From NCBI RefSeq assembly GCF_035084215.1, contig NC_090325.1, positions 182,528,001 through 182,592,000 on the forward strand: a stretch of 64,000 nt of DNA, given 5' to 3'. The notes beneath the pieces were generated by a model. The model had not been told where the DNA came from and searched no databases. It worked only from the letters and a program-made list of their open reading frames with translations. Made by a program: the position numbers and the translations under genes. Source of the DNA: Heptranchias perlo (taxonomy: Eukaryota). Positions 1 to 64,000 of the stretch are shown here, one piece after another. Position 1 is the stretch's first letter; every line of letters begins with the position of its first letter.

Positions 1-1029
1 CAAATATCTGTATGGCAGCTGAAACTGCAAAACATGAGCATTCATCATCATTTGAACAATCCCAAGAACTTGAAAGCTCGTTAATGAAATGTACAGTTTC
101 CCTAAAGCCACATCTATCTACTACTTTCAACAATATAGTTAGAATTCTCACAAAATACTCTGCATCTAGCTAGCTATACATGTATGATAAGTAACCCACT
201 TCAACTATGCATGAGTTAGTTAGAAAATTTATTACAACTAGCTGATCTCCCATGACATTGCTCATAAGTAGTCCGAAGTAGTTGTGTTTTTACCTGATAA
301 CCTGGCATGTCTCTTTAAGGCCACTGCTCAAGTACTCCATGTAATGAATTAGTCTAAATAGACCAATTAGAAGCTCATGATGATTTTTTTTGAAGGTTCT
401 GTAAGTTGCCAGCTGGTTGGTTTCTCTCCTTGGGAACAAGTCAGAGTGTCTCAAGGTCAGAAAAACCAGCAGGAAATGAATCAGCTTGTCTTCACTTTTT
501 ATATACTTCTTTTTTTTAAAAAAATATTGTTCAGTTGTGATTTGTTGTTGCCTAATATAAAGTGTGACTCTGGAGTGTGATGGATGGTCTCAAAACTTTT
601 ATATAGATGGACAGTTTATAGGATTAGGATCCACAATATAAACTATGTCATTCAACCAAAGCCGTAATGCTCAAGACTCTAGCCCACATCTGTGGCATTA
701 ACAGAACACATATCCCATACCCCTCCCAATTGTTTTCAGCCCAAAATAGTAATGCCAGAATGAAAGGAGCAATTCACAAGCACTCTGATTGAAATGAGTC
801 AAAAAAAGGTTAATACAGTGAAAATAACACATGGCTGTTCCACCTCTTATCCTTCCCAGTGCTGAAAACAGCATTGCTTAGCATCTAACAAACATTAATG
901 GAAAAAGAAAATGTTCGGCAAGATCTGACACTTTAGGCTAGTGATGATCTGTGAAACATAAAATCCTCTGTCTTTAAAACCCAATCCAGAGTCTTGGTCT
1001 CCTTCCTTACCTTTCTGATGAAGGGTCTA

Positions 1030-1407
<378 letters not shown>

Positions 1408-2044
1408 TTATAAATGCCGATGTGTTATTTTTTTGTGCTTTTTCAGCTACACTGTTAGGTTATTCGAACGAAATGTGCTAATGGCGAGGTTAATCATGTC
1501 ATTTTCAAACCCGTCCCATTTCCCTCGGTAACCAGAGCACAAGCACTTTGTTCGGACAAACCCCCCAGCAATTCCTGCATAAAATCAGGAGATTCATTTG
1601 ACGCACTGAAAAATTGTAGAATTGCGCACAAACAACAAGCACTGAACTGTTCAAATCTGATTCACATTTATTTTTTTTTCATTTAAAAAAAACGATTTAC
1701 ACAACCTGTGCGTCACCGTTTCAGGACACATGCAATGCAAGTGGGAAAATGCACGAAATGTCAAATGCTTTTCGTATCCTGCCCTTCAAAATAATTCAAA
1801 TGAATTTTTTTCCAATTAAAAAAAAAATCAAACGTTATAATTACATTTGTTGTGGACAGAATAAGACACCAGATCAAAAATCACACACAACAATGCCGCT
1901 TTCCCCAATATCAGGGGAGCATCTAATCTGTGTCGAGGTGGAGCGCGATTCACATCATTCGCTTCACAACAACCAGGTTTGCAAACTCCCTTCCATCTCC
2001 TGTAATTATATACTGAATAAACTGAAATGAAAGACCTGTCTTAC

Positions 2045-2260
2045 CTGATAGATTGGAGTTATTTTTTTTTTATTGTCTTCTTTGAGAAAACGTCGCCCTC
2101 CTCAGACTGAAAAATGGCGGAAAAAAAGCGAGCCCAAGGAGCGTTACATCGGATGCAGTAAAGTCATTGATCGAGTTTGGAGAATGTTTTCATTTTCAAG
2201 CCTCGTCTGTGGTGACGCAGCCGCGGTATCGGGTCTGGAAACAGCAGGAGATTTCACCTT
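2045..2260 (-). promoter_or_regulatory. Probable non-coding exon 1 and CpG-rich promoter of the NSG1-like gene
   Basis: Minus-strand donor CAG|GTAAGA at 2045/2044; local CpG enrichment 2090-2235; TGACGCA half-CRE near 2213. TSS not determinable. Confidence 0.5.
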
Positions 2261-3849
2261 AAAGGGACACCAGACCATCTTCCTGCTGCATCCAGACTGC
2301 ATCAGAATACAAAAAAAAAATAAGTGCAGTTTTTGTTTTGAAAAGCCTTGGTTTTCCCTTTAAGGATGTTTAGTTTTAACATAGACTATTAATAGACCAT
2401 CTTGCGTGTAAGTACTGAAATGTGCAATGATCATGGTATCAAAATATCATAGTAGGTACAGCACAGGAGGAGGCCATTTGGTCCATTGTGCCTGTGCCCG
2501 CTATCTGAAAGAGCTATAGTCGCATTCCCCAGCTCTTTCCCCATTCCCCTGTAAATGATTTCCCTTCAAGTATTTATCTAATTCCCTTTTGAAAGTTACC
2601 ATTGAATCTGCTTTCAGGCAGCACATTCCAGATCATTACAACTCGCTGCATCGAAAAATCTTTCCTTATGTCGCCTCGGGCTCGTTTGCTGATCATCTTA
2701 AATCTGTGTCCCCTGGTTACCGACCCTTCTGCCACTGGAAACAATTTCTCCTTATTTACTCTATCAATACCATTCATGATTTTGAACACCGCTATCATAT
2801 CTCCCCTTAACCTTCTCTGTTCTAAGGAGAACAACCCCAACTCCTCCGGTCTCTCCACATAACTGAAGTCCCTATTCCTGGTACCATTCCAGTAAATCTC
2901 TTCTGCACCCTCTCTAAGGACTTGACATCCTTCCTAAAATGTGGTGCCCAGAGTTGAACACAATACTCCAGCTGAGGCCTAACCGGTGTTTTATAAAGGT
3001 TTAGCATAAATTTGTTGCTTTTGTACTCTATGCCTCTATTAATAAAGCCCAGGATCCCATATGTTTTTTTGACAGCCTTCTCAACTTGTCCTGCGACCTT
3101 GAAAGATTTGTGCATGAGCACCCCCAGGTCTCTCTGTTCCTGCTGCATCTAGACTGCATCAGAATAGAAAAAAATAAGTGCAGCTTTTTTTTTAAAAGCT
3201 TTGGTTTTCCCTTTAAGGATATTTAGTTTTAACATAGACTATCAATGGACCATCTTGCATGTAACACCCAAGGATCGGTAACCAGAGGACACAGATTTAA
3301 GAAGATCAGCAAATGAGCCAGCGGCGACATGAGGAAACATTTTTTTATGCAGCAAGTTGTAATGATCTGAAATGCATTGCCTGGAAGGGTGCTGGAAGCA
3401 GATTCAATCGTAACTTTAGTACCATTTAGTTTATATTGCCTCTCCTCATTCTTCCTACAGAATGCATCACTTCACACTTTTCTGCGTTAATTTTCATCCG
3501 CCAATTGTCTGCCCATTTCACCAGACTGTCTATGTCCTCATGAAGTCTGTTACCATCCTCCACATTGTTTACTACATTTCCAAGTTTCAAGTCATCTGCA
3601 AACTTTGAAATTATACCCTAAACCCAAGTCTAGATCATTAATATATATTAAATAGAGCAGTGGTCTTAATACTGACCCCTGGGGAGCATCACTGTGTACT
3701 TCCCTCCTCTTTGAAAAACAATCGTTCACCACTACTCTCTGCTTCCTGCCCCTTAGCCAATTTTGTAGCCATGCTGTCCCTTTATTCCCATGGGCTTTAA
3801 TTTTGCTAACAAGTCTATTATGTGGTACTTTATCAAATGCTTTTTGAAA

Positions 3850-5411
3850 TTGTAGATGCTCTAACTATAATCTTCCAACATTCTCTTGATCCAGGAACCG
3901 TTCCTTTGGATTGAAAAATTGCACATGTCACTCCACTATTTAAGAAAGGTGAGAGAGGGAAACCAGGGAATTATAGACCAGTTAGCCTAACATCTGTTGG
4001 CGGGAAATTACTAGAGTCTATAATTAAGGATAGACTAACTGAACACTTTGAAAATTTTCAGCTGATCAGAGAGAGCCAGCATGGATTTGTAAAGGGTAGG
4101 TCATGCCTGACGAACCTGATTGAATTTTTTGAAGAGGTGACTAAAGTAGTGGACAGAGGAATGGCAATGGATGTTGTTTATATGGACATCCAGAAGGCAT
4201 TCGATAAAGTCCCTCATAAGAGACTGTCAGCTAATGTTGACGCTCATGGAATTGAGGACAAGTTATTGACCTAGTTAGGAAATTGGCTAAGCAGCAGGAG
4301 ACAGAGAGTAGGGATAATGGGCAGGTACTCAAATTGGCAGGATGTGACTAGTGGTGTCCCACAGGGATCAGTGTTGGGGCCTCAACTATTCTCTATTTAT
4401 TAGCGACTTAGATGACAGGGTAGAGAGTCACATATCCAAGTTTGCCAATGAAACAAAGATAGGAAGCATTGTAAGCAGTGTAGATGGAAGCATAAAATTA
4501 CAGAGAAATATTAATAGATTAAGTGAATGGGCAAAACTGTGGCAAATGGATTTCAATGTAGGCAAGTGTGAGGTCATCCACTTTGGACCTAAAAGGATAG
4601 GTCAGAGTATTTTCTAAATGGTGAAAAGCTCAAAACAGTGGAATTCCAAAGAGACTTAGGGGTCCATGTACATAGATCATTAAAATGTCATGGATAGGTA
4701 CAGAAAATAATCAAAAAGGCTAATGGAATGATGGCCTTTATATCTAGAGGACTAGAATACAAGGGGTAGAAGTTATGCTACGGCTATACAAAGCCCTGGT
4801 TAGACCACACCTAGAGTACTGTGTTCAGTTGTGGACATCACACCTTAGGAAGGATACATTGGCCTTGGAGGGAGTGCAGTGTAGATTTACTAGAATGATT
4901 CCTGGACTCCAAGGGTTACGAGGAGATATTACTCAAACTAGGATAGTATTCCCTGGATTTTAGAAGATCAAAGTTTTCAAGATATTAAGGGGAATTGATT
5001 GGGTAGATAGAGAGAAACTATTTCCGCTGGTTGGGGAGTCTAGGGCTACCGGACATAGCCTAAAAGTTAGAGCCAGGACTTACAGGAGTGAAGTTAGAAA
5101 ACACGTCTACAAATAAAGGGTGTTAGAAGTTTGGAACTCTCTCCAGCAAACAGCAGTTAATGCTAGCTCAATTATTAAATCTGAAATTGATAGATTTTTG
5201 TTAACCAAATGTATTAAGGGATATGGGGCTAAGGCGGGAAAGTGGAGTTGAGGCCAAAGATCAGCCTTGATCTTATTGAATGGCAGAGCAGGCACGAGGG
5301 GCTGTATAGCCTACTCCTGCTCCTATTTCTTATGTTCTTATGTTCTTATCTCATTGAATGGCAGAACAGGCTCAAGGGGCTAAATGGCCTACTCCTGTTC
5401 CTATGTTCCTA
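3850..5411 (+). mobile_element. 5'-truncated CR1 LINE with duplicated 3' tail, inserted in the host CR1
   Basis: RT fragments (NYRPVSLTS, SKFANETK, VRPHLEYCVQLW); (TTCTTATG)n tail twice (5275-5348, 5352-5411); TGAAA duplication at 3845-3849 and 5412-5416. Confidence 0.88.
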
Positions 5412-5864
5412 TGAAAGTCCATATACACAACATCAGCCACACTACCCTCATCAACCCTTTCCATTACTTCATCAAAGAACTCAATCAAGTTATTCAGCAC
5501 AATTTCCCTTTAACAAATCCGTGCTAACTTCAATTTATTAGCCCATACTTTTCCAAGTGCCAATTAATTTTGTCCTGGAATATTGTCTCTAAAAGTTGCT
5601 CCACCACCATTAGGTTGACTGGACTATAATTGCTGAGTTTATCTTTCTCTCCTTTTTTGAACAGGGGTGTAACATTTGCAATCCTCCAGACCACAGGCAT
5701 TGTCCTCATATGCAAGGAGGATTGGAAGATTGTGGTCAGGGCCTCCTCAATTTCTACCCTTACTCCCCCAAGTAACCTTGGATGCATCCCATCTGGACTG
5801 GGTGACTTTTCTACTTTGAGTACTGCCAATCTTTTACGTACCTCCTCTTTATATATTTTTATCC

Positions 5865-7657
5865 ATCAAGAGTGGCTCAGTAGCACTACTACAGACCGAG
5901 CTGGCCAAGTTGTGAAGGACATAGATGCCAAACTGGCCTACGGCAGGTGGTGAGAGAACCAACACAAGGGAAAAACCTATTTGACCTCATCCTCACCAAT
6001 CTACCTGTCGCCGATGCATCTGTCCATGACAGTATTGGTAGGAGTGACCATCGCACAGTCCTTGTGGAGACGAAGTCCCCTCGTCACGCTGAAGACATTG
6101 TCCATCGTGTTGTGTGGCACAACCACCGTGCTAAATGGGATAAATCCAGAACAGACCTAATGGCTCAAAACTGGGCATCCATGAGGCTCTGTAGGCCATC
6201 AGCAGCAACAGAATTGTATTCCACCACAATCTGTAACCTCATGGCCTGGCATATCCCTCACTCTACAATTACCATCAAGCCAGGAGATTAACCCTAGTTC
6301 AATGAGGCGTGTAGAAGAGCATGCCAGGAGCAGCACCAGTCATACCTAAAAATGAGATGCCAACCTGGTGAAGCTACAACACAGGACTACATGCATGCTA
6401 AACAGCGGAAGCAGCATGCTATATGCAGAGCTAAGTGATCCCACAACAAAGGGATCAGATCAAAGCTCTGCAGTCCTGCCACATCCAGTCGTGAATGGCA
6501 GTGGACAATTAAACAACTAACGGGTGGAAGAGGCACCGTGAATATCCCTATTCTCAATGATGGCAGACCCCAGCATGTGAGTGCAAAAGTAAAGGCTGAA
6601 GCATTGGGAATCAGGGGCAAAACTCTCCAGTGGCTGGAGTCATACCCAGCACAAAGGAAGATGGTAGTGGTTGTTGGAGACCAATCATCACAGCCCCTGG
6701 ACATCGCTGCAGGAGTTTCTCAGGGCAGTGTACTAGGCCCAACCATCTTCAGCTGTTTCATCAATGACCTTCCTTCCATCATAAGGTCAGAAGTGGGGAT
6801 GTTCACTGATGATTGCACAGTGTTCAGTTCCATTCACAACCCCTCAGATAATGAAGCAGTCTGTGCCCACATGGAGCAAGACCTGGACAACATCCAGGCT
6901 TGGGCTCATAAGTAGCAACTAACATTCATGACAGACAAGTGCCAGGCAATGACTATCTCCAACAAGAGAGAGTCTAACCACCTCCCCTTGACATTCAACG
7001 GCATTACATCCTGGGGGTCACCATTGACCAGAAACTTAACTGGACCAGCCACATAAATACTGTGGCTACAAGAGCAGGTCAGAGGCTTGGTATTCTGCAG
7101 CGAGTGACTCACCTCCTGACTCCCAAAAGCCTTTCCACCATTTACAAGGCACAAGTCAGGAGTGTGATGGAATACTCTCCACTTGCCTGGATGAGTGCAG
7201 CTCCAATAACATTCAAGAAGCTCGGCACCACCCAGGACAAAGCAGCCCGCTTGATTGGCACCCCATCCACCACCCTAAACATTCACTCCCTTCACCACCG
7301 GCGCACAGTGGCTGCAGTGTGTACCATCCACAGGATGCACTGCAACAACTCACCAAGGCTTCTTCAACAGCACCTCCCAAACCCTACCCAAGGGCAGCAG
7401 GTGCGTTGGAACATCTGCACATTCCCCTCCAAGTCACACACCATCCTGACTTGGAAATATATCGCTGTTCCTTCATTGCGCTGGGTCAAAATCTTGGAAC
7501 TCCCTACCTAACAGTACTGTGGGAGAACCTTCACCACACGGACTGCAGCAGTTCAAGAAGGCGGCTCACCACCACCTTTTCAAGGGCAGTTAGGGAGGGG
7601 CAATAAATGCTGGCCTTGCCAGCAACGCCCACATCCCATGAATGAATAATTTTTAAA
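5865..7657 (+). mobile_element. CR1/L2-group non-LTR retrotransposon (distinct family), internally deleted
   Basis: Endonuclease end (LDLILTN...IGRSDH), RT motifs GVSQGSVLGP and FTDD, 3' end with AATAAA and (TGAA)n; internal jump near 6600; ATCC at both flanks. Confidence 0.85.
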
Positions 7658-7707
7658 ATCCTATCCAATATCGCGACTACCTCCTCCTTTACTGCTGCAA
7701 TGGCAGC

Positions 7708-8407
7708 TGTAGTCAATTTGGACTCTCTGTTCAATGTCCGAGACTGACAACATAATGGTTATTAGCCATACGACTTTATTTAGCACAAGTAGGAATCAAT
7801 ATCTTACAATATTTAAGCAGTAGTTTACAAAGCACAATTGAGAATTATATTACCCCGTTGTCCTTTGAGTAGAAGCCGCGACCTCGTTCTCCTTTCCTTC
7901 ATGCGGGTTCTCTCATTCTCGTTTACCTGCCTAGTACTCTCTTTTCTGTCCTCTACACTTAACAAAGACTCAGACTGCCCAGTTATACCCCAAAAAACGG
8001 AACATCCAATCAGGTATTTTCCAAAATACTCCCTTTAATTTACCCAATCATATGGACAACATGTATTTGTCCAGAAGAGACAGTGCCTTCTGGCCCTCCC
8101 TTATCTCTCCTTATCCCTAGCACAATGTTCCTCAGTCCCTGCAGTTGATAAATTACCCTATAGGCCTCGAAGGTGGCAGGAGATGGCTAGCTTCCGCCTT
8201 CCAGTATGTCTGAAGGATTGGGGGGTTACCATTATGTTCCTCCCTTAGTTTGCAATAACAAGATCCTCATGGCTTTTGGTGCCTTAGCTGCAGTAAGTTA
8301 ATTTAAAAGCAGTCTATGTTATAGTACAGTACTTTCAGCTAAAGCTGTGACTAATTAACCCTCTCGAGCCTGCTTCCCCTAAATACCTTCACCTATATTT
8401 CCTTACA
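7708..8407 (-). mobile_element. Solo LTR (700 bp)
   Basis: TGTA...TACA termini; 4-bp TSD CAGC/CTGC (one mismatch) interrupting the CR1; minus-strand TATAA near 7985 and AATAAA near 7775. Confidence 0.7.
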
Positions 8408-8833
8408 CTGCATCCTCCTCTCCAGTGAAGACAGATGCAAAGTATACATTTAGTACCTTAGCCATGCACTCTGCCTCCACAGGAACATCTTTTTTGTCCC
8501 TAATCAGTCCCATCCTTCCTTTGACTACCCTTTTACTATTAAATGTTTATAAAAGACTTTTGGGTTCCCTTTTACGTTGGCCGCTAACCTATTCTCATAT
8601 TCTCTCTTTGCCCCTCTTATTCTCTTTTTTAGATCTCCATTGTACTTTCTGTATTCAGCCTGGTTCTCTACTGTTTTATGAACCTTACATTAATCATAAG
8701 CCTCCTTTTTCTGTTTCATTTTAATCTCTATATCTTTAGTCATCCATGATGTGGAGATGCCGGTGATGGACTGGGGTTGACAATTGTAAACAATTTTACA
8801 ACACCAAGTTATAGTCCAGCAATTTTATTTTAA

Positions 8834-8874
8834 ATTCACAAGCTTTCGGAGGCTTCCTCCTTCGTCAGGTAAAT
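8834..8874 (-). ncRNA. Minimal type I hammerhead ribozyme (PLE family A)
   Basis: Sense: atttac CTGACGA a ggagg aag cctcc GAA AGCT T gtgaat (stem I, core, stem II, palindromic stem III). Confidence 0.85.
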
Positions 8875-9104
8875 GTTCAGGAGCTCCTTGAAGCCTACGC
8901 ATTTATACATCACAGAACAATACATGGTGTTTACAGACTGCCCCTGCAACTGCCCGTTGCCAAGGCAATCACCGTGTTCAGACAGAGAGGTGTCACCTGC
9001 AGAACCCCCGAATACACATTCAACAAAAAAACAAACAGGAAAAAAAAACAGAGAGAGGCAGAAACATCCGGAAGGCAGAGAAAGCCAGCAAATGACCCAT
9101 TATA

Positions 9105-10454
9105 TTAAAAACAGATAACATTTGTTCGCTGGTGGGGTAACGTGTAGCGTGACATGAACCCAAGATCCCGGTTGAGGCCGTCCTCATGGGTGCGGAACTT
9201 GGCTATCAATTTCTGCTCGACGATTTTGCGTTGTCGTGTGTCTCGAAGGCCGCCTTGGAGTACGCTTACCCGAAGGTCGGTGGATGAATGTCCATGACTG
9301 CTGAAGTGTTCCCCGACTGGGAGGGAACCCTCCTGTTTGGCGATTGTTGCGCGGTGTCCGTTCATCCGTTGTCGCAGCGTCTGCATGGTCTCGCCAATGT
9401 ACCATGCTCTGGGGCATCCTTTCCTGCAACGTATGAGGTAGACAACGTTGGCCAAGTCACAGGAGTATGAACCATGCACCTGGTGGGTGGTGTCCTCTCG
9501 TGTGATGGTGGTATCTGTGTCGATGATCTGGCATGTCTTGCAGAGGTTACCGTGGCAGGGTTGTGTGGTGTCGTGGACGCTGTTCTCTTGAAAGCTAGGT
9601 AATTTGCTGCGAACGATGGTCTGTTTGAGGTTGGGTGGCTGTTTAAAGGCGAGTAGTGGAGGTGTGGGGATGGCCATAGCGAGGTGTTTGTCCTCATTGA
9701 TGACATGTTGAAGGCTGCGGAGAACATGGCGTAGTTTCTCCGCTCCGGGGAAGTACTGGACGACAAAGGGTACTCTGTTGGTTGCGTCCCGTGTTGGTCT
9801 CCTGAGGAGGTCTATGCGATTTTTTGCTGTGGCCCGTCGGAACTGTCGATCGATGAGTCGAGCGTCATATCCCGTTCTTACTAGGGCGTCTTTCAGCGTC
9901 TGTAGGTGTCCATCGCGTTCCTCCTCGTCTGAGCAGACCCTGTGTATTCGCAGGGCCTGTCCATAGGGGATGGCCTCTTTGACGTGGTTAGGGTGGAAGC
10001 TGGAAAAGTGGAGCATCGTGAGGTTGTCCGTGGGCTTGCGGTAGAGTGAGGTGCTGAGGTGCCCGTCTTTGATGGAGATTCGTGTGTCCAAGAAAGAAAC
10101 TGATTCTGAGGAGTAGTCCATGGTGAGCTTGATGGTGGGATGGAACTTGTTGATGTTATCGTGTAGTCTCTTTAGTGATTCCTTGCCGTGGGTCCATAGA
10201 AAGAAAATGTCGTCGATGTATCTGGTGTATAGTGTTGGTTGGAGGTCTTGTGCAGTGAAGAAGTCCTGCTCGAACTTGTGCATGAAAATGTTGGCGTATT
10301 GGGGTGCGAATTTGGTCCCCATGGCTGTTCCGTGTGTTTGGGTAAAGAACTGGTTATCGAAGGTGAAGACATTGTGATCCAGGATGAAGCGGATGAGTTG
10401 TAGGATGGCTTCCGGAGATTGGCTGTTGTTGGTGTTGAGTATTGATGCTGTCGC
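9105..10454 (-). CDS. PLE reverse transcriptase (C-terminal half) plus GIY-YIG endonuclease; 5'-truncated but open
   Basis: QTHGTAMG and YIDD RT motifs, FLD, YRKPT, CxxxxCxxC linker, VVYLIRC..C...YIGET..LRQRMNGH, GLN end. Confidence 0.93.
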   Translation of the reverse strand, partial: ATASILNTNNSQSPEAILQLIRFILDHNVFTFDNQFFTQTHGTAMGTKFAPQYANIFMHKFEQDFFTAQDLQPTLYTRYIDDIFFLWTHGKESLKRLHDNINKFHPTIKLTMDYSSESVSFLDTRISIKDGHLSTSLYRKPTDNLTMLHFSSFHPNHVKEAIPYGQALRIHRVCSDEEERDGHLQTLKDALVRTGYDARLIDRQFRRATAKNRIDLLRRPTRDATNRVPFVVQYFPGAEKLRHVLRSLQHVINEDKHLAMAIPTPPLLAFKQPPNLKQTIVRSKLPSFQENSVHDTTQPCHGNLCKTCQIIDTDTTITREDTTHQVHGSYSCDLANVVYLIRCRKGCPRAWYIGETMQTLRQRMNGHRATIAKQEGSLPVGEHFSSHGHSSTDLRVSVLQGGLRDTRQRKIVEQKLIAKFRTHEDGLNRDLGFMSRYTLPHQRTNVICF

Positions 10455-10459
10455 AAAGA

Positions 10460-11885
10460 TACTGCCTCCCAAAGATACACAAAGCCAACACACCCGGACG
10501 TCCCATCGTATCAGGCAACGGAACCCTGTGTGAGAACCTCTCTGGATACATCGAGGGCATCCTGAAACCCATCGTACAGGGAACCCCCAGCTTCTGTCGC
10601 GACACTACAGACTTCCTACAAAAACTCAGTACCCACGGACCAGTTGAACCAGGAACACTTCTCACCACGATGGACGTCTCGGCACTATACACCAGTATCC
10701 CCCACGATGACGGCATCGCTGCGACAGCATCAATACTCAACACCAACAACAGCCAATCTCCGGAAGCCATCCTACAACTGCATTTTCTTTCTATGGACCC
10801 ACGGCAAGGAATCACTAAAGAGACTACACGATAACATCAACAAGTTGCATCCCACCATCAAGCTCACCATGGACTACTCCTCAGAATCAGTTTCTTTCTT
10901 GGACACACGAATCTCCATCAAAGACGGGCACCTCAGCACCTCACTCTACCGCAAGCCCACGGACAACCTCACGATGCTCCACTTTTCCAGCTTCCACCCT
11001 AACCACGTCAAAGAGGCCATCCCCTATGGACAGGCCCTGCGAATACACAGGGTCTGCTCAGACGAGGAGGAACGCGATGGACACCTACAGACGCTGAAAG
11101 ACGCCCTAGTAAGAACGGGATATGACGCTCGACTCATCGATCGACAGTTCCGACGGGCCACAGCAAAAAATCGCATAGACCTCCTCAGGAGACCAACACG
11201 GGACGCAACCAACAGAGTACCCTTTGTCGTCCAGTACTTCCCCGGAGCGGAGAAACTACGCCATGTTCTCCGCAGCCTTCAACATGTCATCAATGAGGAC
11301 AAACACCTCGCTATGGCCATCCCCACACCTCCACTACTCGCCTTTAAACAGCCACCCAACCTCAAACAGACCATCGTTCGCAGCAAATTACCTAGCTTTC
11401 AAGAGAACAGCGTCCACGACACCACACAACCCTGCCACGGTAACCTCTGCAAGACATGCCAGATCATCGACACAGATACCACCATCACACGAGAGGACAC
11501 CACCCACCAGGTGCATGGTTCATACTCCTGTGACTCGGCCAACGTTGTCTACCTCATACGTTGCAGGAAAGGATGCCCCAGAGCATGGTACATTGGCGAG
11601 ACCATGCAGACGCTGCGACAACGGATGAACGGACACCGCGCAACAATCGCCAAACAGGAGGGTTCCCTCCCAGTCGGGGAACACTTCAGCAGTCATGGAC
11701 ATTCATCCACCGACCTTCGGGTAAGCGTACTCCAAGGCGGCCTTCGAGACACATGACAACGCAAAATCGTCGAGCAGAAAGTGATAGCCAAGTTCCGCAC
11801 CCATGAGGACGGCCTCAACTGGGATCTTGGGTTCATGTCACGCTACACGTTACCCCACCAGCGAACAAATGTTATCTGTTTTTAA
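10460..11885 (+). pseudogene. PLE RT/GIY-YIG, right arm, disrupted
   Basis: Adds upstream motifs YCLPKIHK..PGRPIVS and MDVSALYTSIP. Lacks 186 bp (equivalent to 10210-10395, including GTAMG and YIDD) at ~10780. CGA>TGA stop at 11754. Confidence 0.9.
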
Positions 11886-12115
11886 TATAATGGGTCATTT
11901 GCTGGCTTTCTCTGCCTTCCGGATGTTTCTGCCTCTCTCTGTTTTTTTTTCCTGTTTGTTTTTTTGTTGAATGTGTATTCGGGGGTTCTGCAGGTGACAC
12001 CTCTCTGTCTGAACACGGTGATTGCCTTGGCAACGGGCAGTTGCAGGGGCAGTCTGTAAACACCATGTATTGTTCTGTGATGTATAAATGCGTAGGCTTC
12101 AAGGAGCTCCTGAAC

Positions 12116-12156
12116 AATTACCTGACGAAGGAGGAAGCCTCCGAAAGCTTGTGAAT
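12116..12156 (+). ncRNA. Minimal type I hammerhead ribozyme (PLE family A, right arm)
   Basis: aattac CTGACGA a ggagg aag cctcc GAAAGCTT gtgaat; one stem I mismatch relative to the left arm. Confidence 0.82.
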
Positions 12157-12754
12157 TTAAAATAAAATTGCTGGACTATAACTTGGTGTTGTAAAATTGT
12201 TTAGTCATCCAGGGAGCTATGACTTTGGTTCCCCTTCCTTTCCCCCTCGTAGGGATGTGTCTACTCTGTACCTGAACCAACTCCTCCTTGAAGGCCTCCG
12301 ATTGTTCAATTACTGTTTTGTCTACCAATTTTTGATTCCAATCCACCTGGGCAAGATCCTTTTTTAACTCACTTAAATTTACCCTCCTCCAGTTAAGCAT
12401 TTTCACATTTGATTGTTCCTTGTCCTTTTCCATAACTATTCTAAACCTAATGATATTATGATCACTATTCCCCAAATGCTCCCCCACTGAAACATGCTCC
12501 ACCTTCCCCATTTCATTCCCCAGAACTATATCCATCACTGTTTCCTTCCTATGATCCTATCATTTCTTTCCTACAGTTTCAAAGACGAGGGTTACAAAAC
12601 ACAAGTGTTTGTTTATTAATGTTTCCCAGTTTTGTTTTGTTTTTACTCCCATTTTCTTGGTTCTCAGTGCCAGTATTGAATTACAGATTGACTGACAGCT
12701 AGAGGAATCTCCATCGGAGCACAGTGACTGAACTGTACTAATCATAAGGGATAT

Positions 12755-13135
12755 GGAGAAAGATACTTGAGTACATAATCTAGGCTGATACTTCAATGTA
12801 GTACTAAGGGAGTGCTGCACTGGTAGAGATGCTGACTTTTGGATGAGACGTTAAACCAAGTCTGCCCTCTCAGCTGAACCTAAAAGATCCAATGACACTA
12901 TTCAAAGAAGAGCAGGGAATCTCTCCATGTATCCTGCCAACATTTATCCATCAACCAACATCACTAAAAAACAGATGATTTGGTTATTCTGTCATTGCTG
13001 TTTGTGGGACCTTGCTGTGTTCAAATTGGTTGCTGCGTTTGCCTACAGTACAACAGTGATTATACTTCATGTGCACTTCATTGGGTATGAAGCACTTTGG
13101 GACACCCTGAAGATGCCATATAAATGCAAGTTCTT
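12755..13135 (+). mobile_element. DeuSINE/SacSINE1-like SINE, 5'-truncated
   Basis: ATAATCTAGGCTGA...GTACTAAGGGAGTGCTGCAC...AAAAGATCC...TTATCCATCAACCAAC core, shared with 63635-63955; L2-like tail. Confidence 0.65.
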
Positions 13136-13470
13136 TTGTAAAATCAAATGTGCTGATGATATTAAGCTTTGTGGCCAGGTGCCCAGTATAAAACAGATTT
13201 ATAGCATTCAAAATATCTGGACAAATTAAGTGGATGTTTTAATCAATAGCTGATGAATTTTAATGTGGATATAAATATAGGTTAGTGCACATTGGAAGAT
13301 GTGATGTGTGTGCATAATGAAGTGGTCTTCAGCAAAGATAAAAAGAATTTAGGTGTGATTGTTGTTCATTCACTGAAAATACCAATCAATGTACAACTAT
13401 GGTCAACAGTGCTAATCAAATTCTAGGAAACATATCAAGGGCTTATTATTATAAGTTGAAAGGTTTCTAA
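13136..13470 (+). mobile_element. Old CR1 RT fragment
   Basis: KCADDIKL-like motif and degenerate downstream ORF2 sequence. Confidence 0.55.
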
Positions 13471-14391
13471 CTGATGGAACCGTGTTTCAAGAAGCTCCAT
13501 CTATCTATCTATATCTAAGACTATATCTAGCTATATAACATATTAAAAATCTTACATCTTTTTATCTGTAAACTATTTGTGTAGTCGCCTTTTTGTCACA
13601 CCTTTGTGTCAACATTTTCCATTATAAATTCCTATGGCTACATTTATAATGGAAACTGCCAATGTAAACTTGTTATTTTGTAATTCCATCCTCCCACCAG
13701 TGGTGGCATCATAGCACTTCAGTGTTTCATCTCCCTGCTCTTTCATCTCTTTACTGCAAAGAAACCTTTAATTCTTTTTCTGAAGATGTGTTTGGTATTT
13801 TCCCTTTAGGTGCCCTGGTCAGGGAATGTTAAATCACCTAATTCTATGTTCACTGTGCCACGTACAGGTGCAATACCTTTGGACTGTTGTGATTACTCAC
13901 TGTTTTCAAATATAATAGATATAAAATTTAAGTATATAAAAATAAGGAAGAACGTACCACTTTAAAATAGAGACTGAATTATGGGTCCAATTATCCCCAG
14001 TCCTCTAACCACACTTCACACTTGGTCTTGACTCTCCTTTCCGAATGCCACATAGGAACAGGAGTGGGCCATTCTGCCCATCGAGCCTGCTCCGCCATTT
14101 AATTAGATCATGACTGTTCTGTACCTTAACTCCATTTACCCGCCTTTGATCCATTTCCCTTGATACCTTACCACATTTGATCAACTAGCAATAGATTAAA
14201 AGTCTTGCATCTAGCGGCACAATTTATTTGTTACACTATTTTAATCATGCCTGGGTGCCATGTCTGGGTATTATTTTTAAAGTGTAAGGTATGTATACTT
14301 ACCATTATACTGTAATCTCTTGTAGTTGAACCATCAAAGATGAATTTTGTTTTTAAAATGTTAGCTTAGGTTCACTTTGGAATTGAATTAT

Positions 14392-15327
14392 GGGCCCAGA
14401 ATTTGCTGCAGAAATAACTGCTTGTTAAAGCACATACCATTATTAATGCGTAAAAAACCCAGCAATTTGTGGTGAGGAAGAGATACGGCATGAGATGTGA
14501 ATCACCACAGATTGCTGGGCGATTTGTGCCACTCTGCTGTTAGCATCGCAAAAAGAGGAGCTCGCCGTCAACCTCCCCATGAGTATAAAGAAATTGCTGC
14601 ATTTGTGCTTAAAAAGGAATTAAACTTGCCGCAGAAAGTTAGGGCTGCAATTTAACTGTGTAAGAACCAGGATGCAAGTTAAACTGGGGATATTACAAAA
14701 AGAAGTAAATCCCTCACAGAGAAAATAAAATGCATTAGGGAATGCAACTAAATGATAGAACTGAAACGAAAGAAAGACAGCACAGATTGGAAAGTGTTTT
14801 ACTGGACACGACAGTTGCTGATTGAGAATACGTAGGCTAGTAACTGGCTGGCAAAGCAAGAAATGTTTCTGACCAGCAGAGAGGAAGATCATCAAATTTG
14901 ATTTGTTGTGAATTTCTATAAAATATATAGCTTTTGTGTGTAGGCAGCAGCTGTCGTCGGTTCCGGAATTTCATGAATTAAAAAACAATCTGAACCCTGG
15001 GCAGGAGGCTGTCTTACTCGTATGTTTACGTGTCATGTTCCACAGGCATGTAATTGGATGATATATTAATAAACTTCATTTAAATAATCAGATGTCCAAG
15101 TTTCCACTTCAGAGTTTTGCTAACCCTTCAAATTGTTAAATTTAATTGGTTAAGGAGATAGGCTTTAGGTCCTGTCATTCACCAAGGTCCAAGATGCCTC
15201 GTTGACTGTTATCAATTCACACTTCCAGCAATTTGTGGCACAAAATTAATTGGTGCTAACGGGTGAGATAAAAAATTCAACTCATGGCGCTCACTGCGAG
15301 ATGCCCCACTCCAGCAAATTCTGGGCC
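14392..15327. mobile_element. Non-autonomous TIR element (Harbinger-like MITE)
   Basis: TIRs GGCCCAGAATTTGCTG / CAGCAAATTCTGGGCC; a related end lies at ~46330-46672. Confidence 0.7.
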
Positions 15328-15959
15328 AACATCTTCTAGTTAAAGCAGACATAAAGTGTTACTGCCAATTAGCATGGTATGCACGGCATTCCTTGTCATT
15401 GTCTCTTTGTTCTGGTTCAGGTTGACAATTCTGTACCCACAAGACGCTTGAAGATAGTGATAAATGTGACAGCTGCCAACAATTGCTTCAGTTCATAATT
15501 CATCCATTTATTTCCACGTGGAGCAACAAAGTGGAACTCCATGCTTAGAGCCCATGTGCGGCTTATATCCTTAATTAAAGATAAAAGAACTCAAGAATCT
15601 CAATATCGTTTTTTATGCTGCATCAAGAGAACCAATAAACTTACCTGTGAAAGTTAAGTAATGTATTGCATTCTAAGCTTACTTCTTAATAAACCTGAAC
15701 TACACAGTCTGTTGGCATGGTGCTTTTCAAAATACAGATAATACAGATCAATCTGTATTATTTCTAGGATGATACTCCAATGCAGTACTGAAAGACCATG
15801 CTGTGTGAAAATTGGCTGCAACATTTGACCAAATTACAACAGTGGCTACACTTAAAAAGTACTTCATTGGCCATGGGACATCTTGAGGACATAAAAGGTG
15901 CTATATAAATGTAAGTTAGTTCTTTCTTTCTTTCTTTTCTCTCTCTCGCTCCCTCCCTC

Positions 15960-16450
15960 CAAGGTTAAAGAGTGCACTGATGCCCTCCAGCAATGCAATC
16001 TCAGATATATATATATAGCCAAGTTTTAATTAATTGGGTGTGTGTCCTGACTTTTGCATTGAGCACAAGTGAGACATATTGGGGAGAAATCAAAACTGTA
16101 ACACCAGCCTTGTATAGATCAATGACGAGGCTGCTTATATTGCATGTGGTTGTGAATGCCTTATTTTTGAAAAGACATTGATGCATTGGAGAAGGTTCAG
16201 AGCAGAGTAGCACGGATGATTATGGAACTTAGGGCTCTAAGTTACGAAGAGAGATTTACAGAACTGGACATTTTCTACAGTACCGGATATGAGGCGCAGA
16301 CTCCCAGCAACAGTAGTTAATTAACTCCTTTTAAAAGAACTATACCAACCTCTGGTTAGGAAGGGGATTAAAAGTTATTGAAACAATTATACTTAAAAGT
16401 GGCTATATGCATCATGGAATGCAATGGCTTTTGTCGTGTTGGAATAGTAT
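15960..16450 (+). mobile_element. Old CR1 3' fragment preceded by a SINE/L2 tail (15800-15925)
   Basis: Degenerate LYRSM.R...IDALEKVQSR..RMI..L..LSYEER sequence. Confidence 0.55.
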
Positions 16451-16914
16451 GTGGAAAAGAGCCACTGAGGATCGTTAATGGATGTTATAAATTCAGATAG
16501 ATATTGTAGTTTTGCATGACCTTCTCGAGATCAAGGAGAAGTTTTGCATAACTCTACATCAGGAGTTGAAATAAGTTGGATAGACTCTATTTTAGAATAG
16601 ATTATACACAGTATGTGAAAGGAACGGGCTTAATATTTCAAATGGCTTCTTCTTCTTCCATGTTTTCTTATGTTCTCAGCAGAACCTAGGGCCAAAATTG
16701 GTGCCCAACCTATTTAATTCAGCAGAGTGCGTGTTTAGTGATTCAGTGGCTGACATCAGCTGAGTGGCTCTCCAGGAAATTTGCAAACTGATAAGTCGAG
16801 ATTCAACAAGGGTGCAAAGAAGCAATTCCAATGAATGTTTGTGCAACCAGATAGAGTGCTTAAAAACATTTTTATGTTGTTATATTAATATTTGGCAGTA
16901 ATACCGTTGTTACT

Positions 16915-17905
16915 TTTTTTTTATTCGTTCATGGGATGTGGGTGTCGCTGGCAAGGCCAGCATTTATTGCCCATCCCTATTTGCCCTTGAGAAGGTGGTG
17001 ATGAGCCACCTTCTTGAACCGCTGCAGTCCGTGTGGTGAAGGTTCTCCCGCAGTGCTGTTAGGTAGGGAGTTCCAGGATTTTGACCCAGCGACGATGAAG
17101 AAACGGTGATATATTTCCAAGTTGGGATGGTGTGCGACTTGGAAGGGAACGTGCAGGTGGTGTTGTTCCCATGTGCCTGTTGCCCTTATCCTTCTAGGTG
17201 GTAGAGGTCGCGGGTTTTGGAGGTGCTGTTGAAGAAGCCTTGGCGAGTTGCTGCAGTGCATCCTGTGGATGGTACACACTGCAGCCACGGTGCGCCGGTG
17301 GAAGGGAGTGAATGTTTAGGGTGGTGGATGGGGTGCCAATCAAGCGGGCTGTTTTGTCCTGGGTGGTGTCGAGCTTCTTGAATGTTGTTGGAGCTGCACT
17401 TATCCAGGCAAGTGGAGAGTATTCCATCACACTCCTGACTTGTGCCTTGTAGATGTTGGAAAGGCTTTGGGGAGTTAGGAGTCTGACCTGCTCTTGTAGC
17501 CACAGTATTTATATGGCTGGTCCAGTTAAGTTTCTGGTCAATGGTGACCCTCAGGATGTTGATGGTGGGGGATTCAGTGATGGTAATGCCGTTGAATGTC
17601 AAGGGGAGGTGGTTAGACCCTCTCTTGTTGGAGATGGTCATTGTCTGGCACTTATCTGGTGCAATCATCAGCAAACATCCCCATTTCTGACCTTATGATG
17701 GAGGGAAGGCCATTGATGAAGCAGCTGAAGATGATTGGGCCTAGGAGACTGCCCTGAGGAACTCCTGCAGCAATGTGCTGGGGCTGAGATGATTGGGCTC
17801 CAACAACCACTACCATCTTCCTTTGTGCTAGGTATGACTCCAGCCACTGGAGAATTTTCCCCCTGATTCCCATTGACTTCAATTTTACTAGGGCTCCTTG
17901 GTGCT
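16915..17905 (-). mobile_element. Second copy of the 5865-7657 LINE family (3' part)
   Basis: GVPQGSLLGP, FADD, VRSVMEYSPLAW and the same 3' tail. Confidence 0.88.
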
Positions 17906-18094
17906 GTTGATGGTAATCCTATTACATTACTATTGACAGTAAACTGTTATATTAATGTTAGCAGTAATAATGTTAATGTTGATAGTAATACAGTTGCATT
18001 ACTGTTGGTGGTAATATTGTTGCATTACTGTTGGTGACAATACTATTGTCATATTACTGTTGGTGGCAACAATGGACAAACACTTGACACAATT

Positions 18095-18528
18095 GGGCCC
18101 GGGGTGAGCGATCGGGGGTTGGGAGAGGAGGCCGGGGCGGGGGCAATTGGGGGCTTGGGAGAAGGATTGAATGAGGTCCAGAGGAGCATGAGTGCTTACA
18201 TTCAGGTAAGTTTCTTACCTTCTTTGTTGCAGGCATTCCATTAGGCTGGTTTCCCTGCGTGTAACCCGCAATGGTGCTGGCTGCCTCAGGGCAAACCAAT
18301 TCTGGAGAGGGGACCTCAAGCAGGCATTAGGCCCTTTATTTGCATATGCAAAGGGCCTAACTCCTGCTTCAGGAGTGGGTAAAGGACGCCTTTTGTTCGT
18401 CCTTACCCAACATGGTGGGCGGCGCACTTCCGGCCAGAAACGTGCGCATGCTTCCTGCCCGCCTAGGGGCCTTAGTAGTCGGAGTAGCGCCTGAGAAATG
18501 GACGGTGTGCGGACCAATTTCTAGGCCC
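18095..18528. mobile_element. Truncated Harbinger-like MITE (family shared with 23943-24481)
   Basis: End ACCAATTTCTAGGCCC; internal GGCATTAGGCCC..TTGCATATGC motif also present at ~24121-24145. Confidence 0.6.
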
Positions 18529-21249
18529 ACGAATCTTTCATTATTAGATATTCAAGTGAGACAGCATTGTTCAAACAGGGTACTGTGGACAATTATTGGG
18601 GGGTGGGAATCAAAAGCATGTGCTAAAGCTGCAGCTCATGATACCTATAGTAAATTCATAAGTGGAAATGTTAACTGCAGCCCTGCACATAAAATTATAC
18701 AGTCAGCTACTGAGTGTACTTTGGGACTGATGGAACAAAGATTGAAATATCTGAATGGCTCATTAGATGACCCAATAAAATTGCAGTTTGCTGTGTGCTG
18801 CAGAATCTTGAAGGATGATAAAATTGCAAATTACTGAGAAGTGTCGTGAAAATGGAGTCTCAGGAGCTTCAGTAGCCTACACCTGAAGATGGTATCCTGG
18901 AACTGGTTAAAATGTGCAACCAAATAATAGTTTATTTCAATGTATTTAGTAAAACTGTCAAATTGTCCTTTCTTGTGGTATACATAGTTACAGTCTGTAA
19001 CATAGTTCATAATGATGCTTAGTGAATATGTTTTATACCCCAATTTCTCCCTTTCTGAAGATGCTGACTCATGCTGGAACCATTTCATAATCTCTGGCAG
19101 TGTTCTGTTTCCTCACTCAAATTTCTATTCTTCATGTGCGAGCCTAAAAACTGAGGCCTATGTTTTCCAATTGTAATGCCAATGATAAAGTGAATGGGCT
19201 ACCATACATGGTACAACCAGAAAACCTAGGTCTGAACGGCAGCAGGCTATTTAACCATTAAGGAAATCATAGTCAAGCCAGATTCTTTTCTCACCTGGCA
19301 TCCACACATAATGCACTTTCTACTAGATAGTGATCAGGAATGGGAATCCTGGTTGATTTTTTTCTAAACATAGCCTGGGACCTGGTCCATGTTTACCTTG
19401 AGTTGGAATAACTACATAATAATCATAAAAATACCGATTGTAAAACTGATGTGCAGGAATTGTTGGACTCCAGACTGGATGCAGTCCACAGTATATGATA
19501 ACTGAGACCTCATATGGGCTGTTGTAAAATCTTCTCTGGCCTATGGAGCAAATAACAGGGCATCAGCTCTGAGGAAAGGACACAAATGAGAACAGGATTA
19601 CAGTTGTTTGTTGGGAATGTTCAACAGAGATTAATGGTTTCACTGTGAGTGGTTTATCTAGTTAGCTGTTTTGAGCCAATGAAATAAATCTTGGAACATC
19701 AGAGGCTGGCTGATGTGACTCATGCCAATGATTTTTCTTTGGTGACGTCTAACTGAAGCTGTATATCCCTAATATACCACAAAGACATTGGGTCCTCCCT
19801 GTAGACGGTTTGCGACATCTTCTGCCCTGATACACAGTCATCAGCTGGTGCTGCTGCATGTGTTATATATACACTGTTACAAATTCAGGTATGCTGTAAA
19901 TACTTTTTTGGGTTCAGTAGCATCAGTCACTCCTGTATGCATCCAAACATCTTACTTTTATTAGAGTTGACTCACATTGCGCTATATCTACTTGCACAAT
20001 AGTGTAACTGGAGGGTGTAACATTAGTACCTCCTTGTCACCAGAACTGATATTTGTGCCTTTCATACATGCCCTTATGTGCCTCTCCAATCTTTCCCAAG
20101 ATGGATCAAGAACACACTGAGTAAGATGAGGCTTGATACAAACTGACAAGGTGCTTTATTTCACAGTAAAGTGAACATTCAAAACAACAGTTATGATTGG
20201 ACTCTCCTAATTCAGTTATATCTTCACGTATAATAAAGAACATAATAAAGAATTCAATAATCAAGAACACGCCATGCTTTCCCACATTAGGGTCATCTTA
20301 TTTGACTTAAATAAGGTGACTTCCATCTGTCCTTCAGCATTTCTAGCCTCTTAATCTTGGCGAAAGCCCTCGCGGCTTTCTCTTTAAAAACGGAAGTGAC
20401 CTCGTAGCCTTTGCCTCTGTGTTTTTTTATCTCACTCAGTTCATAGCCAAAAAGGAAGGCCTGCCAAGCGCCCGGAACCAGAGACTGTGTGAAGTGTTTA
20501 TTGATCACTAAGACAAGCAAATTAATTGCTTCCTTTTTACAGTTTTGGATTGAACATCCACTTATTCATGTAAGTCTTTCCAAAACTGGCAGTGCTATTT
20601 CCTCTGTGCCAGTTGCATGCTTATGTATGGCAGAACAAACTACTAGGTTTGAAGGTTCAATTGAAGCCATTCTGGTATCTGAAATCTGAGTTTCTGGTGT
20701 AGATGATAGATTATACACTTACGTTGTGGCTAAGCCAGAAGGTCCAGTTCTATTTGCGAAGAGAAGGAATTAATGAAGTTGGGAGGATATCCCTCCAACT
20801 TCAGGATCTTCATATGCTCAATGATAAATGCAACTGTTTATTGATAAATAATAAGTAACAGTGCATAATAACCATTAATATAAATTTTTGTGTACTCTAT
20901 TCATTGCATTTGAAAAAGTAGCAATATTTTACATCGTCATTACAAAAAAGAAAGAAAAACCTAGAGTTTATGAGCTTCTTCCAACTGTATGCCCTCCACA
21001 TCCTGCAAAGTCCCAGGGGAAAACATTTATAGAACTTTCCTCTCTGCTTAGTTAAGTTGCTGTGTCTGTGATTTTCCTTCAGGTCACTCGCACAGCAGTT
21101 GAATGCAATTTTGTTTCTTGGATACCCTTTTTAAATTGACATGTTTTCAAATAACCTACCAAAATTCTTTTTGATTGCATGCAGTCACTGAGTTATCTGC
21201 CCCTTCTCATTTTGCATTTGAGGATGCCTGATGTCCCCAAAAATCAAAG

Positions 21250-21400
21250 GCGGTTATTTTGATGTTGGGTGACAGTGTAAAATGGGAGACATCAATTCAG
21301 CCACCCATTATACATCTCTCCAGGACAGAGAGAAGTATAACAGGCGGCTGAATCAATGTCGCCTGTTTTACCCTATGACCCAAAGTCAAAATTACGCCCG
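21250..21400. mobile_element. Hairpin MITE, older copy
   Basis: Imperfect ~40-bp TIRs; AAG at both flanks; homologous to 23321-23442. Confidence 0.7.
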
Positions 21401-22431
21401 AAGACTCTCTGGGCATTACCTCTTCCAGCAAGCGTTTAAGCTCATACTAAGTACATTTTCACATTCTCTGCTAAATTTCCTGATCATTGTTGTTGGAAAG
21501 ATTTCAGCAATGTGTCTTCTAGGGGCTGAGGTAACTTTATGCTTGCTGTGATGCTCTAACTGATTATTTGTGCAATTTTAATTTTCTGTCAGTGAAATTC
21601 AATTGCATGGTAGCATTAGAAATTTTGGCAGGAATTACTGAGCAAAGTTATTACCTCCAAAAGTGGCTAAATTTTTCTCAAAATGCCTTTCCACTTGGGA
21701 AATAACGCAATTTACCTATAAAATATAATAGGCACCCTGGAGTGTTTTCAAGACAGGAATCGAATATCAGATATCAGATTTGTTATAAATTGCTGTGACT
21801 TAGAAAGTTACCTGAACTCCCCAATGAATTAGTGCCTTAAAATCACTCTCATGTGTCCATTGCTCTCTATAGTTCCAAGGCATTGAATCATTTTGTATAG
21901 ATCTTTGTAGGTTTTGTACCATTCTATGTAAAGAAGAGCCCTATATTTTTATTCTTCTTTCCAGGCTATTTATATTGTGGTCATGAGGACAAGAGGCCAT
22001 CCAGCACGAACGTGGTCCAGAGCTGACTCTGCTTCCATTTTGTCTTAAGTTACAGTGTTTATTCTCCCAAATTTTTAAGAAATTACTTCCAGAAGCTCCA
22101 AAATTTAATCTCCAGTCTGTGGCCAAGTTAGTTAATCTCAATCTGGAAAGCAGTACAATTGACCTCTGAATTGGGTGGGGGTGGGGCAAAGAATCATCCA
22201 GAGTTTCCTCCTGATCATTATCTAGTGACCCCCCCCCCCCCCACCCCGTACTAGAAATGGCAGATTGGGCTCAGCTTTGTACTGATTTACACATGAAGAA
22301 TATGCCTACTTGGAAGAAGTACCAGTGGACTGCAAGTGCTCATTGAACCATAACCCAGTAGGAGTCAGTGATTTCAGGAGAGGAAAGAAAAAAATGGGAA
22401 AAATTGAGGAAGAAATTAGAGAAAATTGAGA

Positions 22432-23149
22432 AAAAACAGAGAGGTATTGCTGCAGTTATATAAGGTATTGGTGAGACCGCACCTGGAATACTGCATACAG
22501 TTTTGGTCTCCATACTTAAGAAAAGACATACTTGCTCTCGAGGCAGTACAAAGAAGGTTCACTCGGTTAATCCCAGGGATGAGGGGGTGGACATATGAGG
22601 AGAGGTTGAGTAGATTGGGACTCTACTCATTGGAGTTCAGAAGAATGAGAGGCGATCTTATTGAAACATATAAGATTGTGAAAGGGCTTGATCGGGTGGA
22701 TGCAGTAAGGATGTTCCCAAGGATGGATGAAACTAGAACGAGGGGGCATAATCTTAGAATAAGGGGCTGCTCTTTCAAAACTGAGATGAGGAGAAACTTC
22801 TTCACTCAGAGGATAGTAGGTCTGTGGAATTTGCTGCCCCAGGAAGCTGTGGAAGCTACATCATTAAATAAATTTAAAACAGAAACAGACAGTTTCCTAG
22901 AAGTAAAGGGAATTAGGGGTTACGGGGAGCGAGCAGGAAATTGGACATGAAGCTGAGTTCGGATCGGTCAAGGCCCTGTGGGTGGCGGAGCGGGCCCAGG
23001 GGCTGAGTGACCGGGTCCTGCTCCTACTTCTTGTGTTCTTTAGATTTGAAGTTAGGATCAGATCAGCCATGATCTTATTGAATGGCGGAGCAGGCTCGAG
23101 GGGCCGATTGGCCTACTCCTGCTCCTATTTCTTATGTTCTTATGTTCTT
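22432..23149 (+). mobile_element. Young CR1 3' fragment with a double 3'UTR
   Basis: Open ORF2 end 22426-22950 (VRPHLEYCIQFWSP...GLYSLEFRRMRGD); (TTCTTATG)n tail. Confidence 0.92.
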
Positions 23150-23320
23150 AAATTCTTTCCAATACTGTCCACTACACAGATATTTGCATTTTTGTTTCAA
23201 TTTCACTTTCAGGGAGCATGAAGTTTGCATTCTCACACCTTTGACCTCTGCATCTCACCTTTGGGTTCCTGTTAGCTTCGGTGCCAGGATTTACGGAGGT
23301 CAGCAGGGTAAGGACACAAG

Positions 23321-23442
23321 GGGGGTCATTTTGACTTTGGGCGATAGTGTAAAATGGGCGATATCAGATCAGTCGCCCATTAGCAAGCAGCTGATCCGAT
23401 ATCGCCCATTTCACACTGTTGCCCAAAGTCAAAATTACCCCC
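23321..23442. mobile_element. 122-bp hairpin MITE with 3-bp TSD
   Basis: GGGGGTCATTTTGACTTTGGGCGATAGTGTAAAATGGGCGATATC pairs with GATATCGCCCATTTCACACTGTTGCCCAAAGTCAAAATTACCCCC; TSD AAG at 23318-23320 and 23443-23445. Confidence 0.85.
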
Positions 23443-23942
23443 AAGCTGTGTAATCTTGAAACTAAGGTCTGCAATGAAACTTAAGAGTATCATCACAATG
23501 AATGATGCTAGGATTTAAACAATACAATTGGTTGGCCACTTTAGTTGGTGTCTGTGCTTCAGAGAAAATGTAATTAGGGGGTAACCAGGTGATGTAGCTT
23601 TATGTTAAAACATCTGTTTCCTTCTCCAAGTGACATCAATTTGACAGCCAGACCTACATTTTCATAAGTTGTCTAGTCGCAAATGGTATTTTCATTAGCT
23701 CCATAAATACATCTGAATACCTTTGACTGTTATATTAATATTTTTGTCCTTTCTTTCTTATTTGCAATATTCTTACCACCTTCTCTCATGTTTCCCAATT
23801 CCAAATTCAGCAGTATATGTATCATAGTATGTTACAGTATCATAGTATGTTACAACACAGAAAGAGGTCATTTGGCCCATCATGTCTGTGCCACTGTCCA
23901 TATATATGGATATGGACATGGCACAAAAATATAAGGAGAGTT

Positions 23943-24481
23943 GGAGGAATAGAAATTGGTCTTTATTGCACTATTGCTCCTGTTTTCCAGATGGAAAATT
24001 GGGGCAAAATTGACCAATTTTACTGGGCTATTTCCTGCAGCCCAAGGACGCCTGAAAAACGTCCGATGTCATATTGGTCTTGGATGATTTGCAGAAATCC
24101 AAGTTGGCCGCATAAAACAGGCATTAGGCCCCTTGCATATGCTAATGAGGAGCCTAACGTCTGTTTTTGGTCCCCTCCAAGACATTGGAGTGTCCTGAGA
24201 GGAGCAGGCATCCACTCAGGCTTTCAGGACATGGATGCGGCCTTGAAACCGGCCGCATAGAAACTCCTGCCAGCTGTTGCTGGCCGCGATCGTTCCCCTC
24301 CCGCTATCCTCTCCCCCTCCTGGAACTTACCTGAGGACCGCTTTCAGCGAGGCAAGCAGCTCGAAATTCATCTTCTGAAACGGGCGAGCTGCCTGTGGAG
24401 GTGCGACAGGCGTCGGCAGCTTGTCTAAATTACTGAAATGAAGCCTGAGGCCGAAAACGGGCCCAGACAAATTTCTACCCC
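23943..24481. mobile_element. Harbinger-like MITE
   Basis: TAGAAATTGGTC ... GACAAATTTCTACCCC imperfect TIRs; GC/CpG-rich interior. Confidence 0.6.
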
Positions 24482-25387
24482 AAGATTTATTTTTTGAATC
24501 CTGCATGTCAATCTGAGCAGCAAAATGGACTGAATGTGCTGAATAGTCTTTCCGTCTTCTGTGAGGGTTCCCCTCTCTCAGCGTGTACTGCTTGAATTAC
24601 ACCTCCTGCCATTCAGTCAAAAAATTTTATTGAGGAGAAGTCTGAAATTCAGATTGACTCTCCCTCCAGTAAAAATAGATGTGTGGGGGAAAATGGTGTG
24701 AAGAAGGAAAAAGTAGGGAAAATAAGAAGAGATGATTAAGTAGGCATAGACGTTTACTGCTGATCATAGCCCAGGAATCGGTTGAGTAACACTACGGAGA
24801 TTGCCAAAATTCCTTTTTACTTACTAACAGTAATCAGGAACTCGACCTTCAGCTTTCCATTGAAAACATCCTAAAAGATAATTAGATCAGTATGATATTT
24901 CCATACAAAAGAACTACCTGTAGAAAAGTTTTAAAGATTGATAGGGTGCTGTGGAGCAGTTCGGGTTTGAGCTATTCAGCTCAACCTGCTCATCATTGTA
25001 ATCATTGACCGTTTCGGCATCTTCCTAATTGAAAATATTGAGAATAACCGAGACTATTTAAAAATTATTTGGCCCATTCTAGTCATCCCCATTCACATAT
25101 ATTCACCCACACTTTGGTGACCAAGCAATTCCTTTCAGCTCTCTACCCTCTTATCCTTTCATCTTCTCCAATCCATTGCAACATATCTTTTACAATTTCA
25201 GGACTTTCTTCCTCTTTGTTGGATATGTTGGACCGTTAAGGGTTAATAATCGAACTAACCTGTATAACTAAAAGTGGTCATGGAAGCAACAAACTTTCTA
25301 AGATAAACAGTAAACCAGAAGGGAACTGGGAGAAGTAAGGATGGATCATACGGCCTATTTCAAAGGTCTGATAACGATCTACAAGGG

Positions 25388-26068
25388 ATAAGAACATAAG
25401 AACATAAGAAATTGGAGCAGGAGTAGGCCAATCGGCCCCTCGAGCCTGCTCCGCCATTCAATAAGATCATGGCTGATCTGATCCCAACCACAAATCTAAA
25501 GAACACAAGAAGTAGGAGCAGGACCCGGCCACACAGCCCCTGGGCCCTCTGCGCCACCCACAGGGCATTGACCGATCCGAACTCAGCTTCATGTCCAATT
25601 TCCTGCCCGCTCCCCATAACCCCTAATTCCCTTTACTTCTAGAAAACTGTCCATTTCTGTTTCACACTGATTGCCTTGGCAACGGGCAGTTGAAAAAACT
25701 GTCTGTTATCACCAAGCATTGTTCTGTGAATTATAAATGCGACTTCATTTCGAGGACTTCATTTCCACATCGTTCACCTGAGGAAGGAGGTAGCCTCCGA
25801 AAGCTTGTGAATTTAAAATAAAATTGCTGGACTATAACTTGGTGTTGTAAAATTGTTTACAATTGTTTTAAATTTATCTAATGATGTAGCTTCCACAGCT
25901 TCCTGGGGCAGCAAATTCCACAGACCTACCACCCTCTGAGTGAAGAAGTTTCTCCTCATCTCAGTTTTGAAAGAGCAGCCCCTTATTCTAAGATTATGCC
26001 CCCAAGTTCTAGTTTCACCCATCTTTGGGAACATCCTTACTGCATCAAGCCCCTTCACAATCTTATAT
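25388..26068 (-). mobile_element. Young CR1 3' fragment, same subfamily as 22432-23149, inverted relative to it
   Basis: Reverse complement of 22665-23149 including the double 3'UTR; split by the PLE insert at 25663-25863. Confidence 0.92.
25663..25863 (+). mobile_element. 201-bp PLE family A 3' fragment containing a hammerhead ribozyme (25773-25811)
   Basis: ttcac CTGAGGA a ggagg tag cctcc GAAAGCTT gtgaa; 3' end matches 12140-12200; TGTTT duplication at 25658-25662 and 25864-25868. Confidence 0.88.
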
Positions 26069-26083
26069 GCGTGCAAAGAAATA

Positions 26084-27140
26084 GGCCATGATGTTAGACC
26101 CCAAGATCGGGTGGGTTGGGGGTGGGGAGTGGCAGAGAAAATCGATGTTTTTGGGAGCGGGCAGAAACCCTACCTCCAAGCCGCCCATTTTTGAATTCGA
26201 CCCAGGCAGATCTGTGTGCGTGTGCACAGCAGTCACCAGGAAGTCTTGCCCCCACTTAAATCTGGCGGGCCGATATTTAAAGGGGCAATGTATCTCAAAC
26301 TTAAGGTACTTTATATTTTGTGTATTGGACGCTTAAAATTATTTTAATTTTATCTGTTCACGCCAGGTGAAAGCAGGTGGGAAGGGCCGGATCCATGGTC
26401 AGTGCCTTTATTGCACTGCTTGTGGGCCGGAGGAGCAGGCCCAACAAGTATACCTGGTGTGATCGGCACCCTACAATCGGCCAGCCCCCTCCCCATTTCC
26501 AACGCCTCAACACCCAATGTCTGACCCCCTGACCCCCGATGTCCGACCCCCAATCCCCAATGTCCGACCCCCTGACCCTCGATGTCCGACCGCCCGACCC
26601 CCTATGTCTGACCCCTCCACCCCCATGTCTGACCCCCCAACCCCCAATGTCCGACCCCCCAACCCCCAATGTCCGACCCCCGATGTCCGACCCCCGACCC
26701 CGACCTCCGACCCTCGATGTCCGACCCCCGATGTCCAACTCACGATGTGATCTCCAACTCTCGTTGTCCAATTCCCCGATCTCCAACTCCCCATGCCTGA
26801 GCCCCTGATGATCCCCCCAATGACCACTGACCCCCCCCCCCGATATCGTCCATATCCCCCCTCCTCAGCCCCCTCTGATTTTTCCCAAGCCCCATGAGCT
26901 CTTTCTCTCTTTCTCCCGACCCCCTCTCTGATTTGCAATTCTTTTCACTGTGGACAGATAGCCAGCCTGTGAACCTGGCTACCTGTCGCGAGGAAAGCCC
27001 GGAAGCCACATTAAAGGCCTCCAATTAAGTCGTGCTCGTGTAGAGAGAGGTAAGAATTTTATCCCCGGGTTTCCCACCCGCCCATTGACCCCCCCCCCCC
27101 ACCCCCTCCTCGCCGCCATGATGTTTGGGATGACATTGAC
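26084..27140. mobile_element. Non-autonomous Harbinger-related element containing a minisatellite
   Basis: Subterminal blocks resemble those of 30974-36603 (GAAAATCG..TTTTT.GAGC.GGCAGAAA.CCT..CTCCAA; GGTAAG; CGCCCATTGACC). Confidence 0.6.
26512..26790. repeat. C-rich minisatellite, core ATGTCCGACCCC in ~14-21 bp units
   Basis: More than ten visible copies of (A/G)ATGTC(C/T)GACCCC. Confidence 0.9.
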
Positions 27141-30100
27141 CATGAGTAATTAAGGTATAACTTTAGGGATTAGTGTAATAAACATAGGTAGAGGGGCCAA
27201 TTAGCCATGGTATAGAGTGGATGTTAAGTAGATGAGCTGTAAATAAACTGTTCTTGAGAGATTCCGAGAACAGTTTGTCAGGAAGTCTTGTTCATGAAGT
27301 ATACCTGTGAAGTAATCAACTAAGACTGTTTATGTAAATAAGTTGTTCTTGAAAGAATCCAAGAACAGATAAATCATGAAGTCTTATCGGTGAAGTATAC
27401 CTTTGAAGTCGGCAAACTGAGGTGTATGAGAAGAGTGGGTTTTCCAGAGTTAGTTGGGGGAGCTCAAAAGAGAGAGGGACCCGATGCTACTCCTGTAAAT
27501 GGTATAGATTGATTGATCACATAAATCCTATCAACACATCGTTGTCCATTTGCCATTGTGATGAAAATGATGCACTGCTTCCCCCCTCTTCGCTTGCCCC
27601 CAACTAAATAAAGGTTTGTTAAGCATCTTCATGAAGATATGTAGGTTTAATATTCATTTTCACAGCTCTAGCAGAATCTTCTCAGCGAAACACCATCTGC
27701 TTAACTGTGATTTGTAGCAGTAGAAGTGACAGCAGTTAACACAATATGTGAGTGATTTTTTTTTGGTCAGCTGGGTGTGTGACATGTGCAGAAACACGTC
27801 ACCAGCTTTAAGAGCCTCCAAAACAAGCTACTGAGGAATCTGCACAGGTCGAGTTTCTGTTTGCCCGATATGGTATGCACATTATCTCCCATAGGAACAG
27901 ACCGCACTTATTCAAGCCCAGAGAGCTTAGGCTCAGGTTGGCAGGGCCAATGTTTACTGAGCATTCAGTTCAATCTGCACATATTCTAATTACTGGCTGT
28001 TTCAGCATCTTCCTAATTGAAAGTGTTGAGATAAACTGAGAATATTTAAATATTCTTTGGCCAATTCTTATGCTCTGTCATCCCCATTCACTTCCAAATG
28101 TACACCTGAGGGGTAATTTTGTGAGTCCATCTGGAGTATTGCCTACCCGCACTGCATATTCGGGTGCATGTTTTCCTCAAATTTTTGAACTATTAAAATT
28201 ACTGAGACTCTCCATCCAATTCCTTAGCATGTTGAAGAGGCAAGAGAAGCTGTTGTAGATCGCTGCAAGACAGCTGTTTTAGTATTCACAAGACATGCTC
28301 CAACTAGTCTTCGGATCTCTGCTGCAGATGCCCCTGGAGTTGCCAAGAGCTCCATGGTGAAGCGGTCATGCACCACTACATGCAGGTATGGGCTCCTCCA
28401 TCTTCACCTCCGAACCTTACACTGAAGTGCCATACAGGTGAACCCTCTAGTGCCCCACTCCTTCCAGCAGCAACTCCGCTATTGAATCAGGAAACTGCTG
28501 TTGTGATACACCACTGCTCCATTCTCAGACTTGCAGCTCTGAGCAAGTGTGGCAAAAACTTTTTTTACATCAAACATGCATTATGTTTTAAATGGCTCCT
28601 GGAGCAGTGGGAGATGCCTCACTCCCAAAGCAACAAGCTGTGAAGCGTTGATGAACTGTGGTGTAAAAGCTGCACTCTCATGCAAGGGAGTGGCAAATTG
28701 GAGCCCAGGCCTTGTGCTGGATAAGTATTGCGGACGTACTGCCCAGGGTTTACCCACTGAGCAGGGCATGAGCTGCATTAAACCATTGAAAACTACTTAA
28801 ATTATAAGATGGGGCTCCCTGCCTGGCATTTTCCAGTTGTTTGCTCTATCAGTGCTAAGTCATCACTGGAAATGACTTCCTGCTCCTCTGGAAGTTCTGT
28901 GTTCCCCAGGTTTGGTGCATTTTCTTTGGTTGCATCTATTTTTTTTGCATTTAAATGTAATTTAGTATTTTTTTACTTTTTCTGCTTTTACCACCTACCA
29001 GTCAGGAAAGTTTCACTGTGATTCGCGACAGCTCTGACTGGTAGGATAGACATTTCTTTTGGTGCTCCTTTTTGCACAAGACAAGGATTTCCGCAAGATT
29101 CATCAGAGGGTGGTCTGCATGTTCCTGTAGCAGGTGTTACAGAACCACAAATCCCCAAGCGGGCCGGTCCACAGACCTCACCAGAGCTCCCTGAGTAAAT
29201 CGGAGCAAATTTGGTGAGGGTGATCTTTCCCCAGGTTGGAATTATGCCCTCGAGATGCCATCTTGTTGCACCAGCAGAATAATTGTCATGAGAGGTTGGA
29301 TGTCGAAGGAGCACGTGCACATTGACAGACATTTGGACAGCTTGAACACCAGTAAATGACTATGCATCCTGCAGCTAGGTTGTTTCACAATGTACATTCC
29401 TGAAGCATGGCTTGTGAATGAGATACAAAGAACAAGAAGTAGGGTTTTGTGGGGATTTGATATGGATGAGGAGTACATGTAGAACAGGCAACACTTTATG
29501 GTAGGCCACCTTTGGGTTGTCCACAAGATACTGTTAGGTACCATTTCTTTGCCAGATTCCTCTACGTTTGTCATCTTCTTCTGCATCTGTTCCCAGCTTC
29601 TTCACAGAATTACATAGAATTTTACAGCAGAGAAACATTTGGCCATTTGGCCCAACAGGTCTATGCTGGTGTTTATGCACCACATGAGCCTCCTCCCACC
29701 TTACTTAATCTCACCCTATCAATATATCGTTCTATTCTTTTCTCCTCATGTACTTATCTAGTGTCCCCTTCAATGCATCCTTCAGATAGTGTACACAGCA
29801 GTGAGCCTGCTTACCACTTGCTGCCATGAATGGTGCACTTCTGCCCTCTGGGGAGGGTGCCCTTAAGTGCCAGATTGGGCAACCCAACTTGCAGCTGCAT
29901 GTCCATTCAGCCATCCATCAATCAGGGGATTGAGTACTGTACCACTCCATCACTTGCCCATAGAATCTGTTTTGTGCCTCCACAATGGGTTTCCTTTCAT
30001 TTCATTATGTTTGCCCCTCCTCCTGCCTCAGCCAAGGTCGACAAATATCTGAAATTGATTTTGAAGCTTGATAAGGGCTGAAACAGATATTTGTCCCCAC

Positions 30101-31323
30101 TTGCCAACACTTAACCTTAATTGCACACATCCCTATAATTTGGACATGTTGACTAGATTTTCCACTTCCTTCATTAAGCTACGCAAGAAAAAAGCTGCAC
30201 TGGCAGAAATGAGTGATTATTCAATGAGCTGAAGCAGAAAATTCAAGCCCGTCAATTTTCCAGCGATGGCACAAAAGCCTCAATTGCACTATTAGTGGAA
30301 TTTTGGCCCTTGCACACCAAGGGCTTGCTCTGAATGTGTAGCCTGACCCTGAAAGGTTGGTGGAGATTAGCCTTGCATGACTCAGGCAGGCACAATATCT
30401 GCACTGCAACATTCCCACTGCCTTCACATTCAGATTGAAAAATTGACGCTGCTGTCTCCAAATAACTTTCTAATTGCAGACACAGAAAGCTGCTGTGGAA
30501 AAAAATTAGGACATTCATTGAATTTTTAATTCTGCAGCGCCCCATATAACCTCATGTGCTTTTAAAATACAGAATTGAAATAATAAATTGACAAGCAAAA
30601 GTCACATTTGTAACACAATTCATTCTTGACGTCATTTCATTTTTGAAGACAAGATAAAGAATAATAATGTCAATGTTTACAATTACACATTCTGATTTAT
30701 CCCCTGTAGTGATATTTCATTCTGTGAGCTGGGCTGTCAGTTGATTACAGACTCTCCTCACCACTGCTAACAGTACTGATCGCAGTACAACTGATAAGAG
30801 AAACATTTGCTATTTGCAATAAGGAAAAGCAGCTTTATGTTCCTTAAGGATCAGCCAAGATCTATTAATACTCATCGTACCGCATGTGACTGGAAGATTG
30901 GAGTGTCAAACAATGTTGCATTTCAAAGCCAAAATCACAGCAGTGAGAAGCAAGCATCTTGAATTGACATGTTGGGCTCAATTTTAAAACGAGAGTCCGG
31001 GTACATTGTGGGTGGGGGGTCAAAGAAAATCGTGGTTTTTTTGAGCTGGCAGAAATCCTGGCTCCAACACGCTGAAGAACGCGCACAACCCAGAGTCATT
31101 TGGGTGCGCGGGCCGTTCCCGAACACGGAAATCCTGCCAGCAGTTAAAGCCAGTGAAGGAATCGTGTTTCAGCCGGCAGCCATTTGGACATTTAAATCCC
31201 TGTTTGACAGGTGGGGATAAAAGGTGAGCTATTGGATAAAATATGAGTTATTGCAGCAGGGCACTCAGTTCTCTCAGACAAACTTTTGGCTGGGAGATCT
31301 TTGTGTTTAGACTGAAAATTCTT

Positions 31324-33502
31324 GGGGCGCTAAATTGGGCCATGTAGCGCCTGTTGTTTCAAACATAACAGAAATATTCACCCTTGTGCGTTCCCTTAGT
31401 GCCTTTTGTTCGTGTGCCTTTACCTGTCCTAGTGCTCCTACGAGGTGCTTCCCCAGTGGCTGGATTTGCAGATGGCCTTGGAGGACGACCTCGAGCAACT
31501 CTGGGCCAGGAGAGCCCGGCTTCAGATTGCACCATCTCAGCATGGGCTGCAGCAGTCTGACCTGGCTGGCCGATAGGCAACAACAGGGGCACTGGCGGAG
31601 TGGCAGAGGTGGGAGCAGGAAAGCTGTCATTATGAGAGAGGACAGCAGATCTGACGGCCAATGCCATTCTCCCAGGGCGGCGCCTCAGCAATCCTGGTGA
31701 TCAGCTGTAGAACGGATTGCTGAAGTGCTGTGATGCCCTGAAAGCCCCGTTCCACTGTGGTCCCCAGACTCATGATAGCAGCAGTCTGAGCTTCCAAGGC
31801 AGCAGTCTGAGCTCCAAATGCCTTGGATGGCAGATGTTTGTGCTGCAATGGAAGTTGTGACATCAGTCATCAGGCGATACATCATGGTGGGTTCCACAGG
31901 TGTACTGATGGAGGTGACCACCAGTTCCATGTTGGAAAGGATGGGCTCCAAGCTCTGCGCAAAGCTCTGTGCCAAGTTGGAGCTGGACTCCTCCATGCCC
32001 CTTCTCATTGTGCGCAGGCTTTCTGGCAGGCTTTCCAGTGCCCCAAGCATTTGTTTGTGTACACCCATCGGCCGTCTTCTGTAACCTGGCCCATCGAAGT
32101 CCTCATCTAACTCCTCTGCAGCAGGATTAGTGAGCGACTTCACCCTCCAGCGAGCTGGCACTTGTGGTATCCGTTTCCCCCGCCCCGGCTTCTGTGCACT
32201 TGTGTCGGTGTCTCACCACATGCAGATCCCTCCTCTAACCTAATCTCTAAAGGACGCACAGTGTCAGTCTCTGAGCTGGTGGAAGCAAGTGTCAGATCGA
32301 GTGACGGTGTGGCTTCAGTGTCCTCCTCGTCCTCCTCCTCCTCCTCCTTGGACGGTGCCACCACGTTTTCTTGGGTATCTGCAATAACAAAGGGAAACAG
32401 GTTGAGTTGTGGAATGGGGAGAGGAGCAAGTAAGGCGTGCGTGTTGACAGCATCTGCAGCACATGAGTCAGAAAAGATTATGGCAGGAGGGAGATGTGGA
32501 AAAGGAGAAGGAGCATTAGATATGCAGAGACCCCCTTCATCAGGACCTCCAGCGCGGCATGTTGTTATGGCTGCAGCGACGGCCCCCCCAATGATCCAAA
32601 GCACTGTCTCCTCTAGGGGGGGGTGAGTTCGTGTAAGTGTGCCCGTCCAACCTCAGGTCCTCTTGCTGCTGGCTGTTATGCGCCACCTTTTCCTGCAAGA
32701 CAGAGGACAGTGTGTCAGTCAGTGTCCTGCACGGTGTGTGGTGATATGCCTGTCATGGTCGAATAGCTGCCAGTTTGTGTGACTTGTGATTGGTGGTTGT
32801 GTGGCCTGCAAGTGTGGTATTATGCACGGGTAAGATGCAGCATGCCGAGTCCAGCATTGCGTTTGAATAGGCAGTGTTTGTTGGTGGGTGGGTGATGGGG
32901 AGTGTGATGCATGGAGCAGTGGTGCAGTTGGTAGGATGTATCACTTGACACTTGCATTCACTCACCTTGATGACTCGTGTCAAATCATTGAACTTCTTTC
33001 GGCACTGCACCCACATGCGTGGTGAATGCTCCTGGCATTGACTTCCTGTGCCACAGCCTGCCAATGTCTGCGGAGCTGCAGTCTGGAGGGTCTCCTGCCA
33101 CCCTGCGGGTACATGTTGGCCCTCCTTTCATTCACCCCTTCCACCAGGGCCTCCGGTTCATCATCGGAGAAACGTGGAGCCCTATCTCGTGCCGGTCCTG
33201 CTATCCTCGTGGCCATTTTTCCCTTCTCCTAGTAAGCTGTTTACCTGCCATTTGAAATGTGCACCTGCACCTTTAAGAGATGCAGGCTGCTGATGACATG
33301 CGCTGTGCACGCCCCATTTCCAACTTCCTCATTCTCCGTGCAACCTCTCAACAGCGCAGGTAGCGCTGGCTGCACGGCGATATCATGGTAAGTAGCAGGC
33401 AGCACGAAGTTCACGTGCTGCCTGCGTAGGGGACATCGGGCGCGAGTTATTAGCGCATCATGCTACCCCCACCCAAAAACGGCCCTTATCAAACTTTTCC
33501 CC
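31324..33502 (-). mobile_element. Nested Myb-only Harbinger-related element with dissimilar ends
   Basis: TSD CTT at 31321-31323 and 33503-33505. Left end GGGGCGCTAAATTGGGCC; right end (reverse complement) GGGGAAAAGTTTGATAAGGGCC. Both ends recur at 41317-42957. Confidence 0.8.
31360..33216 (-). pseudogene. Three-exon Myb/SANT-like (NAIF1-type) Harbinger DNA-binding protein gene with frameshifts
   Basis: Exon 1 33216-32966 (RAPRFSDDE.EALVEGV..R...W..VA..VN...W.QCRKKFNDL, donor GTGAGT); exon 2 32692-~32532 (EKVAHN); exon 3 from 32378 (acidic tract, coiled-coil-like segment, basic end). Confidence 0.8.
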
Positions 33503-33579
33503 CTTGGTTTCCACTCAGAATTGTTCTGTTTACACATATTTACCAACTTTTCGGACCCCCTCAAACTGACACCATCAGG

Positions 33580-34772
33580 ATGGGGGGGAGGGCGCCTTGG
33601 TTGCTTTCATCAGTACATCTGAGGACGAGCAACATCTGAGGACGAGCCAAGCACGGTGTGCACTTCCACCCCTTGAAGCTCCACAACACGCTGCTGCGCC
33701 ACAGGCACCTGCACAAGAGCACAGAGGGCATCAACAGAGGGTCTACAGACCGAGGCTCAGCTTCCTGGACCTCTCTGAGGAGCAGTGCATACGGAGGCTC
33801 AGAGTCAGTCGCCAGGTGGTCGCAGACATCCGCAGCCTCCTTCCCTGCCAAGCTGCTGCCGGATGGGCCAGGCGGCATCTCATTACCCGTCGCAGTTAAA
33901 GTCACTACTGCCCTCAACTTCTTCGCCTCTGGATCATTCCAGGTTGCCACCTGTGACATCGCCGTGGTCTCTCAGTCATCTACACACAAGTGCATAAGGC
34001 AGGTCACCGACAGCTTGTTTCGCGGGGCCTCGTAATACGTCAACTTCCCCATGTTCGACCTCAGCCAGAAGGAGAGGTCAGTGGGATTCCACTCTGTGGC
34101 TGGCTTCCCACAGGTACAGGGTGCAATCGATTGCACCCATATAGCAATACGAGCACCTCCACACAAGCCAGAACTGTTCATCAATAGAAAGGGCTATCAC
34201 TCCATCAACACTCAGCTCGTTTGTGACCACCGCAAAAGATTTCTTCATGTGTGCGCCAGATTCCCTGGCAGCTGCCACGATTCGTTCATTCTGAGGGAAT
34301 TCAACATCCCAGGCCTCTTCCATGCACCGAACACCCTTAAGGGCTGGCTCTTCGGGGACAAGGGATACCCTCTGGCTCGTGACACCTCTGAGGAACCCCA
34401 TCAGCGAGCAACAGCGTCGATACAATGACAGCCACATTGCCACCAGGTCTATAATTGAACATACAATAAGGTTGCTGAAGATGCGATTTCGGTGCCTCAA
34501 TCGTTCTGGGGGAGCGCTTCAATACGCACCAGCAAGAGTGGGTCGCATTATAGTAGCGTGTTGTGTCCTGCACAACATGGCGCAACAGAGAGGGATACCG
34601 GTTGAGGAGGCCCCATCCCCCACATCCACCATCCAGTTCTGCCGTCCACATTGAGTAGGAGGCGGAGGAGGAAGAGGAGGAGGAGGTGGAGGACGAACTC
34701 ATGGGCAGAGTAACGGCTCACCTGGCTGCTCACTAGGCCAGGCAGTCACTCATATGTGAACATATCTCGTAA
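33580..34772 (+). pseudogene. Harbinger (HARBI1-type, DDE_Tnp_4) transposase, disrupted
   Basis: LPVAVKVTTALNFFASGSFQ, GFPQVQGAIDCTH, NRKGYHSIN.QLVCD, FPGSCHDS, GDKGYP, YN.SH..TR..IE.TI..LK.RFRCL; stop at 34033-34035 and at least two frameshifts. Confidence 0.93.
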
Positions 34773-35079
34773 GTGAGAAGAGTCCAGTCCTCACCCCACC
34801 TGGAAAGATCAGCGCCAAACAGCACCCCCCCCACCCCCTACACAAAACAGTCCTGCAACTACACATACACCCACTGTAAAGTGACCCACTGGGTGGCATC
34901 AAGTGTCACCGTTCGTGGTGACGCACATGAAAGGGTGCTATCACAGAAGCCAGTCAAGAATGGGCAAGACGTGGCAGTAGTGGTGAGAATGATAACATTT
35001 AATGTGACTTTAACATAAGCCAAATATAAATGAAAAACGTGACAGTCTGTCAGACACCCTTGTGCATACCTCTCGTGAT

Positions 35080-36420
35080 CTCAAAACCTTCGCCTTTCTC
35101 TTACGACTACATCTATGTGGTGCATCCCCTGTGGCTGCAGCAGAGGAAGTGGCAGGTTGCTCATGTCCATGGCCGGACTGCTTAGATATTTTCGGCCTAC
35201 GCCGTCTGGGTTTTGGAGACATGAGGGCACGTCCAAAGACTGCTCCACCTGCATCTGTGCAGGGGCAGACTCGGCCACCTGGAGAGGAGGCAGCATTGCG
35301 GGTACTGGTTGAGAGGGGGGCAACGGGTGAGATGTGGGAGCGCTTTTAGTGGTGTCCCCACTTATATGTCCCTTTTTGCCATCATCCCTCTCCTGGACCA
35401 GGCCCACATCATTCCTACCACCCTGCTGGACAACAGCGTGGAGGACATGTGTGATGCCTTGTAAGGCCCCTTCTTAAGTATCTGTCAGCCTGTTTAAGGC
35501 TGCAGAATGTTGTTCACCCTGAGTCTGTATGGCCTTTGTCAGGGCCTGAATGGACTCATTTGTGAGCTGTGCTTGAAGCTCAATGGACGCTAGCCTTCTC
35601 TCCATCGTAGACATTCCCGCACTTACCGACAACACTATCTCAGACATTTCCGCAGTTACGTGCGACACTATCTCAGACAGTTGCTCACGTTCCTGCAACA
35701 CTGCCTCAGAGATTCCCTCCTGGACCTGTGCCACCATTCCACTAATGCAGGAGTTGGACTCCTCCATCCTCTAAGCTATTGTGGAGAGTATGTGTGGCAC
35801 CTGTTCCACTACCTCGCAAATGTGCCGCTGTACCTCGATCATTCCCCTTTTGAAGGATGGCCCCCATCTGCATCCAGCTGAGCAGATCCTGGAGAAGAGT
35901 GCACCCACCGACGCGGACTCTCCACAGCTGCCCCTGCCACCAGTGTCTGCTCATGCTCACTTGTGTGTGGTGCCAACCCACCAACTGACTACTAGGACCC
36001 ACCGAGGTGTGAGTATCTGCGCTGGTGGATGGCTCGCTAAGATGTGATGTTGCGCCCTCAGAGGCCGGCAGGTTCTCTGAGGAATCGCCCTCTGCCATCA
36101 CTGCAGTCGTTGAAGGACCAGTAAGAGAACAGAAGGCAATGTTAAGCATCATCACAGATGTGTCATGTTGTGATGAGCATACTAAGGTGTGCAACATGCC
36201 AAGCATTGTTAACATCAATTCACGTTGTGTGTGATGAATGTTAAAATTGTGTCACCAGACGTTTGTGGGGTGCCAGTCTCGGGGTCCCTGACGGACAGGC
36301 ACTCGAGGGTGCGGCCGATCTGCAGGGCCTCCTCCTCTGTGTCTGTGAGGACCACTATTTGTGGAGGCCCCCCTCCAGTCCTCGCCCTCTCGCGTGCATT
36401 TTGCGCTCTCTTCTCCGGGT
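35080..36420 (-). pseudogene. Myb-partner gene of the outer Harbinger, with the Myb-domain exon missing
   Basis: EKRAQNARERARTGGGPP..LTDTEEEAL exon (36420-36255), then a Ser/acidic and coiled-coil exon ending RKRKAK; the exon joins subterminal sequence directly. Confidence 0.72.
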
Positions 36421-36747
36421 TTGCCGTCCGCCCACTACGCAGCTTTCGGACAGCAAACCCGGAAACAAGATTAATGGCCACTAATTCGGTCGCGATTGCA
36501 AGGAGAAAGGTAAGCTTTTATTATTTGCATTTGCCACACGCCCATTGACCACCCACCCCCCACACCACAGCTGCCATCCCAACGCCCTTTTAAAATTGAG
36601 CCCATTATCTTGGCCATTAATGCTGTGTAATTTTCCTACACGTGGGCCCTGAAATTCCATGCCATTTTTGATATTTCTGGGGCTTGGAATCAGGGCTACT
36701 CAATGCACTGGCCTAAGTTTTCCTTTAGTTTTCAGCCCTAAATTATT

Positions 36748-37255
36748 CCAATGCTCTCCTGGCCGGCCTCCCACCTTGCACTCTCCGTAAGCTTGAGCTC
36801 ATTCAAAACGTACCCTAACTCGCACTGTCCCATTCACCCGTCACTCCCTGTGCTCGCTGACCTACATTGGCTTCTAGTCCGTCAACACCTCGCTTTTACA
36901 ATTCTCATCCTTGTTTTCAAATCCCCCCGTGGCCTTGCCCCTCCCTATCTCTGTAGCATCCTCCAGCTCTACAACCCTCCGAGATCTCTGCGCTGCTCCA
37001 ATTCTGGTCTCTTGCGCAACCCCTGATTTTCTTTGCTGCACCATTTGCGGCCGTGCCTTCAGCTGCATAGGTCCTCCCTAAACCTCTCTACCTCTCTCTC
37101 CTCCTTTAAGACGCTCCTTAAAACCTACCAAGCTTTTGGTCACCTGTCCTAATAGCTCCTTATGTGGCTCGGTGTCAAATTTTGTTCGATAATGCTCTTG
37201 TGACGTTTTACTATGTTAAAGGCGCTATATAAATTCAAGTTGTTGATGTTGTTGT
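36748..37255 (+). mobile_element. L2 LINE 3' fragment
   Basis: PVLADLHWL.V.Q....IL.LVFKS..GLAP.YL motif; tail GGCGCTATATAAAT...(GTT)n. Confidence 0.85.
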
Positions 37256-37719
37256 AAACTCACCGTGTCCAAGTTCCTAATCATTGTTTTGGTCTTCCCA
37301 CGATCCTTGCATCATGTCCCTTTGGAGCTCATTTAAATAAATGGAAATGAGGACCAGAAGCTTTGCTGTACCAAAATCGCAGAAGTTACACACGCAATGC
37401 ACATGGGGTAACCGTGGACAAGTTTTTAGGGTGTACCTGTTGCCAGTATCAGCTGAGATTGGAGGAAGTAAGGAACTTTTGAATCTGAAAAGTGCTGGAA
37501 CTTTATCTACGGATTACTGGAAGTGGGAAAGAATTTTGGATTTTTTTTATATATATGTTAGTTTATTTTCATATACAGTATTGAACTTGCCTCTGACTGC
37601 CTGCAGGACTGTGAGACATCAGCTCCCAAAGCCACGACCTCCACCACCTGGAAGGACAAGGGCAGCAGGTGCATGGGAACACCACCATTTCCAAGTTCCC
37701 CTCCAAGTCTGTAGAGGAA

Positions 37720-39010
37720 GAAGCACGTGATCTCTGTGTTTGCTGGCTGATTCTGAGGTGAGGGCTGTTGCAGATCCCAATGAAACTGCCACACAATAAA
37801 GCGCCATTGATCCTGCAACAAAGAAAAGGCTTCCCTGATGTTGCCACAAACGGTGACTGTGGACTGTAGAGTCACAGGTGTGAGTTTCCACACATCCTCG
37901 GAGCCCGCACGTAAGTGCGATGTTCCTTGAAAATCCTTCTTTTCGTGCAAGTACCCATGAGATCTAGTTCCCACGGCAAAGATGTCATGGGCAGCCTTCT
38001 CCTCGGCCTCCGCTGGGAAATCGTCACCCATTCCCCACTCCTCCTGCTCCTTTGTGCTCCGTGAATCACCTGGTGCCACATCCTGACTGATACTATCTAA
38101 TTCCCCCACGTGATAGTATCTGAGCTGGTGTACAGGAGCAAGAGGGCAGGTTATGCAAGAGGTGAGATCGAGGGGGTTAGGTCAAAGTAACACGGTCCTG
38201 GATCTTGCTTCAGGGACCCATGAGTGGCTTTGTTCTCATCATTTTCTTCATTGTCATCATTATCACTATCATCATCATTACCAGCGAGGGAACTGTCTCT
38301 CCTCCAGCTCATAATCATCATCATCTATGTCCTCCTGTGCTCCTCGTTGTTGTGATAGTTCTATAGGAAAGGAGTCTACAAGCTAAGACTGGGTGAGCAT
38401 TACTGCCTTGGGATTAGGGAGACAGAGCAGGGTGTGGAAGTTCCTGTCTATCTACCATGCCACAGGGATGCCACGACGATTAGCTCGGTGTACTGCCACT
38501 AACCAGCGGCATACACTGTCACACCTATCTCACATCTCCCATAGCAACAGCACCGTGCCTCCCCATCAAGTCCATGGCCTGTTTCTTGTAGTGGGTCAGC
38601 TCCATAACTTCCCCTCCGGTCCCCTGCCTCTTATAGGCATTGTGCACAGTTTTTCCTGTAATGAGAATGATTTATTAGGTTTAACGTGACATTTGAGGGA
38701 CGCCTCAGAGATGGCATTAGACATTTATAGATCTGAAGTTATAGATCTGTTAAATTGGAAGAAGGGGTTTCAAGAGTGCAGTGTGAAGGGTTGGTTATGC
38801 AGCTATTGATTTTAGAGGGTGAACAGTGTATTGGTGCCCAATGAAGAAAGGGGACAGTGGCGAGTGTGTTACCTTGCCTGCCCTCATTAGGTCATTGAAC
38901 TTCCAGCACTGGACTGCAGTCCTGGAGGTGTGAAAGGTGGCACTAGCACCTCCTTCCACATGGCAGGTGGAACAGGATTTTGAAGTTTCCTCCCATGAGA
39001 GTCCAGCAAT
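37720..39010 (-). pseudogene. Ancient Harbinger remnants: Myb exon (~39000-38870) followed by transposase N-terminus (~38080-37720)
   Basis: RTAVQCWKFNDLMRAGK|GT and RRIFKEHRTY, resembling the intact copies; heavily decayed. Confidence 0.5.
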
Positions 39011-39054
39011 CTGTCCCTGGATTTCATCTAGGAGATTTTTAAGATGACTCTTGG

Positions 39055-39290
39055 TGAAATAAAAACAGAAAATGCTGGAAACACTTGCCAGGAAGCAGTT
39101 GTGGAGAGAGAAACATTTCAGGTCGATGACCTTTCATCAGAACTGGAAGATGTTAAAGATGAACAGCTTTTAAACAAGTGCAGAGCCAAAAAAAAAGTGG
39201 GTCAGGAACAGAACAAAAGGAAAACGCGAGCAGGGATACGGATAGTAATGAAGGTGAACGGGGTAAAAGAGACAAATACATTCTGTATTT
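39055..39290 (-). mobile_element. PLE family B pLTR fragment with a damaged hammerhead (39116-39144)
   Basis: Sense cagtt CTGATGA a aggtc atc gacct GAAA, followed by a deletion; homologous to 54535-54700. Confidence 0.75.
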
Positions 39291-41316
39291 TTCAGGTCAG
39301 ATCAGACCACTTTGTATTTTTATTTGGTCTAATTTTGATAACAAAGAATAAATTATTTTTATCTCCTCTTCCTCTTGTTTCCTCTGCTTCAGGGGAGACT
39401 TACTGCTTCTCACAGGAAAGCATGACAGTTTGGGCTGCAGACATCTTCATTGCCATTGCCAAGGTTACACCATTGCCAGTCAGAAGGAAGTGTAATTCAG
39501 GCAGGTGAGGCAGTTTTCCAATTCCCCAAAGGAATGCTGCCTCACTGCCCAGGTACTCTTATCAGGTGAAGAACTGAAGAAATCCATCCAAATGAAACAG
39601 ATGGATTTGATTGACAACAGCCCCTGGGACCTGAGTACATAGCTCTCCTGTCAGGAGGCAAAATGCTGTGCCACTTCCACAATGTTGTGCTGTCCACAAA
39701 AGGAGATGTTTATTGTGCAGTTTAAGGCTGCTGTGTTAGCAACATTTTCTCAATCACTTGTCACTTCAATTCTGAAAGCTTGTGTTCAAATTAGGTTCAG
39801 GGACAGGTCTCTTTCCTCTGCTGGTTCCCGTGGACACAAATAAATGAACTCTGACATTAGTGCATTTTCTAGTTGGCATATACAACAAAAACCTGTCAAT
39901 GGTTTGGCAATCTTTTGATTTCACACCAAAATGAAAATGTTAAAATTGAAAATATGATATTGCTGTATTGGGGTTGCTCTTCAGCTTGCAATCTGTTGAC
40001 TGGACAGTATGTAGATTGGATAAGAATACAGATGATTTAATGAAATTACTGTTACTGTTTATAAAGCAAAAATATCTGATCAGTTCTGTCTTGTTGTCAC
40101 TCTACACTTTAATAGATGGACGTATATGGGCAAATTTTGTGATTCACAAAGCTCCATGCTCCTGATTTTCCTGTGATTACTTTCAATGACCTGAAAATTG
40201 GGAAAATCGGACATGCTAACCTCCATCCTTAATTCTCCAGTCCACGCTCCTGTTGATTGAAGCTCTGATGCTGGGAGCCTCGCCTTGCAAAACTTAACCT
40301 ATAACCCACTCAAACTAGAACTGGTCATCATACTGTACACACACCCAATCCAATACCAAGGCCAATTTTCCTATGCTGGGCCTATGCTGGGGACCGCAAC
40401 ACATAGGCAGTGCGCTGGAAGTACTCCCCCGCCTCAGGTCACAGATTAACGTCCTGTTGGGGCTCGTTTTAACATGGGAGACAATTACATGGGCGATTGC
40501 AGAGAAGGAGGGGCAGGGAATTGGAATGCTGCTGCAGGCCTTAAAGATCTGTCGCAGCTTAATAGGGTCTTGGTTCTGTGGAAAAGCCTGTGCAGGAAGC
40601 ACTACAGAGAGAGTAAAGTGTGCCATTTGGAAAGTCTGCAACTTCATTACAAAAGTCCTGGAAAGAATCAGAGAGTTATTTATCCCTGAAGGTCAAAACA
40701 GAAAATGACAAGGAGAAATAACTAGTGTCTGAGTTAAAATATTGTGCAAACCTTCAGCATGCCAAACATAAGGGCATCCTGCTTTGATAATGAGGCGATT
40801 GAACAATTAATGCAGGAAGTTGAGCAATAATAGGATGCTCTGTTTCCCCTGCCAAGAAAGGAAGGCACTTGAGGTTGTAGCATATGGAGGTGGCTGAGGC
40901 CATGAATTTGAAAGGATCTAATGCACACAAGAACAGGATAGGTATACAGTATAAGAAGGGGAAGGTAACTGTGAAATGTTACATCTATAAAGCTGGTTAT
41001 GAGCTGCTTGGCAACAATTTAATGTATCCTATCCCACAATGTGGCGTTCTCCTTCAAATCAGATAATTTAAGCCTGCAGAGTCTCCTGCCCACTTATTTC
41101 CCTCGTCACAATCCACACACACTGACTCCACACAGGTACTTGAAAGGATGTAATGCATGAACGAATATTAAGCAGCAGCAACTGCTACTTGACTGCAACT
41201 CCTTATTAATCCATGGGGAAAGAAGTCAGCTAACGTTGGAGGTTGTCCCGATATTACCATCAGTAATGAAATGTCTCATATGCCTCTGCAGGAGAAGGCA
41301 CTTTTAGCAGAACAAC

Positions 41317-42957
41317 GGGGGAAAATTCGATAAGGCCTATTATTGGGCGTAAGTAGCGTGATCCGCTATTACCCCGCGCCCAATGGCCCCTGCGCAGGCA
41401 GGACGAGACTTTCATCAGGCCTGAGGACTTACCTGCAAGCTGCGTTGGAAATCAGCGTTGACATGAGGATTCAATGCAATTTGCACTTTCCACCAGCAGG
41501 GGGAGCCCTAATCTATTAAAGGGAGGATGTCTCTTAAAATCTCTTAAAAGGTAGCCGGTACCTGTCATTTGCTAAAAATAACAGTCTGCTGTCTGCATGG
41601 AGTCTGAACGGAGATCAGACATCGCACACAAAACACAGATGCAGGTCTCATCCCTATATTTATACACTGATCAGTTATGTTAAAACATTGAATAAAGGTT
41701 GCGCACTACTAAATCCCACATCCTCCAATCTGCATGCCAGACCTCACCAATCTGCCAATCTGAGTTGGTACCAGGCCTGCGAGAGTGCATGCACCAAGGT
41801 TCTCTGCTGATGCACTAGGGACCTTGGTGCAAGAGGTGGACAGATGGAGGGATATTCTATATCCTCAATGGGGGGCGTTGGCAAGAGGCCCTCCAGCCAT
41901 ATGCCCAAATGGTAGTGGGAGGCAGCGGTGATGAAGTCATTGCCAGGCGCACAGCACCACGAACATGGATGCAGCGCAGGAAGAAGTTCAATGCTTTGAC
42001 ACAAGTGGTCAAGGTGAGTGAAGTCTCCTACCAGCTGCACCACTAGCCGCATCCACTGCTCCATGCACTACACCCACATACCAATACTCAACTCTTCCAA
42101 TCAGATGCTTCCTCTCACCCTTACACATTACCACTGTTGCAAGCAGCCCACCCGCAACTCACAGGCCACACACTCTGGCAGCTATTCAACCATGACAGGC
42201 ACATCACCCAGACACATGTCCCGCTTTCTTGCAGGAGAAGGTGGCGCATAACAGGAGGCAGCAAGTGGCAGTGGCATTTAGCCCCCCAAGCATGTTGAGA
42301 TCACAGTGGACCTGTGACCTAACTCCATATACCCGCCTTAGCCCCATATCCCTTAAAACCCTTGGTTCACAGAAATCCATCAATCTCAGATTTAGAATTC
42401 ACAATTGAGCTAGCATCAACTGCCATTTGCAGAAGAGCGTTCCAAACTTCTCCCACCATTTGCTTGTAGAAGCATTTGCTAACTTCACTCCTGCATGTCC
42501 TGGCTCTAAATGTTAGGCTATGTCCCCACGTCCTAGTATTCAAGTATAGGAGACCTCCAAAATCAGTTACAAATGTCTCGGCAGCCAGAAGCAATAATCC
42601 AGCCGCTAACCTGTAAATCCTGCTTGGTCCCTTTAAATAACACTGGTGGGGGGTCCTCCAGGCACTCTAAGACACGTTCAGATGGTTGAGGTTAAGACTG
42701 TGCGTTGAGTTGAGCGTTAAGTCCCAAAATGGTGTCTATCACTTTAAATCAGCGTTGCACACCGATTGTATCCATTTTCTCCTTACTTTACATACTTCTG
42801 GCGTTCAGTATTTGCGCATGCATTAATACCTATACCAAGATGGCGACTGGCGCACCTCACACTGGAAATGTGTGCGCACGGCCAAGACGACATATTGGAT
42901 GTTCGAGAGGCCACGTAGCGCCGAAACAATGGGCGCTACACGGCCAATTTAGTGCCC
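41317..42957 (+). mobile_element. Second copy of the asymmetric-ended Myb-only Harbinger-related family
   Basis: Left GGGGGAAAATTCGATAAGGCC; right GGCCAATTTAGTGCCC; AAC flanks; Myb exon (WMQRRKKFNALTQVVK|GTGAGT at ~42013) and exon-2 start EKVAHN at ~42235; CR1 fragment inside (42310-42540). Confidence 0.78.
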
Positions 42958-43690
42958 AACAACATCAACTTGCATTTATATAATGCTTTAAACATAAGAA
43001 AATGTCCCAAGCCAAAGAAGGAGATATTGGGGAGGGGGAGGGGGTGAACAAAGTCCCGAACTAAGAGATTGGTTTTAAGGAGGGTCTTAAAAGGAGGAGA
43101 GAGAGGTGGAGAGGTAGAGAGGTTTAGGAAGGGAATTCCAGAGATTAGGGCTTAGACGGCTGAGGGCACGGCCTACAATGGTAGGAGTGGGAGATGCATA
43201 AGAGGCCAGAGTTGCAGGGATGCAGAACTCTTGGAGGGTTGTAGAGCTGGAGGAGCTTACAGAAATCAGGAGGGACGAGACCATGGATGGATTTGAACAC
43301 AAGATTGAGAATTTTAAATTCGAGTTGTTGGTGGACCGGGAGCCAATGTAGGTCAGCGAGCACAGGGGCAATGGGTGAACAGGACTTGGTGACGCTTAGG
43401 AAAAGGGTAGCAGAGTTTTGAATGAGCTCAAGTTTATGGAGGATGGAAGATGGGAGGCTGGCCAGGAAAGTATTGGAATAGTCGAGCCTGGAGGTAACAA
43501 AAGCATGAATGAGGGTTTCAGCAGCAGATAGGTTGAGATGGGCAGTTTTACAGAGGTGGAAGTAGGTGGTCTTTGTGCTGGACAGCACATGGGGTCGGAA
43601 GCTCAGCTCAGGGTCAAATAGGAAGCTGAGGTTGCGAGTTGTCTGGTTCAGCTTGAGACAGTGGCTGGGGGGGGGGAAGGAATGGAATTG
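42958..43690 (-). mobile_element. L2 LINE 3' fragment
   Basis: AETLIHAFVTSRLDYSN and PVLADLHWLPV motifs; (CAA)n tail. Confidence 0.87.
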
Positions 43691-44765
43691 GTGGCGAGGG
43701 AATGGAGTTTGTTGGGGTGGGGGTGAAGACAGGCCACTGCTACTGGAGAAAGGCCTGCAGCAATCCAAGAATTCTCTCAGTTTGAGTAAAGAACCTTGGA
43801 ACTGAAAGGACTTGAAAGAGGTGGCAGGAGATGGTGAAATGGGTGGGCAAGACTGAGGGTTTGCAGTTCTTTTACTTTCCCTTCCCTCTCAATCCTAATT
43901 TCACAATGCCAACACTGATGACATCCCTTAGAAGATGAAACTGATGATGTAGGTGCATGAATAGACCTCAGGTTAACTCTGCATTTGCTTTGATGATTGT
44001 CCCTTTTTCCTGTCTTCACAGGAACAGCCCCACAGGTAGATTCCACACCCTCCACAGGACCTCCAGGAACCAGCTCACCTAATCACAATTCTAAGATTTG
44101 GAATGCAGAGGTTCAGTTACAACCACCCAGGGGTGTGGAGCACAGAGATGGAGTCACTGGCCACAGTAAAGCAGGAGCAAGAGGTGCAGGAGGGGGAAGA
44201 AGACAACACCCCTGGCCAGATGTGGGAGAGTGCCTCCTCCAGCAGCTGGGACAGACAATGGACCCAGAGGTCCGAGGCACTGCTTTCAAAAGATGAATGC
44301 TTTCAGACCGTGATAGACTGTTAGTCATTGGAACGAGTAGCAGCTCCAGCGCCATCTGCTGTGCAGTACCTTACAGCAGAAGGCTTGTTGCTGCTGGTCT
44401 TAGATTCTCTCCTGAATGCTCAGACTGCTGCAACATATATGCCTTCGGCTGCACTGTGCCCTCATCAATGAACAGGCTCACAGAGGAGCTGGCTGTAACC
44501 AGGAAGGAACTAATGACCACCTTGGTTAAAGCCACACCTGCCAGGAGTCTTGGCAACCCTCAGATCTACAGGCAAAGTAGCAGAGATTCCTTTGCTTCCA
44601 CAGTAGCCAGGCTTTTCCCTCACAGCAGCGGAAGAGCTGCAGCCCAAAGCCAGCCTATCTGGTGTCCTAGCTTGCAGAGATCGAAAATCAACTCAGGTTC
44701 CGGAACCTGGCAACAACATCAGCTGCCGTTCTCGAGTCCCATTCCTGTCTCTGGGATTCCACTTC

Positions 44766-45000
44766 ATAGAATCATAGAAAATTTACGGCACAGAAAGAGG
44801 CCATTCGACCCATCGTGTCTGTGCCGGCTGAAAATGAGCCACCCAGCCTAATCCCACTTTCCAGCACTTGGTCCGTAGCCTTGTAGGTCATGACACTTCA
44901 GGTGCACATCCAGGTACTTTTTAAATGAGTTGAGGGTTTCTGCCTCTACCACCCTTTCAGGCAGTGAGTTCCAGACCCTCACCGCCTTCTGGGTGAAAAA
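44766..45000 (-). mobile_element. Short young CR1 3' end
   Basis: CATAGAATCATAGAA tail and GGCCATTCGACCCATCG stem-loop region. Confidence 0.75.
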
Positions 45001-47403
45001 TAAACTGAATTAATAAACTTCCTAGTGACTTTACCTTCAGAATCAGGAACTCTCAGGCACACAGCCCCTAAAACATGATTTGAATTTTCATAGCACCATC
45101 TTTTTACGGGGGCAGCTTGCACACGACCTGAGACAGGAAATCAGGTCAGAGGTTGGTGCGATGTCACATCCACAACAAAAGGCTGCAGTTTGCATTCCTA
45201 CGGCTGCTTCAGGTGCAATGCCATCTGAAGTGAAGACAGGGATTCAGGGGCAGCACTATGGAAGGAGGAGACATAGCATTACAGGTCTCCGCCCATATTT
45301 CTGGTGTACTGTGCCCGCTGGTCAGGCACTCCTGGGGGCATTGCACCCAGGAAACACAGCCCTACTATCTCTTTGCTGCAACAAAAAATTTACGCTATTT
45401 ATTATTTCCTTCTCTTCTGTTCTGTAGTCTCCTCGCTACACATACCAGCTAGAATAGAGGGCGGGTGACCTGTTTGCAGATCTACAGCTAGAGGGTATAT
45501 GAGAATAATCTGGTGATTCTCCCTTTGATTCTTCTACATTTTTCTGTGGGGACGCACATTGTCTCACTTTGGTGACAAGTTTCTGATCAGGAATTCACCG
45601 TGGGAAATTTGCAGTTGTCAACCCACATCCTAACACTTATGCAATTCGTTGGAGATTCAATTTGCATTGTTAGAACGGTCTGCTTCTAAAAGGGCGATGT
45701 CGCCATGGCAATACATCTCGCAAAACTAGCCGATGTGTTTCTAAACAGGAGAGAGTGTGTTGACACAATTAGTGATGTATTGTTGGAGACGCATCAATGA
45801 TCAAGTTTGCTGCCATCATTTATTAGGTTTATATAGCAGCTGCTTCAAGCACAAGCTTGCTGTGCCCATCAGCATGTCAGCCAAGTAGTCAGATGATGAG
45901 GAATGTTGCCTAATTAGAAGCAGTTGTACAGCTTTAGGTAAAGATCTAGGAAAGATGTTTTATATGACTGGTTTTCCATTCTCCCCAAGACTTGAAGGAT
46001 CTTATGCCACTGGTACCAATGCAGGGGATAGGGTTGTCCATGGAGGGCTGGAGCCAGGATGAGCAGCGCTGGTTACTTCCGATGAGAAAGAGGAGTTCAC
46101 GAGTGGCTACCAAATGGAGGTGCATTGGCAGCTGAAGTGTTCTGTCCATATCTATCATTATCCCAAGAACCATGTTTGTGAATTAGAGTCAAATCTAGAA
46201 AGAGAAATAAAGAGAGGGAAAGAAAGATTTGATTAAGAGAGAGAAAAGAGACAGAAAGGAAAAGTAAGAAAAAATTTTAAAATTTAAATTAAAAAAATTT
46301 CTAAATACTACCTGTAGGAATGAGACGCCATAGTTTCAATTGTTCCCTCTCTGGGCCGGAGAGGTTGAGTGGCATTGCAGGAACATAAATCTCAACATTT
46401 AAAAGGTACTTACGCTGTTAAGTACCAGCCCTAACTTTCAGCGGCGGGTTTAATTGGTAATTAACATGCAACCACAGCAATTTCTTGAAACTCACGGGCA
46501 CGTTGAGGGCAAGGTGCCGTTTTCACGAGGCTAACAGCAAATCATCCAGCAGTTTGTGCCAATTCGGAACTCACAGGGTATCTCTTCCTCGCCATAAATT
46601 GCTGGATGACTTACACATTAATAACAACATGCACATTAAACTCGCTGTTATTTTGCCAACAAATACTGGCCCAATATCAGTGGATGGAGAATGCTGTTTG
46701 AGATTTGAGCACTACATCAGCTTGTCACTACTGCCACCTGGTGGCATATCTGTAGCCTTGCCATATTCAGCTGCTCACTGATATGAAGGTCCAAATTCTT
46801 CAAGTAGTGCTTGTTAACACATTTATGTAAAATTCATTTTTTACGCTGTTTTAATGCAGTCATTAAACTATTTAAAATAAATGGATTAACGAGCACAAAG
46901 GATCGTAAGTGGGCATGTTAACCAGTAAACTATCAAAGGGAATTAAACCCCCAAGCCATTTGGAGTGTGGGCTTCTGGTACATTGTAAAATGTGACCGAT
47001 TTACATTTGTGATGTATTGAGAATCCAGAACATGCATCGTATTCTTAGCTGGATGACAAAAACACTTACCAACACTTGTAGAAGATATTCCTGTGTAGAA
47101 CCAAAATATCACCCCCACTTAACCCCTACCTGTACATAACTACTACTTTCAAAATAATAATATTGGCGATTTAGTGACATAATTTGGCAGAAGAGTAAAT
47201 GATAAATGGAATTAATCAGGTTTCTAGGTTGTGACCTGCAGTGAAAACTAGCCCAGATTTTCTGAGCAGTGTTATTTTTAAACAATGGAATTAACCCATT
47301 TTTTAAAAATGAGTTAACGCCAGTGCTAAAATAACACCCACTGATAAATCCAAGCTGAACTATTCTTGTTGTTTTGACTGAATTCAACAATTATCGCTTG
47401 GGA

Positions 47404-47725
47404 TAAAAACAGAAAATGCTGGAGAAGCTCAGCAAATGAGGCAGCATCTGTGGAGAAAGAAACGGTTAACGTTTCAGGTCGAAGACTTTTCGTCAGAACT
47501 GGAAGATGTTAAAGTTTTTAAGCAAGTACAGAGCCAGGGAAGGGGGGGGGGAAAGAACAAAAGGGAAGGTCTGTGATAGGGTAGAGGGCAAAAGTGATTA
47601 AATGACAAAAGGGATGATGGTGCAAGGCAAGGAGAGTGGTAATGGGACAGGTTAAGAAACAAAAGATTGGTCAGGAGTAGCTGTAAATGGCAACAGCAGA
47701 ACCATTACCAGCACTTGCTGTCCAG
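47404..47725 (-). mobile_element. PLE family B pLTR fragment with a near-intact hammerhead (47465-47499)
   Basis: Sense gtt CTGACGA a aagtc ttc gacct GAA ACGT T aac; close match to 54535-54845. Confidence 0.82.
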
Positions 47726-49239
47726 GTCATAACCACTGCTCCCATTTTTTTGGATTTACAGAAAGAATAAGAGAAACAGAGTAAATAGATGAGTTAAGGT
47801 GTGAGATAGCGAAAGAGAGCAACAGAGAGAGAAAAAAGACAGGCAAGAATTAGAGTGTAGGAGAGATGCAGATAGTTACAGGGAGACAAATATTTTGTTC
47901 TGAATGAAAACCATGAGAAATCAATTAGTATCATTCAATATTTTATATCATTATCATTCAATGAGGTTCCTTCCTAACTGTCTTCTTTCTGGACTGTAAA
48001 ACTTAAGCCTCTGTAATATTTCCTCATACTTGATCTGTGATCAGTCCTTTTGTTCTTTTCTGTAACCTTTCCAATGCAAGTAAATCTTTTTTGTGCAGAG
48101 ATGGCCAAAACTTAAAGTATTCTACGTAGGGACAAAAGGCGCAATTGTGTTGTTATTCTTTAATTTGGGGAAATGCCTTTTTATCTCCACACAATTTAAT
48201 TTTATATTTAACTTAATGGGCTCTTTTTCCTAAAGAAACTTCAGGCATAAGCCATGGCTTTGTAAAGAAAACAATCTTTTATTATATACTAGAAAATCGA
48301 CATTAGAATTAAACAACATCTTCGATTCATGCACAGTTAAGAATTGCTTTAACAACAATTAAAAAAAGAACCCTCTCATTCCCCAAAATGCATATCCTTT
48401 TGGAAAACAAAAGTCTATCTTAGATTAAGCCCTTAACGAAAGTTCATATACTCATGGTTGGCTCAGGCTTGTCGAGGCCCTCTAAAATCTCTTGATGGAC
48501 ATGTGCAGTTGTGTAGCACATGGTTTTCTCTTGTAGTTAGGTCAGCTATTCCAGAATCAATCTGTTAGCCTGCAACCAGGTAGAAAGTAGTGAGGTAGAG
48601 CAGCGAGGAATCATCCTACCTTCACATGGTTGGGGTTCTTACTCCTTTTAATTTTGAACCACACCTCTTAGGCAGTTGCTTGCCAACAATTGGCTTCTTC
48701 AAGTACAACCCCAGGATTGATTGACACTCCATTTGTTTTCTTTCAATGTCTTTTATGTAGCCAAGTTGAGTAGATCTCCAGCCGATCTGGAGCCAGGTTC
48801 TGCAAGTTGCTACGATGATCTGTTCTTCTCTGTGTGGTCTTTAACCAGATGTAACTTAATAGCCCTTCTTTTCTTCAGCCTGCCAGAGCCGATTTTCATA
48901 TGTATTTTTAGTACATCTAAGTGTGGTCTGACCTGTGCCTTGTAAATCTTTAGCATAATTTCTGTAGAATTATATTCTATTGTTCTGACTATATATCCTA
49001 AACCATGGGGTCGATAACCAGAGGATAGAGATTTAAGATAATTGGCAAAGAATCAAAGGGGAGATGAGGAGAAATTGTCTAACACAGCGAGTTCTACGAT
49101 CTGTAATGCACTGCCTGAAAGGGTGGAAGAAGCATATTCAATAGTAAAAAGGAAGAATTTGAAGAGTTATGGGGAAAGAATCTATTCATTTCTAGTACTT
49201 CTGATCACTTTTTGATTGTTTTCAAGTAAAGTGATTTCA

Positions 49240-52200
49240 TAAGAACATAAGAAATAGGAGCAGAAGTGGGCCATATGGCCCCTCAAGCATGCTCTGCCAT
49301 TCAATAAGATCATGGCTGGTCTTCTACCTCAATTCCACTTTTCCACCTATCCCCATATGCCTTGATTCCCTTAGTGTCCAAAAATCTATCAATCTCAGTT
49401 TTGAATATGCTCAATGACCAAGCATCCATAGCCCTCTGAAGTAGAGAATTCCAAAGATTCACAAACCTCAGAGTAAAGAAACTTTTCCTCATCTCAATCC
49501 TAAATGGCCAACCCCTTATCATGGGACTATGACCCCTAGATCTGGACTCTCCAGCCAGGGGAAACAGCCTCTCAGCATTTACCCTGTCAAGCCCTCTAAG
49601 AATTTTATACATTTCAATGAGATCACTTCTCATTCTTCTAAACTCCAGAGAATATAGGTTAATTCCACTCAATCTCTCATAGGACAACCCTCTCAACCCA
49701 GGAATCAATCCAGTGAACCTTTTGTTGCACCCCCTCAAAGACATGTGAGGCTCTAGCCACAGGCAAGCGAGGGCCTCATTAAAATGTAAAATTTGAGGTC
49801 TGATGACATCAATTGGACCCCAACACTATTTTAATTTTTGTATCGTTGCACCCCCTCTAAGGCAAGTATATCCTTCCTCAGGTAAGGAGACCACAGTACT
49901 CCAGGTGTGGTCTCACCAAAGCCCTGTATAATTGCAGCAAGATTTCCTTACACTTTGTAATAAAGGCCAACATACCATTTGCCTTCCTAATTGCTTGCTG
50001 TACCTGCATGTTAACTTTTTGTGTTTCGTGTACAAGGACACCCAAATCCCTCTGAGTACCAACATTTACTAATCTCTCATCTTTTAAAAAATATTCTGCT
50101 TTTTTATTCTTCCTACCAAAGTGGATAATTTCACATTTCGCCACATTATACTCTATCTGCCACCTTCTTGCCCACTCACTTAACCTGTCTATATCCCTTT
50201 GCATCCTCTTGGCGTCCTCCTCACAGCTACTTTGCCACCTAGCTTTGTAACGTCAGCAAACTTGGATACTTTACACTCACTCCCCTCATCTAAGTCATTG
50301 ATATGGACTGTAAATGGCTGGAGTCCAAGCACTGATCTTTGTGGCATCCCACTAGTTACAGCCCGCCAACCAGAAAATGGCCCATTTATTCCTACTCTCT
50401 ATTTACTGTCCATTAACCAATCCTCAATCCTAATATATTACTCCCCATCCCATGAGCCCTAATCTTGTGTAACAACCTCTTGTGTGGCACCTTATCGAAT
50501 ACCTTTTGAAAATCCACTGGATCCCCCTTATCTACCCTATTAGTTAAACCCTCAAAAAACTCTAACAGATTTGTTAAACATGATTTCTCTTTCATAAAAC
50601 CATGTTGACTCTGACTAATCATGTTATGATTTTCTAAGTGCCCTGTTACCAAGTCCCCAATAATAGATTCTAGCATTTTCCCTGCTACTGATGTCAGGCT
50701 AACTGACCTATAGTGATCTGTTTTCTCTCACCTGCCATTCTTGAATAGTGGGGTTATATTTGCGACCTTCCAATCCACTAGGACCTTTCTAGAATCTAGG
50801 GAATTCTGGAAAATCACAACTAATGCATCCACTATCTCTGCAGCCATCTCTTTTAGAACCCTAGGATGTAGGTCATCAGGTCTAGGGGATTTGTCGGCTT
50901 TTAGTCCCATTAATTTCTCCAGTACTTTTCCTTTACTAATATTAATTACTTTAAATTCCTCACTCTCATTTAACACTTGGTTCCCCAATATTTACGGTAT
51001 GTATTTTGTGTTTTCGACTGTGAAGACAGATACAAAATATTTGTTTAACATCTCCGCCATTTCCTTATTCCCCGTTATAATTTCTCCTGTCCTTGCCTCT
51101 AAGGGACCCCTGTTTACTTTTGCTAATCTCTTCCTTTTATATACTTGTAGAAGCTCTTACAATCTGTTTTTATATTTCTTGCTAGTTTACTCTCATATTC
51201 TATTTTCTCCCTCTTTTTCAATTACTCTGTATCCTTTGCTGATTTCTAAAACCCTCCCAATACTCGGACTTACTACTTTTTTTGGCAACATTATAGGCCT
51301 CTTCTTTTAATCCAATACTATCTTTAACTTCTCTAGTTAGCCACGGTTGGACCACTTTTCCCATGGAGTTTTTATTCCTCAAGGGAATGTATATTCGTTG
51401 AAAATTATGAATTATTTCTTTAAATGTTCATTATTGCTTATCTACCATCATATCCTTTAATCTAATTTCCCAATCTACCTTCGCCACCTCACCCCCTCAT
51501 ACTTATGTAATAGGCTTTGTTTAAATTTGAGTCCCTTGTTTCGGACATAACTACATCACTCCCACACTCAATATGAAATTCTATCATATTATGATCACTC
51601 TCCCCCAGAGGATCCCTTACTATGAGATTACTAATTAACCCTGTTTCATTACACAAGACAAGATCTAAAATACCCTGTTGCCTAGTTTGTTCCTCGACAT
51701 ATTGTTCTAGAAAACTGTCTCGAATGCATTCCATGAACTCATCCTCCAAACTACTTTTGCCAATTTGGTTTGCCCAGTCGATATGAAGATTAAAGTCCCC
51801 CATGATTATTGCATTACCCTTGTTACATGCTCCTCTAATTTCCTGATTTATACTCTGTCCAACAGTATAACTACTGTTAGGGGGCCTATAAACTACTCCC
51901 ACCAATGTTTTCTGCCCTTTGTTATTTCTTAGCTCCATCCAGACTGATTCTACATCCTAATTTTCAGAGCCAAGATCCTTTCTCACTACTGTCTTTATCT
52001 CATCCTTTATTATTAGGGCTACCTCCACCTCCCCTTCCTTTTCCATTTTGCCCTGGAGTATTTAGCTCCCAACCTTTGTCACCCTGCAACCACATCTCAG
52101 TAATGGCTGCTAGATGAAACCCATTTATCTCTATTTGTGCCATTAATTCATCTACCTTGTTATGAATGCTTCACTAGTCACTAATGCCCTAATTCCTTTG

Positions 52201-52339
52201 TTAAATTCTCTGTCCCTTCCAGACACACTCTGCTTGTTTTTACCCAAATTGCTATTCTGCTTTACAGCCTTGACTTTTCTCTTTAGACATAAATGTGCCT
52301 TTACCTGAATCCTACCCCCACCGTATTAGGTTAAAGCCC
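49240..52339 (-). mobile_element. CR1 LINE covering most of ORF2
   Basis: Endonuclease (VYRPPN, MGDFN, LDLVLCN, SDHN) and RT fragments; TTTCA duplication at 49235-49239 and 52340-52344. Confidence 0.9.
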
Positions 52340-53368
52340 TTTCAGTAAGTTTATGCTTTTTCTCATTCAGCCTTTTTATTTCTTCAAATTTCTAGTACTG
52401 TTTATCACTTTTGCTTGTTTTCAAGTGGCGGTGAGTTAATTCTTTTTCTTTCATTCAGTCTTTTTTTTTCTTCAAATGTACTCACTTCTACTACTTACCA
52501 TTTTTGATTGTTTTCAAGTAGTGATTTATTTGTGTTTTAATGCTTTTCGTTTCATTGAACCTTTTTAGTTCTTCATAATGTATTCATTTCTACTACATCT
52601 TATCAGTTTTTTATTCTCTTGTGCATCCCCGATTTCCTTCACCCCACCAACGGCAGTCGTGCCTTCAGCTGCCTAGATCCTAAGCTCTGGAATTCACTCC
52701 GTAAACCTTTCCGCCTCTCTCCTCCTTTAAGACACTCCTTAAAACCTACATCTCACCTGTCCTAATATATCTTTTTGTGGCTTGGTGTCAAATTTTGTTT
52801 GATAATGCTCCTGTGAAGCACTTTGGGATGCTTTACTACGTTAAAGGTGCTATGCAAGTGCAAGTTGTTGTTATGATGCTCCTTAAAACGTACCTCTACG
52901 ACCAAGCTTTTTGTCACCTGTCCTACTATCTCCTTATGTGGCTCGGTGTCAAATTTTGTGACCCACCCTGGGACGTTTTACTACGTTAAAGGCTCTATAT
53001 GAGCACACGTTGTAGTTTTCAAAGTAAAGTGATTTATTTCAGTGAGTTAATGCTTGTTCTTTCGTTGTCTTTTTCTTTCGTGAAATGTACTTATTCTAAT
53101 ACTTACCGCTTTGTTATTGTTTTCGAAGTAAAATGATTTATTTCAGCGAGTTAATGCTTGTTCTTTCATTCAGCCCTTTTCTTTCTTGAAATGTACTTAT
53201 TCTACATCACTTTTTGATTGAAATAAATCATTTTACTATGAAAACAATCAAAAACTGATGTAGAATAAGTACATTTCAAGAAAGAAAAAGGCTGAACGAA
53301 AGAACGAGCATTAACTCACTGCAATAAATCATTTTACGATGAAAACAGTGAGTTAATGCTCGTTCTCC
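52340..53368. repeat. Degenerate ~105-110 bp AT-rich tandem repeat with a terminal inversion; L2 tails inserted at 52620-53015
   Basis: Recurring GATTTATTTCAG(T/C)GAGTTAATGCTTGTTCTTTC...GAAATGTACTTATTCTA...TTTTTGATTGTTTTCAAGT; inverted unit at 53219-53347; a further partial unit at 49181-49239. Confidence 0.75.
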
Positions 53369-53369
53369 A

Positions 53370-53478
53370 AATTTCCTCTCCTCCTCACCTGAAACTTAAG
53401 CCACTTCTGAACCTTCTGCCCATCTCCTCCTTGGCCCTCTCGCACATGCGCAGACTGGGTGGGGAGACGCTCGGGAAG
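53370..53478 (+). promoter_or_regulatory. PIGG promoter/5'UTR with an NRF1-like site
   Basis: CGCACATGCGCA at 53441-53452; CpG-rich 53440-53780. Confidence 0.55.
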
Positions 53479-53632
53479 ATGAAGCTGCGGTCGTCGCTCT
53501 TCGCCTGCTGCGGCCTCCTGGTGCAGGTGTTCGGAATGGCCGTTTTCCTGCGAGGCTTTTTCCCGGTTCCTCTGAAGTCATTCGGCTCTGCAAAAGCCAA
53601 GCTGTCGGACACTCCGGAAGAGCCAGTCGTAG
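53479..53632 (+). CDS. PIGG: PIGG coding exon 1 (GPI ethanolamine phosphate transferase 2)
   Basis: MKLRSSLFACCGLLVQVFGMAVFLRGFFPVP matches PIGG (MRLGSGTFATCC...VFLRGFFPAP); 154 nt; donor AG|GTAACC. Confidence 0.93.
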
Positions 53633-53897
53633 GTAACCGGAGCTCACTATACCCGACGCCTTGACTGACGGGCCGCCCCGCCCCGCCGGTGGGGTTTAAT
53701 GGCCTATTGCTGCCGGTGTGGCCCGTACCCCCCCCCGCCGCAAGTCAGTGTTCTTTGTTGGGGGGGGCGGGGGGCGGGGGGTGAGAAAGCATCTTTCTGC
53801 CTGTTTAGGGAGACCGTCTTCATACTGATACAGAGGGCCAAGAGCGAGAGTCCTTGGGCCTCGGGATGGGCCATTTCTTGGAGACATTTCCTTTCAC

Positions 53898-54425
53898 TGC
53901 CCTGCCTGTGCCCTACAGTCCTGCAGCTGCCCTACAATCCTGCTGCTGACCTGCCTGTGCCCTACAGTCCTGCAGCTGCCCTACAATCCTGCTGCTGACC
54001 TGCCTGTGCCCTACAGTCCTGCAGCTGCCCTACAATCCTGCTGCTGACCTGCCTGTGCCCTACAGTCCTGCAGCTGCCCTACAATCCTGCTGCTGCCCTA
54101 CAATCCTGCTGCTGCCCTACAATCCTGCTGCTGCCCTGCCTGTGCCCTACAGTCCTGCAGCTGCCCTACAATCCTGCTGCTGACCTGCCTGTGCCCTACA
54201 GTCCTGCCTGTGCCCTGCTGCTGCTGACCTGCCTGTGCCCTGCCACTGCCCTACAGTCCTGCCACTGCCCTACAGTCCTGCTGCTGCCCTGCCTGTTTCC
54301 TCTACAGTCCTGCCTGTGCCCTGCTGCTGCTGACCTGTCTGTGCCCTGCCACTGCCCTACAGTCCTGCTGCTGCCCTGTCTGTCCTGCCACTGCCCTTAA
54401 GTCCTGCCAGTGTGTTACTGCCCTG
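53898..54425. repeat. CpG-free minisatellite: 49-bp unit built from ~18-19 bp subunits
   Basis: CCTGCCTGTGCCCTACAGTCCTGCAGCTGCCCTACAATCCTGCTGCTGA repeated from 53901, decaying rightward. Confidence 0.92.
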
Positions 54426-54530
54426 TAATTGTAATATTGCCCTGTTTTTCCAGGTAACTAGGTAATAGGAGAACAGACAGAGTACACGCTGCTTTGGTCC
54501 TACATCACCGTGCAGTTCTTCACTCTTTGT

Positions 54531-57500
54531 ATTAAAAACAGAAAATGCTGGAAAAGCTCAGCAAGTGAGGCAGCATCTGTGGAGAAAGAAACAGTTAATG
54601 TTTCAGGATGAAGACCTTTTATTAGAACTGGAAGATGTTAAAGTTTTTAAGCAAGCACGGGGAGGTGGGGGAAGGAAAGAACAAAAGGGAAGGTCTGTGA
54701 TAGGGTAGAGGGCAAGAGTGATTAAATGACAAAAGGGATGATGGTGCAAGACGAGGGCGGTAATGGGACAAGCTAAGAAACAAAAGATCGGTCCAGAGTA
54801 GCTGTAAATGGCAACAGCAGAACCATTACCAGCACTTGCTGTCTGAAAAAATGGAAGCAGTAGTTATGAACTGAAGTTATTGAAATCAGTGTTGAGTCCA
54901 GAAGGTTGTAAAGTGTCTAAACGAAAGATGAGATGCTGTTCCTCGAGCTTACGTTGAGTTTCCTTGGAACGGTGTAAGAAGTCGAGGTCAGAGTGGGAGT
55001 GGGATGGGGAATTAAAACGGCAAGCAACCGGCAGGTCAGGGTCACGCTTGTGAACAGAGCGGAGGTGTTCAGCAAAGCGATCACCCAATCTGCGTTTGGT
55101 CTCCCCGATGTAGAGGAGGCCGCATTGTGAGCAGTGAATACAGTATACTAAATTGAAAGTAGTACAAATAAACCACTGTTTCACCTGAAAGGAGTGTTTG
55201 AGGCCCTGGACAGTGGGAAGGGAGGAGGTGAAGGGGCAGGTATTACATCTCCTGCGCTCGCACGGGAAGGTGCGTGGGGAGGAGAGCAAGTATTGAGGGT
55301 GAAGGAAAAGTGGACCAGGGTGTTGCGGAGGAAAGAATCCTTTCGGAATGCTGAAAGGGGAGGGGAGGGGAGGGGAAGATCCGTTTGGTGGTGGGATCAT
55401 GCTGGAGGTGGCGGAAATGGCGAAGGATGATACGTTGAATGTGAAGGCTAGTGGGGTGGAAGGTGAGGACAAGGGGGACCCTTTCATGGTTCTGGAAGAG
55501 AGGGGAAAGGGTCAGGGCAGAAGTGCGGGAAATAGGACGGACATGGTCAAGGACCCTGTCATCTACAGTCCTCAGTCAAGGAAAAAGGAAGACACATGCT
55601 GGCGTGGAAGGTGGCATCATCAGAACAGATGCGACGGAAACAGAGAAACTCGGAGAAGGGAATAGAGTCCTTACAGGAAGCGGGGTGGGAGGAAGTGTAA
55701 AATCAAGGTAGCTCTGGGAGTCGGTGGATAGATATTTGATGTCAGCCTGTCCCCAGAAATAGAAATAGAGAAGTCGAGGAAGGGAAGAGTCGGATGTGGA
55801 CCATGTGAAGGCAAGGGAAGGGTGCAAATTGGAAGCAAAGTTGATGAAATTTTCCAGTTCGGGACGAGAGCAGGAAGCAGCACCAATACAGTCATCGATG
55901 TACCAGAAAAAGAAGTAAGGGAGGGGACCTGAGTAGGACTGGAACAAGGAATGTTCCACGTATCGCTCAAAAAGGCCGGCATAGCTGGGATCCATACGGG
56001 TTCCCATAGCGACACCTTTTATTTGGAGGAAGTGAGTGGAGTCAAAGGAGAAGTTGTTCAATGTAAGAACAAGTTTAGCCAGGCGGAGGAGGGTGGTGAT
56101 GGATGGGGACTGGTTGGGCCTCCGTTCAAGGAAGAAGCGGAGGGCCCGCGGGCAGTCCTGGTGGGGGATGGAGGTGTAGAGGGACTGGGCATCCATGTTG
56201 AAAAGGACACGGTTAGGGCCGGGGAACAGGAAATTGTTAAAGTGGCAGAGGTGGTCGGAAGAGACTGGACAAGGGGAGAAAAATTGAGTCGAGAAAGGAG
56301 GAAATAAGTTCTTTGGGGCAAGAACAGGCTGAAACGATGAGTCTCCCAGGGCAGTCTTGTTTGTGGATCTTGGGAAAGTAATAGAAGTGGGCTGTGCAGT
56401 GTTGGGGGACTGTGAGGTTGGAGGCCGTGGTGGGCGGGCGCGGGGAGATCTCCAGAGGAGATGAGGTCAGTGATGGTCTGGGAAACTATGGCTTGATGTT
56501 CGGCAGTGGAGTCATGGTCCAGGGGGAGGTAGGAGGAGATGTCAGAGATTTGGCGTTAAGCCTCTGCAGGGTAGAGGTCTGTTCGCCACACAGCAACAGC
56601 GCCGCCCTTGTTGGCAGGTTTAATAACAATTTCAGGGTTGGACCTGAGAGAACGGAGTGCTGCAAGTTCAGAGGGAGGTAGGTTAGAGTGAGCAAGGGGA
56701 GCAGAGAAATTGAGACAGCCGATGTCACACTGGCAGTTCGCAATGAAAAGATCAAGAGAGGGTTGGGTCCATGTGGAACAAGAATTCTGAATACGGGAGA
56801 ATGGGTCCACTGTGCGGTGGGGGGGCGAAACTCCTGGCCAAAGAAGTGGGCATGGAGGCGAAGGCGACGGAAGAAGAGCTCAGCACGTGTCGAGCTCGAA
56901 ATTAGTTGAGGTGGGGGCGCAAGGGGATGAAGCTATGGCCTTTGCTGAGGATTGATCGTTCTGGGTCAGAGAGGGGAAGGTCAGAGGGAATGGTGAAAAC
57001 ATGACAAAGGGTGACATTGGAGGGAGGGATGGGGTCAGAGGAAAGTGAAGGGGAAGAAGAATCAAGAGGGGTGTTGGTATCTAAGAGTTGTTGAAGCTTG
57101 CAATCCTTGACCCCTGAAAGGAAGAAGAAAAGTTTTTTGTTAAAGCGCCGGATGAGGTGAAGGATGAAATAGAACTGTGGACCAGGACAACTCTGAAATA
57201 GTGAGTCGGTGCTGCTGAAGAGAGAGGTCGAGAGCGTGCATGTGACGGCGCATGGAGTTGAGCATGGATCTCAGGAAGCGACAAAAGCAGTGGTTCGAGG
57301 AATGCTGAATATCATGGAGATACCTGTAATCACAGGTAGATCTGAAACATGAAAGGTGGAGTTTAAGTTGGAAACCACATGGAATAATGTGGAGATGCCG
57401 GTGATGGACTGGGGTTGACAAATGTAAGGAATCTTACAACACCAGGTTATAAGTTGGACTATAACCTGGTGTTGTAAGATTCCTTACACATGGAATAAGT

Positions 57501-57803
57501 CAGAGCTGGAGACGGTTGCTGAGGAAAGAGATGTGGCTGTGAAAGCAACTTTTAGAAGAAACCTATTCAAACGTGAGAAGGGAAACAGGAAGCAATGAAG
57601 GTGAACAAGGTAAAAAAGACAAACGGAAAGCCCGTCAGAGAGAAGAGCAGAACTTCTTCAAGGTGGGCATTCCTGGAAGAGACGTGGCAGTGAATTAAAC
57701 ACTAAATCAAAAGCAAAACACTGTGGATGCTGAAAATCTGAAATAAAAATAGAAAATGCTGAAAAAGCTCAGCAAGTGAGGCAGCATCTTTGGCGAAAGA
57801 GTT
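54531..57803 (-). mobile_element. Near full-length PLE family B with partial-tandem pLTR, decayed, antisense in PIGG intron 1
   Basis: ORF start ~57670 (MPTLKKF); KPANKGGAV, MDAQSLYTSIP, QIKGVAMG, YIDD, VYCIHC..C...YIGETKRRLGDRFAEH; direct pLTR repeat at 54535 and 57746; TSD TTCACTCTTTGT at 54519-54530 and 57804-57815; decayed hammerhead 54592-54630. Confidence 0.92.
57388..57486. mobile_element. 99-bp palindromic micro-insertion of PLE family A (variant subfamily) termini
   Basis: TSD CACATGGAATAA at 57376-57387 and 57487-57498; 29-bp arms 57423-57451 and 57460-57488; left end matches 8750-8782. Confidence 0.9.
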
Positions 57804-58062
57804 TTCACTCTTTGTGATGGTTACTATTTGGCAGTATCAGGAGCTTGAATCACCTGGCGTTAGGTGTTTGAGTCTAGTTTGGCATGCCTGGTAGTTGAGG
57901 GACTCAGTGGGGATGTGGGAATCTTTGTCTTCAGAGGACGGCCTAGACAGCTCATTGATGGTAGGGGCTTGGGATTTTCTGTAAGTAGGAAGGAGAGCCC
58001 TCTCTACTTGTGTCATCCCAGTTACAGATACAGTTTATGCATCACTTGTTCTGCTTGACAGA

Positions 58063-58156
58063 CTCACTCACCTGACGAAGGAGATAATCTCCGAAAGCTT
58101 GTGATTTTCAAATAAAACTGTTGGACTATAACCTGGTGTTGTAAGATTCCTTACAT
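58063..58156 (+). ncRNA. 94-bp PLE insert consisting of a hammerhead ribozyme (58068-58104) plus the 3' end
   Basis: tcac CTGACGA a ggaga taa tctcc GAAAGCTT gtga; AATAAA at 58111; TSD TTGACAGA at 58055-58062 and 58157-58164. Confidence 0.88.
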
Positions 58157-58989
58157 TTGACAGATATTGTACATGTTCTTTCTCCACATGTTTGATGGGG
58201 AACAGATCAAAAGAAATAACTTGTATTTATGTAGCTCCTTTCATGACCTCAGGATGTCCTAAAATGTTTCACAGCCAATGACATACTTTCGAAGTGTAGG
58301 CACTGTTGTAATGTAAAGGAATTGATTTGCACCAGAGCTGAAGGATGCATATGCTGATGGCTGGGGAGGCTGGTAATGCTTCTGAGTAGAACAGTACACC
58401 CAGTAGACATGATGTGACTCTAATGGGATGTCAAGGCTAGTCATAGCTTTGGTGGTAATTTACACAGATCGTCTTCCAGCGGTTCATCCTATTGTTTAGG
58501 CATCAGAAATATTCACACAACTTTGCAAGTCATTATAAGTCAACAGCTGATGAACTCCAGCTGGCTCATAAGTGTGATTCTGAACAGAGGGCTGCTCAGC
58601 TGTTTAAAGTGCTGATGAGTGTGATTGAACAAGCGAACAGTGCTGATTGGTAATTGAAACACATGATCAGTGACTTGTGTAAATGTTCCAATATATTCAA
58701 ACTTTTGAAATACTGCTGAGTGAAATACATCTCAGCTGAGTGCCAAGGCACTTTGAGCAGAGAGCTGCTCAGCTGTTTAAAGGCCTGGTGAGTGCTATAT
58801 GTTTGCAGCATTTTCTGTTTTTATTTGATTTAATGCATTTGCAGTTTTTCTTTTAAATCCTACATTAGTTGTCATTCTAAATATTTAACCCAGTTTAAAA
58901 ACTCTTTAGCTTTGTCATTTGAGGTTTAGATAGAGCAAGAAAATGTTTTAGCAGGCACCTTTAGGGAATCCATAGAAAAAGACTGTGCC

Positions 58990-60170
58990 TTAGGACTGGT
59001 GAAAAAGGAATGTAATACCAGTCTATAAAAGGACCAGTGGTAACCCCAGGCTATAGGCCAGTCAGCTTGACATAACTGGTAAAGTATGGATGGCATCCTG
59101 AAGGAATGAATTATGAACCAATTGGAGAAATACAGAAATATGAGGAAGCCCACGTGTCTTTATGGGATGGAGATAATGCCTGACAAATCTCTTGGGGTTC
59201 TTTGAAAAGATAACATCTTGGATAGGGAGAACTCACAGGATATTGTTTATTTATATTTCAGCAAAGCTTTTGATAAAGTGTCTTGTAGGTTCAAAAGGTT
59301 TGAAAAGCATGACATAGATGGTGTGCTTCTGAAATGGATTGAAAACTGGCCGAAGCAAAGGTTGTATGTGGAGCTGGATCCGCATGGAAGAACGTAACTG
59401 GATGGATCAGTACTGTTTACAATATACAACTTGTATTTATCTAGTGCCTTTAACAAAGAAGAATGTTTCACAGAGGCAAAACCAAAAATGGACACCGAGC
59501 CAAAGGAAATATTAGGTGGGGTGGCCAAAAGCTTAGTCAAAGAGATGGGTTTTAAGGAGGCTCTTAAAGAGGAGAGGAAGATTGAGAGACAGAGGAAGGA
59601 AATTTCAGAGCGTGGGGCCTAGGCAGCTAAAGGCATGGCTGTCAATGGTGGGGAGAAGGGAAGAGTCGAGACGCAAGAGACTGGAATGGAAAGTTTGGGT
59701 TGGGGGGGTGGGAGGGGGTTGTAGGCTTGACAGAGGCATAAAAGGATTTAAACTTGAGGATGAGAATTTTAAACTGGAGGTTTTGAGGGACCAGGCGCCA
59801 ATGTTGGTCAGTGAGGATGGGTGATGGGTGAGAGGGACTTGATGCGGGATAGGATATGGGCAGCTCAGTTTTGGATGAACTAAAGTTTATGGGGATTGGG
59901 AGGTTGGCCAGGGGAACGTTGGAATTATCGAGTCATAACTGACTTGGACGTGGGGACATAAAATTCTTCCAAGTTTGCAAATGATACTAAACTCGGAGGG
60001 ACTTGAAACAAAAGGGAATTTTGGTTGATCAAATGCAGGATAGACTGGGAAGTTGGGCTGCGAGTAGCAGATGTCATTTAAAGTGAACAAATGTAAAGTC
60101 ATGAATTTAGGAAAGAATATAAGATAAATGGTATTCTACAGAATGCAACAAAGAGGGATTCTGGTAGATA
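58990..60170 (+). mobile_element. Old CR1 (+) interrupted by an L2 fragment (-, 59424-59930)
   Basis: YLYFSKAFDKV and KFANDTKLGG remnants flank an L2 tail ACAACTTGTATTTATCTAGTGCC. Confidence 0.65.
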
Positions 60171-60472
60171 GATTACTGATGTCATGCTGACAAGCCCTCT
60201 CCTGGCAGAGAGAAACCAGGCAGTTGCCAGTCTAGAGAAATTTCCAGTATCAACAGTTGTAGACTGAAATCACCTCAGGCATATGCCTATTTGGCCAACC
60301 TCTTCATATGGTGTTGCTGAGCAGTGGCTTTAAAGGGACAGGTGAGGTCAGCAACTAAACATTACACTGCTGCAGATGCATAAGTACATGTGAGCAATGC
60401 CCGGGAGATCCATTAGTTTTTAAATAAGTTAACAAAATGTAAATAAAGCATGTGTCCATTCTTTTCACTTAG

Positions 60473-60678
60473 GCCTTACATCAAACTGGACAAAACTACC
60501 ATCTCCATTGTTTAGAAGAGTTGTCATTATGTTGGTGGATGCTTTGAGAGAAGATTTTGTGTTTGGACCAAAAGGAAGACAATTCATGCCTTATACAAGG
60601 CATTTGGTTGAACAAGGTTCATCACACAGCTTTATTGCTAAGGCCTGGCCACCAACAGTCACTATGCCCAGAATTAAG
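60473..60678 (+). CDS. PIGG: PIGG coding exon 2
   Basis: SNWTKLPSPLFRRVVIMLVDALREDFVFG...PPTVTMPRIK; acceptor CACTTAG|, donor AAG|GTAAGA; 206 nt, phase compatible with exon 1. Confidence 0.96.
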
Positions 60679-60719
60679 GTAAGACTTCTAAAGAAGAGTG
60701 GTTCATCGTAATTTGTTGA

Positions 60720-61740
60720 GAGATTCACCATTACATCTGGACTTTTATATTCTATATCTCTTGCCATATAACTCGTTATTTTGTTCGTTTTCTTTATGCC
60801 CTTATCACTTGAGGTGCTGCTTTTAATGTCTTGTGCACCTGATCCCAAATCTCTCAGCTCTTCCACATTACCCAGCTTTTCCCAATTCAAAGTGTAATTT
60901 TTTTTAACCAAAAGTACCACCTCACTTTTACCGACTTTGAATTCCATTTGCCACTTTTTTGCTCATTTCACTATCTTATCAATATCCCCTTGCAGCTTCC
61001 TTTGTTCCATTATCAGTACACTGTTATTTCCTTAAAGTCTTGACTTTTACAACTTGGTGCTGGCTGACCTGAATTAATCCATGTTGTTACAGGTGAGTAT
61101 TAATTGTATCCTGTGTTACGGCCTTTAAAAGCTTACCCACTGCCAGTGCTTGGCTGATTGTTCTATAGTTACCTGGTTTATCCGTCTCTCCCTTTTTGAA
61201 CAGAGGCATTGCAATGGCAACCCTCCAGTCCTCTGGTACGTCTTCGATTTGCAAGATTCTGGTCAGAGTCTTTGCTATTTCTATTTTAACTTGCCTCAGC
61301 ATTGTAGATGACATGTTATTAGAGCCTGGTGCCTTTTCATCTTGAGTTCCACTCATTTTTTTGAGTACTACTTCCTTATCTAAAGTATCTAATTGCTCCA
61401 CTGCCCGCTGTTGTATTCTTCTTTGCATCAAATTTCACACAAATGTGAATAGTGCTCATTTAGTATCTCTGCCATTCCTCTGCCCTCCTTAAGAGGACTT
61501 CCTTTGTCATCTCTAATTGACCCGACCCTTACTTTAACTATTGTTTTTATATTTGTTTATAAAATGTTATTTGTTACCCGCCAGTCTTCCTTCGTACGCC
61601 TTTCTAATATTTTTTGCTTCTCTATTTTCTATATTCCAGTTAATTTTCTTGTATTATTAGCCATACATTTGTCACATGCCTCTTTTTAAGTCTCATTTTG
61701 ACCTTAAGTTTTCTATTTAGCCAAGGAACTTTTTGAATAC
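60720..61740 (-). mobile_element. Old CR1 fragments
   Basis: PEDWRVA..MPLFKKG...PGNYR motif and downstream RT remnants. Confidence 0.7.
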
Positions 61741-62567
61741 TGAAGTTTTGTAAGAGATCCAGGGATCTTGCTATCATTTATACAATTCTGGCACGCACCT
61801 ATATTAGCACGTCGCATGAATTGCAATGATTTACTACTACTTGTACCAACATAGAAATCCACCAACTTACAGCCTGAACCTACTTGCGTAAGAGCAGCCT
61901 ATACATGAGTACACACTATATGTGGTGGGAGATTTGTGTTCTGTTGAATGCCTCCTTTCCAGTTCTAAATGCAGATGTAGGGGGTCCTCTGTGTGTATAG
62001 TTTTTTTTTAATAAACCTCTTACTAAAGTTCCCTCATAAACCAATGACAGTTTACTAACAAAAAAAATTCTTGCTTAACTTTATACACACATCGCAGTGA
62101 TTTATAACGTGTAGCCGTGTCTGCAATTCTCCACAGATTGAGTTGCTGCTTTTCATTGCACCACAGAGAATTGACATCTTTAACATTGAAAAGGCCTACG
62201 TGAAGAAGAGATAGATATCATGTTTTTGATATGGGTTGATAAATGGCTGTCTGTTCCTCAAGGTGCAGCATTGAAAAAGGCCTGGGAGAAGGTAGCCTGT
62301 CTGGCTTTTGGCTGAGAATTGTGTGGGGAGACCTGACTTTATTTTTTAGAAGTGGGGGAGTTGCAAGAAAAACTGTAGTATGCTTAGGGGAATGTGTTTG
62401 AATGGAATTTCAAAGAGTTGTTTTAGTTGTCAAAAGTAATACTTATTTTTCAACTTTGATTATCTGAACTAGTAGGATTTGAACACAAATACAGAAGTTT
62501 AGCACATATTTATGGAAATGCTGAAAGTCTTCCAATTTTTGTCTTTGAAATGTATGGATTTGTGTAG

Positions 62568-62777
62568 GCAATGATGACCGGCAGAATTCCTGGATTTATT
62601 GATGTCATCATGAACCTAAATTCTGCTACTCTGCTGGAAGATAATCTAATCTGGCAGGCAAAAGCTGCTGGAAAAAGAACCTTGTTCTATGGTGATGACA
62701 CTTGGATTCGACTGTTTCCTGATCACTTTGTAGAATATGATGGGACTACCTCTTTCTTTGTGTCTGATTATACTGAG
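62568..62777 (+). CDS. PIGG: PIGG coding exon 3
   Basis: AMMTGRIPGFIDVIMNLNS...FYGDDTWIRLFP.HFVEYDGTTSFFVSDYTE; acceptor TGTGTAG|, donor GAG|GTAAGT; 210 nt. Confidence 0.96.
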
Positions 62778-63634
62778 GTAAGTACACTTTTGACACAATT
62801 TGTACTGTACCAAATATAGTTTGCTTTTCCTCGTAACACAAGGTATTTGTAGCCTTTCCAGATATTTTAAGTAACAAGGCCTAAAGGTAACCAATTTAAT
62901 TGCGCAAAATAATTACTATGAGAGCAAGGAGCCAAAAGACAGGTTATGTGTTAAATAGAACATTACAGTGTGCCAATCACAAGAGATCTGTGGATATAGT
63001 AGAACAAATTCCCAGAGAAAGGAGTTGTTTTGGGATCAATTGGAATCTGTAAAAGAAGCTGGAACGATATCTGTGAAAGGAGATTAAGGTTATAGACATA
63101 TTAACAACACTTTTTGATTTTTTTTCAGGGGTAGTCAGGGAAAAGTTATGTTGGAGGGAAGTCCCCCTCTCTCTCCTTCCGCTCCCTCCAATTCTTATTT
63201 TAAACTGAGAAGAAAGATTAAAGGTTAGAGATGCATAAAATCGTATTAAAATTATTAAAACTAAAAAAAATTGAAATTTTAAAGTTTGCAACAAACTTAT
63301 TTGAACGAAAGCATCACTTCAAAAAGAACTAAGAGCTTGATCAGAGTCTGAAATTTGGTTCGTGGAGCCATCCCGTTGCCAAATTGTGCAGTTGCAAATC
63401 ATAACAAATTTACATAGGCGATTTCATTATAGGTGTGGATATAAGAATTTATAATCGAAAAAAGTTGACATAGGTATGACAAACATGACAACAGGAAGTG
63501 TTTTTAATATATATAGATGGATAAATATAGATAGATATATACTTCACTCACTTTTAAGGGAGTATGGTATGTTCACCCTTTTAGATCAATTCTACTAGGT
63601 TAGGGTATATCCTTGGTGCTTAACTTGTCATCTT

Positions 63635-63955
63635 GGCTCAATGTAGCACTCTTACCTCTGAGTCAGAAGATTGTGGGTTCAACATACTCCCAGGATTTGA
63701 ACATATAATCTAGGCTGACCAGTACAGTACTGAGTGTTGCATTGTCGGATGTGTCATTTTTCAGAAGAGATGTACAGCCAAGGCCCCACCTTCCAGTTCA
63801 AGTGGATGTAAAAGATCCCATGGCATATTTGAAGAAAAACCTGGTCAATATTTATCCCTCAACCAACCTCACAAGAATAGATTAACCAGTCAGTCATCCC
63901 ATTGCTGTGTGTGGAACAGTATGCAAATTGACTGCTGCATTTGCCTACATGCCGA
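63635..63955 (+). mobile_element. tRNA-derived DeuSINE/SacSINE1-like SINE
   Basis: tRNA-like head TGGCTCAATGTAGC...GTGGGTTCAA, then a core shared with 12755-13135; an L2 tail (-) follows. Confidence 0.7.
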
Positions 63956-64000
63956 CGACAACAACAACTTGCAATTATATAGCACCTTTAACGTAGTAAA

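Follow-up and report, generated by a model that had tools for sequence, protein, structure and literature searches.

Anatomy of the insertion and its surroundings

The window, that is, the whole stretch of 64,000 nucleotides analysed from Heptranchias perlo, contains an insertion of a Penelope-like element (PLE) at 8747-12199, flanked by identical 12-mers (TTTAGTCATCCA). The target is an old LINE fragment, which we take from its sequence to be CR1-like (Table 1); Pfam gave no match to this LINE, and nothing for three of the four pieces searched. When the TSD is counted once the frame of the host LINE is restored, and 142 contigs of paralogous LINE copies run past 8746 into sequence resembling the right flank, so that the TSD is not a chance repeat. 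The survey of runs covered contigs only, over the stretch 8000-10719 and in 4 of the 24 runs; the 8 runs of organism A were all made from a single sample, which may be the one that was assembled, and do not count as independent support.

Inside the TSD, two 5'-truncated copies lie head-to-head, their long arms (8787-10209 and 10781-12203) mirroring each other with six substitutions in 1423 nt (0.42%, 95% CI 0.15-0.92%), three of them at CpG. This agrees with an earlier note on this DNA, which had described two such copies in a single 12-bp TSD, differing at about half a dozen sites; its coordinates for the insertion were exact. The same note had called the structure a 3.45-kb palindrome. It is a spaced inverted repeat rather than a perfect palindrome, with 571 nt separating the long arms and a second, identical inverted pair of 60 nt at 10396-10455 and 10720-10779.

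The termini of the insert are unlike each other, as the left arm alone bears a tail. The tail ends at +116 from hammerhead position A9; it had been noticed before on this arm only, which is right, and its length is 40-44 nt and not about 35. The left arm has an open frame of 449 codons without a stop (9108-10454), with GTAMG and YIDD inside. The right arm has a stop codon at 11754 and lacks both motifs, 186 nt of the RT core having been deleted there; that loss, near the centre and in the right arm only, had been reported, as had the extension of this arm by about 260 nt toward 5' (10460-10719, without counterpart in the left arm), and both are present. CAT repeats border the deleted 186 nt, in whose place a single G stands (net loss 185). 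Splicing of an intron was dismissed as explanation of the deletion, since no GT-AG borders yield the observed joint in either orientation. With the tail and the 186 nt found only on the left and the 260 nt of 5' sequence only on the right, neither arm is a plain copy of the other.

Regarding the centre, CAAAGATAC occurs at 10454 and again at 10470. The usual sequence of the element upstream of 10460 has other letters in the contigs of all four runs, and positions 10456-10459 are therefore a 4-nt junction insert. Only 2 of the 256 possible 4-nt inserts would give a templated word of at least 9 nt within 50 nt; a short templated duplication had been noted earlier for this joint. Templated patches at joints are typical of break repair. 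No hairpin remnant is present at the central joint. The insertion's own central joint, deletion joint and flank joints were absent among the contig matches listed for 4 of the 24 runs (stretch 8000-10719).

Table 1. Coordinates of the insertion, its parts and a related insertion in the window.
Feature	Position	Strand	Remarks
Old LINE fragment, presumably CR1-like (target)	8400..12560	-	Bounds are those of the region examined, not LINE ends
TSD, left copy, 12 bp	8735..8746	.	
Left arm, 1709 nt, 5'-truncated PLE	8747..10455	-	RT core (GTAMG, YIDD), thumb, C-x4-C-x2-C linker, GIY-YIG endonuclease
Tail, left arm only, 40 nt	8747..8786	-	44 nt if the 4 nt common to right arm and TSD are counted
Minimal type I hammerhead motif in pseudo-LTR	8836..8874	-	Stem I, CUGACGA core, stem II, GAAA, palindromic stem III
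Junction insert, 4 nt	10456..10459	.	Templated from 10470-10478 (9-nt duplication)
Right arm, 1740 nt, 5'-truncated, tail-less	10460..12199	+	1925 nt without the deletion
Deletion joint	10779..10781	+	186 nt of RT core lost between CAT repeats, one base in their place
Right-arm hammerhead motif	12116..12154	+	One stem I pair broken at 12117
TSD, right copy, 12 bp	12200..12211	.	First 4 nt also match the element's continuation
Independent sister insertion, 99 bp	57388..57486	.	64-nt tailed arm, 1-nt insert, 34-nt tail-less arm

The neighbouring gene is a member of the calcyon/NSG family. From its candidate first exon to the insert, which lies beyond it, the distance is about 6.7 kb, so that the insert is probably outside the transcript. 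An intronic position was considered and set aside: the coding exon has an upstream acceptor, yet a strong donor at 2045 and CpG-rich DNA at 1.5-2.5 kb would disfavour it. Run X5, RNA by our guess, contains the family and nothing specific to the insert locus. The dsRNA of about 1.4 kb that the earlier note expected from read-through upstream of this neuronal gene would be speculative, no support for it having emerged, and no effect of the insert on the gene is apparent. The two-armed insertion is dead, and no function is implied. The deletion had been thought to stabilise the palindrome by enlarging its spacer; this idea is weak. The spacer was already 264 nt before the loss, the 60-bp inner stem remains, and in yeast a spacer of 200 bp gives 20-fold protection, most of the 31-fold reached at 1.5 kb (PMC10164571).

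Identity of the element

A single frame of the element encodes a PLE-type RT and, C-terminal to it, a GIY-YIG endonuclease, which is the arrangement of EN+ PLEs. Pfam recognises RVT_1 (E 1.6e-6) and GIY-YIG (E 5e-4), although each falls slightly short of its curated cut-off. In the translation, two cysteines of a CCHH motif lie between the GIY and YIG boxes, a combination that defines the EN+ PLE endonuclease (PMC8557442). Other EN+ PLE traits are also present, namely 5' truncation, an inverted adjacent copy, a TSD and a one-sided tail, whose 40-44 nt lie at the upper edge of the usual 30-40. We found 37 longer relatives, the best with 65% identity across 98% of the query; a PDB sequence search gave no match. 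On these sequence features the element is an endonuclease-bearing PLE.

The left arm carries the linker C-x4-C-x2-C, with a matching motif in 31 of the 37 relatives, and a CX2-5CxxC linker zinc finger is common to Neptune and Nematis (PMC8557442); judged by its linker only, the element would be Neptune-type. The presence of this zinc finger speaks against the Penelope/Poseidon clade, which is defined without it. Two other classes were rejected. A TIR or fold-back DNA transposon does not fit termini that differ by a tail or arms that encode RT and endonuclease; and the insertion, lacking poly(A) and having arms that overlap by about 1.5 kb, works like twin priming and is not an L1-type twin-priming product. 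No tandem or partial-tandem copy exists at 8747-12199; tandem copies may exist elsewhere, as runs X1 and X5 contain joints that go back to 8746. In this organism the family is present in great abundance, its summed contig depth exceeding that of a unique flank contig by five orders of magnitude, a ratio that is not a copy number.

The hammerhead motif was recognised by the features used in PMC4209133. Its core, the extra base after A9, the G10.1-C11.1 pair and the palindromic 15.2-16.2 occur in all four family copies that span the motif. Pairing is found in 95.5% of cells, against 20-48% when the motif is slid, but 175 of 500 shuffles also reach 95.5%, so that covariation by itself does not single out the motif. 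An Rfam search for the hammerhead gave no match at E up to 5. The substitution at 8873 is polarised by stem I pairing and by the sister copies.

Origin of the two arms

The 99-bp sister insertion, also within a 12-bp TSD (57376-57387 and 57487-57498), repeats the geometry of the large one: one arm is tailed and the other tail-less, and the tail-less arm reaches 7 nt further 5'. Across the copies, arm ends fall in two zones about 35-45 nt apart. The outer ends lie at +116 and about +113, and each of the four inner ends has its last 2-4 nt in common with the beginning of its own TSD (4, 2, 3 and 3 nt; P about 1e-4). For two single, non-inverted copies (25668-25863 and 58063-58156), one end falls in the inner zone used by the right arm; in such copies this must be the priming end, which makes the inner zone a priming zone. 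Run X1 contains an opposite-strand joint, 9166/10196, corresponding to arms of about 420 and 1450 nt if head to head. From the truncation-depth curve of the family, roughly 8% of two-armed events are expected to be as long as the one at 8747-12199.

The right arm carries the deletion and five of the six substitutions, an imbalance that is not significant (p = 0.22); an excess of changes there would also fit a second, already damaged template. The left arm agrees with contigs of runs X9 and X11 at 9170, 9209, 9236 and 10143. At all 11 family-polymorphic sites checked, where the other letter makes up 40-81% of the family depth, the two arms agree with each other; linkage among these sites means that their unlinked product, 3e-5, overstates the case. 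Likeness of the arms could also come from gene conversion. The shared haplotype points to one source and one event for both arms.

The insertion was probably made by priming of cDNA on both target strands, from an outer and an inner RNA start site, with the two ends joined through the templated 4-nt patch. The protein of the element would cut the target strands 12 bases apart, and one cDNA would be primed per strand in a single event. The top strand would prime at the outer site and give the tailed left arm, while the bottom strand, through 4 nt of pairing, would prime at the inner site and give the tail-less right arm. Both cDNAs would stop early, and end-to-end joining by repair would leave the patch. 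The template would be RNA of one source locus, whether as one tandem transcript, as two separate molecules or as a single stretch copied twice, and the 186 nt may have been lost during copying or later. The mechanism is read from end products, its intermediates being unobserved; microhomology and templated patches arise in fold-back and in later repair too.

Two-strand priming in a single event is supported by the one TSD, the shared haplotype, the end zones and two-strand extension in vitro: the PLE protein of Anolis, a predicted dimer, cuts both strands and extends them, beginning at two start sites that bracket the tail, the main one 111-118 nt past the start of hammerhead stem II (PMC11167929). 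The initiation sites in that system lack homology with the target, and neither of the two sites was preferred by one strand (PMC11167929), so the in vitro data leave the one-tailed asymmetry unexplained. In published accounts, head-to-head PLE junctions are read as products of self-priming (Arkhipova et al. 2013, PMC3846280), and resolution by the endonuclease is held responsible for the tail (Craig et al. 2021, PMC8557442). Arms of this length had been said to imply two long cDNAs primed on opposite strands from different RNA positions. The two cDNAs, strands and positions, in one event, are supported by the evidence above; the length itself is not special, given the expected frequency and the large inverted repeats already published.

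Self-priming would take the form of a single long tailed cDNA, primed on one strand, that folded back at its end, copied itself and joined the other target end about 40 nt short, followed by central deletions of 260 nt on the left and 186 nt on the right. Such fold-back, already proposed for head-to-head PLEs (PMC3846280), gives identical haplotypes and near-equal arms directly, and the templated patch is consistent with it. It is nevertheless unlikely, as it requires two extra deletions, the joint holds no hairpin remnant, and the right arm ends in the zone where single copies are primed; moreover, the tail-less arm of the 99-bp sister also extends further 5', in a structure without space for such deletions.

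Within two-strand priming, it is rather improbable that the two RTs of one dimer copied the arms simultaneously, the tail-less arm leading, the tailed one trailing and both stopping together. The 260-nt lead of the right arm can be decomposed into a 44-nt head start, 185 nt skipped and 31 nt, and lengths as close as 1709 and 1740 nt have a chance of about 1-2% under independent truncation, in a test made post hoc. Arms are unequal in the 99-bp sister (64 and 34 nt) and, if it is head to head, at the 9166/10196 joint. If synthesis were coupled in this way, start sites would be assigned one per target strand, with a fixed hammerhead distance conserved between clades, and long-armed insertions would record coupled copying.

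We consider it very unlikely that one event used RNAs from two source copies, with the deletion and part of the substitutions present beforehand in the source of the right arm: the concentration of changes on the right arm would suit this, but it is not significant, and the arms agree at every polymorphic site checked. An assembly artefact, from a fold-back chimeric read or a collapsed repeat, is highly improbable. It is known that assemblies have difficulty with PLE copies in inverted arrangement (PMC8557442), but the arms differ at six sites, half of them CpG decay, and each has unique segments; the flanks are two different, collinear halves of one LINE and the mirror ends exactly at the TSD, whereas a fold-back read would mirror the flank too. 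Separate insertions of the two arms at one site, made alike afterwards by gene conversion, are hardly credible even in so abundant a family, given a single TSD round both arms with none at the centre, the shared haplotype and the same geometry at 57388.

Comparison with known systems

The layout has already been described for PLEs, and the insertion is ordinary apart from its long arms. As the earlier note had stated, inverted PLE ends are known: head-to-head truncated copies, a 30-40-nt tail at one end and large inverted repeats have all been published (PMC8557442, PMC2377424). A single locus has little weight beyond that of a clean, long example of this layout, and adds a data point to the question of how PLEs make inverted and tailed ends. 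The unique sequence in each arm, the ends on two in vitro start sites and the short inner pairing favour two-strand priming rather than a simple fold-back.

The canonical EN+ PLE unit (PMC8557442, Fig. 2; Pen2a_Av and Pen2 of Adineta vaga, PMC3846280) is alike in 5' truncation, head-to-head inverted copy, 30-40-bp tail at one end and pLTR hammerhead. It differs in a TSD of 9-10 bp, against 12 bp here, and in the joint, which here is a templated insert and not a small palindrome; the tandem copy is missing here. In the published EN+ PLE examples compared, the inverted parts measure about 180-220 bp, whereas both arms here are 1.7 kb. For Penelope of D. virilis, the legend to Fig. 1 of PMC2377424 gives large inverted repeats of varying size; the commonest form, as drawn in Fig. 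1C, belongs to the Penelope/Poseidon clade, without linker zinc finger, and has a tandem full ORF inside.

Poseidon of Anolis carolinensis (PAc, PMC11167929) has the two RT start sites bracketing the tail, with both strands cut and extended. The outer ends here, at +113 to +116, fall within the 111-118 nt of its main start, and the inner ends, at +72 to +83, may correspond to its inner start site. PAc belongs to another clade, and the ATG at the hammerhead is absent here; no primer-RNA homology was reported for it, whereas all four inner ends here share 2-4 nt. The PAc study has no model of inverted insertions (PMC11167929). L1 twin priming (bioRxiv 10.1101/2024.08.27.596794; PMC10191854) is similar in that both nicks prime, giving head-to-head segments in one TSD with small duplications or templated inserts at the joint. 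In L1, however, priming uses poly(A) and an internal site and the segments barely overlap, whereas the starts of the arms described here are no more than 44 nt apart, 1.5 kb is duplicated and poly(A) is absent.

Structure of the insertion and its target site

The Penelope-like element (PLE) insert was confirmed at 8747-12199 by the identical 12-mers that flank it (8735-8746 and 12200-12211). It is composed of a left arm (8747-10455, minus strand) and a right arm (10460-12199, plus strand), placed head-to-head within an old CR1-like LINE. The frame of this host LINE is continuous through the insertion site once the 12-bp duplication is counted only once, and 142 contigs of run X1, from paralogous LINE copies, depart from the window sequence at 8746 and run on into sequence similar to that of the right flank. 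Both findings make the duplication a genuine target site duplication (TSD). CpG observed/expected is 0.74-0.91 within the insert versus 0.13-0.42 in adjacent bins, indicating that the insert is young by comparison with the LINE it entered.

The arms, described in the earlier note as differing by about half a dozen substitutions by eye, proved to be near-identical: 6 of 1423 positions differ between the long arms (8787-10209 and 10781-12203), three at 144 CpG sites and three at 1279 other sites, and the 60-nt inner inverted pair (10396-10455 and 10720-10779) is identical. As the ordinary element differs from the window upstream of 10460 in all four runs compared, the right arm starts there and the left arm ends at 10455, leaving 4 nt between them. 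These belong to a 9-nt word that recurs 16 nt downstream, in agreement with the templated duplication proposed for the joint; of the 256 possible inserts, 2 would fit equally well. The terminal tail is present, on the left arm, with a length of 40-44 nt and not about 35 nt, and the 186-bp deletion did remove 186 nt but put one base in place, between CAT repeats.

Features identified in the window
Feature	Position	Strand	Remarks
Calcyon/NSG-family first coding exon	1123-1306	minus	ATG 1254; donor after 1123; two possible acceptors
Inverted LINE-fragment pair	6597-7649 and 16921-17881		83-91% identity; several kb apart; brackets PLE insertion
Inverted LINE-fragment pair	22667-23150 and 25389-26069		92-95% identity; several kb apart
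Single tail-less 3' fragment with hammerhead motif	25668-25863		5-nt TSD; paralogous empty site supports
GC-rich block	about 31500-36500		Frameshifted DDE_Tnp_4 (Harbinger-type) transposase, 33640-34425, Pfam E 3e-18
Second PLE family, end fragments	39047-39158, 47404-47722, 57743-57800		
Imperfect self-inverted AT-rich stretch	53015-53347		Internal repeats
Second, older PLE family	54533-56932	minus	About 30% protein identity to first family's relative; frameshifted
Sister-subfamily complete 99-bp insertion	57388-57486		Own 12-bp TSD; 57376-57498 with TSDs
Single tail-less 3' fragment with hammerhead motif	58063-58156		Candidate 8-nt TSD

Origin of the paired arms

Only one TSD is present, around the outside of the insert, with no duplication at its centre, and at all 11 family-polymorphic sites listed (another letter in 40-81% of X1 family depth) both arms carry the letter of the window. 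The insert is thus very likely to represent one event, as previously claimed, and one source haplotype, although linkage among the 11 sites and gene conversion somewhat weaken the argument. The sole near-fixed difference, at 9454, occurs on the left arm only.

The simplest reading, already put forward in the earlier note, has two cDNAs, one primed by each target strand, at different RNA positions. Purified PLE protein, predicted to be a dimer, cuts and extends both strands in vitro and initiates at two internal RNA sites that delimit the tail, the main one 111-118 nt beyond the point where hammerhead stem II begins (Frangieh et al. 2024, PMC11167929). The outer RNA site would serve the top target strand and the inner one the bottom strand; both cDNAs would be truncated, and a templated patch would then link their ends. 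The template could be a tandem transcript, two separate RNA molecules, or a single stretch copied twice. Counting against this reading, the in vitro work reports neither primer homology nor strand bias for the two sites (PMC11167929), and Craig et al. attribute the tail to endonuclease resolution (PMC8557442). Fold-back is the published explanation of junctions like these (PMC3846280), but here it survives only if two later deletions are added, and in that form it is an unlikely source of the head-to-head insert. Plain fold-back fails, since either arm holds sequence absent from the other.

The long arms had been regarded as a special feature, which now seems unwarranted. Summed contig depth in X1 declines from 3' to 5' with a characteristic length of about 1.3 kb. 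On this basis a length of 1.7 kb would be attained by about 28% of copies, and by both arms in about 8% of independent pairs (shape estimates, depth not being copy number). Large inverted repeats of varying size are published for D. virilis Penelope (PMC2377424). The present lengths, 1709 and 1740 nt, would be a coincidence of about 1-2% if the deletion came before or during synthesis, and near-equal arms have a 9-15% chance if it came after, both figures being post hoc. Two other pairs have unequal arms.

Element family and related copies

The left arm codes the C-terminal 449 codons of the PLE protein, with RT core, thumb, C-x4-C-x2-C linker and GIY-YIG endonuclease with CCHH. A relative of 881 aa is 65% identical; partial matches at 76-77% to Chiloscyllium and Mustelus proteins suggest that the host may be a cartilaginous fish. 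Because the arms start inside the 881-aa relative (left near residues 424-440, right near 357), both are 5'-truncated and neither could make a whole protein. A zinc-finger-type linker marks Neptune/Nematis and excludes Penelope/Poseidon (PMC8557442); judged by the linker alone, the insert is putatively of the former type.

The 3' end carries a minimal hammerhead motif with features matching those in PMC4209133. A pattern search of the window gave five matches, four in this family and one in the second; an Rfam search left the motif undetected, and covariation among the window copies was too thin for significance. The family has three further fragments in the window (Table). The 99-bp insertion is also head-to-head, with a tailed left arm of 64 nt, a 1-nt insert and a tail-less right arm of 34 nt, and the fragment with the 8-nt TSD begins just upstream of the hammerhead. 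Relative to hammerhead A9, outer ends lie at +116 and about +113, and the inner ones between +72 and +80 (+83 at most with the shared bases counted). The start of the TSD shares 2-4 nt with the inner end in four of four cases (sum 12, P about 1e-4). Go-back joints from 9018 and from 8870, both to 8746 at the tail tip, were seen in runs X1 and X5, and suggest that tandem copies, and short monomers that carry a hammerhead, occur elsewhere in the genome.

Over 9295-10719, the PLE was also found at low depth in organism B (run X9; 99.4%, 7 differences in 1115 nt) and organism D (run X11; 99.6%, 4 in 1072 nt), while the flanking LINE had no match at 90% in these runs. This may reflect horizontal transfer in the recent past, young activity that the organisms share, or contamination from the high-copy host. 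As to other repeats, the second PLE family has a hammerhead-like motif at 39140, and the AT-rich stretch, perhaps a MITE-like repeat, has relatives at 37.0-37.2, 43.1, 52.3-52.9 and 59.4-59.9 kb.

Stability, neighbouring gene and known layouts

The inverted repeat had a 264-nt loop before the deletion; the long arms are now 571 nt apart, and the 60-bp inner stem still stacks, with 186 nt looping out. A 200-bp spacer lowers rearrangement 20-fold in yeast, and one of 1.5 kb 31-fold (PMC10164571), so the deletion, proposed earlier as a possible stabiliser of the palindrome, would add little.

The calcyon/NSG-family exon has a Pfam E of 2.8e-4 over 24 residues, below cut-off. A strong minus-strand donor at 2045, from a candidate non-coding first exon 740 nt upstream of the coding exon, together with CpG-rich DNA at 1.5-2.5 kb, suggests a promoter near the latter, about 6.5 kb from the insert. 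A hypothetical read-through RNA over the insert would form a long duplex.

The head-to-head insert is real, very likely single-event and informative on mechanism, though its layout is already described for PLEs, whose generic insertion is depicted in Fig. 2 of PMC8557442.

Follow-up and report, generated by a model that had tools for sequence, protein, structure and literature searches.

The window analysed here is a 64,000-nt stretch of the Heptranchias perlo genome (GCF_035084215.1, NC_090325.1, positions 182,528,001-182,592,000 of the forward strand). Besides an exon of the NSG/calcyon family and a likely first coding exon, it harbors insertions of two families of Penelope-like elements (PLEs), here called A and B, and within these lie stretches resembling minimal hammerhead ribozymes (Table 1). 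The likely first coding exon, possibly that of PIGG, gave no match in the PDB or in the Atlas.

Table 1. Features of the 64,000-nt window. Coordinates count from the first base of the window.
Feature	Position	Strand	Details
NSG/calcyon-family exon	~1123-1254	-	
Family A insertion, two 5'-truncated inverted arms	8747-12199		left arm ~8747-10455 (-), right arm ~10456-12199 (+)
Family A minimal type I hammerhead, intact	8834-8874	-	predicted cut 8840/8839
Family A ORF part: RT, linker CX4CxxC, GIY-YIG endonuclease	9105-10455	-	93% identity to Heptranchias perlo protein P0001
Intact family A minimal hammerhead in the arm mirroring the 8834 copy	12116-12156	+	predicted cut 12150/12151
Family A pLTR fragment inside another repeat	25663-25866	+	intact hammerhead 25772-25812, predicted cut 25806/25807
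Diverged family B fragment	39047-39280	-	hammerhead relic 39116-39146
Family B pLTR fragment, short inverted piece at 5' end	47403-47750	-	
Family B hammerhead, core intact, one mismatch each in stems I and II	47462-47502	-	predicted cut 47468/47467
Likely first coding exon	53479-53632	+	
Full-length decayed family B Penelope-like element	54531-57803	-	12-bp target duplications 54519-54530, 57804-57815
Family B hammerhead relic	54591-54631	-	core CUAAUAA without G5 and G8; stem II 3/5 pairs; palindrome ACAU
Broken family B ORF: N-terminal region, RT, linker CX4CxxC, GIY-YIG	54864-57670	-	several frameshifts and stops
Fold-back mini-insertion, family A 3' end and tail, without hammerhead	57388-57486	.	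12-bp target duplication
Family A subfamily fragment, 8-bp target duplication	58063-58156	+	hammerhead 58066-58106, predicted cut 58100/58101

A previous inspection of the letters alone (the sequence-only reading) had assigned the motifs to two PLE families, and this assignment held: reverse transcriptase (RT), linker zinc finger and GIY-YIG endonuclease were recovered in both. The layout is that of endonuclease-bearing (EN+) PLEs, a single ORF joining RT to a C-terminal GIY-YIG domain with CxxC, although the family B ORF is split across frames; the hammerhead motifs sit in the pLTR, 3' of the RT-GIY-YIG ORF. A pLTR with a hammerhead, a target duplication, an inverted 5'-truncated arm and the optional tail were all found. 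Pfam scores for RT and GIY-YIG in the window pieces fell slightly under the curated cut-offs. The best match of the family A ORF was a protein of H. perlo itself, followed by proteins of other sharks; the family B RT was 61-71% identical to the top ray and shark proteins, and representatives of the two families share 35% identity over 461 aa. A CX2-5CxxC linker is present in both window ORFs and in most homologues that reach the endonuclease (71/81 for A, 6/6 for B). This linker marks Neptune and Nematis (PMC8557442), and by the motif, which Nematis shares, both families are classed as Neptune type. Target duplications were detected at four of the seven flank pairs tested (three of 12 bp, one of 8 bp), compared with 4 in 20,000 random pairs of 40-nt zones sharing at least 12 nt. 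Layouts with an inverted arm plus tail and with a fold-back have been described earlier (PMC3846280, PMC8557442), and both the mini-insertion at 57388-57486 and the inverted arm with its tail of ~44 nt fit the descriptions given there.

Seven hammerheads had been reported in the window. All seven stretches lie where they had been placed and on the strands given, but the number was an overcount: four motifs are intact, these go back to three independent insertions, and family B has no whole copy among its three. A strict minimal-hammerhead descriptor (core, perfect stem II, GAAA, U-H and stem I of at least 3 bp) retrieved four motifs, all from family A, with 2 matches in 200 dinucleotide shuffles. 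Allowing one defect raised the number to five by adding the motif at 47465, with no match in 40 shuffles, and these descriptor scans of the window found no third hammerhead family. The conserved cores C3-U4-G5-A6-N7-G8-A9 and G12-A13-A14-A15.1 are present in six of the seven motifs, the exception being 54592. Type I topology, i.e. helix II plus helix I, is complete in four, all of family A; the 47465 motif has one defect in each stem, and the 54592 and 39116 motifs are broken. Stem III consists of a 4-nt palindrome and nothing more, as had been noted before. All seven motifs carry an additional A between positions 9 and 10.1; the 10.1-11.1 pair is G-C in family A (4/4) and A-U in family B (3/3), and position 17 is U in both. 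Rfam returned no match at gathering score across the 64 kb, and the three weak matches within 25500-26000 were not to hammerheads, an outcome that would be expected for motifs lacking helix III. Judged on sequence, the motifs are real minimal hammerhead-ribozyme sequences at the ends of two PLE families.

The four family A motifs are uniform. Their core is CUGACGA or CUGAGGA, the palindrome AGCU is followed by U17 in every copy, and the cut predicted after CUU is correctly placed, all in line with the sequence-only reading; stem II has five of five pairs in each copy, stem I has 4-6 bp, and GAA is present. The arms carrying the 8834 and 12116 motifs are 99.6% identical over 1423 nt and belong to one inverted insertion, which reduces the independent family A copies to three. 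This insertion is bounded by a single 12-bp target duplication (8735-8746 and 12200-12211), and its left arm has the extra ~44 nt at the 3' end that we call the tail. The mini-insertion carrying a family A 3' end is nested within the full-length family B element.

Family B is more decayed. The stem II proposed for it, AGGUC/GACCU, is complete in the 39116 copy and incomplete in those at 47465 and 54592; the proposed palindrome ACGU occurs in one of the three copies, 54592 differing from it and 39116 having lost the centre of the palindrome, the cut site and the start of stem I to a 7-nt deletion. The family majority motif, drawn from 225 contigs of run X1, a run containing this DNA (agreement 0.66), has an intact stem II, ACGU and U17, so the earlier reconstruction of family B was right even though no copy in the window is whole. 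The cut predicted after GUU was also correctly placed. In the full-length element the start codon is likely the ATG at 57670: the N-terminus of the ORF is 73% identical to P0153 over 59 aa, and the predicted cut lies ~134 nt upstream of this codon. A further ATG, at 57787, shares the frame of the N-terminus, but no homologue supports it, and it was set aside. The idea that the family B cut site overlaps an intron branch point is weak; a pattern of branch point, pyrimidine tract and YAG occurs at 47471 and 54600, but there are 12 such occurrences in 128 kb, and P0153 points to a different acceptor and to the ATG at 57670. The 15 joints listed out of 2,730 included none that spliced at a candidate acceptor, full-length copies being a small share. 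The copies at 47 kb and 39 kb lacked a clear target duplication, and the latter may be an internally deleted derivative.

We then considered covariation, which had been described as visible inside the window. The alignment comprised six motifs, 39116 being left out because of its deletion, and its structure was derived from the same sequences; in it 88.5% of the cells pair, 10 of the 13 pairs change on both sides, and the signal exceeds all 500 shuffles and all slid controls. Nearly all two-sided changes are differences between family A and family B. Within family A there is one, the shift of stem II from GGAGG/CCUCC to GGAGA/UCUCC (G-C to A-U) in the 58068 copy, which had been correctly singled out as compensatory and is the sole two-sided change within either family; the alternative use of U-G or C-G in stem I of family A is real as well, as a one-sided change. 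No compensatory change was present among the family B window copies. Covariation in the window thus amounts to one base pair within A, with many changes between the families and none seen within B.

How could motifs without helix III be active? That such motifs cleave as dimers, as had been suggested for this locus, is the published model (PMC4209133). We computed dimer folding energies, without a tertiary term. In these models the A/A homodimer in active geometry reaches -12 to -23.5 kcal/mol with 24-26 of its 26 pairs formed. Two folded monomers are 2.5-8.7 kcal/mol more stable than this dimer, and the most stable inactive duplex lies 9-16 kcal/mol below it; folding energy alone therefore does not favor the active dimer. 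These modeled values agree with weak activity, and PMC4209133 describes a Schistosoma minimal hammerhead as inactive as a monomer and weakly active as dimers. B/B dimers modeled from the damaged window copies, as opposed to the family majority, are not stable (-0.6 to +5.7 kcal/mol). The A/B heterodimer is predicted at +8.5 to +13.6 kcal/mol and keeps three of 12 stem I pairs and two of four stem III pairs. Dimerisation is thus predicted to be family-specific, as had been proposed, but the palindromes to which this was attributed account for the smaller part of the loss in duplex energy (~2-3 kcal/mol, against ~4 kcal/mol at each of the two stems I). Pairing confined to a single transcript would give family specificity in any case. 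Two families with the same core, different stems and different palindromes would make a clean pair for comparing homodimers with heterodimers.

It is quite probable, in our assessment, that the motifs are passengers of Neptune-type insertions, partly decayed, and that cutting is weak and takes place only between same-family pairs in the tandem transcript of an active element. A monomer without helix III presumably cannot close the three-way junction. Following the literature, in a tandem pLTR-ORF-pLTR transcript the two motifs would swap their stem I strands and their palindromes would pair as a shared stem III, probably with assistance from the protein of the element. Reverse transcription would start past the 3' motif, 50-100 nt further downstream, and its template would usually be uncut at that motif, so that most insertions would carry a whole hammerhead. 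The junction across the cut is indeed present in five of eight insertions (the twin family A arms, those at 25.7, 58.1 and 47.4 kb, and the 3' end of the full-length B copy), which argues that these templates were uncut at the 3' motif. Within the window no tandem copy is present and no tandem array covers any motif; the closest same-strand partners of the same family are at least 7 kb apart (range 7-32 kb).

Further information on abundance and ends came from contigs assembled from four sequencing runs. Both families are very abundant in the contigs of several runs, with repeat bins reaching 1e5-1e6 summed depth compared with 46 in a unique bin of run X1, figures that are not copy numbers. 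The 3' ends of family B pile up at 57708/57709, ~95 nt past the cut (743 and 596 contigs in run X8, 427 in run X13), as expected of the internal RT initiation described in PMC11167929. A scan of viral contigs with the family A pattern yielded no stretch. The post-cut pattern of family B lacked specificity and hit at least 120 metagenome loci and 25 viral loci; among the 145 listed, none had a hammerhead upstream of the pattern and four had matches of 24-33 nt around it, with nothing longer. We rejected these as family members and regard them as chance matches.

The HDV-like ribozyme sets the 5' end of R2 RNA, and a comparable role could be imagined here: the upstream motif of a tandem transcript would cut and set the 5' end of the reverse-transcribed RNA, and the downstream motif would stay uncut. 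We regard this as rather unlikely. What speaks for it is the full-length B copy, which begins 1-10 nt past the predicted cut and directly after the 12-bp target duplication. Its opening three bases are those found right behind that cut, and a 4-nt gap comes next; over 44 nt, its start differs from the post-cut strand by this one gap and 4 mismatches. The retained N-terminus of the ORF indicates that reverse transcription crossed the whole ORF and stopped near the cut; this 5' end may record cleavage in vivo. A joint of ambiguous geometry in the run X1 contigs (depth 447) contains 16 nt identical to the post-cut strand, ending one base before the cut. Against this, the next bases of the target resemble the first four of the element, which leaves the true end anywhere from +1 to +10, and the near-cut end concerns one of eight window insertions and was noticed after the fact. 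The remaining 5' ends lie elsewhere relative to the cut (-144, -38, ~-255, ~+20, +39, inside the ORF, or ambiguous). Among the 24 loose ends listed of 9,490, unrelated flanks did not accumulate at the cut, full-length copies being a small share. The same end would also result from a transcription start or from stalling of the RT on the folded motif, and for the anole hammerhead the accessible part of PMC11167929 reports no RNA-seq reads with an end at the cut and finds cleavage dispensable for insertion in vitro.

Going one step further, cutting in vivo may be asymmetric and shark genomes may keep a fossil record of it in the 5' junctions of the very many copies of the two families, where bounded by target duplications as at 54531-57803, a suggestion that we offer tentatively and with more doubt than confidence. 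If true, it would be the first in vivo role for PLE hammerheads, a role called unclear in PMC8557442, and comparing 5' junctions in shark assemblies with the predicted cut would be a direct and cheap way to address it. In the openly readable literature searched, we found no link between the genomic 5' ends of EN+ PLEs and the cut.

Another explanation is that structure or protein binding is what conserves the motifs, as a landmark near RT starts or for 5' UTR intron or translation control, and that the motifs seldom or never cut. U17 in both families and the A-U pair at 10.1-11.1 in family B are in keeping with it, as are the uncut junctions of five insertions and the rival hairpin that, in our models, two family B monomers fold and that sequesters the core. 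Naiads also spread without hammerheads (PMC8557442), and eight of nine Xenopus retrozyme dimers failed to cut (Li et al. 2026, 10.64898/2026.07.22.740005). On the other hand, the two families, with proteins only 35% identical, both retain every position of the catalytic core, the palindrome and U16.1-H17, a conservation that a mere landmark would not need, and the related anole hammerhead does cut, its core mutants abolishing the cut (PMC11167929). We think this explanation improbable. Recruitment of one or more motifs by the host to cut its own pre-mRNA is very improbable indeed, for although the likely first coding exon has the 58068 motif downstream of it on its own strand, and the 8834 motif is on the strand of the NSG/calcyon-family exon, the motifs are ordinary members of very abundant families, their stem III is not lengthened, no dimer partner is near and the B copies are decaying. 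With no same-strand partner of the same family within 7 kb and no intact B copy, the motifs of the window likely have no host role, and weakly cutting passengers of Neptune-type insertions remain our preferred reading.

Several known systems can be compared with this locus. Cervera & De la Pena 2014 (PMC4209133) described minimal hammerheads in metazoan PLEs, among them the Xena, Poseidon and Neptune elements of fish, and the Neptune clade of EN+ PLEs was defined by Craig et al. 2021 (PMC8557442). The motifs reported here resemble those of PMC4209133 in their type I topology, the CUGANGA and GAAA cores, the extra base between 9 and 10.1, the palindromic 15.2-16.2 segment with no real helix III, a helix I of 4-6 bp, and their position in the pLTR as mostly single dispersed copies. 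They differ in a stem II of 5 bp, as opposed to 7-8 bp in the Schistosoma families, and, for family B, in A10.1-U11.1 where the published motifs have G-C, a pair described there as highly conserved but not obligatory. Sharks are not named among the hosts in the text and supplement of that paper that were searched.

The Anolis element PAc (Frangieh et al. 2024, PMC11167929) likewise has its hammerhead near the ORF start, and its 3' ends and tail are set downstream of the hammerhead by internal RT initiation on uncut RNA; the anole Poseidon hammerhead cuts only with protein. PAc, however, belongs to the Poseidon clade and is cut 26 nt inside the ORF, whereas the family B cut lies upstream of the likely ATG, and no RNA ends at the cut are reported in the accessible part of that study, whereas one genomic 5' end lies near the cut here. 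Solo copies of Penelope in D. virilis (Schostak et al. 2008, PMC2377424) are, like the family B element, full length, flanked by target duplications and without an upstream pLTR, and both have a short direct repeat at the two ends; that study predates the discovery of the hammerhead, and in its accessible text the 5' end is not connected with ribozyme cleavage. Non-LTR retrozymes, reported in one chondrichthyan genome (10.64898/2026.07.22.740005), share with our motifs a type I hammerhead related to PLE pLTRs. Retrozymes, however, are tandem non-coding units, while the motifs described here are dispersed PLE ends, two of them with an ORF; no head-to-tail tandem array occurs at any motif, and we rejected a retrozyme identity. 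The class of sequence has thus been described since 2014, and the present locus adds two shark families to it.

The full-length copy of family B, one of the two Penelope-like element families whose pLTRs carry minimal hammerhead motifs in the window, starts at 57803 on the minus strand and is flanked by a 12-bp target duplication (54519-54530 and 57804-57815). Its 5' end lies 1-10 nt past the predicted hammerhead cut. At two family B motifs (47448-47471 and 54577-54600, minus strand), we noted that a branch-point-like word overlaps the cut site and is followed downstream by a pyrimidine tract, then CAG and ATG. An intron-type signal at the cut site is only weakly suggested, because the pattern as a whole occurs 12 times in 128 kb. 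In family B monomers, a rival hairpin is also predicted (39120-39146 and 47476-47502, minus strand), in which the catalytic core pairs with loop II and stem II; the hairpin could act as an off switch.

In family A, the hexamer AATAAA is found approximately 10 nt past each predicted cut and is invariant in all four copies, possibly representing a polyadenylation signal. The distribution of family A does not seem to match that of family B. Family B was abundant in contigs of sequencing run X8, derived from organism C; in the same run, the family A motif at 58 kb (bin 58052-58180) had a depth of 0.61 at 80% likeness, that is, almost none.

Other repeats, host exons and a further family B-like piece in the window are listed in the table. 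The GC-rich, likely first coding exon bears what we take to be a likeness to the N-terminus of PIGG, and the full-length family B element would lie antisense within the first intron of its gene.

Additional features of the window (window-relative coordinates)
Feature	Position	Strand	Remarks
NSG/calcyon family coding exon	~1123-1254	-	Pfam PF06387, E 1e-20
GC-rich, likely first coding exon	53479-53632	+	splice donor at its end
DDE transposase fragment	34036-34428 and neighbours	+	PF13359
LINE-type RT fragments	elsewhere in window, e.g. 6439-6915
GC-rich minisatellite arrays (n = 2)	53897-54407; 26490-26790
Short family B-like piece	58802-58854	+	77% over 57 nt; spans +39 to +95 nt past cut; without hammerhead

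Finally, part of the 39 kb family B copy (39222-39276) resembles the N-terminal region of the full-length element (57569-57623; 82% over 55 nt) and is fused to the hammerhead region. Because these two pieces adjoin, this copy is possibly a retrozyme-like derivative produced by internal deletion.
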